Assembly: GCA_951813565.1 (NCBI GenBank)
Contig: OX638351.1
Span: 96,001 to 160,000, forward strand
DNA: 64,000 nt
Source of the DNA: an uncultured Poribacteria bacterium
Lineage (GTDB): Bacteria > Poribacteria > WGA-4E > WGA-3G
Direction: 5' to 3'
Shown here: in pieces, positions 1-64,000 of the stretch
How the letters are laid out: each line of letters opens with the position of its first letter
Position numbering within the stretch: position 1 is the first letter of the stretch
Program-made: the position numbers and the translations under genes
Notes under the pieces: model-generated
Told to the model about the DNA's origin: nothing
The model's input: only the letters and a program-made list of their open reading frames with translations
The model's database searches: none

Positions 1-213
1 CTCCAAGGGACCGCCGATTGATGAGCGATGATGTTCTGGAATTGATTCAGGGTCCTGTCTAAGTTGATAACAGAACTCGCGCATCTCTTCGACTTCCGTT
101 TCACTCAACACACCGGGAAACAGAAGCCATCCGCGTGTATCAAAGAGAAAACGCTGCTCCTCTGTCAGTGGGATTGGCGGTAAATTGCCAGCATTCGTTG
201 TAGGATTTGGCAT
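1..213 (-). CDS. Phytanoyl-CoA dioxygenase (PhyH) family protein, N-terminal part; runs off the window
   Basis: Manual translation MPNPTTNAGNLPPIPLTEEQRFLFDTRGWLLFPGVLSETEVEEMRE matches the typical PhyH N-terminus; GGAGA Shine-Dalgarno (SD) upstream. Confidence 0.7.
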   Translation of the reverse strand, partial: MPNPTTNAGNLPPIPLTEEQRFLFDTRGWLLFPGVLSETEVEEMREFCYQLRQDPESIPEHHRSSIGGPLE

Positions 214-378
214 AAGATTCTCCGACTATAACATTACATTTTATAAGGTGTATTTTGATTTTATTTTCTACATTGGAGGGCATCTATAATATATTCATAA
301 ATTAACGATACAACATCAATCGGCGCGTTTACAAAACGCGCCTACCGGCAGATTTCAATTTATTCCACCCCTTTTGTT

Positions 379-1539
379 TTATTGTCCGTATAACCGTTCA
401 GTTTCTTGTGATAACCAGGGCCCATAATCGCGCGGCATCTCTTTAGGCGCGCCGAGTCCATTTTCATTGCGCCATCGGAGTAAGGGATGCTCCCGATTTT
501 TCTGAGGCAGTTCCACCCGTGTTCCGTAAATAGCAGACTCAAAAACACCCATTAAAATCTCTATCACATGACGACCTTCTTCACCGCTGCATTCATGATC
601 ACGATTTTCGTTAAGTGCATTCACATATTCGTCAACGAGACAGTAATCATCAGCATTTGCACCTTTGCTATTATCAAAATGCTCAGGGAAGATAGGTGTA
701 AGTTTCTTCCATCGGTCATGTGTGCCGTCAGGTAAAAAGTGTGGCGTAGGTAACCACCACGAACCTTTCAATTCAGACCAAAGCAATCTGCCTTCACTAC
801 CATAAAGTTCTAAAACATACGCGTCGCTATCCACTTTTGGAAATCGCTGTTGAATCAGGGTTCCTGTAACATTCTGGTCGAACTGAAGCGTTGAAGTTGT
901 ATACTCACCTACGACTGTTCCCATGCCTGCTGGTGATGGAAGGACATCCTCTGGTATAAGCTCACGTCCACCTGCGGTTGCCTGTGTCACAATACTGCGG
1001 CAGTGTCCACCAAAACGGAGCATATTATTGACGACATGTGTGCCGATGTTCATCAACCCATAGCCTGCATAATACCCTTTTCCACATGCATAGATGTACC
1101 GTAGATCGCCGATTTTACCTTCATCAAGCGCTTTTGCGACTGCCTGCATCGTGGGACTGACCCGTCTTTGATGATGCACAACGACGCGAACGTTTTTCTC
1201 TTTTGCTTTTGCCATTATCGCATCGGCTTGGACTAAATCTACACAAAGCGGTTTTTCTACTTCAATGTTTACGCCATGTTCAAGCACGCGCATACAGAGC
1301 GAATAGTGCATGTTTGTTGCTGTCGGTATTGCAACAATATCAGGCGTTGTCTGCTGTATCATTTCATCTAAATCAGTGAAATGTGTTGAGACGTTTACGA
1401 TCTTGCCGAGTGCATCTAATCGCTCTTGAACAAGGTCGCAAAGTGCCACGATCTCTGTGCTCGGGTGTGCATGATACGCCTTCGCTGCAGAAGTGCCACG
1501 ACTTCGGCACCCCAATATGGCAACGCGGTAGGTTTTCAT
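379..1539 (-). CDS. Gfo/Idh/MocA family NAD(P)-dependent oxidoreductase
   Basis: MKTYRVAILGCRSRG Rossmann start, VEKP motif, GTH motif; start could be 1569. Confidence 0.85.
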   Translation of the reverse strand: MKTYRVAILGCRSRGTSAAKAYHAHPSTEIVALCDLVQERLDALGKIVNVSTHFTDLDEMIQQTTPDIVAIPTATNMHYSLCMRVLEHGVNIEVEKPLCVDLVQADAIMAKAKEKNVRVVVHHQRRVSPTMQAVAKALDEGKIGDLRYIYACGKGYYAGYGLMNIGTHVVNNMLRFGGHCRSIVTQATAGGRELIPEDVLPSPAGMGTVVGEYTTSTLQFDQNVTGTLIQQRFPKVDSDAYVLELYGSEGRLLWSELKGSWWLPTPHFLPDGTHDRWKKLTPIFPEHFDNSKGANADDYCLVDEYVNALNENRDHECSGEEGRHVIEILMGVFESAIYGTRVELPQKNREHPLLRWRNENGLGAPKEMPRDYGPWLSQETERLYGQ

Positions 1540-1629
1540 AGGTGTTTTCGCCAAATTCCGCTTGTACAACGAAATTGCCTTTCCTTAACATTCTTCGCAA
1601 ATGCTAATTTGCGAACGCTATTTTGTTTA

Positions 1630-1658
1630 ATGTTAACCTATTTCAGACACACTGTCAA
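1630..1658 (-). promoter_or_regulatory. Sigma70-type promoter for the oxidoreductase
   Basis: TTGACA-17 bp-TAACAT on the minus strand. Confidence 0.5.
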
Positions 1659-1703
1659 GTTTTTAATCTGATGATTTGATTGATATGTCTCCTTTGGCTC
1701 ATG

Positions 1704-2629
1704 TTATGATTGAGTGCGTTGGACGAGTTTTGATATAAACTCAGTAGTAATAGATTTGAGATTAATAACAAATTCACAGATAGCGATATATCCCGAAAGG
1801 AACTTTTTATGAACACCGCGAAATGGGCGGAGAAAGCTACGAACCGTTGTCCACACACCTTCAATCGTGTTGATGTGAGTTTCAAAAATACCATCCGCAT
1901 CGTCATCCCTCGCCCATTCGCCATCACCATCACACACGCTCACAGGAGAACGATCAATACCATTATAGCCTCGCCATCCATCTGTATGGACAGTAGCAAT
2001 GGGGCGCGTGAACTGATGCACGTGTGATGAGAGAGTGTAGCACTATCGGTCCGATGTGCCACACGCAATCGGACACGTTTACTTTTGCGCCCGATCGTGC
2101 CGACTATAGGGGGACGATCATTCTCATAAGTGCCATGACCTCTGCGTTTATTACCACGCCGACGCGGTGGGGCCTTTGGGTCTTTATGCGGGTCTCCTTT
2201 TTCACCAGCGTTTTGAAACATCTCATCTGTTTCTGTTTCAGTGTCCGGCAAAACTACCTCAGGTTGCATCATCTGTGCAGATGCCTGAAGCACACGCCGT
2301 ATGGAAAGCACCGCTTGACGACTGATATCGAGTTCGCGTGCCAATTGGGCGGAAGAAAAACCTTTGCAAACACCTTGCAAAAGCAGAACTACCTGTGAAG
2401 GACGATACTGTTTTTGAACAAACACTGTCCCACTATAGAGGTTATATACACCCTTACATATTGGACAGCGGTAAACCTTTAGGCAACTTGTTTTTGTTGT
2501 TCTAAAATAGCGTGCCTCCTCCACGCTCGCATCGCAATGTGGACAGTGTAAACCCTGGGGATGGAAATGGTTTAGCAACCATTCCTCCGCGCTTTCATCA
2601 TCAATTAAAGAAAGTATTGGAAAATCCAT
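1704..2629 (-). pseudogene. IS1595-family transposase, frameshifted near 2025-2035
   Basis: CPHC..CPIC Zn ribbon, HTH and ETDEMF in ORF 1940-2629; TDGWRGY and HINTIEGVW in ORF 1704-2021; the shift lies at a GA dinucleotide run. Confidence 0.8.
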
Positions 2630-2639
2630 ATACTATACT

Positions 2640-2793
2640 AACCCAAGTTGCTACCTATATCGCGAATGCTCTTGTAGGAGGGGTTTCTAACCCCGATTTA
2701 AAAAAGAAAGCATAAGAATTAGCTGGAAATCCTTGTTTTTCAGTAAAAAGCAATGTCTACAAGCTTGAAATCTTGTCCGTAGCAACTTAGGTT
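2640..2793. mobile_element. 154-bp MITE (family A) containing a GTAG-REP
   Basis: TIR AACCCAAGTTGCTAC / GTAGCAACTTAGGTT, 5-bp TSD ATACT; near-identical copy at 8729-8882. Confidence 0.9.
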
Positions 2794-2901
2794 ATACTAT
2801 AGTACAAATAAAGAAAAAAGCACTCATTCTTTACAAGAGCCTTGGACGGAACAACTCCGCCCCTTCTATTGAAATACCTATCCCTACTTGTCATACCCCG
2901 C

Positions 2902-4821
2902 TTATGGATAAAACTGATACATTGTTGTGTTTAATAGCACGTTTAGCAGACTCCATGTGCTTCCCATCAGATAATCGCCAAGTACTAACCCCAGAAAGAA
3001 CGGAACGACGCGCCGATAACTCCTTATCCCGCCATGACGTAAGATAAGCCACTTCAACGTCAATGCAATTAACAGCGGAATCCATAGATCCGACATCTCT
3101 TGGTTGCTTGCCATAACGTAGCCGAGTGGATGTAATGGTAGCCAAAAGAATTTGACCCGTAGAAAGGTCAACCCCATCATCACAGAGAATCCAATCCCAA
3201 TAAATATCACACCGATCCAGTCCGTGTCAAGCGGATAGGTTATCCAATTTGTTAATCTACTGAAGTATTGCCTTCCGTATCCGAGTGCCCACGGACCGTA
3301 ATAACCCGTGTCAGCACCGAATTTGTAATAGAGGTGAAGCTGCACCCAAAAGGCGACAAGTCCACCAAGAATAGTGGCGATGATAATCGTGTAAAGCATG
3401 CGGCGTGGGTTGAGACGTGTGACATCAGCAATTTTAAACGCTTCCAGTTGGTGTGGCATCTGTTGTGGGCGGTAGTCCCGATTGAAAAAGCAGACTGAGA
3501 GTGCAGTCAAGTTTTGTGCGCCGAGTCGGTGTGTGCCGATGATAGTATTCAAGATGTATCGGGGAGCCTGCCAATGATAGGCGTGAACAAAGATGCCGGA
3601 TTCTGCGCGGATGCGTGTTGTTACCAATGGCGTGATAAGAAATAGCACGGCGAAAGCCAAAGCGAGCCACACTGCCATGCCTGCTTTGTGAAGCAAAAAT
3701 GCGAATAGCAGAATGCCTATCACCAATCCCCACACCGCCACCCGATACGGCATCGGTTGGTCAGAAGGTAATTCAGGAGGTTCTCGCCCACGTTTTAGGG
3801 CACTTTGCAAAACTGCTTTAAAATGCCGTTTACCTGTCCACCAAAAGAAAAAACATAACCCAATAAAAGCACCGATGGTTTGTTCATTGAGATACGGAAA
3901 TCGTGGGATACTCTTCCAACCGACAGCGTCTGCTAAAGCTACTTCGTTTCGATAGAGAAAATAGAAAAAGGTGGTGGAGAACAACACGTCCAACGGCATC
4001 AGGAACATGATTCCGATGGCAAATGGATAGAAGGCAGTGATGATGGTGCCATAGAGACTTAACGGTGGCTCATGGAATCTGAAGAAACGGCGTGTCACAG
4101 GAATATGTGGAATCACAGGGTAGAGATGACTCAATCCGTTAAATAGACTGATACCCGCGGCAATTGCGAAACCTACCCACATTCGCTTATTCCGAAAGAA
4201 ACCGAATGTTGGATCGGTCATGGCAAGCGGTAGTTGGATGACTGGGAACGTCAATCGTTCACGTTGTGACCATTGATGACGCAAGATAGTGTTGAGACAC
4301 AGAAAGATAAACGCGATGACCGAAAACAGCAACAACCATGCGCCAACCACTGGCACCCAAACTCGTAGATGATGCGGCAAATATAGGCTTGAATCACCAA
4401 GATAGTAACCGCGTAATGCGTCTTTATCAGAGACGGTCAGCCAATTTGGGATATGGTGCCAGAAAAGTGTTTGCCACTCGTTTTCCTCTGTAGCAAACCA
4501 GAAACTGTGTCCAAGCACAGATAGAACAGCTTGCAAGACATCGCACCCTGCTAACGTTGTGGCGAAACTTAGCGTCACATAGAGAAATAACAGTTCCCCT
4601 TGCCCAAACGCGAAATTGGCTTTCAGTAAGCGGATGAAGCCGTTAATCAGTAGAATCGCTGTGAGAATAAAAATCACATTGGAGATCGGCACCACCCATG
4701 TCGGAAAGGTATAGCGCACCAGTTCCATCTGGATTAGAAAATAGCAGTTAATCGGGGTGGTAATAACGAAGATGAGGAAGACGCGCCAAGTTAGAAAGCG
4801 CTGTTGTGGGGGAGCCATCAA
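2902..4821 (-). CDS. Multi-TM putative peptide transporter (DUF6785 / OPT-like)
   Basis: 639 aa with many TM helices; motifs QW...ERLTFP..QLP, WLPLHPLGY, PFFLGLVLGD. Confidence 0.65.
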   Translation of the reverse strand: MMAPPQQRFLTWRVFLIFVITTPINCYFLIQMELVRYTFPTWVVPISNVIFILTAILLINGFIRLLKANFAFGQGELLFLYVTLSFATTLAGCDVLQAVLSVLGHSFWFATEENEWQTLFWHHIPNWLTVSDKDALRGYYLGDSSLYLPHHLRVWVPVVGAWLLLFSVIAFIFLCLNTILRHQWSQRERLTFPVIQLPLAMTDPTFGFFRNKRMWVGFAIAAGISLFNGLSHLYPVIPHIPVTRRFFRFHEPPLSLYGTIITAFYPFAIGIMFLMPLDVLFSTTFFYFLYRNEVALADAVGWKSIPRFPYLNEQTIGAFIGLCFFFWWTGKRHFKAVLQSALKRGREPPELPSDQPMPYRVAVWGLVIGILLFAFLLHKAGMAVWLALAFAVLFLITPLVTTRIRAESGIFVHAYHWQAPRYILNTIIGTHRLGAQNLTALSVCFFNRDYRPQQMPHQLEAFKIADVTRLNPRRMLYTIIIATILGGLVAFWVQLHLYYKFGADTGYYGPWALGYGRQYFSRLTNWITYPLDTDWIGVIFIGIGFSVMMGLTFLRVKFFWLPLHPLGYVMASNQEMSDLWIPLLIALTLKWLILRHGGIRSYRRVVPFFLGLVLGDYLMGSTWSLLNVLLNTTMYQFYP

Positions 4822-4954
4822 TTCTCGCCTCTGTCACATCTGTAAAGTATCGGTTGATTTTAGCAGATATGCAGCGTTGATTCAAGTAAATTGAGAGAAG
4901 ACCAGAGTCAGAAAACTTGCCATCTACATCATTTTAAAGTATTCTTCTGTATAT

Positions 4955-5142
4955 AACCCAAGTTGCTACCTATTTCGTAAATTCTCTTGTAGGAGGGGTT
5001 TCTAACCCCGACAAATGCCAAAAAGCGCATTTGGCGTTGATTTGGATTTATAACAAAAGACATCCAGAATCAACGAAAAACCCTTGTTTTTTTAGGAAAA
5101 CATCGTCTTTTGTTCAAAATTTTGCAAGTAGCAACTTGAGTG
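4955..5142. mobile_element. MITE family A variant with a 35-bp hairpin insert
   Basis: TIR AACCCAAGTTGCTAC / GTAGCAACTTGAGTG, 5-bp TSD TATAT; 188 bp = about 153 bp + 35-bp insert at 5009-5043. Confidence 0.85.
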
Positions 5143-5199
5143 TATATAGGAGCATGTATGAAAAGGAAGTCCTACATGAAATTTGATGAACGCACAACT

Positions 5200-5340
5200 G
5201 AAGCAGTAAAGGATCTCACTACTTGTGATGCTGAGATTATGAGTGGAACGCCTGTATTTTAAAAATGTCCGTATTCCCATAAAAAACCTCATTGACTATT
5301 TAGGGTCGGGAAAAGTCTGGATGAATTTTTGGCGAAGGTA
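5200..5340 (+). pseudogene. DUF433 antitoxin remnant
   Basis: TCDAEIMSGTPVF, then frameshifted VRIPIKNLIDYL and KSLDEFL; typical DUF433 motifs. Confidence 0.6.
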
Positions 5341-5374
5341 TTGATAAACAGTCCTGTATATGAATTCAAAAACA

Positions 5375-5403
5375 TTGACACTTAGGTCAGTCCGTTGTAT
5401 ACT
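5375..5403 (+). promoter_or_regulatory. Sigma70-type promoter
   Basis: TTGACA-17 bp-TATACT. Confidence 0.55.
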
Positions 5404-5433
5404 AAAACTTTAAATAATATGGAGGAATTGAAA

Positions 5434-5730
5434 ATGAATTTTGACTTTGATAGTATGGGGTTTCCTGCTGGCATCTTCGGACTCAGTTTTTTTGGTGTAA
5501 TGGCGTTTTGGATTTTGACAGCTATAGTGCACATTACCTTTGCGGTTGCCGTATACCGAGATGCGGATCGTTTAGGGACTCCAATTCTTGTGGGACCTGG
5601 AATATGGTTGATAGCCACACTTATTGGCGGTGTGTTTGTTGCAGCAATCTATTGGTCACTACACCACACCCGTCTAAATCCATCTATTTCTGTCACGTCT
5701 GCAGAAACAGACAAAGAGTCAATTTTGTAA
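5434..5730 (+). CDS. Small membrane protein (2 TM)
   Basis: GGAGGA SD before MNFDFDSM; two hydrophobic segments. Confidence 0.65.
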   Translation: MNFDFDSMGFPAGIFGLSFFGVMAFWILTAIVHITFAVAVYRDADRLGTPILVGPGIWLIATLIGGVFVAAIYWSLHHTRLNPSISVTSAETDKESIL

Positions 5731-5766
5731 AATTACCTATATTCTTAGAATGATTACAAGATATAT

Positions 5767-5804
5767 AAAAGAAACCCGTAACAGTAGTCTGTCACGGGTT
5801 CTTT
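5767..5804. terminator. Bidirectional intrinsic terminator
   Basis: AACCCGT-ACAG...CTGT-ACGGGTT hairpin between convergent genes. Confidence 0.55.
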
Positions 5805-5831
5805 GTTACGTTGTAATGATTGTTGAATAAT

Positions 5832-6710
5832 CTACTTCAATACCGACTTTAAATTTCCCCAGGTTGTGGTCAATTTCCGACTGGGTTCAACAGCGAGGAA
5901 TGCTGAATTCTCAGCGAGGTAATTAAGCACGTTCTCCGTGAGATTTCTGAGGTTGTCTCCTTCTTTAGACTTGTTATCAGTGTAAACCCCGTTGTGATGT
6001 CCAAGTGTAATGATCTTTCCATCTTTCACATCGTATTCAACAAAAGGGCGTTCTCCGCCTCCAGCGCCACCACCGCGTGTTTTCGTCCCAAGAATCTTAC
6101 CCGCGGGTGCTGTGGCTCCGAAGTTGTGAAAGTCTGAACTGAATCCTGCCTGCGCCATGCTTGTGAGAAAAATAGGTTCGTTGGTATCAAACCCCTTGAA
6201 AACTGGATGATTTTTGGCATCATCTGTTGGCTTAATGCCGATTTCAGGTGGGCTTTTGCCGAGAGGGGAAAGGTTGCGGGGAATACCACCTTTTTCAACG
6301 CCAAGGTCTGCTACATACCGAAGACCGAGTGCGGAGAGAAATATTCCGCCACCTGCTTCTATATAGTCAAGAATAGCCTTTTTGGTTGCGTCTGCAAGAA
6401 ACGGTTCAGGCAACTTGTTTGTTTCTGTATAGAAGAGCCAAAGCACAGCGAATTGGTCTAATTTTATTGCCGTGCCGCTACTGTTCTTAAAAGTGCCATT
6501 ATTGCCTGTCGTAAGTATTGTCGCTTGATAATTTTCGTCTGCCCATTGGTAAGCAGCTTCCTCAACTTCTCCGAGTTCGTTACTTCCTGCCAACAATCCG
6601 ACAGTTACATCCACCGAGTGTGTCGGCAAAATCACGACTACCGAAAAGAGCAGGACTATGAACAAGCAACGAAATGTTATTGAATGTGCCATTATGTCCA
6701 TCTCCTTCAT
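5832..6710 (-). CDS. Secreted protein with class I GATase-like (DUF4960-like) domain and C-terminal TTWG tail
   Basis: Signal peptide; YIEAGGGIFLS; ends AVEPSRKLTTTWGNLK. Confidence 0.6.
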   Translation of the reverse strand: MKEMDIMAHSITFRCLFIVLLFSVVVILPTHSVDVTVGLLAGSNELGEVEEAAYQWADENYQATILTTGNNGTFKNSSGTAIKLDQFAVLWLFYTETNKLPEPFLADATKKAILDYIEAGGGIFLSALGLRYVADLGVEKGGIPRNLSPLGKSPPEIGIKPTDDAKNHPVFKGFDTNEPIFLTSMAQAGFSSDFHNFGATAPAGKILGTKTRGGGAGGGERPFVEYDVKDGKIITLGHHNGVYTDNKSKEGDNLRNLTENVLNYLAENSAFLAVEPSRKLTTTWGNLKSVLK

Positions 6711-6964
6711 CTGTTTTCTCCAATGATAACATGAATAGTTGGTGTTTGTCTATGTGAATATTAAATATGCAATTTAACATTTTTTTTTGACAAAAAAAGG
6801 GATATGTGGTATTTTATTGAAATCTATCTCATAATAAAAACATGCACACATCAATTATGAGAAATTAAAAGGTGTAGAGATTTATGACCCAACTCACTCG
6901 CATGTGTGTTGATAACCAAGGATTTCTATGATCATTATTTTACAACATAGGATAGGAGAAAAAA

Positions 6965-7750
6965 ATGCGTTTAGATTTAACAAAGATGTTTCACGTCGGC
7001 ATTGCTATTTTAACAATGATCGGAGCAAGCGCGATGTTTGCCCAAGCCGATCTAAGCGATCCAACGCTCTCTGTCTACTATAGTTTTGACGGAGAGGGTG
7101 AGACTGTAAAGGACGGATCTGTTAATGGTAACGACGGCAAAATTGTCGGGAATGTCGCGCGAGAAGAAGGCGTTTTTGATGATGCTGTGGTTTTGGAAAC
7201 CAACACGTGGGTAGATATGAATGGTCCAGAATTTAAGAACGGGCCGGTTGATGGTTTTACAATTGCGGCCTGGATCAATCATACCGGTTCTAATGATCCG
7301 CAAACACTGCTTGATGCGATTGGTACAGACCACGAAAGCGGACTTTTCCACATGGAAATTCGTACCGGTGGTTTTAGATTTTTCCATCGCGATGGGACAA
7401 ATACACAAGTTTTCAATATCAATCCTGGCCCCGTTATTGAAGCGAATAAATGGGTGCATTTCGCGGGAACTTATGACAGTGAAAGCGGTGACGTGAAAAC
7501 TTATATTAATGGTGAGGAAACCCACTCAGCTACTGGTTCCGGTAAATGTTCAAACAATTGGGGTGTAACAGCGGGAATCGGTCACCATAAGAATGAACGC
7601 TGGTATAATGGTCTTCTTGATGAATATTATATATTTAACCGTGCTTTGCCAGTAGATGAAATTATGGATGTGATGAATGGTGCACTGTTGGCTGTGGAAC
7701 CGGAAGGTAAACTCGCCACGACTTGGGGCAGCATTAAATCGAATCGTTAG
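6965..7750 (+). CDS. Secreted LamG / ConA-like jellyroll protein
   Basis: Signal peptide; YYSFD, FTIAAW, WVHFAGTYD, GLLDE...FNRAL; TTWG tail. Confidence 0.85.
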   Translation: MRLDLTKMFHVGIAILTMIGASAMFAQADLSDPTLSVYYSFDGEGETVKDGSVNGNDGKIVGNVAREEGVFDDAVVLETNTWVDMNGPEFKNGPVDGFTIAAWINHTGSNDPQTLLDAIGTDHESGLFHMEIRTGGFRFFHRDGTNTQVFNINPGPVIEANKWVHFAGTYDSESGDVKTYINGEETHSATGSGKCSNNWGVTAGIGHHKNERWYNGLLDEYYIFNRALPVDEIMDVMNGALLAVEPEGKLATTWGSIKSNR

Positions 7751-7771
7751 GTATAACGACATCTTTTTTAT

Positions 7772-7807
7772 GGCTTGAATTCCGCGTTTATTGGATTCAA
7801 GCCTTTT
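7772..7807 (+). terminator. Intrinsic terminator
   Basis: GGCTTGAAT...ATTCAAGCC followed by a T tract. Confidence 0.65.
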
Positions 7808-7845
7808 CTATTTTTTATTATGTAATTTTATATAGGAGGTTAAAA

Positions 7846-8625
7846 ATGCGTTTTGATATGATAAAATCGGTTTCTATCTATTTTGCTGTTTTGGTAATAA
7901 TGGGAACTTGTGTAATCCCTTCCCAAGCAATTAATGACCCAACGTTGTCTGTTTACTATAATTTTGACAAAAAGGGTGATACCGTTGAAGATAGTTCAAT
8001 TAATGGTAACGATGGAAAGGTTGTGGGTAATGCTAAATGGGATGACGGTGTTATAGGCAATGCCATTGCGTTGGAAGCCAACGTGTGGATAGATATGAAT
8101 GGACCGGAATTTAAGAACGCCCCGGTTGATGGTATCACACTTGCGTTTTGGGTTAACCACACCGGTTCAGCTAATGATCAGTCGGTGTTCGACACAGTCG
8201 GTACTGATCATGGGAGCGGACTTTACCACGTCGAAATTGAAACTGAAGGTGTTAGATGGTTTCATCGAGATGGAACAAATACAACTGTCTTCAATATCAG
8301 GCCGGGACCTGTTCTTGAAGCAAATGAATGGGTTCATTTTGCGGGAACTTATGACAGCAATAGCGGTGATGCGAAAACTTATCTGAATGGTGAAGAAACT
8401 CACTCAGTCAAGGGTGCCGGAAAACTCTCAGACAACTGGGGTGCTAAGGCTGGAATCGGTCAACATAACAATGGACGTTGGTTCACGGGACTTCTGGATG
8501 AGTTTTATATCTTTGCTCGTGCCTTGTCGGCAGATGAAATTAAGCAGGTTATGGATGGCGAATTTCTGGCTGTTGAACCTGAAGACAAACTTACTACGAC
8601 TTGGGGAAGTATTAAATCACGTTGA
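7846..8625 (+). CDS. Secreted LamG protein, tandem paralog of 6965-7750
   Basis: Highly similar to the upstream gene; TTWG tail. Confidence 0.85.
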   Translation: MRFDMIKSVSIYFAVLVIMGTCVIPSQAINDPTLSVYYNFDKKGDTVEDSSINGNDGKVVGNAKWDDGVIGNAIALEANVWIDMNGPEFKNAPVDGITLAFWVNHTGSANDQSVFDTVGTDHGSGLYHVEIETEGVRWFHRDGTNTTVFNIRPGPVLEANEWVHFAGTYDSNSGDAKTYLNGEETHSVKGAGKLSDNWGAKAGIGQHNNGRWFTGLLDEFYIFARALSADEIKQVMDGEFLAVEPEDKLTTTWGSIKSR

Positions 8626-8650
8626 TAGGTAAAAGTAGCGGTTTTTTGTT

Positions 8651-8690
8651 GGCTTGAGTTCAGTTTCTCACTGGATTCAAGCCTTTTTTT
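8651..8690 (+). terminator. Intrinsic terminator, paralogous to 7772
   Basis: GGCTTGAGT...ATTCAAGCC followed by a T tract. Confidence 0.65.
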
Positions 8691-8728
8691 GGTTGTCGGT
8701 AATCAAACTTACAAAGCCTTCCTAAAAT

Positions 8729-8882
8729 AACCCAAGTTGCTACCTATATCGCGAATGCTCTTGTAGGAGGGGTTTCTAACCCCGATTTAGAAAAGAAAGC
8801 ATAAGAATTAGCTGGAAATCCTTGTTTTTCAGTAAAAAGCAATGTCTGCAAGCTTGAAATCTTGTCCGTAGCAACTTAGGTT
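8729..8882. mobile_element. 154-bp MITE (family A)
   Basis: Same TIRs as 2640-2793; 5-bp TSD AAAAT. Confidence 0.9.
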
Positions 8883-8901
8883 AAAATAGAGCATTAGGGC
8901 T

Positions 8902-9810
8902 TTACCAATTAGGGTCGTAGTCCCAATTCACACGCTGTATACCAAAACGTCTGCCATCAATTTCTGTTTGGTGGCAGACAAGACATCTGTGAAAATCGTT
9001 GACACCGTGCAATTCATGCGCTGTTACGATTTCCGGTGTGTTATGTTCGTGGCAAGTGATGCATGTATAACTGAGATATGGAGAATCGGCGTAGAGCGCG
9101 AGTTGGTCTGTCTTTTTCTTAACGGGATAACTGAAGCGGTTTTCTTTGTCATCAATTGTCCAAACATTACCCACTTTCTTGATAGAAACTTCTGCGGTTT
9201 GTGTTACTTTTATATCGTGCTGCGAGAACCACCAATGTATATCATCTGGAATAGTTTCGGACGCATCAAGTTCTTGTTGTAGTGTTGTTGCATCGACATG
9301 GAAAAGGAGAGGTTCAGATGTGTGGCACTTTGCACAAGGTACATCGTGGACATCGGTAAGCGGAAAGAAATCATCGTGGTCAAGTTTGGCTTGTCCATGA
9401 AACACAATGCTAATTAACAGGATCGGGGCGAGGATGAGATGACACCTAAGCAGCACCTGACGCGCCTTCCGAGCAGTAAGGCTAACAGCAATTCCTGTCC
9501 CTAAATTTGACAAGGCGAGTAAAAAGGTCAACCATGAATGCCAAGCAAGCGGTTGGAATGCAGAGTGGAACAATACTAAACACAACCCTAAAGATGCCAG
9601 CCTTTGGTGGTATTTTAGCCATACCTTTCGATTGCCCCAGCGAACCCAACGGCTGCGCAGGAGATAGAGGCTCGCAATAAGGATAGCAATAGCACCGATG
9701 ATGCTAATTGTGTGCCGCGCTTCACCAAAACTACCTGCTTGCCAGATGCAAAGAGAGGCTATTACAGCAGCACCGATAATCCCGTGCCCGATTTGGATAA
9801 AGACTTTCAT
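8902..9810 (-). CDS. Membrane-anchored triheme c-type cytochrome with a ferric-reductase-like TM domain
   Basis: About 5 TM helices with two His pairs; CAKCH, CITCH, CLVCH. Confidence 0.7.
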   Translation of the reverse strand: MKVFIQIGHGIIGAAVIASLCIWQAGSFGEARHTISIIGAIAILIASLYLLRSRWVRWGNRKVWLKYHQRLASLGLCLVLFHSAFQPLAWHSWLTFLLALSNLGTGIAVSLTARKARQVLLRCHLILAPILLISIVFHGQAKLDHDDFFPLTDVHDVPCAKCHTSEPLLFHVDATTLQQELDASETIPDDIHWWFSQHDIKVTQTAEVSIKKVGNVWTIDDKENRFSYPVKKKTDQLALYADSPYLSYTCITCHEHNTPEIVTAHELHGVNDFHRCLVCHQTEIDGRRFGIQRVNWDYDPNW

Positions 9811-10529
9811 GAAGTTAGTTTAGCATTCGCATAAGGTTTGGGCAAGTGAAAAGTTTTTACATAAAGACAAAGGGCAGAAGCATTCAATTTTCGTCTAATT
9901 ATCGGTTTTAGTCGAAAAGTTGGGACCTAAAAATCGTTTCCCAGATGCACGAATTGATTGTATTTTTCTTCTCATTTTATTGGAATCATCTCCTTAAAAA
10001 GTTACCATACGGTAACTTTTTTCATACCGTGGTAACTTTTTGAAATTCACTATAAACTCAGTATCTGTAGGGGTTTATAGACATTTTATTTAAGTTTTAT
10101 ATTTTTCATCTGGGTTGAGGAACACGGGTTTCCTTTTGCTGAAGATATTTTATTTTAGTAAGTTTGCGTTGTCGTCTTTGCATTAGAGAGTTACTTTCGA
10201 TGTGTTTGGGGATCGACTTTCTCTTTTCATACTGATATTATACCTGTTTCTGTGTAGTGATCAGAGGTTTTTGTGGTATTAGGAACAATAGATATCCAAT
10301 ATATTGACAATAAGTTTGCAGGAAAAGTTTGGGTTGATACGTTTTTTGCATCTTGGATGAGTGTGCATTTTGTTGTCAGCATAATGGTTGACGCGATTTT
10401 TTGGAGTCTTGGTAAAGAAATCATTGGAGAATTGAATGCCTCTGACATAAAGGGAAATTTTATGGACAAGGTAGAAAGGGTATGTTATAATAATCAACAG
10501 TTAAGGTTATACCTAAAGGAGATGGAGAG

Positions 10530-11078
10530 ATGAACCTGAAAGCCATTTTTATACTGCTGTTTCTTTTTACAACCGTGACGCTTGCTGGATGTTATACAAA
10601 ACTCGGTTATTACGAACCAGCAAATCTCAAAGAGAAACAACACAAGCAGATGGAAAAAACCGAGAAAGAAGAGATAGAAGATGTATCCGATTCTGATGTA
10701 GAAACTGAAGGTTATTATGGACGTCGTAAGTCTACCTACAGCACTTCTTATCCTTACGCGGGTGAAACTTATTGGGTGCCTTATACACCGTATCCATCGT
10801 ATGCGTATTATCCACCAGCATATTATTCACATCCTTGGTATTACGGATATGGGTATCATAGACCTTATTACCGGTATTACAGAGGTTATTATCCGTACAC
10901 AGGTTATTATGGGGGATATTACGGTAGTACTCGTCCTGCTTCCCGTAGCACCTATAAGAGAGGTGCAGTATTGAGGGAATACCGATCTGGGAACCGTCGG
11001 GCACGAACTTCGCGTAGTGTAACTTCGTCTAACCCGCGATCTGAACGCCCACAACGGAAAGCAAGGAACAGCAATTAG
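10530..11078 (+). CDS. Tyr/Gly/Arg-rich lipoprotein
   Basis: Lipobox LAGC; low-complexity Tyr-rich centre and Arg/Ser tail; SD GGAG. Confidence 0.75.
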   Translation: MNLKAIFILLFLFTTVTLAGCYTKLGYYEPANLKEKQHKQMEKTEKEEIEDVSDSDVETEGYYGRRKSTYSTSYPYAGETYWVPYTPYPSYAYYPPAYYSHPWYYGYGYHRPYYRYYRGYYPYTGYYGGYYGSTRPASRSTYKRGAVLREYRSGNRRARTSRSVTSSNPRSERPQRKARNSN

Positions 11079-11089
11079 AATTAGCACTC

Positions 11090-12448
11090 CCCGTCAAACC
11101 CCCTGCCTTTAGGTAGGGGATGTAGACGGCGAAAGTTTTGATTTAAAATATACTTTTCAATCTAATCACAATGTGGTATAATATATCATACTATATTATA
11201 ACTCTTGAAGTGATAAAAGACTATATTGAAGGTCAAAGTGGACAATGAGAAAATCTCACAAGTTCAAACTTCAACACCAATCTAACACAATCAAACTCGG
11301 CAATATGCTTGATGATATGTGGGAAATCCATGTGCATATCATGCGTTTGGCACGTAGGTATTATCGCATGTTCGGCAAAAATTTGTCTGCGTATCGTCTG
11401 AAGGCACATGTTGCGAAACTCAAAAAAACAACTAAACCGCATTGGGCGGACTTGCCGAGTCAAGTTGTTCAAGACGTTGTCCTACGTTATGGTAAATCTC
11501 AAGACGCTTTCTTTGAGAATATCGAAGACCGAAAAGCGGGCAAAACAACGCGTAAAGTGGGTAGACCGAAAATCAAACCGAGACACAAATACAACTCCCT
11601 GACCTTCACACAAGCGGGTTACAAACTTGAAGATAATCGTATCAAGATCAACTGTATAGATACATGGTTTTCCTTTCACAAACACCGTGAAATCAAAGGG
11701 CTAATCAAGACGATCACCATCAAACGTGACAGGTGCGGTGACTATTGGATATGCTTTTCGTGTGAGAATGTTGACGATTCCGAACCTAAATCTAAGACGG
11801 GTAAGAGCGCAGGATTTGATTACGGAAACAAAACATTCCTCACAAGCGACGAAGGGGACACAATAGAATCACCAGAATTTTTCAAGCAATCACTCAACAC
11901 GTTGCAATCTCTAAACAAAAAACTGAGTCGTAAGGTTAAAGGTTCAAGCAATTGGTATCGTGCGTGCCGTGCTTTGGCAAGACAACACAGAAAGGTGGCA
12001 CGACAAAGAGAAGATTGGCAATGGAAACTTGCCTCAAAACTTTGTGTAGAGTTTGACACACTCATTTTGGAAACGCTGAACCTTGACGGTATGAAACGAT
12101 TATGGGGCGTAAAGTTTCTGACCATTCTTTCTACCAGTTTCTTCAGATATTGGAACAGAAGTGTGCGAAGCACGGCAAAAAACTTGTCCAAATCTCTCAA
12201 TGGACAGCAACAACAAAACCTTGTAGTGATTGTGGATACCATAACAAAGAACTCTCTCTTTCTGATAGACAGTGGACATGCCCCGAATGTGGCTCACACC
12301 ACGACCGAGACACCAACGCTGCTATCAATATCAAACGGGCAGGCTTGGCTGCCTAAAGTGGAGCGACAGTAAGACGGTCAACTCTCTGAGAAAACCGCAG
12401 TCGCAAGGAAGCACAAGCCCCTACCTTTAGGTAGTGGGTACCTATGAC
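11090..12448 (+). mobile_element. IS200/IS605-family tnpB-only (IS1341-like) element
   Basis: Subterminal hairpins CCCCTGCCTTTAGGTAGGGG (left) and CCCCTACCTTTAGGTAGTGGG...TGAC (right); boundaries approximate. Confidence 0.75.
11245..12356 (+). pseudogene. tnpB: TnpB RNA-guided nuclease with a 1-nt deletion in a G run at about 12103
   Basis: RuvC GFDYG and ILETL in ORF1; Zn finger CSDC..CPEC and HDRDTNAAINI in ORF 12102-12356. Confidence 0.85.
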
Positions 12449-12504
12449 CATCATGCAAAGGTGATTAAAAACAAGCAAATACGGAAAATAAAGGAGAATA
12501 TAAA

Positions 12505-13785
12505 ATGAAACGTACAATTTTGGGTGTTTTTATCTGTCTATTTGTTACGGGTTTGTTTACAGTGATGTGTCCAGCACAAGTGGAGGAGATCGCAATTGGT
12601 AACACATTTGGTGTAGGTGCGCGGTCAATGGGGATGGGCGGTGCTTCTCTGGGACTTGCCGATGATTTCACATCACTATATTGGAATCCTGCAGGGATGG
12701 CACAAATTCAGAAATTTGAATTCTTCACAAGTTTTTCACATAACACTGCAAACACTGATAGTTTTTTCTCGAGCGATGAGATTACTGGGACAAGTCGTTC
12801 ACGGGTACGTCCGAATTCAATTGGGTTTGTTTATCCGTTCCACACCCAACAGGGCGGACTCGCAATAGGATTCGGCTATAATCGTCCCCAAAACTTCGAT
12901 TATCAGACAGCGATTCAAGGAGTTGACCCAAGTTCAGGCAACCTTTATAGTGGACTTTTAGTTGATGAAACCAACATAAACTCAGGAGGCATTGGGATTT
13001 GGAGTTTTGGCGGAAGTGTATATGTCACTAAGAACTTTCTAATTGGAGGTTCCGTTGACTTTTGGAATGGACGTAGCAGTAACCAATTGGATGCAACGGC
13101 TACCGACGCGTTGAACGTTGATAGCGAGTTATCCCGTTTTAGATTTGATGACGAAATTGATCGGGAATACTCAGGCGTAGGTGGGCGAGTCGGAATTTTA
13201 GCCAACTTTACAGATGCAATCAGTCTCGGTGTGACATTGGTTGCCCCGACAGAGTTGGCAGTTGAAGAGCTTTGGCGTGAGTATACCGTTATATTTTATG
13301 ATGATGGCGAAGAGGCGTCTGATCCTGCAAATGGTGCTTTGGCGTATGATATTGAAAGACCTTTTGAGATTGGGACAGGAATTGCACTCAAACTTTTAGA
13401 TAAACATTTGATTTTGGCGGGTGATATTCAGTTAACAGATTGGCGACAGACACGTTATGATCCGACACCAGCTGAAGACATCTCAAAGAATCATTTTGAG
13501 GAATTCTATGCAACAACTTTACAGGCGAGGCTGGGTGCCGAATTCCGTATACCTATCATTGATACACATCTACGTGTCGGCTATTTCCGCGATACGATTC
13601 CGTTTACAGATACCGAAGTTGAAAATGAACGCGATTTCTTGACGGTCGGTGTAGGCAAGATTTTTGAGGATGCTCTGAAATTCGATCTTGCGTATATGTG
13701 GGGTAATTGGCAGCAGTATAGGAATGATTTGACGACGAAGCGGAATACACATCGAGTTTTCGTTTCAGGAGCATATCGGTTTTAA
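12505..13785 (+). CDS. OmpP1/FadL-family outer membrane beta-barrel
   Basis: Signal peptide; GARSMGMGGA...YWNPAG; C-terminal YRF. Confidence 0.85.
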   Translation: MKRTILGVFICLFVTGLFTVMCPAQVEEIAIGNTFGVGARSMGMGGASLGLADDFTSLYWNPAGMAQIQKFEFFTSFSHNTANTDSFFSSDEITGTSRSRVRPNSIGFVYPFHTQQGGLAIGFGYNRPQNFDYQTAIQGVDPSSGNLYSGLLVDETNINSGGIGIWSFGGSVYVTKNFLIGGSVDFWNGRSSNQLDATATDALNVDSELSRFRFDDEIDREYSGVGGRVGILANFTDAISLGVTLVAPTELAVEELWREYTVIFYDDGEEASDPANGALAYDIERPFEIGTGIALKLLDKHLILAGDIQLTDWRQTRYDPTPAEDISKNHFEEFYATTLQARLGAEFRIPIIDTHLRVGYFRDTIPFTDTEVENERDFLTVGVGKIFEDALKFDLAYMWGNWQQYRNDLTTKRNTHRVFVSGAYRF

Positions 13786-13841
13786 TTCATGCTTTTATAG
13801 TAAATTCAAAAATATGTGTACATCCCTTGTAGACGCTGTTT

Positions 13842-13881
13842 AAAAATTGAGGTCGGAGTTGAAACTCCGACCTCAATTTTT
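13842..13881. terminator. Bidirectional terminator ending the r-protein superoperon
   Basis: Perfect inverted repeat AAAAATTGAGGTCGGAGTT / AACTCCGACCTCAATTTTT. Confidence 0.85.
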
Positions 13882-13898
13882 TATAATGATGGCATTTA

Positions 13899-14300
13899 TC
13901 AAACAAGTTGAATGTAAGCCATTTGCGCACCATCGCCGCGTCTCAATTCACCACGAATAATACGGGTATAACCACCATTCCTATCTTGGTACCGGGGACC
14001 TATGTCCTCAAAAAGTTTCTGAAGGATAGCATGCTTTTGAATTGCCCCCGACTCCCCTCGACGTGGGGTATAACGTAGGTTCGTTCCATATAAAAGCCGT
14101 GCAGCGCGTCGGCGTGCATGTAAAGTGTCCTGTTTTGCGAGTGTAATGATTTTTTCCGCGACGCGTCGAAGTTCCTTGCATTTATGCAAAGTTGTCCGAA
14201 TTTGTTCATGTTCAAATAGTGCAGTGGCTTGGTTGCGGAAAAGGGCATTTCGGTGGCTTGTGGTACGCCCTAATTTTCTACCACGTTTTCTATGGCGCAT
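13899..14300 (-). CDS. rplQ: 50S ribosomal protein L17
   Basis: MRHRKRGRKLGRTTSHR...GGYTRI. Confidence 0.97.
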   Translation of the reverse strand: MRHRKRGRKLGRTTSHRNALFRNQATALFEHEQIRTTLHKCKELRRVAEKIITLAKQDTLHARRRAARLLYGTNLRYTPRRGESGAIQKHAILQKLFEDIGPRYQDRNGGYTRIIRGELRRGDGAQMAYIQLV

Positions 14301-15295
14301 TATTCTGATTCCTCCTCATCCGTGTTATCATTTTCGTCATCGCTCAAGTCCATTCCAAGAGATAACCCCATGTTGGCAAGTTGGTCTTTGATTTCATTCA
14401 GAGAAGTTCTACCGAAATTTTTGTATTCCAACATCTCTTTTTCATTTTTGACGACAAGTTCACGGATAGTTTTGATATTTGCGGTTTCAAGACAATTTCC
14501 AGCCCTGACAGAAAGCTCCAAATCAGCAACAGGTTTAGAGAGATATCTGTTCCTCAAGATTTGTGCTTCGTCAATTTCGAGTTCTGGCTCAACGTAGGTT
14601 TCGTCGAATTCGGTAAAGATATCAAGTTGACTGCGTAAAATATCCGCTGCCTGTGTAATTGCCTGCTTCGGTGTGATACTTCCATCTGTCCAGATTTCGA
14701 GATTGAGTTGATCAAAATTAGTCACATCCTCAACCCGCGTTTCACTTACCGAGAAGTTAACTTTTTCGACAGGTGAAAATTTCGCATCAACCGGAATCCA
14801 TCCGATGGGTTGTTTAGGGTCTCTATGGTCTTCTGCGAGTGAGTAGCCGCGTCCTGTTTGGACCTGGATCTCCATATCAATGCCTTGACACGTATCAAGT
14901 GTCGCGATGTGTTGGTCGGGGTTGATAATTTCAACGAGTGAATTTGGACGAATATCCGCTGCTGTCAATTCTCCTGAACCACTCGCGGTGAGTTCCAGTA
15001 TCATAGGTTCGTCTTGTAAAAGCCGAAACCGGATTGCCTTGAGGTTAAGAATTATTTGGACTACATCTTCATGAATCCCTGGAATAGTCGAATATTCATG
15101 CTTGACCTGATCGATTTGAATGGCAGTGATGGCGGCTCCTTTAATTGAAGAGAGAAGTACTCGACGAAGCGAGTTGCCCAGAGTAGTCCCAAATCCCCGT
15201 TCAAGAGGTTCTGCGGTGTACTCCGCATAATTTGGCTGTAAAGTTTCAGTATCGGCTACCAGACGCTCGGGCATTGTTAAACGCAATCTATCCAT
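14300..15295 (-). CDS. rpoA: RNA polymerase alpha subunit
   Basis: EPLERGFGTTLGNSLRRVLLSS; alpha-CTD. Confidence 0.98.
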   Translation of the reverse strand: MDRLRLTMPERLVADTETLQPNYAEYTAEPLERGFGTTLGNSLRRVLLSSIKGAAITAIQIDQVKHEYSTIPGIHEDVVQIILNLKAIRFRLLQDEPMILELTASGSGELTAADIRPNSLVEIINPDQHIATLDTCQGIDMEIQVQTGRGYSLAEDHRDPKQPIGWIPVDAKFSPVEKVNFSVSETRVEDVTNFDQLNLEIWTDGSITPKQAITQAADILRSQLDIFTEFDETYVEPELEIDEAQILRNRYLSKPVADLELSVRAGNCLETANIKTIRELVVKNEKEMLEYKNFGRTSLNEIKDQLANMGLSLGMDLSDDENDNTDEEESE

Positions 15296-15724
15296 CGATT
15301 TCCTCCTATCAGCTTAAGTTGTTCTAATAAGCAGAGTCAAACAGGTTTCAGCCAGAAACAATTTTCCTTCACGGGTATTGTGCATGGAATAAAGTGGCTT
15401 TTCGGAACAGTGAATGTTATTTTCCAGTATGTACTCGTTATAACTATCTGTTATCCCGGACACGTCTATATACGGTAATCATTTAGAGTTGTGCTAAACA
15501 ACAAGTAAAGTCCATAACAGTAAGAAGTTGTGAAAACAACTTGAATTGTCTCTTGGAGTTTTACAAAGGTAAGGTGAATTCCAGTATTTTATATTATACT
15601 GCTATGGCGAACCGCCGGCTTACCGATTCCGAATTTGAACGAATCAACCACGAATATCGTATGGTCCATGGTCGTCGGGTAGATCAAATTCGGATTGACA
15701 ATCAAGAGGCAAATTAGTTAGGCA

Positions 15725-16357
15725 CTATTTAGAGTACAATTCAATAATTAGCTGTGTGTCCAACTCTGCTGCAATATGTTCAACAATTGGGGATCCTTGC
15801 ACTCGTCCTTCAGGCTTATCAGAATCAATTTCGAGCCATTCTGGTGCGCCCCGTTGCTTTGAAAATTCTAATGCCTCTTGAATCGTGATGCTTTCGCGAC
15901 TCTTTTCGCGTGGGGTGATAACATCTCCGATTTCAACCAGATAGGAAGGGATATTGACGCGCTTCCCATTGACAGTGAAATGGTTATGTTTCACCAATTG
16001 TCGAGCTTGTTTCCGTGATGTCGCAAACCCCAATCGATAAACCACATTGTCTAAGCGGCGTTCAAGGAGAGCGATTAAATTCTCGCCAGTGATGCCGGTT
16101 TGGCGTGCCGCTTTGAAGTAATAGTTGCGAAACTGTTTTTCAAAAACACCATAGATTCGCTTTGCTTTTTGTTTGGTACGTAATTGCCGTCGAAAGTCAC
16201 CACGAGCGCGTGTAGGGGGTTTTTGCCCATGGTCGCCAGGTGGATAACTCCGCCGTTCAAAGGAACATTTCGGGCCGAGGCACCTGCGTCCTTTCAGAAA
16301 AAGTTTTTCACCCTCTCGACGGCATAACTTACAGACAGAATCTAAATATCTACTCAT
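15725..16357 (-). CDS. rpsD: 30S ribosomal protein S4 (Zn-ribbon type)
   Basis: CKLCRREG; LERRLDNVVYR. Confidence 0.98.
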   Translation of the reverse strand: MSRYLDSVCKLCRREGEKLFLKGRRCLGPKCSFERRSYPPGDHGQKPPTRARGDFRRQLRTKQKAKRIYGVFEKQFRNYYFKAARQTGITGENLIALLERRLDNVVYRLGFATSRKQARQLVKHNHFTVNGKRVNIPSYLVEIGDVITPREKSRESITIQEALEFSKQRGAPEWLEIDSDKPEGRVQGSPIVEHIAAELDTQLIIELYSK

Positions 16358-16370
16358 GTATCTCCTTGGT

Positions 16371-16742
16371 TTACACCCGTCGTCTTTTCGGGGGACGACA
16401 CCCGTTGTGTGGGATAGGTGTCATGTCCTTCATCAAAGTAATTTCTAGGCCCGCAGCGGCAAGCGCGCGAATTGACGATTCTCGCCCTGATCCGGGACCT
16501 TTGACTCTCACTTCAACCCGTTTCATACCGTGTTCCATAGCTTTTCTGGCACATGCTTCGGCTGTCTGTTGTGCAGCAAAGGGTGTTGACTTACGCGAAC
16601 CAGGGAACGTCATTCCTGCACTCGCCCAAGCAACTGTATTGCCGTTAGGATCGGTGATAGTCACAATTGTATTATTGAACGTAGCCTGGATATGGGCAAT
16701 GCCTTCAGGCACATTTTTTCGTTCCCGTCTTCGTGAACGCAA
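16371..16742 (-). CDS. rpsK: 30S ribosomal protein S11
   Basis: [23 protein letters not shown] start. Confidence 0.97.
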
Positions 16743-16898
16743 ACTGTTTCTCCTTTACAAAACTTTTGAGACGCTGTAGAATACGCAGCGTCCGTAAACA
16801 AGTTGCTCTAAAACGAGCTCCACTAATATATAACAGCACGTTCGCAGCGATTGTTTCTTGCAAAAAAGAAATAGCGTCGATGCGAAACGCTGTATAAA

Positions 16899-17294
16899 TC
16901 AACCGGCTTTGCGTGCTGTTTCTTTCGCTTTTCTACCTACAGAAATCGTACGTGCTTTACCTTTACGTGTGCGGGCATTCGTATTTGTGCGTTGTCCTCG
17001 CACAGGTAACTGCCGTCGATGACGTAGACCACGATAACTGTTAATATCCATAAGCCGTTTAATATTCTGGTCAACTTCGCGGCGCAGGTCACCTTCAACC
17101 TGATATTCTTCTGTGATTTTATCTCGGAGTTGACTGACTTCATTTTCAGCTAAAGCATCAACCTTCTTAGCTGGGTCAATGTTAAGATCGGTGACGATCT
17201 GCGATGCTGTATAACGACCAATACCGTAAATAGCAGTCAACGCAATATCAATCCGTTTGTTACGAGGTAGATCCACTCCTGCTATACGTGCCAT
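16899..17294 (-). CDS. rpsM: 30S ribosomal protein S13
   Basis: [17 protein letters not shown]. Confidence 0.98.
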
Positions 17295-17321
17295 GGTTTC
17301 CTCCTTATATGTAGAACAAGA

Positions 17322-17438
17322 TTATCCTTGTCGTTGTTTGTGCTTCGGATTTGAAGGACAGATAACGCGGACAACGCCTTTTCTCTTAATAATTTTGCAA
17401 CGGTTACACATTTTCTTGACAGATGGTCGGACTTTCAT
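17322..17438 (-). CDS. rpmJ: 50S ribosomal protein L36 (38 aa, not in the ORF track)
   Basis: Manual translation [38 protein letters not shown]. Confidence 0.95.
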
Positions 17439-17523
17439 AGTTTTTCCTTCAAATTTGTTTGTCGTAAATGCACTTCACAACCAAGTTCTTCTATACAGCG
17501 GACATGTCTGTGGTGTTGTGCTG

Positions 17524-18876
17524 TTATCTTCTTGATCGTCCTTTCAAACGTCTATCTTTTAAAAATCCATCATAATGACGCATCGTTAAGTAAGATTCAA
17601 TTTGTGACACGGTATCCAATACAACGCCTACAACAATCAAAACGGAAGCACCTTCAACCATTCCACCAACGCCAAGCCAACTGGTGATAGAAATAGGAAT
17701 TACAGCAATTCCTGCAAGGAACAAAGCACCAGGGAGCGTAATACGGGTTAACGTGGTGTTGATATAATCTGCTGTCTGTTTTCCAGGACGAAGTCCAGGG
17801 ATAAAGCCTCCGTATTTCTGCAAGTCCTCTGCCATTTGGACAGGGTTAATTTGGACTGCTGTGTAGAAATACGTAAATCCTATGATTAACAACGCATAAA
17901 TAGAGAGATACAAAAAGGTTGGATTTCCCGGATCCATCAAGGTTGCCAAAACCGCGACCCATGTCCAGTCTTGTGGCAACATACCGATAATTACGCCTGG
18001 GAACGTCATCAACGTGATAGCGAAGATAATTGGAATCATTCCTGCAGTGTTAACGCGTAGCGGCAAGTGCATTGCGCGTCCACCAAACACTTTTCCACCT
18101 CGTATCTGCCTACCGTATTGAACTGGAATCTTGCGGACAGAAAGATGGATAAAGATTGTGCCTGCCACAGCGATGACAATAAGGGCAAGTAACATAGCGA
18201 GCTGGGCAAGTCCAAAATTCGTATTTTGGAACAGATTCCTGAAAACTGTTGCTACACCATTGGGAAATCCTGCCATAATACCGACAGTAATAATTATTGA
18301 GATCCCTTGTCCAATACCGCGTTCAGTAATTTGTTCACCGAGCCACATGACAAAAGCAGTGCCTGCGGTCAGTGTTAAGACCGCCAAGGCATGCCACCAC
18401 ATGGTCGGATTGTCTACTATAGTACCAGCACCACCTCCGATGAGTTGTCCTGGGTTTCTCAACAAAATTGTAATCATTATACCTTGGACAATGCTGAGGA
18501 GAACGGTACCGTAGCGGGTGTACTGGGTAATTTTCTTGCGCCCATCCGGTTCCTTAGAAAGTTTTTCAAGGGATGGAACAATGACAGCAAGAAGCTGCAT
18601 AATAATTGACGCACTGATATAGGGTTGAATACCGAGTGCGAAGATTGTCATCTGGCTAAATGCCCCACCAGAGAAGATATTGATCAACGCCAGAACATTT
18701 CCTGTTCCCTCATTCGTTTCCATGAGTTGTTTAAAGAAATCTTCAAGTGCGCCATCATTGATTCCAGGCAGCGTAATGTGAGCGCCGAGTCGATAAACGA
18801 TCAAAAGTAATACAGTAAAAATAATGCGCTTGCGTAATTCAGGGATTTTAAAAGCATTTTGAATTGGCTTAATCAC
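17524..18876 (-). CDS. secY: Preprotein translocase SecY
   Basis: FALGIQPYISASII; GGFIPGLRPG. Confidence 0.98.
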   Translation of the reverse strand: MIKPIQNAFKIPELRKRIIFTVLLLIVYRLGAHITLPGINDGALEDFFKQLMETNEGTGNVLALINIFSGGAFSQMTIFALGIQPYISASIIMQLLAVIVPSLEKLSKEPDGRKKITQYTRYGTVLLSIVQGIMITILLRNPGQLIGGGAGTIVDNPTMWWHALAVLTLTAGTAFVMWLGEQITERGIGQGISIIITVGIMAGFPNGVATVFRNLFQNTNFGLAQLAMLLALIVIAVAGTIFIHLSVRKIPVQYGRQIRGGKVFGGRAMHLPLRVNTAGMIPIIFAITLMTFPGVIIGMLPQDWTWVAVLATLMDPGNPTFLYLSIYALLIIGFTYFYTAVQINPVQMAEDLQKYGGFIPGLRPGKQTADYINTTLTRITLPGALFLAGIAVIPISITSWLGVGGMVEGASVLIVVGVVLDTVSQIESYLTMRHYDGFLKDRRLKGRSRR

Positions 18877-19323
18877 TTAAATCACCTCGGCTGTGCCGCC
18901 TTTAGCTTCAATCTTTTCAATGGCTGATTTTGAAAAGCGATGTGCGCGCACGTTCAACCGTTTGTCAAGTTCACCGTCCCCGAGTATTTTTATGAGAGCA
19001 TTTTTTCGTTTGATGATGCCGACTTCGCGAAGGAGTTCAGGATTTACCTCAACCGCCTCATCAAATAGATTAAGGGTTTTGATATTAACGACATCGTACT
19101 CTATACGTTTATGTCCGAGTCTCCGGGGACCGCGCTTTGGAAGACGTCTAACCAAAGGCATCTGACCACCTTCAAACCAAGCGGGGATCGAACTGCCAGA
19201 GCGCGATTTTTGTCCTTTATGCCCACGACCACAGGTGCCACCATACCCGGAGCCACGACCACGACCAACACGTTTTCGGTTACGGTTTGACCCAGGGGCA
19301 GGTTTGAGTTCGTTGAGTTTCAT
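18877..19323 (-). CDS. rplO: 50S ribosomal protein L15
   Basis: [20 protein letters not shown]. Confidence 0.98.
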
Positions 19324-19358
19324 TGAATCTATTATTCCTTAGATGTGACTGAGTAGAC

Positions 19359-19889
19359 TCAGTTGTTAGATTTTTTAGTTCGTTTATGTAAGATTTCTTC
19401 AACTGTTTTGCCTCGAATTCGTGCCACTTCATTGACATCCTTGAGACTTTTCAAACCCATCATCGTAGCCTCAGCAATATTCTTGACATTTCTTGAAGAG
19501 AGACATTTTGTAAGTGCGTCTCGGACACCCGCATATTCCAAAATTGCGCGCGTAGCATGCCCAGCGATAATACCGGTCCCGGGACTCGCCGGTTTAAGTA
19601 AAACTTTGGCAGATTTAAATTCACAGATAATTTCATGCGGGAGAGTTCCATCAGACAGCGGCACACGAATCAAGTTTTTCCGAGCATCGGCGAAACTTTT
19701 CCGAAGCGCACCAGCAATTTCGCTTGCACTCCCAAAACCGATTCCAACGATGCCGTCTCGATTGCCAACGACAGAAAGGGTGTTAAAACTTGGGGTTCTT
19801 CTCCCTTTACCAACACGCATGACCCGATTTATGTCAATAGGTCGCTCTTCAAATTCATAATCTTCAGGATTGATTTTTTCCTTTAGCAA
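19359..19889 (-). CDS. rpsE: 30S ribosomal protein S5
   Basis: VVGNRDG; PASPGTGIIAG; operon position. Confidence 0.95.
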   Translation of the reverse strand: MLKEKINPEDYEFEERPIDINRVMRVGKGRRTPSFNTLSVVGNRDGIVGIGFGSASEIAGALRKSFADARKNLIRVPLSDGTLPHEIICEFKSAKVLLKPASPGTGIIAGHATRAILEYAGVRDALTKCLSSRNVKNIAEATMMGLKSLKDVNEVARIRGKTVEEILHKRTKKSNN

Positions 19890-19923
19890 AAAAGTCTCCT
19901 TTCAAGGGGCAAACCCCGGACAG

Positions 19924-20292
19924 TTAAAACTTGAGTCCCTCTTCCCTTGCAGCTTCAGCGAGGGCTTTAACCCGACCATGATAAAGATAACCGCTGCGGT
20001 CGAATACAACTCCCTCAATCTGATGTTCCTTTGCCTTTTGCGCGATGAGTTGACCAACGCTTTGAGCAACTTGTATTTTTCCACTGTCTGAGGTATTTCC
20101 CTTTACTTCAGTGGATAAACTGGAAGCATGGGCAAGCGTTTTACCATTCTCATCATCAATAATTTGGGCATAGATATGTTTTAAACTTCTATTTACAGAG
20201 AGTCGGGGACGCTCGCTTGTGCCGTTGATCTTGCGGCGAACTCTTTTCTTGCGCCGCAGATAACTCATCTGTTTTCTCTTCGTCTTTTCCAA
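19924..20292 (-). CDS. rplR: 50S ribosomal protein L18
   Basis: [19 protein letters not shown]. Confidence 0.97.
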
Positions 20293-20362
20293 CGGATTTC
20301 CTCCACAGCTAAACTCTAAAGTTATACTTGATAACGCGCCTCTTTATAGTGTTCAATATTAT

Positions 20363-20938
20363 CTATCCAGCAGCAGCAGCAGCCTTTCCTTCTTTGTCGC
20401 GGACGCGCTCGCCATCGTACCGGATACCTTTACAAGGCTTATAGGTTTCGGGTTTCTTAACTTGACGAATAGAAGCAGCAACCTGCCCTACTACTTGTTT
20501 ATCAATTCCACTCACCAGAATAGGAGTGTGCGTCTGACCATCAATATTCTCCGAAGGTTCAACAGTTAATGTTATTCCTTCTGGAGGCGTGAAGGTTACA
20601 GAATGTGAATATCCAACATCAAGGGTCAAAACATTTTGACGATTAACCTCGGCACGGTATCCTGTGCCAACAACGCGCAATTTCTTCTCAAAACCTTCCG
20701 AAACACCTGTCACCATATTCGAGATGAGACTGCGTGCTAAACCGTGTAATGCTTTTTGTTGTTTCTCATCGTTAGCGCGTGTGACCGTGATAACGTTTTC
20801 TTCAATATTCGCATCAATTCCTTGTGGGATAATCCAATTCAATGTACCTTTGGGACCCTCTATCAGGACCTCACTGTCGTTGAAAGCAACTTTCACCGAA
20901 CTTGGAATTGGAATCGGAATTTGTCCAATGCGTGACAT
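20363..20938 (-). CDS. rplF: 50S ribosomal protein L6
   Basis: MSRIG; GIDKQVVGQVAA. Confidence 0.97.
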   Translation of the reverse strand: MSRIGQIPIPIPSSVKVAFNDSEVLIEGPKGTLNWIIPQGIDANIEENVITVTRANDEKQQKALHGLARSLISNMVTGVSEGFEKKLRVVGTGYRAEVNRQNVLTLDVGYSHSVTFTPPEGITLTVEPSENIDGQTHTPILVSGIDKQVVGQVAASIRQVKKPETYKPCKGIRYDGERVRDKEGKAAAAAG

Positions 20939-20998
20939 TCTATTTCTCCAATTTACATTTTCAACTTGTAGAGACGCTGTGAAGTACTCAACATGTAA

Positions 20999-21400
20999 TT
21001 ACCAAACATAGCAAAGAACTTCACCACCAACTTTAGCGCGCCGGCACTCAACTGAGGTTTTGACCCCATGCGATGTTGACAGAATAGCAATCCCCAAGTC
21101 GCCAAAAACCCGAGGCAACTTGTCTGACTTTCTATAAACGCGCCTTCCGGGTTTACTGATTCGTTTCAGATTAGTAATAGCTTTTTCTTTATTGTTTGCA
21201 CCGTATTTCAGGTAGATGCGTATAATCCCTTGTTTCCCGTCCTCAATCAAACGGTAATTTCGGATAAAACCTTCTTCAGATAAAATACGGGCGATTTCCA
21301 ATTTAACCTTGGACGCTGATATCTCAACGCGCTCATGCCCAGCCATATTAGCATTACGTATCCGCGTCAACATATCCGCGATCGGGTCAGTCATTGACAT
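20999..21400 (-). CDS. rpsH: 30S ribosomal protein S8
   Basis: [16 protein letters not shown]...GGEVLCYVW. Confidence 0.97.
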
Positions 21401-21414
21401 CAAAAATCTCCTTC

Positions 21415-21600
21415 TTACCAACTCGCCTTTCTCACGCCAGGGATTTTTCCCGCTCGCGCGAACAAGCGAAAGCAGATACGACATAATTCAAACTTACGCA
21501 GATACCCACGCGCCCGTCCACAACTTTTACAACGGCTATATTTCCGCGTCCGAAAACGAGGGGTTTTTTGATTTCTGGCAATCCATGATTTACTTGCCAA
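21415..21600 (-). CDS. rpsN: 30S ribosomal protein S14, Zn-binding type Z
   Basis: CKSCGR...CRICFR...GVRKASW. Confidence 0.97.
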
Positions 21601-21646
21601 CTTATAGTACTCCTTTAATCGTAACTTTCAGAGAATATACCGCGTG

Positions 21647-22210
21647 TTACTCACGAAAAGGCATGCCCAATTCACGTAACAACGCGCGTGCTTCTTCATC
21701 GGTTGAAGCGGTTGTCACAACCGTCACATTCATACCACGGATATCGTTCACGTTGTCATAGTCGATTTCTGGAAAGATGAGTTGCTCTGTTAAACCCAAC
21801 GAGTAATTCCCACGTCCATCAAAAGCATCAGGGGAAACACCGCGAAAATCGCGTATTTGAGGTAACACAACGTTAATTAAGCGGTTCAGAAATTCATACA
21901 TCCGATTCTGTCGAAGTGTGACCTTACACCCGATTGCATCACCAGGGGTACGCGACATTCTCGACGGGCCTCTGATTTTAAAGGCAGATATGGATTTCCT
22001 TGCACGTGTGATAATTGCACGTTGACCGGCAATAAGCGTCAACTCTTCAACTGCGTCTTCCAGCGCCTTTGGGTTTTCTTTTGCTACACCGACCCCGATA
22101 TTTAACGTAATTTTTTCTAATTTCGGAATCTGCATTACATTCTTGTAAGTAAACTCCTTCTGTAATGCCGGAGCAACTTCTGTTTGATAAAATGCTTTAA
22201 ATTGACTCAT
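21647..22210 (-). CDS. rplE: 50S ribosomal protein L5
   Basis: [18 protein letters not shown]. Confidence 0.98.
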
Positions 22211-22300
22211 TAAACTCGTATCCTATAGCGTGACGATGTATTTTTAAGTTATACAAAGACCTTAAAATAAGTTGTTAATTTGATATTTCAGTGGAATTTA

Positions 22301-22531
22301 TCATTCAACTTTTTTCAAGTTAGAGATATGGATGGTGCCCTCACGTTCCACAACGCCGCCTTGGCCAGTTTGATTAGGCCGCAAATGACATTTCACAAAA
22401 TGAATGCCTTCTACAATAGCTCTATTTTTCTTTGTAATTACCTCCAACACAACGCCTTGCTTTCCTCGGTCTTGACCACTCAAGACCAACACTAAATCAT
22501 CTTTTTTGATATGCAGCTTTTTCTTAGACAT
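22301..22531 (-). CDS. rplX: 50S ribosomal protein L24 (short, 76 aa)
   Basis: KOW motif IKKDDLVLVLSGQDRGKQG; IHISN. Confidence 0.93.
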   Translation of the reverse strand: MSKKKLHIKKDDLVLVLSGQDRGKQGVVLEVITKKNRAIVEGIHFVKCHLRPNQTGQGGVVEREGTIHISNLKKVE

Positions 22532-22542
22532 AATACGACCTC

Positions 22543-22911
22543 CTAAATCACTTCAGGGGCTAAAGAGACAATTCTTGTAAACTCTTTTTCGCGGAGTTCA
22601 CGAGCAACCGGGCCGAAAATACGTGTTCCTCGTGGTTCATTTTCCGGTGTAACAAGAACTGCTGCATTCTGATCAAATTTGATATAAGAACCGTCTGGAC
22701 GACGATATTCTTTGGCAGTGCGGACAACAACAGCACGAACCACTTCGCCAGCTTTAACTTGTGTATTCGGTGTTGCCTCTTTAATACTCGCCACAATTAT
22801 ATCACCGACTCGTGCATAACGGCGTCGGGTACCCCCAAGCACACTAATGCACATTAGATTTCTGGCACCAGTATTATCGGCGCAGGTTAATCGCGTATAA
22901 TTTTGAACCAT
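22543..22911 (-). CDS. rplN: 50S ribosomal protein L14
   Basis: [18 protein letters not shown]. Confidence 0.98.
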
Positions 22912-22930
22912 TGCCGTACCTTCCTTCCAA

Positions 22931-23227
22931 TTAATCAGTGGCAGACTGTGCCGCTGATATTATAGATTGCACCCGCCATCGTTTGCGTCGACTAAGTGGG
23001 CGGCTTTCAATCACCTTTACAACATCACCTACTTTACAATTATTCTGTTCGTCGTGCGCCAGAATCTTTTTTGTTGCACGCACAACTTTTTTGTAAAGCG
23101 GATGTTGATAACTCCGAACTATCGCCACGTTTACAGTTTTTTCCATGCGATTGCTCACAACCGTGCCGGTTCGGATTTTTCGGTGTCTTCGTTTATCCAC
23201 GTTCAATTTATCCTTTTTCAGGGACAT
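22931..23227 (-). CDS. rpsQ: 30S ribosomal protein S17
   Basis: [17 protein letters not shown]. Confidence 0.97.
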
Positions 23228-23326
23228 TCAGTTAGAGGTGTTTGTCTTCAAATACTTTTCTGATTCTACACGAATGTATATTGTAAGCGTTGAAACAATA
23301 CCAACTAATTGTCCTATCTCAATCTT

Positions 23327-23527
23327 TTAATTCTCGGTTTCTAACTCTCGAGCACGCAGAACGGTTTTTACACGCGCGATGTCTTTCCGAATTTTTCCGG
23401 GAAAACTTGTGTCTTCCAACTGTCCAAGGATGCTCCTAGCTCTTTGGTTAAAAAGATTCTCTTTAAGAGATTCTAATTCATTTTCCAATTCTTCAGTAGA
23501 CCTGGTTCGTAACTCATGCGCCTTCAT
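23327..23527 (-). CDS. rpmC: 50S ribosomal protein L29
   Basis: MKAHELR...RKDIARVKT. Confidence 0.95.
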   Translation of the reverse strand: MKAHELRTRSTEELENELESLKENLFNQRARSILGQLEDTSFPGKIRKDIARVKTVLRARELETEN

Positions 23528-23530
23528 ATA

Positions 23531-23944
23531 CTATACCTCATTCCGCGCGACAAATTTCGTTTTAATAGGAAATTTGTGAGCAGCACGTTCCATTGCCTCT
23601 TTGGCAACTTCACGTGAAACCCCACTTAATTCATATATGATCCGCCCAGGTTTAACAACAGCAACCCAAAATTCTGGAGCACCTTTTCCGCCTCCCATCC
23701 GCGTTTCAGCAGGTTTTTTACTAACAGGTTTATGAGGAAATATCTTAATCCATATTTTCCCTCCGCGACGTACGTGTCGTGTAATGGCAACCCGCCCAGA
23801 CTCAATCTGGTTGCTTGTTATCCAACCGGCTTCCATCGCTTGTAACCCGTATTCGCCGAAGCTGATCTGTGAACCGCTGCGCGGTTTTCCCCGACGTTTT
23901 CCGCGGTGCACTTTCCGGTGCATCACCCGTTTCGGCATCAACAT
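23531..23944 (-). CDS. rplP: 50S ribosomal protein L16
   Basis: MLMPKR start with [18 protein letters not shown]. Confidence 0.97.
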
Positions 23945-23993
23945 TTGAATTACTCCTTCAATCAATTTTATAATACACAAGCACTGAAAAAGG

Positions 23994-24791
23994 TTAGTTC
24001 CTTTCTTGCTCGTTGTTTCGTCTTGGCTGTCTTCGTCTATTTCGTTGCCTGCTGGTTGAATTTCGGTTGCTTCGTTGCCGATTTTCAGCACGGGAGTCTC
24101 CCGTATTGCCTCGTCTACCACTCTGTTGGCGACGGGTACTCGATTCTCCACTTAATGCTTCTGGCACACCAAGGATTTCACCTTTGAAAATCCAAGTCTT
24201 GACACCAATTTTCCCATAGGTTGTATTCGCTTCAGTAAACCCGTAGTCAACATTAGCCCTGAGTGTATGCAACGGCACGCGACCTTCAAGACTGGATTCA
24301 GAACGGGCTATCTCTTTACCGTCCAGCCTACCACTAACCATAATTTTTACGCCTTGCGCACCAGCTTGCATTGAGTCCGCAATTTTTCGGCGCATTGCCT
24401 GCTTAAAACTAATACGACGTTCAATTTGTGTTGCCACTGCTTCAGCAAGGAGTTGAGCATCAAGTTCTGGAACTTTTATCTCGGTGACCTCAATTCTGAC
24501 CGGCCGACCAATTAGTTTTTCAAGTTCCACTTTTAATTTTTCTGCCTCAACACCTCGACGGCCAATCACAATACCCGGTCTCGCAGTATGTACATTAATT
24601 GTGCATTTTTCCGCAACACGTTCAACTTCAATTCGCGAAATACCAGCACGTTCCAACTGCTCTTTGATGTATTGCTGAATTTTAAAATCTTCATGCAACC
24701 ATTTCGCATAATCTCTGTCGCTATACCACTTTGAATCCCACGTCTCAATTATTCCTAAGCGTAACCCACGCGGGTGAGTTTTTTGTCCCAC
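23994..24791 (-). CDS. rpsC: 30S ribosomal protein S3 with Arg-rich C-terminal tail
   Basis: [17 protein letters not shown]. Confidence 0.98.
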
Positions 24792-24852
24792 ATAAACCTC
24801 CTATTGGACACTACCCCATATTTGACTTCGGGAGGATATGCTGTGGTATTGA

Positions 24853-25206
24853 TTACTCACCATCATCTTCACTCTCCTCATCCACGACAACAGTGATATG
24901 GCTCTGGCGTTTAAAAATGCGATTTGCCATACCTCGTGCGCGGGGGCGTATCCATTTTCGTGTAATTCCTTCATCAACACGAATCTCTTTGACGTATAAA
25001 TTTGCAATTTCCACTGCGGGGTCTTGGTATTGGACATTCGCTGCAGCGGATTGAATCAGCTTGTAAATTACTGGAGCTGCCGCTTTATGTGTAAAGAGCA
25101 GTTGATTCAACGCATCGTCAACATACTGATTCCTAACCAAGTCGGCAACAAGTCGTGCTTTTCGCGGTGCTACCGAAACGTTCCGAATCTTTGCCCTTCC
25201 TTCCAT
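24853..25206 (-). CDS. rplV: 50S ribosomal protein L22
   Basis: PRKARLVADLVR; SHITVVV. Confidence 0.97.
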   Translation of the reverse strand: MEGRAKIRNVSVAPRKARLVADLVRNQYVDDALNQLLFTHKAAAPVIYKLIQSAAANVQYQDPAVEIANLYVKEIRVDEGITRKWIRPRARGMANRIFKRQSHITVVVDEESEDDGE

Positions 25207-25300
25207 TAGTTTCTCCTAACAAAACTTTAAGCACAATTCGTGTGCAATGTCTTGCTTTATATTACTTGATAACAACTTATCAAACAGTAAGTGGATTTTA

Positions 25301-25456
25301 TAGTAAAACCTATAATTAATGGGACACTTCTGTAGCGCAAACTTTTAGTTTGCGTCTCATAAGGCACAAACTAAAAGTTTGTGCTATAACTTCTATTGTC
25401 CATTATCTTTCCAAGACAAGTTTATCAAAGTGTCCCAATAATTTCAAAGTTCACTA
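25301..25456. mobile_element. IS630/Tc1-like MITE with internal REP-like inverted pair, inside the S10 operon
   Basis: TIR TAGTAAAACCTATAATTAATGGGACAC vs TAGTGAACTTTGAAATTATTGGGACAC (reverse complement); TA on both flanks. Confidence 0.7.
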
Positions 25457-25501
25457 TAATATAAAAAACACTTAATTCTGATATAAACAACAATATGAAA
25501 A

Positions 25502-25774
25502 TTATCTTCTTGTTGAACCACCTGCGTGAGAACGGAAAGTCCGAGTCGGAGCAAATTCTCCGAGTTTGTGCCCAACCATATTTTCTGTGATATAAACCGG
25601 AAAAAACTTTTTCCCGTTATGAATCGCGACGGTATGCCCTACAAATTCCGGTGTGATAGTAGAACTGCGAGCCCACGTGCGAATCACACGTTTGCTACCA
25701 GATTGTTCCATCTCTGCTATATGCTTTGCAAGTTTAGCGTCAACGTAAGGTCCTTTTTTAATAGAACGCGGCAT
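25502..25774 (-). CDS. rpsS: 30S ribosomal protein S19
   Basis: [20 protein letters not shown]. Confidence 0.98.
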
Positions 25775-25786
25775 TAAATCTCTCCT

Positions 25787-26602
25787 TTATTTACGCCTTC
25801 CCATAATATAGCGACCAGATTTCTTTTTCGGGTTTCGCGTCTTATACCCTTTCGTGGGCACACCCCAAGGTGTAACTGGATGTCTTCCACCTGAACTTTT
25901 ACCTTCACCACCACCATGCGGATGATCGACCGGATTCATTGCGACACCTCGAACCTTTGGGCGTTTTCCTAACCATCTTGAACGACCCGCCTTACCGATA
26001 ACGATGGTAGAAACATTTCCAACCTGTCCGATAGTTGCCATCACATTTACAAGAACAAGTCTCACTTCACCGGAAGGCAAACGGATTCGGGCATATTTAC
26101 CTTCACGATCAACTAATTGCGCCGCTCCACCAGCACTACGAACGAGTTGACCACCTTTACCGGGCTGCATCTCTATATTATGTATGGAAGAACCCAAAGG
26201 TATTTTTTCAAGGGGTAAAGCATTTCCGACTTTGATTTCTGCGTCCGGACCAGATGTAACACTATCACCAACCCGAAGACCAACAGGTGCCAGGATATAC
26301 CGCTTTTCGCCGTCTGCATAATGGAGCAACGCGATATGAGCAGAACGGTTTGGGTCATATTCAATTGCGGCAACCTTTGCTGGAATACCAAATTTATCTC
26401 GTTTGAAATCAATCACACGATATCGGCGTTTGTGTCCACCACCTCGCCGCCGCACCGTCATACGCCCAGTATTATTACGACCGGCTTTCCTCTTAGCACC
26501 TTTGACAAGTGATTTCTCGGGCTTCTGGCGGGTAATTTCTTCAAATGTATACCCAGTCATAAACCGCCGACTCGGCGTGAAGGGCTTATATGTTTTTGCC
26601 AC
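25787..26602 (-). CDS. rplB: 50S ribosomal protein L2
   Basis: [17 protein letters not shown]; start likely GTG 26602 (alternative 26608). Confidence 0.98.
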
Positions 26603-26682
26603 TCTCAATTCCTCTCGTTAAAACATTCTTTTATGAGACTCGGCGATCGACACACGGCACCATAAATGAACGAAAACTAAGT

Positions 26683-26982
26683 TTAGATACTCTCAAATAT
26701 TGGGATCCGAGTTCCTTCTTCTACCGTAATAATTGCTTTTTTCCAATGGGGACGCCGTCCGCGTTGGTAACGGTTCATTCTCCCCTTGATTTTGCCTTGT
26801 ACTTGCATCGTATGAACGTCAATAATGCTCCCTTGAATGTCAAATAATTCCTCAGCGGCACGGCGAATATCCGTTTTCGTTGCATTTCGACTGACAACAA
26901 ACGAGTACTTATTATCCTCGCGAAGGAGCGTGCTTTTTTCTGTAATATGAGGCTTCAAAATAATTTGATACTTATCTTTCAT
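26683..26982 (-). CDS. rplW: 50S ribosomal protein L23
   Basis: PHITEKS; WKKAIIT. Confidence 0.96.
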   Translation of the reverse strand: MKDKYQIILKPHITEKSTLLREDNKYSFVVSRNATKTDIRRAAEELFDIQGSIIDVHTMQVQGKIKGRMNRYQRGRRPHWKKAIITVEEGTRIPIFESI

Positions 26983-26986
26983 AAGA

Positions 26987-27622
26987 TTAACCTTCGGAGC
27001 TTACGAATTTCGCTTCCAATTTTTCTGCGGCACGTTCAGTGATGACGAGTTTGTCATGCCACAGCACTTGGTATATATTGAGCATATCCCAAGTACAACT
27101 GTTCACTTTTGGGATATTCCGTAGGGAAAGATAGATATTCGGATCGTGTTCGTCAAGAACGAACAAGACCTTTCCCTCCAAGTTCAATGCGTCTAAGAGT
27201 GCCACAATCTCTTTTGTTTGAGGGCGTTCAAGTGTGAAATCTTCAATCAGAACACACTGTTCATTTTGAAACTGATCGGCGAGAGCACTTTTTAAACCGA
27301 GATGACGGACCTGTTTAGGGGTACGCTGACGATAACTGCGAGGTTTCGGACCGAATGCAACACCACCGTGTACCCGAATGGGAGACCCCGCATCGCCTAC
27401 ACGCGCTCTACCGGTACCTTTTTGGCGATATAATTTCCTACCGCTTCCGGTAACTTCGCTACGACTTTTCGTTGAAGCCGTGCCGCTCCTTTGGTTAGCA
27501 AGGTAAGCTACCACACATTGATGAACGACAGCTGTATTTACCTCAGCGTGCGTAAACGAGTCAGCAAGGTTTTTCTCGCGAAGCACTTCTCCTGAACGAT
27601 TGTGTACGTTTAAAGTTGCCAT
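26987..27622 (-). CDS. rplD: 50S ribosomal protein L4
   Basis: RQKGTGRAR; GGVAFGPKPR. Confidence 0.98.
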   Translation of the reverse strand: MATLNVHNRSGEVLREKNLADSFTHAEVNTAVVHQCVVAYLANQRSGTASTKSRSEVTGSGRKLYRQKGTGRARVGDAGSPIRVHGGVAFGPKPRSYRQRTPKQVRHLGLKSALADQFQNEQCVLIEDFTLERPQTKEIVALLDALNLEGKVLFVLDEHDPNIYLSLRNIPKVNSCTWDMLNIYQVLWHDKLVITERAAEKLEAKFVSSEG

Positions 27623-27720
27623 ATCTTTTGTATATTTCTCCGATGTGCTGAACTTGGCATGAATTACCCCTGCTCTTCTCTGGAAGTCGCTGGGGTTGGA
27701 GTGAATAATTATTTGCCAAG

Positions 27721-28377
27721 TTAACTTTCAGTACTGTCTGTTCCAGAAGCCTTAACAGCTTTCCTAATTAAAAGGAATCCATTTGGTGGTCCTGGGATCG
27801 CTCCTTTAACAACCAACAAATTTCGCTCAGCGTCGGCTTGGATAACCTCCAAATTTTGGACGGTGTGCCGTTTAGCACCGTAGCGCCCAGGCATTTTCTT
27901 TCCTTTAAAAACACGAGAAGGAGTAGCACTTGCACCGATAGACCCTGGACGACGCAGGTCTTGCTCACCGCCGTGGCTTTTTCTACCACCCTTAAATCCC
28001 CAACGCTTAACAACCCCGGTGAACCCGTGTCCTTTTGAAGTGCCGGTTACATCTACAAGTTCACCTTCTAAAAATAAACTTGCATCAACAGTGTCACCAA
28101 TTGCCACACCATCAAGACTTTCTACCCGAAATTCCCGAAGCACTTGTGTGGGGGGCACCTCCGCTTTAGCGAAGTGTCCACGAACAGGGCTGTTAAACTT
28201 GTTTTCTTTCCGTTTTCCAAACCCTAACTGAACTGCTTGGTAACCATCACGTTCTTGCGTTTTCACTTGAACAATCGGACAGGGACCAGCTTCAATCACA
28301 GTGACTGGAATAGATTTACCAGAATCTTCAAAGACTTGAGTCATCCCAACTTTTCTGCCGATAATTCCGTTAACCAT
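27721..28377 (-). CDS. rplC: 50S ribosomal protein L3
   Basis: GRKVGMTQ; SKGHGFTG. Confidence 0.98.
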   Translation of the reverse strand: MVNGIIGRKVGMTQVFEDSGKSIPVTVIEAGPCPIVQVKTQERDGYQAVQLGFGKRKENKFNSPVRGHFAKAEVPPTQVLREFRVESLDGVAIGDTVDASLFLEGELVDVTGTSKGHGFTGVVKRWGFKGGRKSHGGEQDLRRPGSIGASATPSRVFKGKKMPGRYGAKRHTVQNLEVIQADAERNLLVVKGAIPGPPNGFLLIRKAVKASGTDSTES

Positions 28378-28389
28378 TCCTTACCTCCC

Positions 28390-28701
28390 TTAGAGTAATG
28401 TGATTTTGACATCAACCCCAGCGGGGAGATCAAGCCGCATCAGCGCGTCAACTGTCTTTGGGGCGGTTTCCAAAATATCCAATAACCGTTTGTGAATCCG
28501 CATCTCAAACTGTTCCCGAGATTTTTTGTCCTTAAACGTCGAACGTTGAACAGTATAGATGTGCTTCTTTGTCGGCAACGGGATCGGACCGGAAACTCTC
28601 GCTTGAGTTTGTTTAGCGGTTACTGCAATTTGTTTCGCAGATTGATCAAGTAAACGGTGATCAAACGCTTTGAGCCGAATGCGAATTTTTTGATTGTCCA
28701 T
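28390..28701 (-). CDS. rpsJ: 30S ribosomal protein S10
   Basis: [17 protein letters not shown]. Confidence 0.98.
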
Positions 28702-28882
28702 CTATTAACTCCTTCTTTGTAAGTAACGATGTGTATCTTCTTAGCTTATACTTAGTAAGTATCTTGTCAAAACTATCTTAACTAATCAACCGTTGTTTTG
28801 TTAGCCAGAACATCCCGACAAGATACATAAATACATTGTATGCCAAACTAACTGAGGAACGGAACCTACAAAGACCTGCTCG

Positions 28883-30082
28883 TTACTCAAGGATTTTAGA
28901 GACAACACCCGCTCCGATAGTGTGTCCACCTTCACGGATAGCGAATCGGAGTTGTTCTTCCATAGCAATCGGCTTAGACAGTTCTACAGTAATCTGAGCA
29001 TTGTCTCCTGGCATAATCATTTCAATGCCTTCAGCCAGATTCATTTCACCAGTAACGTCTGTTGTCCGGAAATAGAATTGCGGACGATACCCACTAAAGA
29101 ACGGATTCCAGCGTCCACCTTCCTCTTTTGTTAAAATATAGACTTCTGCTTCAAACTTGGTGTGCGGTGTAACCGTTCCAGGGATTGCCAAGACTTGTCC
29201 ACGTTCAACTTCATCCCGATCAACGCCTCGTAATAACGCCCCCATATTGTCGCCAGCACGGCCTTCGTCCAAGGACTTGCCGAACATTTCAACACCTGTC
29301 ACAACTGTCTCTGTGGTGTCGCGAAGACCAACGATTTCAATAGTATCTCCGATTTCAATGGTACCGCGCTCCACACGACCTGTAACAACAGTGCCACGTC
29401 CACTGATCGTAAAGATATCTTCTATCGGCATCAAGAAAGGTTTTTCTGTATCCCGCACCGGTTCTGGAATGAACTCATCAACAGATGCCATGAGGTCAAG
29501 AATCGGTTTGCATTGTTCACTCATTGGATCACCAGCGGATTCCATGGCTTCAAGAGCGGAACCTGCGATGATGGGTGTATCGTCACCGGGAAATTCATAT
29601 TCGCTTAACAATTCGCGAACTTCCAGATCAACTAACTCAAGCAATTCCTCGTCATCTACCATGTCTGCCTTATTAAGAAAGACAACCAAGGAGGGAACGT
29701 TCACCTGCCTTGCGAGCAACACGTGTTCACGTGTCTGCGGCATGGGACCGTCTGCTGCGGAAACAACCAGAATGGCACCGTCCATTTGGGCAGCACCAGT
29801 AATCATATTTTTGATGTAGTCCGCGTGGCCAGGGCAGTCAACGTGAGCATAGTGCCGGTTTTCTGTCTCGTATTCAACGTGAGCGGTGTTAATTGTAATA
29901 CCACGTTCTTTTTCCTCGGGTGCCTTGTCAATGTCCTCATAGGTCATGACATAGTCTTTGTCAGCGAGTTTTGATAAGACCATAGTAATTGCTGCTGTAA
30001 GCGTTGTTTTACCATGGTCAACGTGGCCAATAGTACCAATATTAACGTGTGGCTTTGTCCTTTCAAAAGCTTGCTTTGCCAT
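28883..30082 (-). CDS. tuf: Elongation factor Tu
   Basis: [18 protein letters not shown]. Confidence 0.99.
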
Positions 30083-30389
30083 TTCTGTCCAAACTCCAAT
30101 TATAGGTTATATATAAAGGGTTTTAAATATCGCTAAACCCGAGTTGTTTCTATGTTCTCATAGGTGCGTTTAGTAGGCGCACAACGTGTCTCACTGTGTC
30201 CGAATATTTCCGGACTTTCACAAAAGCCTTGCGATTATTATATCGCGTGGCATGTTATTTTTATTTTTTGATGTAATCAATATCAGATGTTCGCTATGTC
30301 AGCAAATATCTTGCTTGAAATCATTCCGTCAAAATTACCTGCGTTCAATATAGTTTCTAAAGTGAACGCACTATAATGCTTTTTCGGTT

Positions 30390-32501
30390 TTATGATGTTG
30401 ATGTCGTGCTTGTGATCAAGTCCTCCGCAACGCTTGCTGGGACCTCTCTATAATGACCAAACTCCATAGAATAGTTCGCACGTCCTTGTGTCAGCGAACG
30501 AAGCGCCTTGACGTAACCAAACATTTCAGATAGCGGTACGTCTACCCGAACTACTTGAATTCGAGATTTTTCATGCACCTCTGTGTCTCTAATATGAGCA
30601 CGCCGAGAATTAAGATCACCAATTACCTTCCCGAGGTACTCATCAGGGACTATAACCTCAACTTCCATGATCGGTTCAAGTAATACCGATCCTGCCTGTT
30701 TTGCAGCTTCCTTGAACGCCATTGAACCAGCAATCGAAAACGCCATCTCTGACGAATCTACTTGATGGTAAGAACCGTCTACAAGACGCACTCCTACATC
30801 AACGACAGGATAACCGGCTAAAGTGCCAACATTCATTGCATTTTTAATGCCTTTTTGAACCGCAGAGATATATTCTTGTGGGATAACCCCACCCTTAGTC
30901 TCATCGCTAAATTCAAAACCAGCACCTTTTTCAAGTGGTGTAACCTCAATAACAACATGACCGAACTGTCCCTTACCACCTGACTGCCGCACAAATCTGC
31001 CTTCGGCTTTTACTGGTTTAAGTAGTGTTTCCCGATAGGCAACTTCAGGCGAACCTACGTTAGCGGAAACATTAAACTCTCTGACTAACCTATCCACAAT
31101 GATTTCAAGATGAAGTTCACCCATGCCGGATAGGAGCGTTTGGCCTGTATCTGGGTCTTGATGAACCTTGAAAGTTGGGTCTTCCTCTGCCAATTTTGAG
31201 AGCGCAAGATTCAACTTATCAATATCTGATTGCGAACGAGGTTCAACCGCCACAGACATAACAGGTAACGGAAACACCATTGTTTCTAAAGCAATTGGTG
31301 CTTTGGGGTCACAAATAGTGTCACCAGTACTTAAATCTTTTAATCCAATCGCAGCAACGATGTCCCCAGCACTAACGGATTGATGTTCTTCCCGTTTGTT
31401 AGCGTGCATCTGCATCAGTCTGCCAACGCGTTCGTATTTTTCACTTTTGCTGTTGTAAACAGTAGCACCTTTGTTTAGAACACCGGAGTAGACACGAAGA
31501 TAGGTCAGTTTTCCAACGTGCGGATCAGTGGTAATTTTAAAAGCAAGCGCACAGAATGGTGTGTCCTTGTCTGCAGGGCGAGTTTCTTCATCCTCAGTTT
31601 TCGGGTTAAACCCAACGACCGGTTTGACATCTGTCGGAGCAGGCAGATAAGAGACAATACCATCCAAAAGCGGTTGAACTCCCTTGTTTTTTAATGCACT
31701 TCCGCAAAGCACTGGGACAACTTTGCTACTCAGGACCGCTTGCCTCAACCCGACTTTAATTTCTTCAGGTGTAATTTCAACACCATCAAGGTATTTCTCC
31801 AACAGTTCATCATCCCATTCTGCAACTGCTGCAAATAACCGATCTCGATATTCATGCACCATTTCTTCCATCTCTGCGGGGATGTCGGTTTCATGAATAA
31901 CAGTGCCCTGACTTCCTTCATCCCACAATTGCCCTTTCATTGAAATGAGGTCAACAATTCCTCTGAATTGCTCAGCGGAACCGATTGGAAGTTGGATAGG
32001 CACCGCAGTTGCACCTAAGCGTTCACCCATCATTTCAACGGTTCGGAAAAAGTCTGCGCCGGTTCTATCCATTTTATTGATGTAAGCAATGCGAGGAATT
32101 TCGTATTTGTCCGCTTGTCGCCATACGGTTTCGGATTGCGGTTCAACGCCGCCAACTGCACAGAACACAGCAACTGCCCCATCAAGAACTCTCAGGGACC
32201 GTTCTACTTCAACCGTAAAATCAATATGCCCTGGCGTATCAATGATATTAATATGGTGGTCTTTCCAGTTACAGGTAGTTGCCGCAGCAGTAATCGTAAT
32301 ACCGCGTTCCTGTTCCTGCACCATCCAATCCATTGTAGTCGTGCCATCGTCAACCTCACCGATACGATATACTCTACCCGTATAAAATAAGACGCGTTCG
32401 GTTACAGTCGTTTTGCCCGCATCAATATGGGCCATGATACCGATGTTTCGCGTATGCGATAGGGTTAACCGACGGGGCACCCTCTGATTTTTGTCCGACA
32501 C
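30390..32501 (-). CDS. fusA: Elongation factor G
   Basis: [18 protein letters not shown]. Confidence 0.99.
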
Positions 32502-32591
32502 AGCTTAATGACTCCTTGTTTATTCAATCTCTACGACACCATCTCATCATTCTCTATGTTATTTTAAAATGTTATTTTAAATTTAATTTGC

Positions 32592-33062
32592 TTACCATCT
32601 ATAGTGTGCAAAGGCTCTATTGGCTTCTGCCATTCGGTGTTGTTCCTGTTTTTTACGAATTGCGTCACCTTCATTCTGCGATGCATCCAAAAGTTCACCT
32701 GCCAACCGCGCAGACATACCTTTTTCGCCTCGGTTTCTCGCTGATTGGATAATCCAGTTAATTGCTAATGTTGTACGTCTGTCAGTTTTTACATCAACCG
32801 GCACTTGATACGTTTGGCTTCCAACACGCCGTGGACGGATTTCCAGAACAGGTTTTACGTTATTAATAGCTGTGCGAAACACGGAAAAGCCTTCCTCTTG
32901 CGTTCGATCTTCAATAATCTTAAAACTTGAGTACACAATCTGCTGTGCCGTGCCTTTTTTCCCATCCCACATGAGATGGTTAATAAACTTTGAAACTAAT
33001 TTGCTATTGTGAATAGCATCGGGACTTACTTCCCTTTTTGTGACGTTTCCACGTCTCGGCAT
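32592..33062 (-). CDS. rpsG: 30S ribosomal protein S7
   Basis: MPRRG...MAEANRAFAHYRW. Confidence 0.98.
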   Translation of the reverse strand: MPRRGNVTKREVSPDAIHNSKLVSKFINHLMWDGKKGTAQQIVYSSFKIIEDRTQEEGFSVFRTAINNVKPVLEIRPRRVGSQTYQVPVDVKTDRRTTLAINWIIQSARNRGEKGMSARLAGELLDASQNEGDAIRKKQEQHRMAEANRAFAHYRW

Positions 33063-33164
33063 GTATCATTCCTCCAGAGAATTACGAGTATAACTTGCTC
33101 TCTTACCGATATTACAACCTATCGTATTTTCTTGGACAGCGATGAAATTTATATTGCCAGCCAA

Positions 33165-33539
33165 TTAACTGGGTTTCCGCGCCCCATATTTAGAACGACC
33201 TTGGCGACGATTTTCAACACCAGCTGTATCTAATTTACCACGAACAATATGGTACCGCACATTCGATAAATCTTTGACCCGGCCTCCACGGACTAACACA
33301 ACGGAGTGCTCCTGCAGATTGTGGTCAATACCTGGAATATAGCAGGTCGCTTCATCAGCAGAAGAAGTAAACCTAACACGGGCTACCTTTCGCAAAGCTG
33401 AATTCGGTTTGTTTGGTGTTACCGTTTTCACCTGTAAACAGATACCTCTACGTTGTGGGCACTGCTGCAGGATCGGCGATTTCGTTTTTTTACGATATTT
33501 TTTGCGCGGTTTTTTGATTAATTGATTAATCGTTGGCAT
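33165..33539 (-). CDS. rpsL: 30S ribosomal protein S12
   Basis: [31 protein letters not shown]. Confidence 0.98.
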
Positions 33540-33713
33540 CTCTACACCTCACTGACATACGATAACCTATAGACAAAAGAAAAAGCCCTCACAGGGCTCT
33601 TAACTCAACTGAACACATTAACGTTGCTGTGAAAAACGACGTTAGACTGCTTCCAAATCGAATGCCCCCTATGTTTCTCTCTAAACAAATTTATTACAAC
33701 ACTCAAAACTTTA

Positions 33714-33742
33714 ATTATAATCTGATTTCTGTCTTTTGTCAA
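33714..33742 (-). promoter_or_regulatory. Consensus sigma70 promoter of the str operon
   Basis: Perfect TTGACA-17 bp-TATAAT about 175 nt upstream of rpsL. Confidence 0.8.
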
Positions 33743-33990
33743 GTTAATTTAGAAAAATTATGAAAATTATTAGATATTTATTGTAAAATTGTTACTTTTT
33801 TATGATTTATACGCAAATTTTAAAAATTCTATACGCTTTTTATGGATAGGTTATGAAATCTGCATAATTTACGGATTGCCAAAATGCTTTAATAAAACTG
33901 CATCCTACTACCATGGAGGACGACCTCTTTTCCTACTTCATTGTAGCGACAATGATACACGAGGCTATACCAATACAAATGAGCAACTTA

Positions 33991-34078
33991 TACCAAATTA
34001 CCCTAAATCGTAGGGGCGGGCTCTGTGCCCGCCCTTACCATCGGCAGTGAAAACAATACAATTCTCGTTAATTTGGTA
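33991..34078. mobile_element. 88-bp MITE with TTA duplication carrying a REP
   Basis: TIR TACCAAATTA / TAATTTGGTA, TSD TTA; internal GTAGGGGCGGGCTCTGTGCCCGCCC. Confidence 0.7.
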
Positions 34079-34194
34079 TTATTCGCATGTGGATAGTATC
34101 TGCCTCAGTTATGCGAAAAAAGAATAGGCAGGTATCGCAATAGATACCTGCCAGTATGAATAGACAACGTGAAACGCCCTATTGATGCGGATTA

Positions 34195-35439
34195 TTAAGG
34201 TGCGCAGCAACACCAGCGATGACCACACATACCTATCTCAAACTCACCTGATCCCGCCGAGCACCAGCCAGTGTCTGTGCAATAGTCATATTCCGCATTG
34301 TAATCGCACCCATAAGAACTACTATAACCCGTGTTCGTGCTCGTAACAGACGTTGACGGAGGTGTTGAGGACGTTTCGGCTCCTTCCGGGGCACAGCAAC
34401 ACCAACGATGACCACACATACCAATCCCGAACTCACCTGATCGCGTCGAGCACGTGCCAGTGTCTGTGCAATAGTCATATTCCGCATTGTAATCACACCC
34501 ATAAGAACTACTATAACCCGTGTTTGTGCTGGTTACAGAGGTTGAGGATGTTGTGGTAGAACTACTGCTATCAGAGACAGATACGGTATAGGTTTCCTCA
34601 TAGCTCGACATATCTGAAAGTCGGTAAATGACTGCTGTTATCAGATAATCTCCGTAATACATGGATCCACCTGGAATCGTGTAGGAAAAACTCGCTTCCG
34701 TTGACGTTCCGTCGCCATAGTCATATTCTTCATAAGTGCCGCGTTCACTTGTATCCCAAGGTGCCTTTACATACCAATCTATACTGTAGTAAGATTCATC
34801 TGTGATAAGATTCAGTGTGACACTGTCGCCAGGTTGGGGCGTTTGATTTGGATCAGTTGGGGAAATACCGAGTTTGGGAGGTTGATTCGGTCTGCCATCA
34901 GGATTATCTCTCCAGGGGATAAAACTAGTTGCCCATGCGTCTGGTCCCCTACTCCCACTCCCATTTTTCTTATAGGCAGTTATAGTTCCACTAGTCCTAC
35001 TCTCATGTATAGATATTCGACAATCAAAATTACCCTGGACCTCACTTGATACAGAAGCCGTAGAAACAAAACGACCATCAAAATCGCCATTACTATCTGG
35101 TACTATTATTATTTTTTCAGGGGTATCTGCTTCAACTGCATAAGTTCCTTTGTATTCATTACTAAAGCACCGTACCCATGAATTGGCTAGCCTTTTATGA
35201 ACACCGTTATCCATATTCCTGGCTCCTGTCTGAGACGTTGAGGAAACGATCTTTGGGTTATCATCATTAACATCAGAACTAACAGGATCCTGGTCACGGG
35301 CATCTATCAAAGCATCGTCGTAAGTCTCTATACTGAAACCCGCATACTCCCGATTTCCATGTGTGACAGGATCCTGTGCAAAAGCCGAACAACTTATCAT
35401 TACGAAAACGACTAAGCAGGTTAAAATTTGCTTCATCAT
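34195..35439 (-). CDS. Secreted protein with a probable Ig-like domain and two C-terminal Cys-rich repeats
   Basis: Signal peptide (AFA-Q); Ser/Thr linker; duplicated 51-aa 7-Cys module. Confidence 0.75.
   Translation of the reverse strand: MMKQILTCLVVFVMISCSAFAQDPVTHGNREYAGFSIETYDDALIDARDQDPVSSDVNDDNPKIVSSTSQTGARNMDNGVHKRLANSWVRCFSNEYKGTYAVEADTPEKIIIVPDSNGDFDGRFVSTASVSSEVQGNFDCRISIHESRTSGTITAYKKNGSGSRGPDAWATSFIPWRDNPDGRPNQPPKLGISPTDPNQTPQPGDSVTLNLITDESYYSIDWYVKAPWDTSERGTYEEYDYGDGTSTEASFSYTIPGGSMYYGDYLITAVIYRLSDMSSYEETYTVSVSDSSSSTTTSSTSVTSTNTGYSSSYGCDYNAEYDYCTDTGTCSTRSGEFGIGMCGHRWCCCAPEGAETSSTPPSTSVTSTNTGYSSSYGCDYNAEYDYCTDTGWCSAGSGEFEIGMCGHRWCCCAP
34198..34539 (-). repeat. Intragenic direct repeat, 2 x 153 bp (period 189 bp)
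   Basis: 34198-34350 and 34387-34539 encode SVTSTNTG...CGHRWCCCAP. Confidence 0.9.
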
Positions 35440-35452
35440 AAGAATTAACTCC

Positions 35453-36175
35453 TTAAAGGTTAAGAAATTTATACGGGTCTATACCCGCATTATCATAATC
35501 AATAACTGTAAGGTCCGTAGGTATCGTGCCAGACTCGCTTATTTGATCAGCAACATCATAAGATAGATCCTCCGGATGTCCTATAATTCCACTTATGTAT
35601 TTGCCATTATCGCTCCACTTGACATAAACTGTACCACGCATAATAGGATACAATAACCCGTTTTCTTGAACAATGCCATCAGTACGTTGACCTTCTTCCC
35701 ATAATTTGATTCGGACACGTGTCATTAATTCGTAAATAGGTCGATCGTCTTCATAGCTAGACCAGTTGACATCTGTGGGGTAATCCTCTGGCACTTCTGG
35801 ATAAGGTCCGAAGCCATGAGGAGAAACACGCACCTTTTCATCGGTCTCCTGTGTCTGCTGTGTCAGGGTAGCAGAGGACTCGTTGGGGGAAGTGTTTTTC
35901 TCCACACCTTCAGCGGTTACTTCTATTATAGGTTTCTCTGCGGTTGGCGTTGTGCTTTCCGCAGACGCTAAATCGGCTGCTTGTTCCATTTCGCTGTCCG
36001 TATCAGAGGTCTTTTTGGCTGCCTCCGATTGACGCAGTAGTTCTTCAGCCTCAGCAGCCGCCTTTCTATCATCTGCTGTATCGTGCTGATACCACAACAC
36101 ACACGCAACAGTTAGCACTATCAGAAAGCCAATACCACCGAGAACCCATTTATTGATAAGTATATCGCGATACAT
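35453..36175 (-). CDS. N-terminally anchored hypothetical protein
   Basis: TM anchor, acidic linker, VSPHGFGPYPEVP...GIDPY domain; SD AGGAGG. Confidence 0.75.
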   Translation of the reverse strand: MYRDILINKWVLGGIGFLIVLTVACVLWYQHDTADDRKAAAEAEELLRQSEAAKKTSDTDSEMEQAADLASAESTTPTAEKPIIEVTAEGVEKNTSPNESSATLTQQTQETDEKVRVSPHGFGPYPEVPEDYPTDVNWSSYEDDRPIYELMTRVRIKLWEEGQRTDGIVQENGLLYPIMRGTVYVKWSDNGKYISGIIGHPEDLSYDVADQISESGTIPTDLTVIDYDNAGIDPYKFLNL

Positions 36176-36225
36176 GTGTATCCTCCTTTGTCAGAAATAG
36201 ATATGATGCGGGTATCGCGTATCAG

Positions 36226-37026
36226 CTATTCCTTACTTCGCTTCTTGTTGAACATACGCATCACCTCGCGCGCAAGAGGTGGATCACTTTGCTGAAGAAG
36301 TCTCATACCTTTACTTTGCTTGTGCTGTTCCATCAGTTCAAAAGCACGGGTGATACGTTCGGGATGAAACGTCGTCTTTTGACCAAGCAGATGCGATTCT
36401 AACTCTTTCGCGAGAAAGTTGTTCGTTGTAATCGGCGTGTCCCTCATAATTGCACCCGCCCACTTAAGAAAACCTTCTAATTCTTCATACGATGCCGCTT
36501 TATCACGAGTAAAACGCGACATCCGTTGCTGCTGTATTAGTGGGCTACCAGACTCTATCGCTGTTATATGGGCAGAATAGTCATTGTGTTTGACAGCTTC
36601 AACGGGTGGAGTGTCCGCATCAGGACTTGGGCAACAAGAAAGACATTGCTCAGTAAGTGCTTGCCCTTTTTTCAGATGAACCCACGCCGTTTTGTAGTCG
36701 CCTAACCGCTGATATGCAAAGCCTAAAACGCCATGTAAACGCGCACCATCTGCATGTAAACGCGCACCATCTGTTTGAGGACTATTACGCAGCTCCTTCA
36801 ACGCATAACCGATCGCTTCTTCTGGAGAGTCATACCAATTTAAATTCGCTAATTCACCAGGAAGCGGTGGTTTGGCAGTATCGGGTGTCTGTTCCGCAAT
36901 ATCAGGTGTGATTGGACCTGCTTCTGCTGTCTGTTGTTGCCCACGTTGGATAACAATGATGCTCCCAACGACCAGACAAATAACGATCCCAACTACCCAA
37001 TACCAGTTGTTTTTAAAAAGCTTCAT
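36226..37026 (-). CDS. Membrane-anchored protein with a TPR-like segment
   Basis: N-terminal TM; HGVLGFAYQRLGDYKTA; in-frame 21-bp tandem repeat 36732-36773. Confidence 0.65.
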   Translation of the reverse strand: MKLFKNNWYWVVGIVICLVVGSIIVIQRGQQQTAEAGPITPDIAEQTPDTAKPPLPGELANLNWYDSPEEAIGYALKELRNSPQTDGARLHADGARLHGVLGFAYQRLGDYKTAWVHLKKGQALTEQCLSCCPSPDADTPPVEAVKHNDYSAHITAIESGSPLIQQQRMSRFTRDKAASYEELEGFLKWAGAIMRDTPITTNNFLAKELESHLLGQKTTFHPERITRAFELMEQHKQSKGMRLLQQSDPPLAREVMRMFNKKRSKE

Positions 37027-37038
37027 GTCAGTCCTCCC

Positions 37039-37260
37039 TTATTTTGCTGCGTCCATCGGACAGCGGGGGATTGGATTTAGGTTTGGGCAAATCGGTCTTT
37101 CTTGTCCAATCTTATTACAGTCATGTCTTGTCTGTTCTATACAGGTGGGAACTTCCGTCTGTGTGGCATCAATTATTGTGATTGTGCTAAAGAGCAGTCC
37201 TCCACCAATGAAAACAATAAATGCTGTGGTGAACCCTACTTTTAAAAGTTTCGTTTTCAC
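37039..37260 (-). CDS. Small secreted 4-Cys peptide (73 aa)
   Basis: GTG start after GGAGGAG; signal-like N-terminus; four Cys in the mature part. Confidence 0.55.
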   Translation of the reverse strand: MKTKLLKVGFTTAFIVFIGGGLLFSTITIIDATQTEVPTCIEQTRHDCNKIGQERPICPNLNPIPRCPMDAAK

Positions 37261-37491
37261 AATTATATCTCCTCCGTTAAAATTTTTCAAGGACAACAGA
37301 ACAGTTGGATTATGCCAGGGTTGAAAGCTCCTCCAACAGATGGGAAACATTGGAGTACGTTCCAATGCAACAACAAAAGCCCGCAACGAGACACTCCATG
37401 CAAGACGAAGCGAGTGTGCGGGCGCGAAGATAAAATAGATTTAATTTCTGTGATACTGCTTTGTGATGTGAGAAATTAACGAACGTGAAAT

Positions 37492-37526
<35 letters not shown>

Positions 37527-38040
37527 AACTTGCAGTTAAAAACTGTTAAAACACCAAATATTCCGCGTGGGCAAATTCTGCTTGAGAAACATGTATCTGC
37601 CATGATCGTTTTCTGGATTGCGGTATTGATATGTCGGTACTTCATTGTTAACTACCCTTGTACAAAATATGGTTGGTGGTCATGCAAACTTTACTATTAC
37701 AAATTTGTTTACACGCGTATGGTCACCATATTTACTGCCTTTAACGAAGACATGAGACATCAGGTTACAAAAAATTGTAGTTTTTTCTAAAAATTCTTAA
37801 ATAAAATAATTTTAAATATTTCGCAGAGGCATTCAATTTTCGATTTTTTGTGTGCTATATACCAAATTAACGGGATTTATCTTATTTTAACGTGAGTTTG
37901 ATAAATAGTTATACCAATTCTATGAATTATTTTCTCTCTTAAAAAGAAATAGACACTATGACGTTTTAATTGTGATTTATTATTGGTCTTTCACAAAATT
38001 TAAAGTTCGAAGGATGGGCAGATTAGGCACCGTGCGCAAC

Positions 38041-38520
38041 GTTCTGAATCGCGGATTATCGCGGATTATCGCCAAATCAAGAAATCAACGGTATGAATGA
38101 CATTTAGTCATTCCCCGGGTATGAATGCCATTAAGGCATTCCCCGGATTACACTGATTTCGCGGATTTTAAGAGCCTCGTATCGGTACATCCAACCGACA
38201 CATATACGCCTTCTGTTGTCGAAGTCACATGAAAAACGACTCGTTGTCTTCAGTGCCAATATGCTGGGTAATGCCTAAAGACGAATGCACCAAATCAAGA
38301 AATCAACGGTATGAATCATGGCATTCACCATGATTCATACCGTTGATTTGGTAAATTCTGGTTCAGACATTAGTCCAATCAAGTAATATCGGGCTTACAA
38401 AGCCCTCCCACAAGAGATAATCCAACCATTTTTTCTCAAAATTGACACCTATGGGGCTATAAACCCTCCCACAAGAGTATGCCGAGCATTTGTGCCTCCA
38501 ATTCGACTTATGGGTAATAG
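38041..38520. repeat. Mosaic of REP, MITE-end and 35-bp hairpin units
   Basis: Nested AAATCAAC-hairpin units at 38074-38145 and 38292-38349; GTGG-REP halves; ATTGACACCTATGG end. Confidence 0.75.
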
Positions 38521-38613
38521 CAAGCATACAGCGGAGGGGCATTGAGGAGAAGGTAGCAACTACCAGAGAATTGAATGGTTCTGAAGCATTTCATTTCATG
38601 CGTTTACATATTT

Positions 38614-39843
38614 TTACGATTTAATTACTTTTCCGCGAACAATTACGTTTTTAACATGAAAATTTTCGTCAATTATAACTATATCCGCAGCTTTTCCTGA
38701 TGCGATTGAACCTACGCGATCATCTACACCTAAATTTTGAGCGGGTGTTAATGTCGCCATCGTCAAAGTATCTTCTAAAGAAAATCCCCACTTCACAACG
38801 TTACGGATACCGTCCATAAGGGTAATGATTGCACCTGCAAGCCTTTCGGTAGGTTTACCGACATCTAACCACATTGCACCGTCTTTTATGTATTTAAGGG
38901 TATCCGAATCTGCTGCTTTGAGAAGGTAAGCGTCGGGTTCTGCTTCGTAGACAGCATCTTTCTGCCACTCTTCTGCAGAAAGTCCTGCATGTTCAGTGCA
39001 ATCTGTGATTATTCCAACACCTGAAATCCCCTTATGTTGAATTAGGTGCTTGCCCCAAAAAGGGTGAACGTGATGTTCGTCAACAATCAATTCGGCATGG
39101 ACATTGGGGTGATCGAAAACTGCCTCAAGTGCGCCGATGTCACGGCGGTGCAGTCCGCTCATGCCGTTGTAGGTGTGCGTGGCACGGGTTACGCCAGCAT
39201 CAATGGCGTCCATCGCTTGTTGATACGTTGCATTTGTGTGCCCCATTGCGATAACGATGTCGTTATAGGCATCTGCCTTATACTCAGCGAGATGTTTAAT
39301 AAACTGTAAGCCTTCATCGTTTTCTGGGGCGACAGAAATCACTTTTAAGGTGCCATCAGAGGCTGCCCACATTGCGTGGAATTCTTGAAAGTTCGGAGGG
39401 GTAATGTACTTGGCGTTTTGTGCGCCATTTTTTGCGAGACTGCCGAATTTGCCCTCAACATACGACCCTATAATCTGTGCACCATCTTCTACTGGTTGGT
39501 CAGCGACATGCGCAATTGCTGTTAGCGATGCGTTTATTTGCTCCATACTCCCAGAGGAGATGCCCACTACTAACGACGTAACACCGTTAACAGCATGTGC
39601 CCGCGCGATCGTTTCAATGTCTTCAACTTTACCAGTCATGCTGTCGTAGCCGCCACCACCGTGGATCAATCCATCAATCAGTCCGGGAATGACAAGACAC
39701 CCTGCAGCATCAATGACCTCATCTGACGGTGGAAGTTGCTCTTTTGTTATTGCTGAAATTGTATCACCGTGAATGACGAGATTACCCGGACCGTAATGTG
39801 TCGGGGTATAGATGTCGCCATTCACAATTGTCAGTGTTTCCAT
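38614..39843 (-). CDS. nagA: N-acetylglucosamine-6-phosphate deacetylase
   Basis: PGLIDGLIHGGGG, SVAPE, GHTNA, THTYNGM, LAGA, ATLTPA. Confidence 0.85.
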   Translation of the reverse strand: METLTIVNGDIYTPTHYGPGNLVIHGDTISAITKEQLPPSDEVIDAAGCLVIPGLIDGLIHGGGGYDSMTGKVEDIETIARAHAVNGVTSLVVGISSGSMEQINASLTAIAHVADQPVEDGAQIIGSYVEGKFGSLAKNGAQNAKYITPPNFQEFHAMWAASDGTLKVISVAPENDEGLQFIKHLAEYKADAYNDIVIAMGHTNATYQQAMDAIDAGVTRATHTYNGMSGLHRRDIGALEAVFDHPNVHAELIVDEHHVHPFWGKHLIQHKGISGVGIITDCTEHAGLSAEEWQKDAVYEAEPDAYLLKAADSDTLKYIKDGAMWLDVGKPTERLAGAIITLMDGIRNVVKWGFSLEDTLTMATLTPAQNLGVDDRVGSIASGKAADIVIIDENFHVKNVIVRGKVIKS

Positions 39844-39959
39844 ATCTCAAAATACCTTGCGAATCACAAGAGTGCAGTACGTGGTGAATCAACACCGAAT
39901 GCGTCTATGATGTTTGCCCTCTTCTTTGATTTTTTGAATCTCGGATTTGCATGGATTAC

Positions 39960-40165
39960 GATGTCGCGACCAGGAGTCGCTCCTACAAGAAGAAAATCGG
40001 GCGGACAAGGTTTCCCTCCCACAAGAGGATATATCCTTAAGTTGACACCCGCCAAATGCCAAAAAGCGCATTTGGCGTTGATTTGGCAGCATGCCATACG
40101 GGGAATGCCAACAGGCATTCATACCGTTGATTTATAGGTTTCGCTTGCGCTCTACCCAACCTACA
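39960..40165. repeat. REP/MITE mosaic with three stacked hairpin units (40050-40133)
   Basis: Reverse GTAG/GTGG REPs; TTAAGTTGACACC..TATAGG end interrupted by inserts. Confidence 0.75.
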
Positions 40166-40192
40166 GATTATAGGTTCAGGTGTTTACCTTTT

Positions 40193-40825
40193 CTAAATCT
40201 GTTTTGATACCCATAGAATGCTTTGTGCAAGAAATCGTAAAAACGGTTCTAACTCAAAATCTTTTTGATGTCCTAATGAAGTATAACAGATACGTCCACC
40301 ATTATGCAAACGTGTCCATGCCACAGGTTCTGAATGTTCGTCTGTATGTCCCATCATCAGAACAGAAGTATCGTCACGAAGTGAAGGGTTTTTGTAAAGA
40401 CTCCCATAACTTTCAAATTCTGGAATGCTGTTGAGAATTGGATGTTCGGGTACTACGGTTTCTAATCGAACGGTAGGACCGTGTCCGTAATGTCCTTGAT
40501 AGTCTCCACCCAACACGACCTTATCAAATTCCAACCAGTTCTGATATGCATGGCTTGCAGTTCTAATGCCGACAAGCGGTCTGCCTTGCTCACAATATGC
40601 CTGAAATTGTCTGAGCGATTTCCCTTCTGTATTGAGGCGACGCGTAAATATTAACAAGGCATCTGCATCGTCTAATGCTGCTAAAGATGGATTATCGTCT
40701 TCTGATTCATAGACAATCAAATTTGCTTGAATCGGATAGTTTTTCTCAACGAATGTTTTGAAAATAGTTAACGATGTTTCGGAGGCGTATTCAAAAGAGC
40801 CGGAAAGCATGCATAAATTAAGCAC
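40193..40825 (-). CDS. ThuA-like (class I GATase-like) domain protein
   Basis: GIRTASHA, HPIL, EPVAWTR, YTSLGH. Confidence 0.8.
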   Translation of the reverse strand: MLNLCMLSGSFEYASETSLTIFKTFVEKNYPIQANLIVYESEDDNPSLAALDDADALLIFTRRLNTEGKSLRQFQAYCEQGRPLVGIRTASHAYQNWLEFDKVVLGGDYQGHYGHGPTVRLETVVPEHPILNSIPEFESYGSLYKNPSLRDDTSVLMMGHTDEHSEPVAWTRLHNGGRICYTSLGHQKDFELEPFLRFLAQSILWVSKQI

Positions 40826-40861
40826 AAATTCACTCCATAAGAAAATAAAGGTCAATCTATT

Positions 40862-41365
40862 CTACTTCTTTTCTAAAAACAGAAAACTATAGGGATACGG
40901 ATTTTTTTCATCCGCTTCACAGTCAGTCCGTTTCACTTCTTTCCACGCTGCCATATCGAATTCAGGAAAATAAACATCTCCCTCAAAGATAGCGTGAATC
41001 TGTGTGAGATAAAGCCGACTTGCATGTGATAAAAATGCTGCATAGATAGGCGCGCCACCGCAGATCATGAGTTCTGTTGACTCGTCATCATAAAGTTCAC
41101 CGACAGTCGTGATAATGCCTTCAACTGAATGTGCCACGATACAACCTTTGGGGGCTTCATAATCATGATTACGTGTGAGGATGATGTTTTGTCGTTTTGT
41201 TAACGGGCGTGGAAGCGTTTCAAAGGTTTTACGTCCCATCACAACAGGTTTACCAATTGTCATATCACGAAAATGTTGAAGGTCAGCAGGTAAACGCCAC
41301 GGGATGTGTGGTCCGTTGCCGATGAGTCGGTTCTTATCTATGGCAGCAATCATTGAGATTTGCAC
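40862..41365 (-). CDS. folA: Dihydrofolate reductase
   Basis: IPWRLPADL, VMGRKTF, ICGGAPIY, GDVYFP. Confidence 0.95.
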   Translation of the reverse strand: MQISMIAAIDKNRLIGNGPHIPWRLPADLQHFRDMTIGKPVVMGRKTFETLPRPLTKRQNIILTRNHDYEAPKGCIVAHSVEGIITTVGELYDDESTELMICGGAPIYAAFLSHASRLYLTQIHAIFEGDVYFPEFDMAAWKEVKRTDCEADEKNPYPYSFLFLEKK

Positions 41366-41405
41366 TGTTTTTTAGGACTCCTACGATTCACAATATGACT
41401 GTATT

Positions 41406-42152
41406 TCACTGAACCACTTTTTGTTTAGAGACTATCTTAAAATGCCATGTCCAGTCAATCTTTGAATTTGCTCTGCCACGATGTCTACCTATAAGCTTGA
41501 GCTCTTTATGCGGTTCTATAAATTTATGAATGGGTAAACTTCGTTTTTCTTTATTTTTACCAAATGCAAAATGCAAAATGCCATCAACGAACTTGAATGT
41601 GCCGCGTTGATCGTTTTTTTCATCTCCAAAATAATGCTGCTTTAGGTTGTGGGAAAGAAGATTGCCGAGAATGGTATTTTCGATTGTGAAATGGACGATA
41701 AGCCAATTACTGGTACGAAAAACAGCGAACACTTCGCGCGATTTAGAATTTTTAGAAATATTGGATTTCGCCAACGGTGGGGTGAACACATTTTGCGGAT
41801 CTTCTTTGGTAAAATGTAAAAGCACTAACCTATCTAACCTGTTTGTCCCTCTGAATTGGATGTTCTCATCAAGGTCGTGCAAACTAATTAACCCAAGGCC
41901 CAAATTGCGATATGAAAGTAGCAAACTCTGTTTTTCTATTCCTTTACCTCTATCAAACTCTATCGTCACTTGTTTGGGTTTGTTTTTGGGTTTAAGTTGC
42001 GCATTGACTATTTTCCAATTGTCTGGCATACGAACCCAAAGCGTACAGCATTCCTCGTTGCCAGTAGATCCAACATAACGGAGTTGTTGCTCAACTGTGC
42101 AACTCATACATAGCACTAAGAAACTCATGATGCAAACTATCTGGGTTTTCAT
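41406..42152 (-). CDS. Hypothetical lipoprotein
   Basis: Lipobox-like CMSC; motifs shared with the neighbouring gene. Confidence 0.65.
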   Translation of the reverse strand: MKTQIVCIMSFLVLCMSCTVEQQLRYVGSTGNEECCTLWVRMPDNWKIVNAQLKPKNKPKQVTIEFDRGKGIEKQSLLLSYRNLGLGLISLHDLDENIQFRGTNRLDRLVLLHFTKEDPQNVFTPPLAKSNISKNSKSREVFAVFRTSNWLIVHFTIENTILGNLLSHNLKQHYFGDEKNDQRGTFKFVDGILHFAFGKNKEKRSLPIHKFIEPHKELKLIGRHRGRANSKIDWTWHFKIVSKQKVVQ

Positions 42153-42190
42153 CTGGTGGTTCTCTGAGTTTTAGGTAGGAAGCGGAAACG

Positions 42191-43000
42191 TCAACGGTCT
42201 ATAATAAAGGGTTGGTTAGTTGGTCGGCTTCTCTGTGGGATAATCTTCACCGGTTCGTTTTTCTTTGGAACAACCTTCAAATATGCAATATGAATATCCT
42301 CACCTAATTCTTTCTTTTCCTCAACTTCTACTGTTTCATGAGGTTGAAGATCATCAAGCGGAAAACTCAACTTACGAATTAATTGATTTAGTTTATTGGA
42401 ATCCGCTTTGTACGTTTCTATATGAAGCATATTATCTTCAAAGTTATAAATTGTTGAAGTTTTGGATGTGCGTTTAACATCAAAATTTATCCAAAATAAT
42501 GAATTCTTCTTGGTCTTTTTTTCCACTTCTGGATAATAACTGTAAGCGGTGATTCTATCTCCAACCCGAAAGGCCCCAGAATTTGCAAAATGTCCAGCTT
42601 TCATTGTGATACCTTTTATCTCCCAACCACTCCAGTGAAAGGACGTTGATGTGTTTCTGGGTATAGGAGAAGATACTGTCAAATGGACAACACCGTATCT
42701 GTTTATCCTATTTGTGCCTTGAATTTCAAGTGTCTCATCGGGTTCAGTTATTGGAAACTTAAAAGCCTTATCCAGCGACGTTACACGATTCTCAGTCTTT
42801 TTACCGTTAGCAATTTCTACATGCAATTCTTTTTTATCCATTGTAGTATCAATAATTTTAGACTTGTTGTTCATAGCCAAAAAGACTAAAAGTGTATCGT
42901 TAATCCTATAGATTTTGTAACCAGGGGTAGGTTTTCCGCACCCACTTAGAACTATTGCGAGGCTTATAAAGAGGATTATCAGACCTTTTATTTTCGCCAT
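42191..43000 (-). CDS. Hypothetical lipoprotein
   Basis: MAKIKG...LSGC lipobox; start could be 43021. Confidence 0.7.
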   Translation of the reverse strand: MAKIKGLIILFISLAIVLSGCGKPTPGYKIYRINDTLLVFLAMNNKSKIIDTTMDKKELHVEIANGKKTENRVTSLDKAFKFPITEPDETLEIQGTNRINRYGVVHLTVSSPIPRNTSTSFHWSGWEIKGITMKAGHFANSGAFRVGDRITAYSYYPEVEKKTKKNSLFWINFDVKRTSKTSTIYNFEDNMLHIETYKADSNKLNQLIRKLSFPLDDLQPHETVEVEEKKELGEDIHIAYLKVVPKKNEPVKIIPQRSRPTNQPFIIDR

Positions 43001-43013
43001 TTCAATTGACCTC

Positions 43014-43811
43014 TTATACAATCATCTTTGCCCGAATCGCATCGTGGTACTGATAGTTATTCAACTGCAAATCCTGGATTTTGAAGTTGTCAATTGAGTT
43101 CACATCGGTGTTCAGGACAAGTTCTGGCAATGGGTAGGGTTGTCGTTGGAGTTGGGTTTTGACTTGTTCAAAATGGGCGTGATAGATATGAGCATCGCCT
43201 AAGACATGGATAAATTCACTCGGTTGAAGGTCAGTTATCTGTGCTACCATAGATAACAGTAACGAGTAGGATGCGATATTAAATGGCACTCCGAGGAACA
43301 TATCACAACTACGTTGATACATCTGCAGTGACAATTTACCATCTGCCACAAAGAATTGAAAGAACATGTGGCAAGGCGCCAATGCCATCTGATCCAATTC
43401 TCCTGGATTCCATGCGGTCACAACGTGTCTACGGCTATGCGGATTTATCTTGAGTTGTTCAATTACTTCCGCCAACTGATCAATTCTACCGTTTTCTTTG
43501 CGCCACCGACGCCATTGGACACCGTAAATACAACCGAGTGCGCCATCACGTCCCCATGCAGTAGCGTTTGCATTCCATATCTGTGTGCCGAGTTTCTGAA
43601 ATTGTTTGACATGATCGTAACCGCGCAGAAAACCTAAAAGTTCCGCTTTGACAGAACGGAAAGCGAGTTTCTTTGTGGTTACTGCAGGAAACCCGTCTTC
43701 CAGATTGTACCGCATCTGCATACCGAAGAGTGCGCGTGTTTTGCCGTTTCTACCATCGCGGTCAACACCGGTATCTAATATCTGCTGAAGTCCTTCAAGA
43801 TACTGTTTCAT
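43014..43811 (-). CDS. thyA: Thymidylate synthase
   Basis: MALAPCH; YQRSCDMFLGVPFNIASY. Confidence 0.97.
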   Translation of the reverse strand: MKQYLEGLQQILDTGVDRDGRNGKTRALFGMQMRYNLEDGFPAVTTKKLAFRSVKAELLGFLRGYDHVKQFQKLGTQIWNANATAWGRDGALGCIYGVQWRRWRKENGRIDQLAEVIEQLKINPHSRRHVVTAWNPGELDQMALAPCHMFFQFFVADGKLSLQMYQRSCDMFLGVPFNIASYSLLLSMVAQITDLQPSEFIHVLGDAHIYHAHFEQVKTQLQRQPYPLPELVLNTDVNSIDNFKIQDLQLNNYQYHDAIRAKMIV

Positions 43812-43876
43812 GTTTACTACTAAAGCTCCCTTAATGATAACGTTTATCATATAAAAACGTATTTGGAAGCATAAAG

Positions 43877-44308
43877 TTACCTATCTGTACTGCCAAATCC
43901 ACCTCGAGATGTTGAGATCATCTGATCTACCTCATTCCATTCTGCCGTATCTACACGGACAAAAATCGCTTGTGCAATCCGGCTACCTCTTTCAATCGTT
44001 ACAGGTTCATCGGTGAAATTGTAAACCTGAATTTTTAGCTCATCTTCTTCGCCACAGTAGTCGTTATCAATAATACCTAAACCTTGCGCCATCATTAGAC
44101 CAACTTTACGTGGGGTACTACTGCGCATACATATCATCAGCATGTAGCCGGGGGGTGTTTCTAAAATAATGTTCGCTGGGATTAAGGCAATTTCTTGTGG
44201 CGCAATTTCTGCTGATTCGCGGCAGAGCAAATCAAATCCGACAGAACCTCCAGTTTCGTATTTCGGCAATGGCAGGGATTTATCAACCCGTTTGATTTTT
44301 ACCTTCAT
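43877..44308 (-). CDS. dut: dUTP diphosphatase
   Basis: GFDL, RSS, GIIDNDY, RIAQ, RGGFGST. Confidence 0.93.
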   Translation of the reverse strand: MKVKIKRVDKSLPLPKYETGGSVGFDLLCRESAEIAPQEIALIPANIILETPPGYMLMICMRSSTPRKVGLMMAQGLGIIDNDYCGEEDELKIQVYNFTDEPVTIERGSRIAQAIFVRVDTAEWNEVDQMISTSRGGFGSTDR

Positions 44309-45186
44309 TACGACACCGCTATCCCTTCTACTTTACATTCTATGCGATAAACGGATGTACTCGCTGTAATAAAAAGGCTCTTCCAAAAATCTCCACCCCA
44401 TGCCAGATTCGCGCAGCGTTCAGGAACAAGAATAATACCAAGATGTGTTCCATCTGGTGCAAATATCCAGATTCCATTCGGTCCTGTTAAATAGACATTT
44501 CCTTGGACGTCTACCTTCATGCCGTCCGGAACTCCGTTGTCTCCTTCTTCTTCAGCGAAAACACGACCGTTTGCTATTGTGCCATCAGGTTCCACATCAA
44601 ATGCACGCACATGCATGCGTTTAGTGTCATTAATATAAAGGATAGACTCATCTGGTGAAAAGCAGATACCGTTGGGTCTATCAAAATCATCAACAAGAAG
44701 TGTCAACGTTGCACCATCAGACGACAAGCGGTAGACACCATGAAAATCCAGTTCTTTTTCGGATTTAGCCTTTGAAGATAGTCCATACGGTGGATCGGTA
44801 AAATAGATGCTTCCATCAGATTTAACAACAATATCGTTCGGACTGTTCAGACGTTTGCCCTCATAATGCGAAGCAATTGTTAGTACCTCTCCGTCTGCTG
44901 TTGTTCGAGACACACGGCGGTTGTCATGCTCACATGCGATCAGGTGCCCGCCTTTATCGTAAGTTAAACCGTTTGATTTCCCTGATGGATCCCTGAAAAC
45001 TGTCATACCGGACTCTGCATCCCAGCGTCGTATCTTGTTCGCAGGAATATCGCTAAAAAGCAGATACCTTCCGATAGAATGCCAAAGCGGTCCCTCGGTA
45101 AATTGACATCCGGTAGCCAATTGTTCTACAGTTGCTTCTGAATCTACTAAATCTAATAGTCGTGAGTCACGTACGTCAAGTGCCAT
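44308..45186 (-). CDS. SMP-30/gluconolactonase family protein
   Basis: FTEGPLW, NSPND, PNG, PDGMKVD. Confidence 0.9.
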   Translation of the reverse strand: MALDVRDSRLLDLVDSEATVEQLATGCQFTEGPLWHSIGRYLLFSDIPANKIRRWDAESGMTVFRDPSGKSNGLTYDKGGHLIACEHDNRRVSRTTADGEVLTIASHYEGKRLNSPNDIVVKSDGSIYFTDPPYGLSSKAKSEKELDFHGVYRLSSDGATLTLLVDDFDRPNGICFSPDESILYINDTKRMHVRAFDVEPDGTIANGRVFAEEEGDNGVPDGMKVDVQGNVYLTGPNGIWIFAPDGTHLGIILVPERCANLAWGGDFWKSLFITASTSVYRIECKVEGIAVS

Positions 45187-45366
45187 ATTTTTCCTTTCGG
45201 GCGCACAAAGCCCTCCTACAAGAAAAGCGACATGGTTAATGCCAAAATATTTACACACCTTTTCCTTTCAATATCCTTGACACGCATTCCTATTCATGAT
45301 AACATTAATACAATTGCGTGATAGGTCCAATTAAAAAAGGGTTTTCCTAACTGATCGGAATATAAA

Positions 45367-45440
<74 letters not shown>

Positions 45441-45464
45441 ATACTTAAAAAATGAAGTTTTAAT

Positions 45465-45493
45465 AGTGTAACAAATTCGGATATTTTTGTCAA
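45465..45493 (-). promoter_or_regulatory. Sigma70 promoter for tRNA-Arg
   Basis: TTGACA-17 bp-TACACT. Confidence 0.55.
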
Positions 45494-45528
45494 GTTTTTT
45501 GTGTAAAGCACTGCGGAGGAATCTCAGT

Positions 45529-46632
45529 ATGAAACGTATATTTCAACAACTCTCAATTGGTGATGCAGCTTGTAAACGTATATTGTCATTCGCTGCGGTC
45601 ATTATTTTCTTATTCAGTGTTGCCCCCGATGTGGTAGAAAGCCGCCGTGGCGGTTTCGGTGGTGGTCGTAGTTTTGGGCGTAGCTTCAGCAGAAGCACAA
45701 GCCGTAGTTATAGTCGCAGTTCAAGTTCAAGGAGTTACAGCAAACCGAAGAGTTCTACGCCAACACGCAGCACACGAAGTACAAGCAGCAGCTACGGAAG
45801 TCGGACATCAAAAACCACTTCTACACGTCCCAGCACAACAGCGCGCCAGAAACAGACTGCAACGAATCGTGCCAAAACGACTAACACAACGACAACACGG
45901 AAGAATACTGCTACGCGTAGCCAACAGCGTCAAACCACAACACAGGGTCGTAAACAGGTGCGGCAACTTAAGGCGGAAAACCGCAGTTTGAAACGCAAGG
46001 TCACGAAAGCAAACCGACAAACTGCAAATGCACGTAGGCAACAACGCCAAACCATCACAGTCGCTAACTATCGTGGTTACTATAATCCGTATCCAACTTA
46101 TTCATTGTATAGTCTTCAGGCATCTATGGCGTTTAATAACCTCATGTTCGGACTCTATTTCCATGACTACTACAACCATGCGATTCGACGTAGTTATTTG
46201 TGGCACTATCATCATCGAGATTACGACAGATCACATTGGACTGAGGAAAAGCAGAAGGAGTACGAGTTTTATAAAGAGTACTATGAGAGCCAAGGTGTTG
46301 AACCGAACTCTAACTACGTAGATCCTGGCACAAATCGTGATGAAGATTATGTCGCAAGTTATGTTGAAGAAAATCCAGATAAGTTTTATGGCGATGATGT
46401 AGAAGTTGTTACTGTTGAAGAACTCCCCGATGAAGAAGCAATAAAACAAGAACTTCTTGCATCTGCCGAAACACCAACTGTAACTACGAATACGCAGCGC
46501 GCGCCACCGCAGCCCCAAACGGTTATCATAGAAAAGAGAACCTCAGGCGCAATGTGGTTCGTTCTTATATTTGGAAGTCTCCTCATCGTTGGCGTAATCA
46601 TGTTGGTACTGTACAACAAGGGTTATTTTTAG
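45529..46632 (+). CDS. Low-complexity (Gly/Ser/Thr/Arg) exported protein with C-terminal TM anchor
   Basis: GGAGGA SD; signal peptide; RRGGFGGGRSF; His/Tyr-rich domain; C-terminal TM. Confidence 0.7.
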   Translation: MKRIFQQLSIGDAACKRILSFAAVIIFLFSVAPDVVESRRGGFGGGRSFGRSFSRSTSRSYSRSSSSRSYSKPKSSTPTRSTRSTSSSYGSRTSKTTSTRPSTTARQKQTATNRAKTTNTTTTRKNTATRSQQRQTTTQGRKQVRQLKAENRSLKRKVTKANRQTANARRQQRQTITVANYRGYYNPYPTYSLYSLQASMAFNNLMFGLYFHDYYNHAIRRSYLWHYHHRDYDRSHWTEEKQKEYEFYKEYYESQGVEPNSNYVDPGTNRDEDYVASYVEENPDKFYGDDVEVVTVEELPDEEAIKQELLASAETPTVTTNTQRAPPQPQTVIIEKRTSGAMWFVLIFGSLLIVGVIMLVLYNKGYF

Positions 46633-46640
46633 GTGGTAAT

Positions 46641-47264
46641 ATGGCACTATTTGGCAGAAAAGATGGGAAATCTCTGTTTAGTAAACGAAAAGAGGCAGAT
46701 GATAAAAAACCGGAACGGCATGAGTTAGTTGATATTCCGATTGAAAGCATTATTGAACTCTCTGATCTTACTACATATCAAGAGACAGGAGATACCTCAC
46801 ACGCCTTTACGCTTTTTACGCGAAAGAAATACGAAGGTGACGGTCTTTTTCGTTATATGTATCACATCAAAGACGTAGAGGGAGAGCTTGTAGTCGGGGT
46901 TGATCAGATTGCTGGAACAAAGGATGAGTACGAAGTTTCGCGATGGATTGTTGATGGTGAACAGGAACTCGGAGACCCTTTGCCGGACGAGATGACGCTC
47001 CATTATCCTGACCCTGATAATGAGGACGAGGAAATCGCTGTTGTATACAACCGACAGGAGGTTGTCTCAGCAAAACTCACTGTTACCGATGCACAGGGAA
47101 AAGAGGAATTTGAGGCGGAACTCCATGAATACATCAGCGAAAATGAAGAACTGATGTCTATTGAACTCTGCGGGGACTGGTTGACCTTTTACGTTGGTTT
47201 ACTCATATCGCGTTCTGACGTTGAAATTTATCCTGCTACTTTAAATGAACAGATACGGAGTTAA
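46641..47264 (+). CDS. Acidic hypothetical protein (DUF4178-like)
   Basis: Starts 8 nt after the previous stop; LMSIELCGDWLTFYVG...I resembles DUF4178. Confidence 0.55.
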   Translation: MALFGRKDGKSLFSKRKEADDKKPERHELVDIPIESIIELSDLTTYQETGDTSHAFTLFTRKKYEGDGLFRYMYHIKDVEGELVVGVDQIAGTKDEYEVSRWIVDGEQELGDPLPDEMTLHYPDPDNEDEEIAVVYNRQEVVSAKLTVTDAQGKEEFEAELHEYISENEELMSIELCGDWLTFYVGLLISRSDVEIYPATLNEQIRS

Positions 47265-47320
47265 ACGCTATTTCTAATCTGGTATGGCGAGGTTGTATCT
47301 TGCTATTTGTCCATTTAAGT

Positions 47321-47580
47321 GAGGGGTGTGCATAAATATTTGGCGCATCAACACAGACAGGGACAGACGCCAAGTGCCGCTTGATTTATAGAAATGCGTT
47401 TGTAGTCGCGCAATTCATTGCCAAATCAACGCAGCATGCGCCAAATCAACGGTCCGAATGCCTTATGGCATTCCCCGTGTGGCATGCTGCGCCTCTTTGA
47501 ACTTGTGGACGGAAACCCACGGCGTGTGCGGACTACCTTTAAGCGCATATTTAACATCGGAATTATTTATGCACACCCTC
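47321..47580. mobile_element. IS256-like MITE carrying a REP with nested hairpin units
   Basis: TIR GAGGGGTGTGCATAAATA / TATTTATGCACACCCTC; 8-bp TSD ATTTAAGT. Confidence 0.8.
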
Positions 47581-47589
47581 ATTTAAGTA

Positions 47590-47835
47590 GAGCGTATCTC
47601 ATAAATCATTTGTAGGGCGAGGCCCCGGGGAATGCCATAAGGCATTCGGACCCGGTGAATGACTAAAGACGAATGCGCTTTTGGCATTCGCCATGATTCA
47701 TACCGTTGATTTCTTGATTTGGTGCCTCGCCATCTCTCTCATAAGTGGAAACAATGGGCGGGCACAGGGACCCGCCCCTACGATGAACGTAGATCCTGTG
47801 TAGGGAACCGTATTAACGATTTATGAGATAGACTG
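47590..47835. mobile_element. TA-flanked (IS630-like) MITE with a REP pair
   Basis: TIR core TATCTCATAAATC / GATTTATGAGATA; TA flanks. Confidence 0.7.
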
Positions 47836-47836
47836 T

Positions 47837-48307
47837 AACGTGAGTTTGATAATAATATTATAACATGAGTTTGATAATTAGACCTAAATGTAGATGTCCG
47901 TTGGGTAGAGCGAAGCGAAACCTATAGGCGTCAATTTAGTGCCTGATTTTCTTGTGGGAGGGCTTTCTAAGCCCGATATTGTGAGGCTCAAACCGTTATA
48001 TCGGGGTTGAAAACCCGACAAATGCCAAAAAGCGCATTTGGCGTTGATTTGGCAGCATGCCAAACGCGCATGCTGCGTTGATTCGCTCCCACAATAGGAT
48101 ATATCCTAAAATTGACGCCCATGAGTAGAGCGAAGCGAAACCCAACAATTCAACCGTCTTGGAAGTAATTTAAAGTTGAGTTTCACTCATTTTCCTGTTA
48201 TTTCGGCATCAAATGGAGAAAAAATCGCTCTTTTATGTCCGATTTTTTGTTTATTCCGTTCTACCCAACGGACAGTGGTTATTGAATTTTATTATCAAAC
48301 TCACGTT
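47837..48307. mobile_element. MITE with AACGTGAGTTTGATAA ends
   Basis: Perfect TIR AACGTGAGTTTGATAAT / ATTATCAAACTCACGTT; flanking duplication AGACTGT. Confidence 0.8.
47921..48125. mobile_element. REP-targeting MITE (CCYATRGGYGT ends)
   Basis: Ends CCTATAGGCGTCAATTT / AAATTGACGCCCATGAG; 15-bp flanking duplication TAGAGCGAAGCGAAA. Confidence 0.75.
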
Positions 48308-48321
48308 AGACTGTAGATACA

Positions 48322-49242
48322 TCAACGCCGCATATTCACGAGATAAATCCCGGCTGCTACAAGAACAGCACCCGCTAACAAACTAAATGTCAATTCATCC
48401 TTTAAAATCCAATGACTAAACAGTACTCCCGATAATGGTGTGGCAAAAAAGAGGACGACAAGTTTACTTGCACTATATCTTTCAAGGATTGATGTCCACG
48501 CCAAAAAACAGAAGCCAGCGATGACACCGCCTTGATAGAGGAGCGCTGCGCTGCAACTGAGTGTTAATTGGAACGTGCTTCCGCGTTCGAACAGAAAGCT
48601 CAAAACAGCATAGACTGGCAGACTCAAACCTAAGTACCAGACTAAGAGTCGATATGGATGAATTGATTGGACTAACAGTTTCGTCACGACAACTCGCAGT
48701 CCCAAAAAACATCCACTGACAAGCACCAAGAGATCACCAAGGATACTTATTTCACCTTTTCCGAGATTTGGCGCGACGGTTACGAAAACACCGCTGAAGG
48801 CAACGATGATACCCAATGTTTTTGTTAGAGAGAGACGTTCGCCTGGAATCCAAAGATGGGCAAATAGTGCTGTAAAGAATGGATATACGTTAACAAAGAT
48901 AGTTGAGCGTGAGGCTGTCGTAAACATGGTGCCAGTGTTCAACACGATGATTTGGGATATGAAAATTGCGGTGAGCAATAGCAGGCGGGAGAATTCCCCT
49001 CGGTTTAACCCAAGCGGAATGCGACGATAGAGCGACCATACACCGACAACGACGAGGCCAATAACAAAACGAATAAATGCTAGTGCCATCGGAGGAAGGT
49101 CTTCCAAACCAACTTTAATGGCAGGCGAATTCCCGCCCCAAAGGAAAGCAAGGAGTAAACTAAGAGCAATAATTTTCCCGTGCGGGTCCTCGCTGATCAC
49201 ATGGCGAATTGGTGGTGTCCCAATGGTTTCTTTTCTATTCAA
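48322..49242 (-). CDS. DMT/EamA family transporter
   Basis: LWG..., two EamA repeats, about 10 TM helices. Confidence 0.9.
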   Translation of the reverse strand: MNRKETIGTPPIRHVISEDPHGKIIALSLLLAFLWGGNSPAIKVGLEDLPPMALAFIRFVIGLVVVGVWSLYRRIPLGLNRGEFSRLLLLTAIFISQIIVLNTGTMFTTASRSTIFVNVYPFFTALFAHLWIPGERLSLTKTLGIIVAFSGVFVTVAPNLGKGEISILGDLLVLVSGCFLGLRVVVTKLLVQSIHPYRLLVWYLGLSLPVYAVLSFLFERGSTFQLTLSCSAALLYQGGVIAGFCFLAWTSILERYSASKLVVLFFATPLSGVLFSHWILKDELTFSLLAGAVLVAAGIYLVNMRR

Positions 49243-49294
49243 GGGAAACTGATGTCCTCATCCGAGGTTCGATGGCTGAAATCTACCCGTTATA

Positions 49295-50098
49295 TTAATC
49301 ATAGGCACCCGGACGATGATTTCCCATCAGTCGCTGTTGGCGTTCTGTCGCCTGTTCTAAAATCGATTCATCGAACTGAAACCGATTCAAATAGGGCGGA
49401 AATTTCTGTGTTATCATTCTATTGGCGTAATGCACCTGTAACAGATAGCGGGTTTGATTGCTACGGTTTGCTGTGCCTCTATGCCAAACCTCACTCCTAA
49501 AAATCACAACGTCGCCACCGTTGCAGAGGATGCTCTGTTCCGTGGCTCCCTTCCACTCTGTTTCGCCATCGGGTCTTCGTCCAGAGAGATGGCTGCCCGG
49601 GACAAACTTCGTCGGACCGAGGTCTTCATAAAGGTCATCTAAGTAGTAGTGTGCCGTTGTGATGTAAATTGGCACTTTAACGCGAGGGTCTTCTAAAACG
49701 TCTGCGGGGAGCGATATAGGCAGCCAATCTGAATGTAGCCCTTGATCGGGGCGGCCAGGACCTGTAATCCACGCTGTCATGCCAATCACATGACAATCGC
49801 CACCATGAACCGCTTCTGCTAACTCAATGACAGGCGGTTTGTCAAGGTAGTGTAGGAAAACTGGATCACGATTAAACGCGTTATTGATATGTTTGTTAAG
49901 AAAACCTTCTCCATTTTCTGGTACACTGTGCCTATCAAAACTTTCAGGAATTGCTGTTAACCTATCCATGGCATCACGGAGTTCGGCAAGTTCTTCCGCA
50001 TTGATAACTTGCGGCAGATAGGCATATCCATCGTCCTCCATCGCTTTGACTTGACTTTCGAGGTCAGGATATGCTATTAGCGGTAACGCTTGGCTCAT
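49295..50098 (-). CDS. Phytanoyl-CoA dioxygenase (PhyH) family protein
   Basis: HSD, GPTKFVPGSH, WHRG. Confidence 0.9.
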   Translation of the reverse strand: MSQALPLIAYPDLESQVKAMEDDGYAYLPQVINAEELAELRDAMDRLTAIPESFDRHSVPENGEGFLNKHINNAFNRDPVFLHYLDKPPVIELAEAVHGGDCHVIGMTAWITGPGRPDQGLHSDWLPISLPADVLEDPRVKVPIYITTAHYYLDDLYEDLGPTKFVPGSHLSGRRPDGETEWKGATEQSILCNGGDVVIFRSEVWHRGTANRSNQTRYLLQVHYANRMITQKFPPYLNRFQFDESILEQATERQQRLMGNHRPGAYD

Positions 50099-50151
50099 TA
50101 TTTCTTCTCCTCAAATACTATCTTCCTGAAGAACGGGAACTTTTTTAGTCT

Positions 50152-50180
50152 ATCTTAACAACTTTTATAGGGCATGTCAA
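50152..50180 (-). promoter_or_regulatory. Sigma70 promoter for the PhyH gene
   Basis: TTGACA-17 bp-TAAGAT. Confidence 0.5.
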
Positions 50181-50433
50181 CTTTTTTATTGAACAATTCG
50201 TTAACAAAGTGTATCCAACAGTGTGTTAAGTTGAGATCAATTCTTACTTAAAGATTAACTACCATTTCCTTATTTGCACCAATCTCACAAAACCCATCGC
50301 GAAATAAATAGTAGTTCGTAGTATTTTACGAATTAACGTAAACAATTACCATTAAGTTAAATTTAATTCAGTAAATAGTTCAAATTTACATTTATGTTAA
50401 TGACAACTTATTGAAGAGGAAGGGAATGAAAAG

Positions 50434-50712
50434 ATGAAAAATAAAGACGCAACGCACGACAATACAATGCAAAAAAACTTGGAATCAACAAAAGATTCAG
50501 CCATCCGCGTGCCTGGAGTCGTTTTAGAATCTCTACCGGGCAACCTATTTAGTGTGGAGTTGACAGAAAATGACCACAAAGTTGTAGCATATCTTGCTGG
50601 CAAGATGATGCAACACAAGATTTGGGTGCTTCCAGGAGATCAGGTTACTGTTGAACTGTCCCCTTACGACCTAACACGTGGACGTATTGTCTGGCGGAAT
50701 CCAGGGGCATAA
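50434..50712 (+). CDS. infA: Translation initiation factor IF-1
   Basis: [28 protein letters not shown]-terminal extension, start uncertain. Confidence 0.9.
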
Positions 50713-50886
50713 CACCACTTTGGCAGACTATATGACTATAGCAAGAACCTTGATAAAAGCGCGTGGCACATACGAAGTGTAGACTGACAATCGCTGCTAT
50801 ATCTGTTGTTGTACCTCTCCGCTATGAAATATAAGAAATGCCATACGTTGTTTAGAATCAAATCTAAAAACACGCAACAACATCTT

Positions 50887-50913
50887 GTAGGCGCGCTTTG
50901 AAAGCGCGCCTAC
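50887..50913. repeat. GTAG-type REP hairpin; related copies near 322, 51882, 54273, 61998, 63138
   Basis: GTAGGCGCGCTTTGAAAGCGCGCCTAC. Confidence 0.75.
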
Positions 50914-51084
50914 AGCTTGTGGTGGGCGGACATCAAATCTACACCGATTGTGCGGACAGCAACCCAAATTAGGGGAATCTGCAGGAGTAATTGGCAAGGT
51001 GAAAAAATTGTGTCTTCAATTAATTTGCAAATATAACAAAAACAACATATAATTGAACCACTATTTTCAAGTAAGGAGTAACAC

Positions 51085-51825
51085 ATGTATATTAAGGTTA
51101 TTACACTTCTCTGTGCGATACTGGCATTAGGCGTATTTATCAGTTATAGCGATGCCCAGATTGATCCTGAGAAGGTTGTCGGTATTTGGCTACTTGATGA
51201 AGGCAAGGGAAATGACGTTGAAGATGTGTCTGGAAATGAGAAGAAGGGCACTGCGGCTCAATCAGATTGGGTTAACGGGAAAGTTAACGGGGCACTAAGC
51301 ATTAAAAAAGGTGGCACTGTTACTATTCCTATCGGTAAAGGAACAATTCTGGATAAAATGAGTTTTATCCTGTGGCTTCAGTTTACTGATGTCGGTGGAC
51401 AACAAAACTATTTCTCAATATGGGATCAAAGCGGCAATCGCTATGTCCCATACAAAGATGGTAGTAATTTTCTCCGAAGTTGGACCAATAACTGGAACAT
51501 CAGTAGTGGTGTAAGTGTTAAAGCGGGGACTTGGTATCACGTTGCCAACGTCTACGATGGCAACACCGCGAAGATATACGTTGATGGTGAAGAAAGGATC
51601 TCACAGGCGGTACCAAAGTTTCAACTCCAAGACCAAGATCAGACGGCATGGCTTGCGACTGACAGGGGAACTGGTTTTCAATCGGCAGGTATAATGGACG
51701 AAGTTGGTCTTTTCAACGATGCCCTATCTAAAGATGAGATTCAGAATATAATGAACGACGGCATTCACCAAACTGTTCTTGCTGTGGAACCTTCGGATAA
51801 ACTTCCTACGGTATGGGAAAGCTGA
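51085..51825 (+). CDS. Secreted LamG protein; C-terminal tail frameshifted
   Basis: GIWLLDEG, WYHVANVYDG, GIMDEVGLFN; AVEPSDKLPTVW, then -1 shift from the expected GKLKQR. Confidence 0.85.
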   Translation: MYIKVITLLCAILALGVFISYSDAQIDPEKVVGIWLLDEGKGNDVEDVSGNEKKGTAAQSDWVNGKVNGALSIKKGGTVTIPIGKGTILDKMSFILWLQFTDVGGQQNYFSIWDQSGNRYVPYKDGSNFLRSWTNNWNISSGVSVKAGTWYHVANVYDGNTAKIYVDGEERISQAVPKFQLQDQDQTAWLATDRGTGFQSAGIMDEVGLFNDALSKDEIQNIMNDGIHQTVLAVEPSDKLPTVWES

Positions 51826-51929
51826 AGCAGCGGTAGTAATTATTGATGTTGTAGATTTTACAATCAATGATATATCTGATTGGCGCGCTTATAAAGCGCG
51901 CCTACAGATGGCATGAAGTTAATGTAGTA

Positions 51930-53639
51930 TTAAATCACGCGTTTTACATAGACATAATATGCACCGAGCGTTAATTCTCCTGTTTCATCAGAAAACTCTG
52001 TATGGAGACGTGTTTGTCCTGCTTTGAGGTTGAACGTAAAGGTTACACCTACCGCATCAGGTTTAATAGCCTGTGTCTCCGATTGATCATCAACACGGAT
52101 TTGTGCGGTTTTCAAGCCTAATGCACGTCCACCGTTATAGAGGTCAATTTTCTCACCGGGAATCCCTTCTGTGATGGCTCTGTTTTCCTCACGGGGCCAG
52201 CGGCGCAACTCAAAACTATATTCACCATCTTCAGGAATCTCAATTGCCCAATACCCGTTGCATTCCATCCCGTTGCGTATAGATCCTTGATTCCAAGCAT
52301 TTCCACTACCGTGCCAATCGTGTGTCGTTATACATGCAAGTTGCTCGTTTTGTGTGCCAACGACAATTGGACACTCTTCATCAAACCGCTCCGAAACCAA
52401 CTTCCACCATGCCTCATAATGCTCACGTAGTTCAGCAACGACTTCTGGATGTGCATCCGCTATGTCCTCTCGTTGTTCAGGATCTGCTTGGATATCGTAA
52501 AGCTCGGCACCATTGATGAGTCGCCATCTTTGTGACATTGTGGCACTCTGTCTCCACTTAATCGGATTTTCAATCCGTTGCGAATCGGTAACAACTACGC
52601 GATCTTCCCATTCCACCGGTTTATCTTGTAATAACGGTGCGATGCTGGTACCGTGGAAACGTGAAGTCTCAGACACCTCTAAATCGCAAAGGTCAATTAG
52701 CGTTGGGAGTAGGTCAATGTTTGCCGTGAGTTCGTCAACCTCTTTCTTTTTTGTAAAGCCACCGCCGGGCCAATGCATAAATAGCGGCACACGATGTCCG
52801 CCTTCATAAGGTGAACCTTTTTTACCGCGCATCCCAGCATTGTATCCAGATTTGACAAACTGCTGTCCATCTAAGTCACAGCCATTAGCAGATCCGTTAT
52901 CCGTCATGAAGATTAGGATGGTATTTTCTTCAAGACCCAGTACTTTGAGATGGTGTCGGAGTCGCGCCATGTTATCGTCAATGTTGGTAATCATACCATA
53001 AAAACAAGCGCGCGATTCTGGTTCTCCTTTCCTGCGGTATACTTCGCTATAGGCGTCAGGAACACGGAAAGGTCCGTGCGGTGCATTCGTTGGAATATAG
53101 CAGAGAAATGGTCGGTTTTGGTTTCTCTCAATAAACTTCATGCCTTCTTGAAACCATACATCGGTACAATAGCCTTCAAACGGTTGTTCAGAACCGTTGC
53201 TGAAGTAAGTATCATCAAAATAGTCGTTCCCCCAATAATCGGGAGTTTGACTGATACCACCGCCTCCGTGATAGAGTGCCTCCTCAAAACCACGGTCGTG
53301 CGGACGGAACGGATAGTTATCGCCGAGATGCCATTTGCCGAACATGCCGGTTTTGTAGCCGTTGCGTCTGAAGATATCTGCCATCGTGACCTCATCGCTG
53401 CGGAGAAGCGATCTGCCCCCGATGGTATGCCATACACCTGTTGAGTTGCAGTAGCGTCCGGTCATGATACCTGCGCGCGTCGGAGAACAGGTAGGTCCGA
53501 CATGTAGGTTCTGCAGTTGCACGCTCTCTCCTGCAAGTGCATCTAAATTCGGGGTATTGATGACAGGGTTTCCGGTACATCCCAAATCGCCGTAGCCTTG
53601 GTCGTCGGTGATAACGAAAACTAAGTTAGGTTGTGTCAC
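51930..53639 (-). CDS. Arylsulfatase
   Basis: PNLVFVITDDQGYGD, CSPTRAG, GKWHLG; GTG start with SD. Confidence 0.93.
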   Translation of the reverse strand: MTQPNLVFVITDDQGYGDLGCTGNPVINTPNLDALAGESVQLQNLHVGPTCSPTRAGIMTGRYCNSTGVWHTIGGRSLLRSDEVTMADIFRRNGYKTGMFGKWHLGDNYPFRPHDRGFEEALYHGGGGISQTPDYWGNDYFDDTYFSNGSEQPFEGYCTDVWFQEGMKFIERNQNRPFLCYIPTNAPHGPFRVPDAYSEVYRRKGEPESRACFYGMITNIDDNMARLRHHLKVLGLEENTILIFMTDNGSANGCDLDGQQFVKSGYNAGMRGKKGSPYEGGHRVPLFMHWPGGGFTKKKEVDELTANIDLLPTLIDLCDLEVSETSRFHGTSIAPLLQDKPVEWEDRVVVTDSQRIENPIKWRQSATMSQRWRLINGAELYDIQADPEQREDIADAHPEVVAELREHYEAWWKLVSERFDEECPIVVGTQNEQLACITTHDWHGSGNAWNQGSIRNGMECNGYWAIEIPEDGEYSFELRRWPREENRAITEGIPGEKIDLYNGGRALGLKTAQIRVDDQSETQAIKPDAVGVTFTFNLKAGQTRLHTEFSDETGELTLGAYYVYVKRVI

Positions 53640-53759
53640 GATAGTATCTCCTCTCTTTTTTTGTAAGTGCTTCATTGCTTATCTTATACCATAGGTGTCA
53701 ATCTAAGAAAATGTATCTGTTTTGTGGAGTAAACGGTTGTCTGAACCAAGATTTTCAGT

Positions 53760-54262
53760 TAATTCGTAGGTCGGGTTTCGCTTGCGACACCCCATAGGTG
53801 TAAACTTAAGAAAAAAATGCTGGATTTTTTCTTGTGGGAGGGCTTTCTAAGCCCAATAGAATACTCGGACATTGTGGGAGGGCTTTCTAAGCCCGATAGA
53901 ATACTCAGACATTGTGGGAGGGAGACCTTGTCCGCCCGATTGAACGAGATTCAAGCAGAAAATCGGGGTTGAAAACCCCTCCCACAAGAGGATATATCTT
54001 TAAGTTTACACCTATGGGTGTCGCAAGCGAAACCCATAGGTGTAAACTTAAGGATTTTCCGAATATAAAAATGCTCTTCAGTCCCGACAAATGCCACACG
54101 CGCATTTGTCGGGACTAAATGTGCGACAGTCTCAATCATCATGCATATTGAGAAGGGTTCATAAAAACATAGATGTTTTCTTAAGTTTACACCCGCAGCA
54201 TGCCATACGCGCATGCTGCGTTGATTTATGGGTGTCGCAAGCGAAACCCGACCTACGAATTA
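53760..54262. repeat. Large nested REP/MITE structure
   Basis: Outer inverted REP pair; two CCCATAGGTGTAAACTTAA-ended MITEs (53791-54018, 54033-54232); 40-bp tandem 53832-53911; hairpin insert 54194-54227. Confidence 0.8.
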
Positions 54263-54514
54263 ATGTTACGAACGGCGCGCTTAAAAGCACGCCCACAGTT
54301 ATGGACAAGCGGAAGTTTATCAATAACGAATGTGCGTTTAGTGATGATTGTAAGAAGCACAATGAATTGCGGTTGGTGAATGTGCGTTTGACATTCACAT
54401 TAAACGCGGATATTCTTAGAATCCGAGAAATCAGTGTAATCCGAGATTCAGACAGTAATCGGGTTTACAAAACCCTCCTACAAGAGGGAAACCCTCCTAT
54501 AAGAAAGAATTACC

Positions 54515-55702
54515 TTATTCCAACGCCTTTTTAATCCGATCTAATCCACGATTTATCTCTGTCAAAGAGGTAGCGAAGGAGAGGCGTAAATGTTTATCCG
54601 CACCGAATCCGTTGCCCGGCACAACACCTACACCTGCTGAACCGAGCAGATAATCGGTTATATCCATTGACCCTTCAATTTTTTTACCATCAAGCGTTCT
54701 GCCATAGTGTTCAGAAAAATCGGGAAAGATATAGAACGCTCCTTGCGGTTTGACATAACTGACACCGTCAATCTCATCAAAACGTTGACAGATAACATCG
54801 CGGCGTTCTTCAAATGCCTGTCGCATCTTCTCTACAGCATCTTGCGGCTCACTGAGTGCGGCAACGGCGGCTTTCTGGGCAATGGAGGTCGGATTTGATG
54901 TGCTGTGTGACTGAATGCGGGACATCGCTGAAATCGCATCTTCGGGTCCTGCGGTATACCCAATACGCCATCCCGTCATGGAATACGCTTTTGATACGCC
55001 ATTGACGACAAAGGTAATTGCTTTTGTCTCCTCGTTGAATGAGGCAGGACTCTGATGTGTTGCCCCGTCATAGAGCAGTGCTTCATAGATTTCATCGGAG
55101 ATGAGGTAGACCTGATTTTCGACTGCGAGTGCTGCTATCTGCTTAAGTGTATCCACATCATAAGTGGTACCAGTCGGATTACTCGGACTGTTGATGAGAA
55201 TCGCTTTTGTTTTCGGTGTGATTGCTGCTTCCACCTGTTCGGGTTGCATGCAGAAGTTTTGTTCGGCTGTGGTCTCAATCACGCGTGGAACAGCACCAGC
55301 CAATTTGATTTGCTGTGGATAGCTCACCCAATAGGGCGCGGCGAAGATGACTTCATCGTCCGGGTCACAGATCGCTTGCATGATGTTATAGAGTGTGTGT
55401 TTTGCACCGCACGAAACAATGACTTGGGATGCTGCATAATCCAGTCCGTTGTCTTTTTTGAATTTGTCCACGATTGCCTCACGAAGTTCGGGAATACCGG
55501 GGACTGGGGTATATTTGGTGAAACCTGCATCAAGTGCAGTAATTGCGGCGGCTTTGATATAATCAGGTGTATCAAAATCGGGTTCGCCTGCCCCGAATTT
55601 GACGACATCTACGCCATCAGCGATCATCGCGTTGATTTTCGCTGTGATGGCTAAGGTGGATGATGGTGTTACGTTTTGACTCCGTTGTGATAGTGAAATC
55701 AT
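54515..55702 (-). CDS. Class I PLP-dependent aspartate aminotransferase
   Basis: GEPDF, NSPSNPTG, SDEIY, SKAYSMTGWRIG. Confidence 0.93.
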   Translation of the reverse strand: MISLSQRSQNVTPSSTLAITAKINAMIADGVDVVKFGAGEPDFDTPDYIKAAAITALDAGFTKYTPVPGIPELREAIVDKFKKDNGLDYAASQVIVSCGAKHTLYNIMQAICDPDDEVIFAAPYWVSYPQQIKLAGAVPRVIETTAEQNFCMQPEQVEAAITPKTKAILINSPSNPTGTTYDVDTLKQIAALAVENQVYLISDEIYEALLYDGATHQSPASFNEETKAITFVVNGVSKAYSMTGWRIGYTAGPEDAISAMSRIQSHSTSNPTSIAQKAAVAALSEPQDAVEKMRQAFEERRDVICQRFDEIDGVSYVKPQGAFYIFPDFSEHYGRTLDGKKIEGSMDITDYLLGSAGVGVVPGNGFGADKHLRLSFATSLTEINRGLDRIKKALE

Positions 55703-55872
55703 ACGTTCTCCTTACATTTTATTCAATATAACCAAGATTGGACAAGTTGAGTCTGTGATTTTCTACTATACTGCAAATCTTTCTTGCGATTGGAGGGTAT
55801 CCATATAAGCGAACAGACAGCTGCCATTACATATATCGGATATAGTTCCAATCCCGATAAGGTTCAATTCCC

Positions 55873-56085
55873 TTATGATGACAAGATATGCTTGAATTCA
55901 TCAAGGTTTGATACTCTAAGGGCCTGGTGGTGCAGCTGCTTAAGTTCTTGTAGTTCCTTGATATTCTCAAGCACAGGTTTTAGCGTTTGCACGTCGTTAG
56001 GTTGAAATCTCGCCTCTAACACATCAAGTAAGGCTTCAAGAAAACTCTTTCTTTCGAAATATTGGATAACAGATGATTCGTGCAT
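55873..56085 (-). CDS. Stand-alone copy of an Rpn-type C-terminal helical module (70 aa)
   Basis: MHESS...LDEFKHILSS is paralogous to the C-terminus of 56089-56517. Confidence 0.6.
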   Translation of the reverse strand: MHESSVIQYFERKSFLEALLDVLEARFQPNDVQTLKPVLENIKELQELKQLHHQALRVSNLDEFKHILSS

Positions 56086-56088
56086 GGT

Positions 56089-56517
56089 TCATCCGACCCC
56101 ATTTGATGACAAGATACGCTTGAATTCATCAAGGCTTGATACTTGAACTGCCTCACGCAACAGTTGCTTTAGTTCCTGCAGTTCTTCAATACTTTCAAGC
56201 TCAGGCTTTAGTAATTGCAGGTTACTATGTTGAAAGCGAATCTCTAACACATTAAGTATATCTTCAATGGTACTTTTCTTTTCACCGTGCTGTGTAAAAT
56301 ATTGAGCAAAAGATGATTCGTGCATGGTTTCCTCCGATATAATTCCACGAATGTCTTGAAAATCAAATATCATGTCAGACAAAATGACCATAGAGGCGAG
56401 ATAATCCGGCTTGTCTGCCTCGTCCATTGGGATAGTTTGCGCAACTTCAACACATTCCCGTAACCACTGATCAGAATCCGTATTTTCTGGAGGTTTCATC
56501 AGGTTCGGAAAGTTCAC
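56089..56517 (-). pseudogene. N-terminally truncated Rpn/YadD (transposase_31-like) family gene
   Basis: LMKPP...WLRECV...ISEETMHESS; no upstream nuclease domain; abuts the dnaJ stop. Confidence 0.55.
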
Positions 56518-56520
56518 TTT

Positions 56521-57384
56521 TCATAGTGTCTTCGCGAGTTGTTTCAATAAATCCTTCTGTTTGCGGGACAATGATTTGGGTATCTCCACAACAAGACGTA
56601 CTCGCAAATCACCGTTTCGCCCAGATGGGTCTACTATACCTTGCCCACGAAGGCGTAACTGCTGTCCAGGTTGTGCCCCTGATGGAATCTTGAGTTCCAC
56701 GTTTTCCGTTAGGGTTTGCACTCGAACAGTACCACCTAACGCTGCGGTTGTCATTGGCACTTTCACATCTGTCACCAGATCAAGTCCGTCACGTGTCAAG
56801 GTTGGATGCGGTTGTACTGATATTTTGACTAACAGGTCTCCTGATGTTCCCGCGCTGATAGATTCTCCATGTCCACGAACCCGCAGTGTTTGACCGTCTT
56901 TTATACCAGGCGGAATCTTAAGGGTAATATTTTTTTCTCGTACGCTGACCTCTTTCTGTACTCCAAGCACCGCATCAGCAAACGGAATGGCAAGGTTAAT
57001 GCGGAGATCACGTCCACGATAGTTGCGGGTTGTTCTGCGTTGCGGTCCAAACACATCGCCAAAAGCATCACCAAATCCACCGTAAGCTGTACGTCCAAAA
57101 ATATCGTTCAAGTTTAGGTTTGCGAAGATGTCATCCATATTGGTGTAACCCTCAAACCCCATACCGTGAACACCGGCATGCCCGCGCGTATCGTAGACTC
57201 GTCGCTTTTCAGGATCAGACAGCACCGAATAGGCATTAGATGCTTCTTTGAATTTCTCCTCAGCAGTTTTGTCACCAGGATTCTTGTCAGGGTGGTACTT
57301 GACTGCTAATTTGCGATATGCTTTTTTGATTTCTTCTGAAGAGGCGTTTCGGTTGACGCCAAGTATTTCGTAGTAGTCTCTCAT
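56521..57384 (-). CDS. DnaJ-family chaperone lacking the Zn finger (CbpA-like)
   Basis: [13 protein letters not shown] region, C-terminal domain; no CxxCxGxG. Confidence 0.92.
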
Positions 57385-57445
57385 AGTTTCCCTAAGGCAT
57401 GATTATTATTTTGGGTGGTCTTGTTTACTATCTATGGATGTCATC

Positions 57446-58579
57446 CTACAATAATTCCACCAATTCATAAACAGTAGCGATGTTATGTCGTTCTTTTACA
57501 AGTGAACGACCAAATTCAAGTATAGTGGTTTCTACCCGCAATTTTCGTTGTCTATCCACAATACTTTCAATGTCCTTGACATGTGCTGCACCAACGATAC
57601 GTCGTAACATCTCCATTCCAGTAAACCCGACGGATTCGTGGAAGATAATTTGTAAGATGCGAAACTTCAGGGAGGGATCCATCTTAAATTCTTCTGTATA
57701 GGTCTCCCAAGTTTGAATAATGGCGGTAATTATTTCCGATTGTACTTTGGTATTGTCTATATGTGAATAATAGGATAACAAGTAATTTGCCCAAAATAGA
57801 CCCACATCAAATCCTACCGGACCGTAAAAAACGAACTCTGCATCTATTACCTTGGCAGATTTGTCACTGACCATTACACTACCAGTATGGAGATCTCCGT
57901 GTGTTAATCCGCGCTGTACGGAAAGAAAAATACGCTTTAGTTCATCTGCCTCTTGCAAAAATTGCCGGTCAGTTTTCAGTTGGTCTACAGCGACACCCAA
58001 CCCATCCGTATAGAAATTCGTTTCATGCTCGGTAAAAGGCAGTGTGAAAACGTAGTCCGCTGTGATCGATTGCATGAGAATGTTGGCAAAGTCTTTTCGG
58101 TACTTATCTACTGCAGAATTGTCAAGGTTATCAGCATAGGTTTTGCTATGTGCAATACCCATAAACCTTCCAATCTGTTCAGGAATTACCTGATTAACCT
58201 TTCCTGCTATGAGGTCATCTCGCAATAGGCGGTACCCGCGAAGATCCTCCATCACAATTACGGCTGCATCACTATCAAAATAGTAATGTGTTGGTACCGT
58301 CTCATTGGTAAATCGATTGTAGATCTCAAGTGCCCGGGATTCATACGTCAAACGTTCAGGCGACAACGGATAATCAGGCCCCAATATTTTAATATAGGGA
58401 GGTGCCTGCTTCAATACGAGTGAAAACTCCGGACGCGCCGCATCAAAAACCCGATAGACGAAGTTAAGATTTCCGTCCCCGATTTCCTCAGCATGCAGCT
58501 CCGTATCCACATCAAAGAAATATATCTCTGTTTGACGTTCGCGCAGATATTGAGGAATAGTCTCTCTATTTAGTTCCAT
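57446..58579 (-). CDS. mtnK: 5-methylthioribose kinase
   Basis: EIGDGNLNFV, KQA, HGDLHTGS, IDAEF, RRIVGAAH. Confidence 0.92.
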   Translation of the reverse strand: MELNRETIPQYLRERQTEIYFFDVDTELHAEEIGDGNLNFVYRVFDAARPEFSLVLKQAPPYIKILGPDYPLSPERLTYESRALEIYNRFTNETVPTHYYFDSDAAVIVMEDLRGYRLLRDDLIAGKVNQVIPEQIGRFMGIAHSKTYADNLDNSAVDKYRKDFANILMQSITADYVFTLPFTEHETNFYTDGLGVAVDQLKTDRQFLQEADELKRIFLSVQRGLTHGDLHTGSVMVSDKSAKVIDAEFVFYGPVGFDVGLFWANYLLSYYSHIDNTKVQSEIITAIIQTWETYTEEFKMDPSLKFRILQIIFHESVGFTGMEMLRRIVGAAHVKDIESIVDRQRKLRVETTILEFGRSLVKERHNIATVYELVELL

Positions 58580-58612
58580 CTTATGATAAAGCCAATAGCC
58601 AAGAAGCCTTAT

Positions 58613-59614
58613 CTATAGCAAGAGTTTTTCTGCAATCTGAATTGCATTCAACGCGGCACCTTTACGTAAATTGTCAGCAACAACCCATAGATTCAAGCCG
58701 TTTTGGATAGATGAATCTTCTCGGATGCGTCCGACGTAAACATCATCTTTTCCTGCAGCGTCTATAGCCATGGGGTACTTATAGTTATCCGGATCATCAA
58801 TTAGTTGCACACCGGGTGCGTCAGCGAGACACTCATGTGCTTGTGCTGGTGTAAGTTTTTCGTGTGTTTCAACGTTAATGGATTCAGAATGTGCGAAGAA
58901 AACAGGCACACGAACAGTTGTTGCTGAAACCCCGATAGAATCATCCGCAAGGATTTTATGAGTTTCGTTGACCATTTTCAGTTCCTCTTCGTTATCACCT
59001 GTGTCAGTAAAGGGCCAATCAAAAGCCACGTTAAAAGCCATTTGATGCGGGAATCGATCAAGCGTAATAGGTTTGCCTTCCAACGCCTCAGTTGTTTGTA
59101 GAATCAACTCGTTTACCGCTCGTCCACTTTTACCTGAAACGCTCTGGTATGTGGATACGACAATTCGTTTGATACCGACAGCATCGTAAATCGGTTTGAG
59201 CGCCACCATCATCTGGATAGTAGAGCAATTTGGATTTGCGATGATTCCATTATGCGCTAAAGCAGCATCCATATTGACTTCTGGAACGACTAATGGTGTA
59301 TCATCGTCCATACGAAAAGCACTTGTATTATCAACAACCAGAGCACCTTTTTCAACCGCAGTCGGTATGAATTCTCGGCTCACAGACGCGCCTGCCGATG
59401 AAAAAACAAGGTCTATATCTTCAAAAGAATCGTGCGTCAGTTCTTCAATGACGATGTGTGCGCCTTTGAAGGTCAAGATTTCGCCTGCCGACCTATGCGA
59501 AGCCAACAGTTTCAAACTACCAACAGGAAAAGAACGGTCTTCTAAAAGCTCCAACATAGTGTTGCCAACTGCCCCTGTTGCACCGACAATTGCAACACGA
59601 AAACTCTCATGCAT
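58613..59614 (-). CDS. asd: Aspartate-semialdehyde dehydrogenase
   Basis: GATGAVG, NPNCST, DNLRKGAALNA. Confidence 0.96.
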   Translation of the reverse strand: MHESFRVAIVGATGAVGNTMLELLEDRSFPVGSLKLLASHRSAGEILTFKGAHIVIEELTHDSFEDIDLVFSSAGASVSREFIPTAVEKGALVVDNTSAFRMDDDTPLVVPEVNMDAALAHNGIIANPNCSTIQMMVALKPIYDAVGIKRIVVSTYQSVSGKSGRAVNELILQTTEALEGKPITLDRFPHQMAFNVAFDWPFTDTGDNEEELKMVNETHKILADDSIGVSATTVRVPVFFAHSESINVETHEKLTPAQAHECLADAPGVQLIDDPDNYKYPMAIDAAGKDDVYVGRIREDSSIQNGLNLWVVADNLRKGAALNAIQIAEKLLL

Positions 59615-59823
59615 TTTTATCTACCTCAAAGTCAATCTTTTGTATTATGTTAACACAAATTTGAGACTTAAGCAACTTGTTTTGATGGACACTCTGTTAG
59701 AAGGCAATCAGTAAGTAACCATTTTTATAAAACAACGTTAATTGTAGGAGGTAAATAGGATTCCGAAAGTTTCTTAAGCGCGGAATCTTGGAAGTTAACG
59801 GTTTGAAAAAATTCAAGCGTACC

Positions 59824-59852
59824 TTGACAATGCTTGAATTATGTAGTATCAT
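59824..59852 (+). promoter_or_regulatory. Sigma70 promoter upstream of HU
   Basis: TTGACA-17 bp-TATCAT. Confidence 0.55.
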
Positions 59853-60043
59853 TATAAACAGAAACCATATTATGTTAATTTTTTCTTGACACTTTATATG
59901 TGTAAGTTTAATTACATTTTGATGTAGTTTCTATCAAATTACCTTCAGTCTGGTGCCAAACTCCTCATTTTTGCTATTTTCGAATCTTGGTGTGTGGGTT
60001 GGCTTGACTGAATAACATTAATTTATTATAAGGAAGTTAAATC

Positions 60044-60328
60044 ATGGCGAAGAAATTAATGAAAGACGACATCATCAATAGCGTCGCTAAAGAAACAGGC
60101 CTCACCAAAAAAGATGCAGGGGCTGCCGTTGAAGCGTTTACAAAAACTGTTCAAGACACCTTGAAGAAAGGCAATTCAATTGGGCTTATCGGTTTTGGAA
60201 CGTTTGAAGTCAGAACCCGCGCTGCCCGAGAAGGTCGCAACCCACAAACCGGCGAACCACTTAAGATTCCGAAGAAAAAGGTTCCTGCATTTAAAGCTGG
60301 TAAAAAACTTAGAGACGCTGTCTCCTAA
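60044..60328 (+). CDS. hup: DNA-binding protein HU
   Basis: IGFGTF, REGRNPQTG, PAFKAGK. Confidence 0.95.
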   Translation: MAKKLMKDDIINSVAKETGLTKKDAGAAVEAFTKTVQDTLKKGNSIGLIGFGTFEVRTRAAREGRNPQTGEPLKIPKKKVPAFKAGKKLRDAVS

Positions 60329-60346
60329 ACATAGAACTTGTTTAAG

Positions 60347-60399
60347 AAAAAAGCCGTTAGGTACACCTCGTTCCTGAGAGGTATTTCAACGGTTTTTTT
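60347..60399 (+). terminator. Probable terminator after hup
   Basis: AAAAAAGCCGTT...AACGGTTTTTTT stem. Confidence 0.55.
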
Positions 60400-60500
60400 C
60401 TTTTTATAGAAACTACCTCCCGACAATTCCATAATTTCTGTTCATTCATGGTAGGATGTCTCATAAACTTTACATTCTTCAAATTCTCCAGAAAATTAAT

Positions 60501-60700
60501 GGGTGTGTAAATATTTGGTTACATTGCAATGATTACGCGGCGTTTTCCACTGTAGGGCGGGGTCCCGGGGAATGCCATAAGGCATTCGGACCGTTGATTT
60601 GGTGCCCCGCCACTTCACAGGACGTGCCATGCAACGGGCAGGCACGGGGACCCGCCCCTACAATAGGAGTTGTGCGGATTTCTACAAAAACTTTACACCC
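60501..60700. mobile_element. IS256-like MITE with a REP pair and a 35-bp hairpin insert (60566-60600)
   Basis: GGGTGT...ACACCC ends; 9-bp TSD AAAATTAAT. Confidence 0.75.
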
Positions 60701-60836
60701 AAAATTAATTGGAAAATACTCCAATACTATGCTATTATAGATGGTATGTGACTCCATATTTCTGTAACTAAATGCTCAGCAGTATCTTGGAGTCAAGATA
60801 TGTGGATGGTAAAAAGTCAATTTCAGGAGAACTGTG

Positions 60837-61889
60837 ATGTTAATCAGAACAAGAGCACCTGTCCGCATTGATTTTGCTGGTGGTTGGAGTGATGTTGCCC
60901 TCTTCACAGAAGAATCTAAAGGACTTGTTGTCAACGGCGCGATCAATCGCTACGCTTACGCTACGCTTGTTTGTGAAAGTCAAACGAAATTCCCTGAATC
61001 CGTTGAACTTCAACGTGTCTTGGACAAAAGGATTCGTATCTATTCTGCCGATTTTGATACGTTTGTTGAGGCTGAAGATGTACGGCAACTTGAATATGAT
61101 GGTAATATTGACCTTGTTAAAGCTGCTGTCCGTCAGATGTCGATTCAGATCGGCAGTTTTGATCTGATCACGCAATCAAACGCTCCGCCTGGTAGTGGAC
61201 TTGGTACCTCAGCGGCTATGGGTGTAACGTTAATTGGTGTGCTCGGTGCGCTTAAGGATGTAACGTATCTTCCATACCAATATGCCGAACTGGCCAGCAG
61301 TATTGAACGTCATGAACTCGGTATCCTTGGTGGTAAGCAGGACCATTATGCAAGTGCTATCGGTGGTATCAGTTTTATGGAATTTCAAGGGGAAGAGGTA
61401 AAAACATCACCTTTAAAATTACCACCACATATTCGTTTTGAACTGGAGAAAAACCTTGTACTGTGCTATACAGGGCAATCCCGTCTCTCAGGCAATATCC
61501 ATCAGAACGTAACACAGGCATATAAAAGTGGCGAACCAAGTGTAAGGAAGGCTTTAGAAAATCTAAAAGCAATCGCAGAATCGACAAAAACTGCCCTAAT
61601 TCGTGGTCGTTTAACAGATTTCGGTGAACTCTTAACTGAAAATTGGAAAAATCAGAAAAAACTACACTCATCTGTGACGAATGAACAGATAGATAAACTT
61701 TTTAACATAGCAAAAGAACACGGGGCAATTGGAGGGAAAGCGTGCGGTGCTGGCGGTGGAGGTTGTCTACTCTTTTATTGTCAACCGACACAAGAACATA
61801 ACGTCCGACAGAAACTTGAAGAAGCAGGCACTCGGATTATTGACTTCAACTTTGATTCTGATGGCCTGCAAATATGGAGATCAGAATAG
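60837..61889 (+). CDS. GHMP-family sugar kinase (HddA / fucokinase-like)
   Basis: APVRIDFAGGWSD, PPGSGLGTS, GGKQD, GAGGGG. Confidence 0.88.
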   Translation: MLIRTRAPVRIDFAGGWSDVALFTEESKGLVVNGAINRYAYATLVCESQTKFPESVELQRVLDKRIRIYSADFDTFVEAEDVRQLEYDGNIDLVKAAVRQMSIQIGSFDLITQSNAPPGSGLGTSAAMGVTLIGVLGALKDVTYLPYQYAELASSIERHELGILGGKQDHYASAIGGISFMEFQGEEVKTSPLKLPPHIRFELEKNLVLCYTGQSRLSGNIHQNVTQAYKSGEPSVRKALENLKAIAESTKTALIRGRLTDFGELLTENWKNQKKLHSSVTNEQIDKLFNIAKEHGAIGGKACGAGGGGCLLFYCQPTQEHNVRQKLEEAGTRIIDFNFDSDGLQIWRSE

Positions 61890-62102
61890 TTAAACAGGAC
61901 TTACAAACTCCACTGCTGTCTGCTAATTATTCGGCACACTCCGTGTGCCGTTTTCTATTATCGTAAATTTGCAACTAACGGCATACGATCACTTAGAACG
62001 CTTACAAAACGCGCCCACCCAGTGGACGTTGAATATTTACATTTCAATAAACTAATCTCATAAACGGAAGGAAATCCCTAATATATTCTGGAAGGAAGAT
62101 TC

Positions 62103-63116
62103 ATGGAAACTACCCATCTTGAAACTGATTTGGAAGCCGCAGAGTTTTTAAAAACCGCCCGTTCAAACATTTTGACTGAACTAAAAAAGCGAATTGTTGG
62201 GCAAAGCGATGTCATTGATCAACTTCTCATCGCTCTTTTTTCACAAGGACATTGCCTACTCGTAGGGGTGCCGGGGTTAGCAAAGACGTTGCTTATCAGT
62301 ACCTTTGCTCAAATTCTTGAACTTCCTTTCAACCGTATTCAATTCACACCTGACCTGATGCCTTCGGATATTATTGGAACGGATATTATTGAAGAAGAGG
62401 TGAATACCGGTAAACGCGCATTCCGTTTTATCAAAGGACCGGTTTTTGCCAACATTGTGCTTGCAGATGAGATTAACCGAACGCCTCCGAAAACACAAGC
62501 GGCACTCTTACAAGCAATGCAAGAATACAAGGTGACGGCAGGAGGCAATACTTATGCATTGGAACTTCCATTTTTTGTGTTAGCCACCCAAAACCCAATT
62601 GAGCAGGAAGGCACCTACCCACTGCCTGAAGCACAACTTGACCGCTTTATGTTCAATATCTATATTGATTATCCGGAGAAATCTGAAGAAAAAGAAATTG
62701 TCATGACAACTACTTCTGCTTATGAACCTAACATAGAGTCGGTTATCACGGGTGAAGAGGTTCTCAGATTACAACAGATTGTCCGCAAGGTGCCGATTGC
62801 TGAGGCAATGGTAGATTATGCAGTTGAATTGAGTTTTAATACGCGCCCGAGTCATTCCGATGCGCCCGATTTTATTAGGGATTGGGTGAATTGGGGCGCA
62901 GGGCCGCGAGCATCGCAATATCTTGTGTTAGGGGCAAAGGCACGCGCGATTATGCACGGACGTTACCATGTCAGTTATGAGGACATCAGAGCAGTGGCAA
63001 AACCTGTTTTGCGGCACCGAATCTTGACCAATTTTAATGCTGAAGCAGATGGCATTACGAGTTTAGATATTATCTCGCAGTTATTGGAGAAGGTTGAACC
63101 GCCAGAGGCAAACTGA
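62103..63116 (+). CDS. MoxR-family AAA+ ATPase
   Basis: GVPGLAKT, RIQFTPDLMPSD, DEINR, ATQNPIEQEGTYPLPEAQLDRF. Confidence 0.95.
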   Translation: METTHLETDLEAAEFLKTARSNILTELKKRIVGQSDVIDQLLIALFSQGHCLLVGVPGLAKTLLISTFAQILELPFNRIQFTPDLMPSDIIGTDIIEEEVNTGKRAFRFIKGPVFANIVLADEINRTPPKTQAALLQAMQEYKVTAGGNTYALELPFFVLATQNPIEQEGTYPLPEAQLDRFMFNIYIDYPEKSEEKEIVMTTTSAYEPNIESVITGEEVLRLQQIVRKVPIAEAMVDYAVELSFNTRPSHSDAPDFIRDWVNWGAGPRASQYLVLGAKARAIMHGRYHVSYEDIRAVAKPVLRHRILTNFNAEADGITSLDIISQLLEKVEPPEAN

Positions 63117-63203
63117 TTTTTCGCCTCATATTTATACTGTAGACGCGGTTTTAAACCGCGCCTACCAGAGACCGCATATTTTCAGATTTACTATAATCGC
63201 ACA

Positions 63204-63344
63204 CTAGTGTTCTGTCTACACTAAAATTGCGATTCGTGTCAGTAGTCGGGAATCGGAGTTCCCTCCTACAAAGAGGGGTGTTCTGTAGGAGCGATCTCCG
63301 AATCGCGACCTTTACCCGCAAAATTTCGGTAGACACTCCACTAG
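63204..63344. mobile_element. CTAG-flanked MITE with a REP pair
   Basis: CTAGTGTTCTGTCTAC / GTAGACACTCCACTAG imperfect TIR. Confidence 0.6.
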
Positions 63345-63361
63345 TGGATGAGGCAGACAAA

Positions 63362-63839
63362 ATGGAAAAAAGAGAACATAATCAACACAGAACGGTATTA
63401 CCATCGGCTCAACAGATCCTTCTGACCGCTGAAGACCTCTGGAAGCAAGCTGATGATGGTTATCGGTATGAATTGGTGAAAGGAATAATACGTAGAATGC
63501 CTCTGACCGGATTTGAACATGGGATTCAAACGGTTAAAATTGGAGGATGTCTTAGCGAGCACGTTGAAAAACACAAATTAGGCTATATTTGTAGTGCTGG
63601 AACAGGATTTAAAATCGCTCAAAATTCCGATACCGTGCGTGCGCCAGATGCGGCGTTTGTTCGCCAAGCTGCAATTGATGAAAGAGGCATTCCGAAAGGT
63701 TATTGGGAAGGTGCCCCCGATCTTGCCGTTGAAGTTATTTCTCCGAGCGACACCTATACTGAGGTCGACGAAAAAGTGGATGAATGGAAGGGATGTTATT
63801 GAGGGGTTTCGATGTCGGGTGCGGGATTTGTTTGTGTGA
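63362..63839 (+). pseudogene. Uma2-family endonuclease with internal deletion and frameshift
   Basis: YELVKG, RAPDAAFV, APDLAVEVISPSD; true C-terminus DVIEGFRCRVRDLF is in another frame directly after EW. Confidence 0.75.
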
Positions 63840-63902
63840 AACGCAATTAAGGAGCATTGTATCTTACCTAAGCATACGCTCGTCATAGTTATAAAGAGAT
63901 TC

Positions 63903-64000
63903 TTGACATACTCCCCAAGCTAAAGCATGGGGATTCTTCTATCATCAGAGACTGCCTGCCGAGGCAGGTGTTACGTCTCCTCCTGAAAAGGTTGACGCCC
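63903..64000 (-). mobile_element. Right end / omegaRNA 3' region of a second IS200/IS605 tnpB element, extending beyond the window
   Basis: Reverse complement reads GGGCGTCAACC...GAATCCCCATGCTTTAGCTTGGGGAGTATGTCAA, a typical tnpB right end. Confidence 0.7.

Follow-up and report, generated by a model that had tools for sequence, protein, structure and literature searches.

Hairpin units in the 64-kb window

The window, a 64-kb stretch of DNA from a Ca. Poribacteria genome (G000), carries copies of a repeat unit of 33-36 nt that consists of a small hairpin and a fixed TTGATT tail. A preliminary description of the window had cited nine stretches with such hairpins, and units of the described form were present at all of them (9/9). 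Its coordinates locate the units, but they take in the target C and end one base before the usual TTGATTTG end. An older half unit (39885-39903) and a tail-less copy (54085-54111) were absent from its list. The units and their filled and empty hosts are as follows.

2640-2793, + strand: paralogue of the host MITE with an empty site, showing a 35-nt gap relative to the filled copy at 4955
4955-5141, + strand: filled host MITE-like repeat with inverted ends
5010-5044, + strand: 35-nt unit of the CAAAT-arm type with a TG tail, at C^G in the foot of a GTAG hairpin in the MITE (CM 46.3 bits)
8729-8882, + strand: second paralogue of the host MITE with an empty site, showing a 35-nt gap relative to the filled copy at 4955
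38073-38144, - strand: bulged GAAT-arm unit with a nested second unit of 37 nt at 38081-38117
38291-38350, no strand assigned: double-tailed palindrome, two 3' halves head to head, with a 22-bp stem (z -11.2)
39885-39903, - strand: older half unit, 3' arm and tail; the orthologous place in genome G006 also has a half unit
40051-40085, + strand: 35-nt unit with a TG tail (CM 48.2 bits)
40086-40134, + strand: GCAT-arm unit reduced to its 5' half (40086-40099), its loop holding a bulged unit (40100-40134); the host 3' arm is missing
47422-47490, - strand: 34-nt GCAT-arm unit at C^G in a REP stem, its loop holding a 35-nt unit (47442-47476) at C^G
47627-47721, + strand: three-level stack of a bulged unit, a second unit (47653-47713) before its tail, and an inverted-loop hairpin (47668-47695) in the second
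48017-48085, + strand: tandem pair of 35 and 34 nt at C^C of a REP, the last unit CG-tailed, with a 69-nt gap relative to 53963
53963-54030, + strand: two sites in the empty state, 53963 matching the filled site at 48016 and 54001 matching that at 54194
54085-54111, + strand: tail-less symmetrised hairpin copy (CM 31.7 bits, positions 1-27)
54194-54226, + strand: 33-nt unit at CC^TAT, with a 33-nt gap relative to 54001 (CM 54.3 bits)
60567-60601, + strand: bulged unit of 35 nt within a GTAG REP loop; the empty copies are one T longer here, and 18 empties have CTG

The nested unit at 38081-38117 lies just before the tail of its host, with one G replaced and the tail doubled. At 47423-47491 a unit sits in the loop of another, as claimed, and both the empty host loop and the empty REP were found elsewhere in the genome. 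The palindrome at 38292-38349, first read as a simple unit, is instead a derivative formed by head-to-head fusion of two 3' halves. At 40050-40133 the units are present but the middle one is without its 3' arm; the intergenic gap at 40086-40134 is merely 19-20 nt in four relatives. The empty sites described within the window are real (gaps of 35, 69, and 33 nt), but they are paralogous and not orthologous.

Form and distribution of the unit

Genome G000 contains at least 613 simple unit copies, only two of which lie deep within long ORFs. An arm-plus-tail pattern matched 682 times and its reversed control 0 times, and CGTTGATT occurred 1270 times genome-wide compared to 153-393 times for three one-base variants. 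Units were carried by 21/21 genomes of the same Poribacteria family; in 39 other genomes of the order, matches were no more frequent than expected by chance. The TTGATT tail is kept across all 21 family genomes, as the preliminary description would have it, but the unit's two final bases vary. Tail type was independent of stem type, and loop orientation relative to the tail was constant (78:0, 23:0, and 34:3). On the tag-first strand the tag reads AATCAA, which is neither GT[AG]G nor CGTC. With a narrower pattern, 399/472 tail clusters held one tail, and paired tails pointed in the same direction (36) more often than in opposite directions (25).

Several variants of this form were seen. CA...TG replaces CG...CG at the stem base in a 23-copy subtype with unchanged target base, which is a single founder within a MITE. 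About 90 inverted-loop forms have their tail completed by the host unit's own ATT or ATTTG, and double-tailed and tail-less derivatives also occur. Orphan tails, which might have marked a long autonomous form, numbered 124/1042; 22 of them belong to one subtype inside a MITE and the rest, among those listed, were mostly singletons, and the lead was dropped. When phage copies were sought, a loose pattern gave 17 matches, none with the unit stem, and a strict pattern gave 0.

The unit is a palindrome in the 20-40 bp range with many intergenic copies, as REPs are, and like SDR-type repeats it is very short, has no coding capacity, and shows precise filled and empty sites. With its 33-36 nt and asymmetric ends, it is shorter than a classical MITE of 70-300 bp and is without the terminal inverted repeats and the target duplication of one. 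The host belongs to the sponge-associated Poribacteria, and if pasted in by a transposase, as is likely, the unit would rank among the smallest mobile DNAs.

The stems differ between units yet stay paired, as first described. For 67 distinct arm pairs, taken with no pairing filter, Watson-Crick pairs exceeded those in shuffles at 7/7 tested positions (p<=0.018). We rely on this test instead of the value of 95.6% paired (0/500 shuffles), which was obtained on pattern-selected rows. The covariation could also stem from self-correction of the palindrome, and a symmetrised copy is present at 54085. On the strand with the tail 3', G-T pairs outnumbered A-C pairs by 34:14 in the pairing-filtered set (p = 0.006) and by 31:18 in the unfiltered set (p = 0.085), which weakly favours folding of the strand opposite to the tag-first one. 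With respect to replication strand, 286/613 copies fell in one class, with origin and terminus poorly defined by GC skew.

Insertion sites and mobility of the unit

The unit is mobile. A 36-nt unit lies in frame in a lipoate-ligase-like gene that was filled in 3/30 genomes and cleanly empty in 27/30; the gap is exactly 36 nt and the junction homology 1 base only. Comparison of G000 with G006 revealed three further base-precise filled/empty pairs among 45 anchored sites, including pairs inside shared REPs. These orthologous comparisons, which had been proposed as a check, bear out the earlier reading of an ultra-short, non-autonomous insertion unit without target duplication: none was seen at the compared filled and empty sites. 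Single units move, and an inverted doublet is not required as the mobile unit.

Within the genome, an empty site was found for 67/235 contexts, and at least 56 units have unique flanks. The junction base before the unit was C in 212/224 contexts and in 61/69 context clusters, and one host site can carry up to four unit subtypes. The 69 distinct left-context clusters show that the unit is not a fixed piece of one IS end. Units insert into REPs, MITEs, and their own copies, and tandem and nested stacks are present, in agreement with the preliminary description. Repeats hold 69% of unit contexts, compared to 34% of intergenic CG sites. The proposed parasitism of REP sites is thus a preference but not a requirement, because the unit is also found in a housekeeping gene.

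A junction ambiguity of 1 nt, as first reported, holds for the TG-tailed form at C^G only; elsewhere many junctions have 1-4 target bases lost and replaced, others have an extra base, and at base-losing sites the unit adds an extra G at its 'clean' end. Such junctions might be produced if a nick or break at a hairpin were mended by host enzymes, with a unit copied or annealed through microhomology of 1-5 bases and no dedicated transposase involved. Lost target bases and variable end bases agree with such mending, as do the inverted-loop forms with host-completed tails, the double-tailed and tail-less derivatives, and the targets themselves, which are enriched in repeats and, when reconstructed, form more stable folds than background does (median -5.0 vs. 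-3.1 kcal/mol). We nevertheless regard mending as unlikely, since a tail invariant in 21/21 family genomes, together with a loop polarity that does not change, requires specific recognition, the insertion in the gene had 1-base homology only, and no Ku was found in G000.

Most copies spread as passengers inside larger REP/MITE blocks. Differences between G000 and G006 were mostly entire blocks of 100-700 nt, and 344/495 outer units share left flank and start with another copy. In genome G055, one host hairpin was present in 25 filled and 240 empty copies that lie on the same strand and surround an IS200-like gene; the cluster resembles a cis burst of the unit, but this reading was rejected, the burst being that of the host hairpin carrying units. 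Contigs of five public conspecific runs on two stretches, which break at repeats, gave no empty allele among the alignments listed, and the in-gene unit was present in 4/4 runs covering the lipoate-ligase-like gene. The shared flanks, the block-wise differences, and the filling of tested sites in every conspecific run covering them would all be seen if the unit were immobile by itself, with few ancient insertions spread by REP/MITE blocks and diversified by gene conversion. This is very unlikely, and it was largely refuted already by the base-precise presence/absence in the single-copy lipoate-ligase-like gene; the same precision within shared REPs, the 69 left contexts, and the nesting of units in their own loops also speak against it. 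Clean presence/absence records past mobility of the unit, and the conspecific contigs gave no sign of ongoing insertion. A free circle of the unit would have a junction identical to the tandem junction that the genome already contains.

Candidate enzymes and a proposed route of insertion

Among the Y1 genes of G000, three are RAYT-like, one of them with a stop; two are IS200-like genes of subclass 1.2 and five are IS605 TnpA genes. The intact RAYT-like genes lie at C1:242005-242475 (+) and at about 5070818-5071252 (-), and a subclass-1.2 TnpA gene at about 3098010 (+). A Y1/RAYT gene flanked by unit hairpins, for which the preliminary description had suggested looking, did not emerge: among the flanks listed for 53 Y1 loci, none had the unit as the gene's own terminal hairpin, 9/53 had any pattern match nearby, and the genes had GTAG or other hairpins of their own at their borders. 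The RAYT clade was found in 13/24 unit-bearing and 7/16 unit-free genomes, and not found in 11/24 unit-bearing genomes. All five highest-copy genomes carried it compared to 9/20 others (Fisher p = 0.038, post hoc); for copy number against RAYT presence p was 0.085, and related genomes are not independent.

In IS200/IS605 elements, the target motif lies in the flank ahead of the element. The suggestion that TTGAT is an ISDra2-like target motif fails here, as TTGAT lies inside the unit and the five resident IS605 tnpA copies have no preceding TTGAT; their end hairpins are unrelated to the unit. Resemblances to ISDra2 and attC were dropped on sequence grounds. G000, which is 95% complete, yielded no IS110 transposase domain, no Ku, and no DUF559, and DUF559 was present in 9/24 unit-bearing genomes. 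The single tyrosine recombinase is a 215-aa protein.

Reverse transcriptases (RT) were present in 10/24 unit-bearing genomes, and G000 carries a CRISPR-linked and a Drt4-type RT. With these, a unit length near spacer length, and the weak G-T over A-C excess on one strand, the unit could be imagined to be transcribed, folded as RNA, and copied back by RT or RT-Cas1. We consider this route extremely improbable. Searches of four high-copy genomes (G006, G012, G014, and G017) yielded no RT, and as RT presence does not track the unit it was rejected as the mover. CRISPR does not track the unit either, the three CRISPR repeat types are unrelated to it, there is no target duplication, and Rfam models searched against the window gave a tRNA as the sole match and none to the unit.

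An enzyme conserved in the family, but not linked so far to small repeats, might also recognise tail and hairpin and paste the unit. The unit is family-wide whereas the tested mobile-enzyme families are patchy (RAYT 13/24, RT 10/24, DUF559 9/24), IS110 was not found in G000, and we know of no identified mover for the Nostoc SDRs. However, the tested enzyme families yielded no candidate, and an enzyme lost after past bursts would look equally patchy; we find such an enzyme rather unlikely.

We tentatively propose, with somewhat less than even confidence, that the unit is inserted as a single strand by a resident RAYT/TnpA-REP-type Y1 HUH nuclease acting in trans. Insertion would occur beside a target C without duplication, and the unit would then probably be multiplied as a REP/MITE passenger. 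On the active strand the tag would stand 5' of the stem (AATCAA-CG-stem), as it does in REPs. The tag's last bases, AACG, would act as a guide in which G pairs with the unit's last C and C with the target G, and this pairing would place the cut at C|G of the stem base and yield a clean junction; joining at the far end would be less precise. Each insertion would create a C^G at its edge and bring one in its loop, which may explain the tandem and nested stacks. A fixed loop direction is expected of a strand-specific hairpin substrate, and the CA...TG subtype with its unchanged target base fits the guide reading. Insertion of the IS608 type is exact. Many base-losing sites and the extra G at the clean end lie outside the guide model. 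TnpA-REP, as portrayed in passages of PMC8266576, cuts after C at a site chosen by pairing with the hairpin-foot tetranucleotide and can be retargeted by altering it, and passages of PMC3333891 report recombination between differing sites; the TnpA-REP cut sites described in the former passages do not include C|G. Carried further, the proposal makes the unit a 34-base self-guiding transposon, one hairpin whose tag marks the cut and reads the target base and which hijacks the HUH nucleases of other repeats without a cognate gene. This extension is doubtful; if true, the unit would be a parasite of parasites and the minimal single-strand transposition substrate, with a reprogrammable two-base code.

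The closest precedent is the Nostoc SDRs, compared here by their description in citing papers. Small dispersed repeats (SDRs) of Nostocaceae were reportedly described by Elhai et al. in 2008 (Genome Res 18:1484). According to passages in PMC4390886, PMC5861425, and PMC2884548, SDRs are ~20 bp, the insertion point of SDR5 falls precisely between bases three and four of HIP1 (GCGATCGC), and no SDRs were found in HIP1-rich genomes other than those of Nostocaceae. In these accounts SDRs, like the unit, are very small repeats thought to be mobile; the unit differs in its 33-36 nt, its occurrence in Poribacteria, its C target in many hairpin families, and its frequent replacement of bases. With tagged REPs (GTAG, CGTC) it shares a 20-40 bp stem-loop, one end of which carries an unpaired tag, and, with CGTC REPs, the lack of a dedicated transposase gene (passages of PMC3733652). 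Hundreds of intergenic copies, occasional in-frame genic copies, double-foot derivatives, and absence of terminal inverted repeats recall REPs, BIMEs, and REPINs (passages of PMC8266576, PMC3333891, PMC3116915, and PMC6006769). Unlike REPs as portrayed there, it has an AATCAA tag, moves as a single hairpin with exact ends rather than as a doublet, and inserts into REPs and itself, and no REPtron was seen bordered by it among the flanks listed.

IS608 and ISDra2 have two ends and insert 3' of a fixed short target. The absence of target duplication, hairpin recognition, and a short target rule liken the unit to such IS200/IS605 derivatives (in part from passages of PMC8266576). It differs from them in having one hairpin and not two ends, TTGAT inside the unit, target bases often lost, and a target nearly fixed at one base (C) rather than 4-5 nt; the resident IS605 ends are also unrelated in sequence. 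Members of the IS110 family (e.g. IS621) insert into REP palindromes without duplication. The unit likewise enters REP palindromes, as REP-targeting IS do, and lacks duplication as the IS110 type does, but no IS110 transposase domain was found in G000, the unit is far too short for IS110 ends, and it hits many unrelated hairpins. IS1397 is a REP-targeting IS cited in the references of PMC3333891. A literature search, with most subscription journals outside it and Poribacteria papers covered in part, turned up no description of the element.

Since REPs and very small repeats such as SDRs seldom show exact ends and empty sites, the way in which they spread is still debated. The unit family offers exact ends, dozens of target contexts, clean in-gene presence/absence, and natural compensatory variants. 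The genomes that carry it also encode a small number of candidate enzymes, which makes the question testable with oligonucleotides and few purified proteins. Should the unit be moved by a Y1 nuclease, a single 34-base hairpin suffices for transposition. In three genomes the in-gene unit lengthens a working gene by 12 codons and thereby shows a route to protein insertions.

Range and anatomy of the unit

The hairpin unit is a real, family-wide and very small insertion element. When the window was re-read, all nine stretches cited in the preliminary description held the units described. In the source genome G000 (5.43 Mb in a single contig, C1, of which the window spans 96001-160000), CGTTGATT occurred 1270 times versus 153-393 for three one-base variants, and a pattern of arm plus tail gave 682 matches versus 0 for its reversed control, so that the unit count is far above chance. 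A unit finder that skips hosts containing another unit returned 613 simple units, most of them 34 nt (314) or 35 nt (235) long, with 27 of 36 nt, 34 of 43-44 nt (doubled tail), and 3 others. The arm-plus-tail pattern was present in 24/24 same-genus genomes (16-486 copies each); 16 genomes from other families had 0-3 copies. A covariance model built from 39 units gave matches in all 21 genomes of the family, two further genera among them; outside the family 11 of 39 genomes gave 1-3 weak matches only. Over the genome collection a strict pattern matched at least 123 loci, and among the 80 matches listed, 78 bore the title Candidatus Poribacteria and the other 2 "uncultured bacterium". Sequencing runs containing window DNA were recorded as sponge metagenomes or as a coded organism. 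The window also carries a tRNA gene (45367-45440, minus strand, Rfam RF00005) and the main ribosomal-protein cluster together with EF-G, EF-Tu, secY, and rpoA.

Read with the tail last, the unit follows a C and consists of an arm of the form G-8-bp stem-C, a loop of 5-8 nt, the second arm, CG, TTGATT, and a variable dinucleotide (most often TG; also CA, CG, CC, TA, TC, and CT). Stem changes between subtypes come in pairs, and one subtype group has a 2-nt bulge. The covariation claimed earlier was confirmed: among 67 distinct arm pairs, taken with no pairing filter, Watson-Crick pairs exceeded shuffles at 7 of 7 stem positions tested (p at most 0.018), an A-G mismatch at stem position 2 being common (16/67). 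Since palindromes can self-repair, this is not proof of selection. Loop orientation relative to the tail was 78:0, 23:0, and 34:3; thus the unit is directional. Derivatives include double-tailed forms, approximately 90 hairpins with an inverted loop, in which the arm of the host unit completes the tail (example at window 47668), and the two listed here. At G000:C1:57850-58060 two subtypes alternate over six units, which suggests an amplified dimer.

Further derivatives of the unit in the window
54085, tail-less derivative
38292, head-to-head fusion of units

Filled and empty sites

Judged from sequence comparison, the unit is mobile, in the past at least. Empty twins were obtained for 67 of 235 non-tandem contexts, as paralogues in the window and genome-wide in G000. 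Filled/empty polymorphism at orthologous sites, a check named beforehand, was observed in a lipoate-ligase-like gene and at three sites in the related genome G006. In the gene, aligned for 30 genomes taken from 38 with a match, an in-frame 36-nt unit is present in 3, and exactly those bases are absent in 27. G006 is the closest relative for several window stretches (~85% identity over aligned blocks); 1.27 Mb of it was compared and 45 of 58 sites were anchored, a few of these rows being repeats of one locus and one a false match. Most site differences comprise a whole repeat block of 100-700 nt. Of the three base-precise ones, one is a 36-nt difference within an ISAs1 transposase gene; the other two are 34-nt differences inside a shared REP.

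ISAs1-family transposase sequences with the identical 36-nt unit (G006 copy empty)
G000:C1:3912536-3913327 (L326)
G000:C1:3110701
G000:C1:4876828

No empty allele was seen within the species in assembled contigs of conspecific runs. At window 53663-54515, two conspecific runs have ~2.5 kb of other sequence instead of the 850-nt repeat block, a block-level polymorphism within the species. Window 47265-48321 is a gap full of repeats; five relatives have at the same place a two-gene cassette that is probably toxin-antitoxin like.

Junctions and spread within host repeats

A C directly precedes the unit in 212 of 224 contexts; counted by context cluster, the figure is 61 of 69. The 1-nt junction ambiguity first described holds for the TG-tailed unit at C^G, where entry is clean with zero duplication; at other sites bases are lost or added. 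Empty sites in which the C is followed by T or A (CC-TAC, CC-TAAC, C-TG, CC-AGCG) lose 1-4 bases, and an extra purine is frequent at C^C sites, whose predicted alternative empties had 0 occurrences. Each insertion creates a fresh C^G at its edge, hence the tandem stacks. A doubled tail marks one unit inserted immediately before the tail of its host. Targets lay in repeats in 69% versus 34% of intergenic CG sites, and reconstructed targets fold better than background. Units occupy either strand of GTAG REPs, so the neighbouring GTAG does not set their orientation.

Hitchhiking accounts for most of the copy number: of 495 outer units, 344 have flank and start in common with another copy. In genome G055, the copies of one host hairpin, 240 of them empty and 25 filled, lie on a single strand, nearly all inside a span of ~90 kb around an IS200-like gene that they border, and thin out within 50 kb; the filled copies show that a filled host still spreads. 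The cluster looks like strong cis-acting amplification.

Hairpin cluster of G055
G055:C21:2400001-2500000 (L371-L375), ~260 copies, one strand
L373:17931-18404, minus strand, IS200-like gene, subclass 1.2 type

Relatives of this gene (L026-L037) are bordered by similar cognate hairpins; excerpts of PMC6006769 list IS200-like subclass 1.2 without associated REPs. A single host site may hold up to four unit subtypes, which points to repeated insertion or conversion, and spread as a passenger only is very improbable.

Candidate enzymes and proposed mechanism

Of mobile-element enzyme genes, the window has only the following two.

Mobile-element enzyme genes in the window
11082-12430, IS605-family derivative, tnpB only (tnpB 11245-12372; guided_TnpB, 132 bits)
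1940-2629, minus strand, partial IS1595-family transposase, directly adjoining the MITE at 2640

Complete tnpA+tnpB IS605 copies occur elsewhere in G000, which has ten Y1 matches: five IS605 TnpA, two subclass-1.2-like, and three RAYT-like. Of this last group, two genes are preceded by a REP that contains a unit; in the case of the third, the unit is decayed. A Y1/RAYT gene flanked by unit hairpins did not emerge: genus-wide, 9 of 53 Y1 loci had any unit match, and in the flanks examined the genes were bordered by their own hairpins, never by the unit. The RAYT clade was present in 13 of 24 unit-bearing versus 7 of 16 unit-free genomes, and its relation to unit copy number was weak (p = 0.085; top five genomes p = 0.038, post hoc). 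Searches of G000 found no IS110, Ku, or DUF559. It is rather unlikely that an enzyme so far unlinked to such repeats moves the unit. Reverse transcriptases are patchy among unit-bearing genomes and the CRISPR repeats of G000 (three types) differ from the unit; an RNA route is the least credible reading. G000 encodes a Drt4 antiviral reverse transcriptase (L129:1066-2598, C1 about 811750-813280; 479 bits, over cut-off), and at C1 about 3989400-3995000 (L128, L130) a reverse transcriptase adjoins CRISPR arrays and a frame that by eye looks Cas1-like.

We tentatively favour a Y1 enzyme acting in trans. According to excerpts of PMC8266576, TnpA-REP cuts a single strand after C at a site picked through pairing with a four-base stretch at the foot of the hairpin, and altering these bases retargets one such enzyme. 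On the strand with AATCAA 5' of the stem, the unit reads AATC-AACG-stem-C / G, with the cut point between C and G. By the published rule, C3-G4 of AACG would pick C|G, the commonest site of the unit, and the target would provide the G closing the stem. The CA...TG subtype agrees with guide pairing, but has a single founder. Guide pairing could account for one clean junction; it leaves unexplained why bases are lost, why replacement events bring an extra G, and why there is a weak G-T excess on the opposite strand (34:14 filtered for pairing, 31:18 unfiltered). Insertion by repair-templated patching is unlikely.

The unit is set apart from REPs by tag, cognate gene, and doublet, and from IS200/IS605 elements by ends, target, and exactness (REP/RAYT comparison from parts of PMC8266576, PMC3333891, PMC3116915, PMC3733652, and PMC6006769). 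No description of it was found in the literature searched. In its behaviour it resembles a tagged REP or the small dispersed repeats (SDRs) of Nostoc, the latter as described in passages of citing papers (PMC4390886, PMC5861425, PMC2884548).
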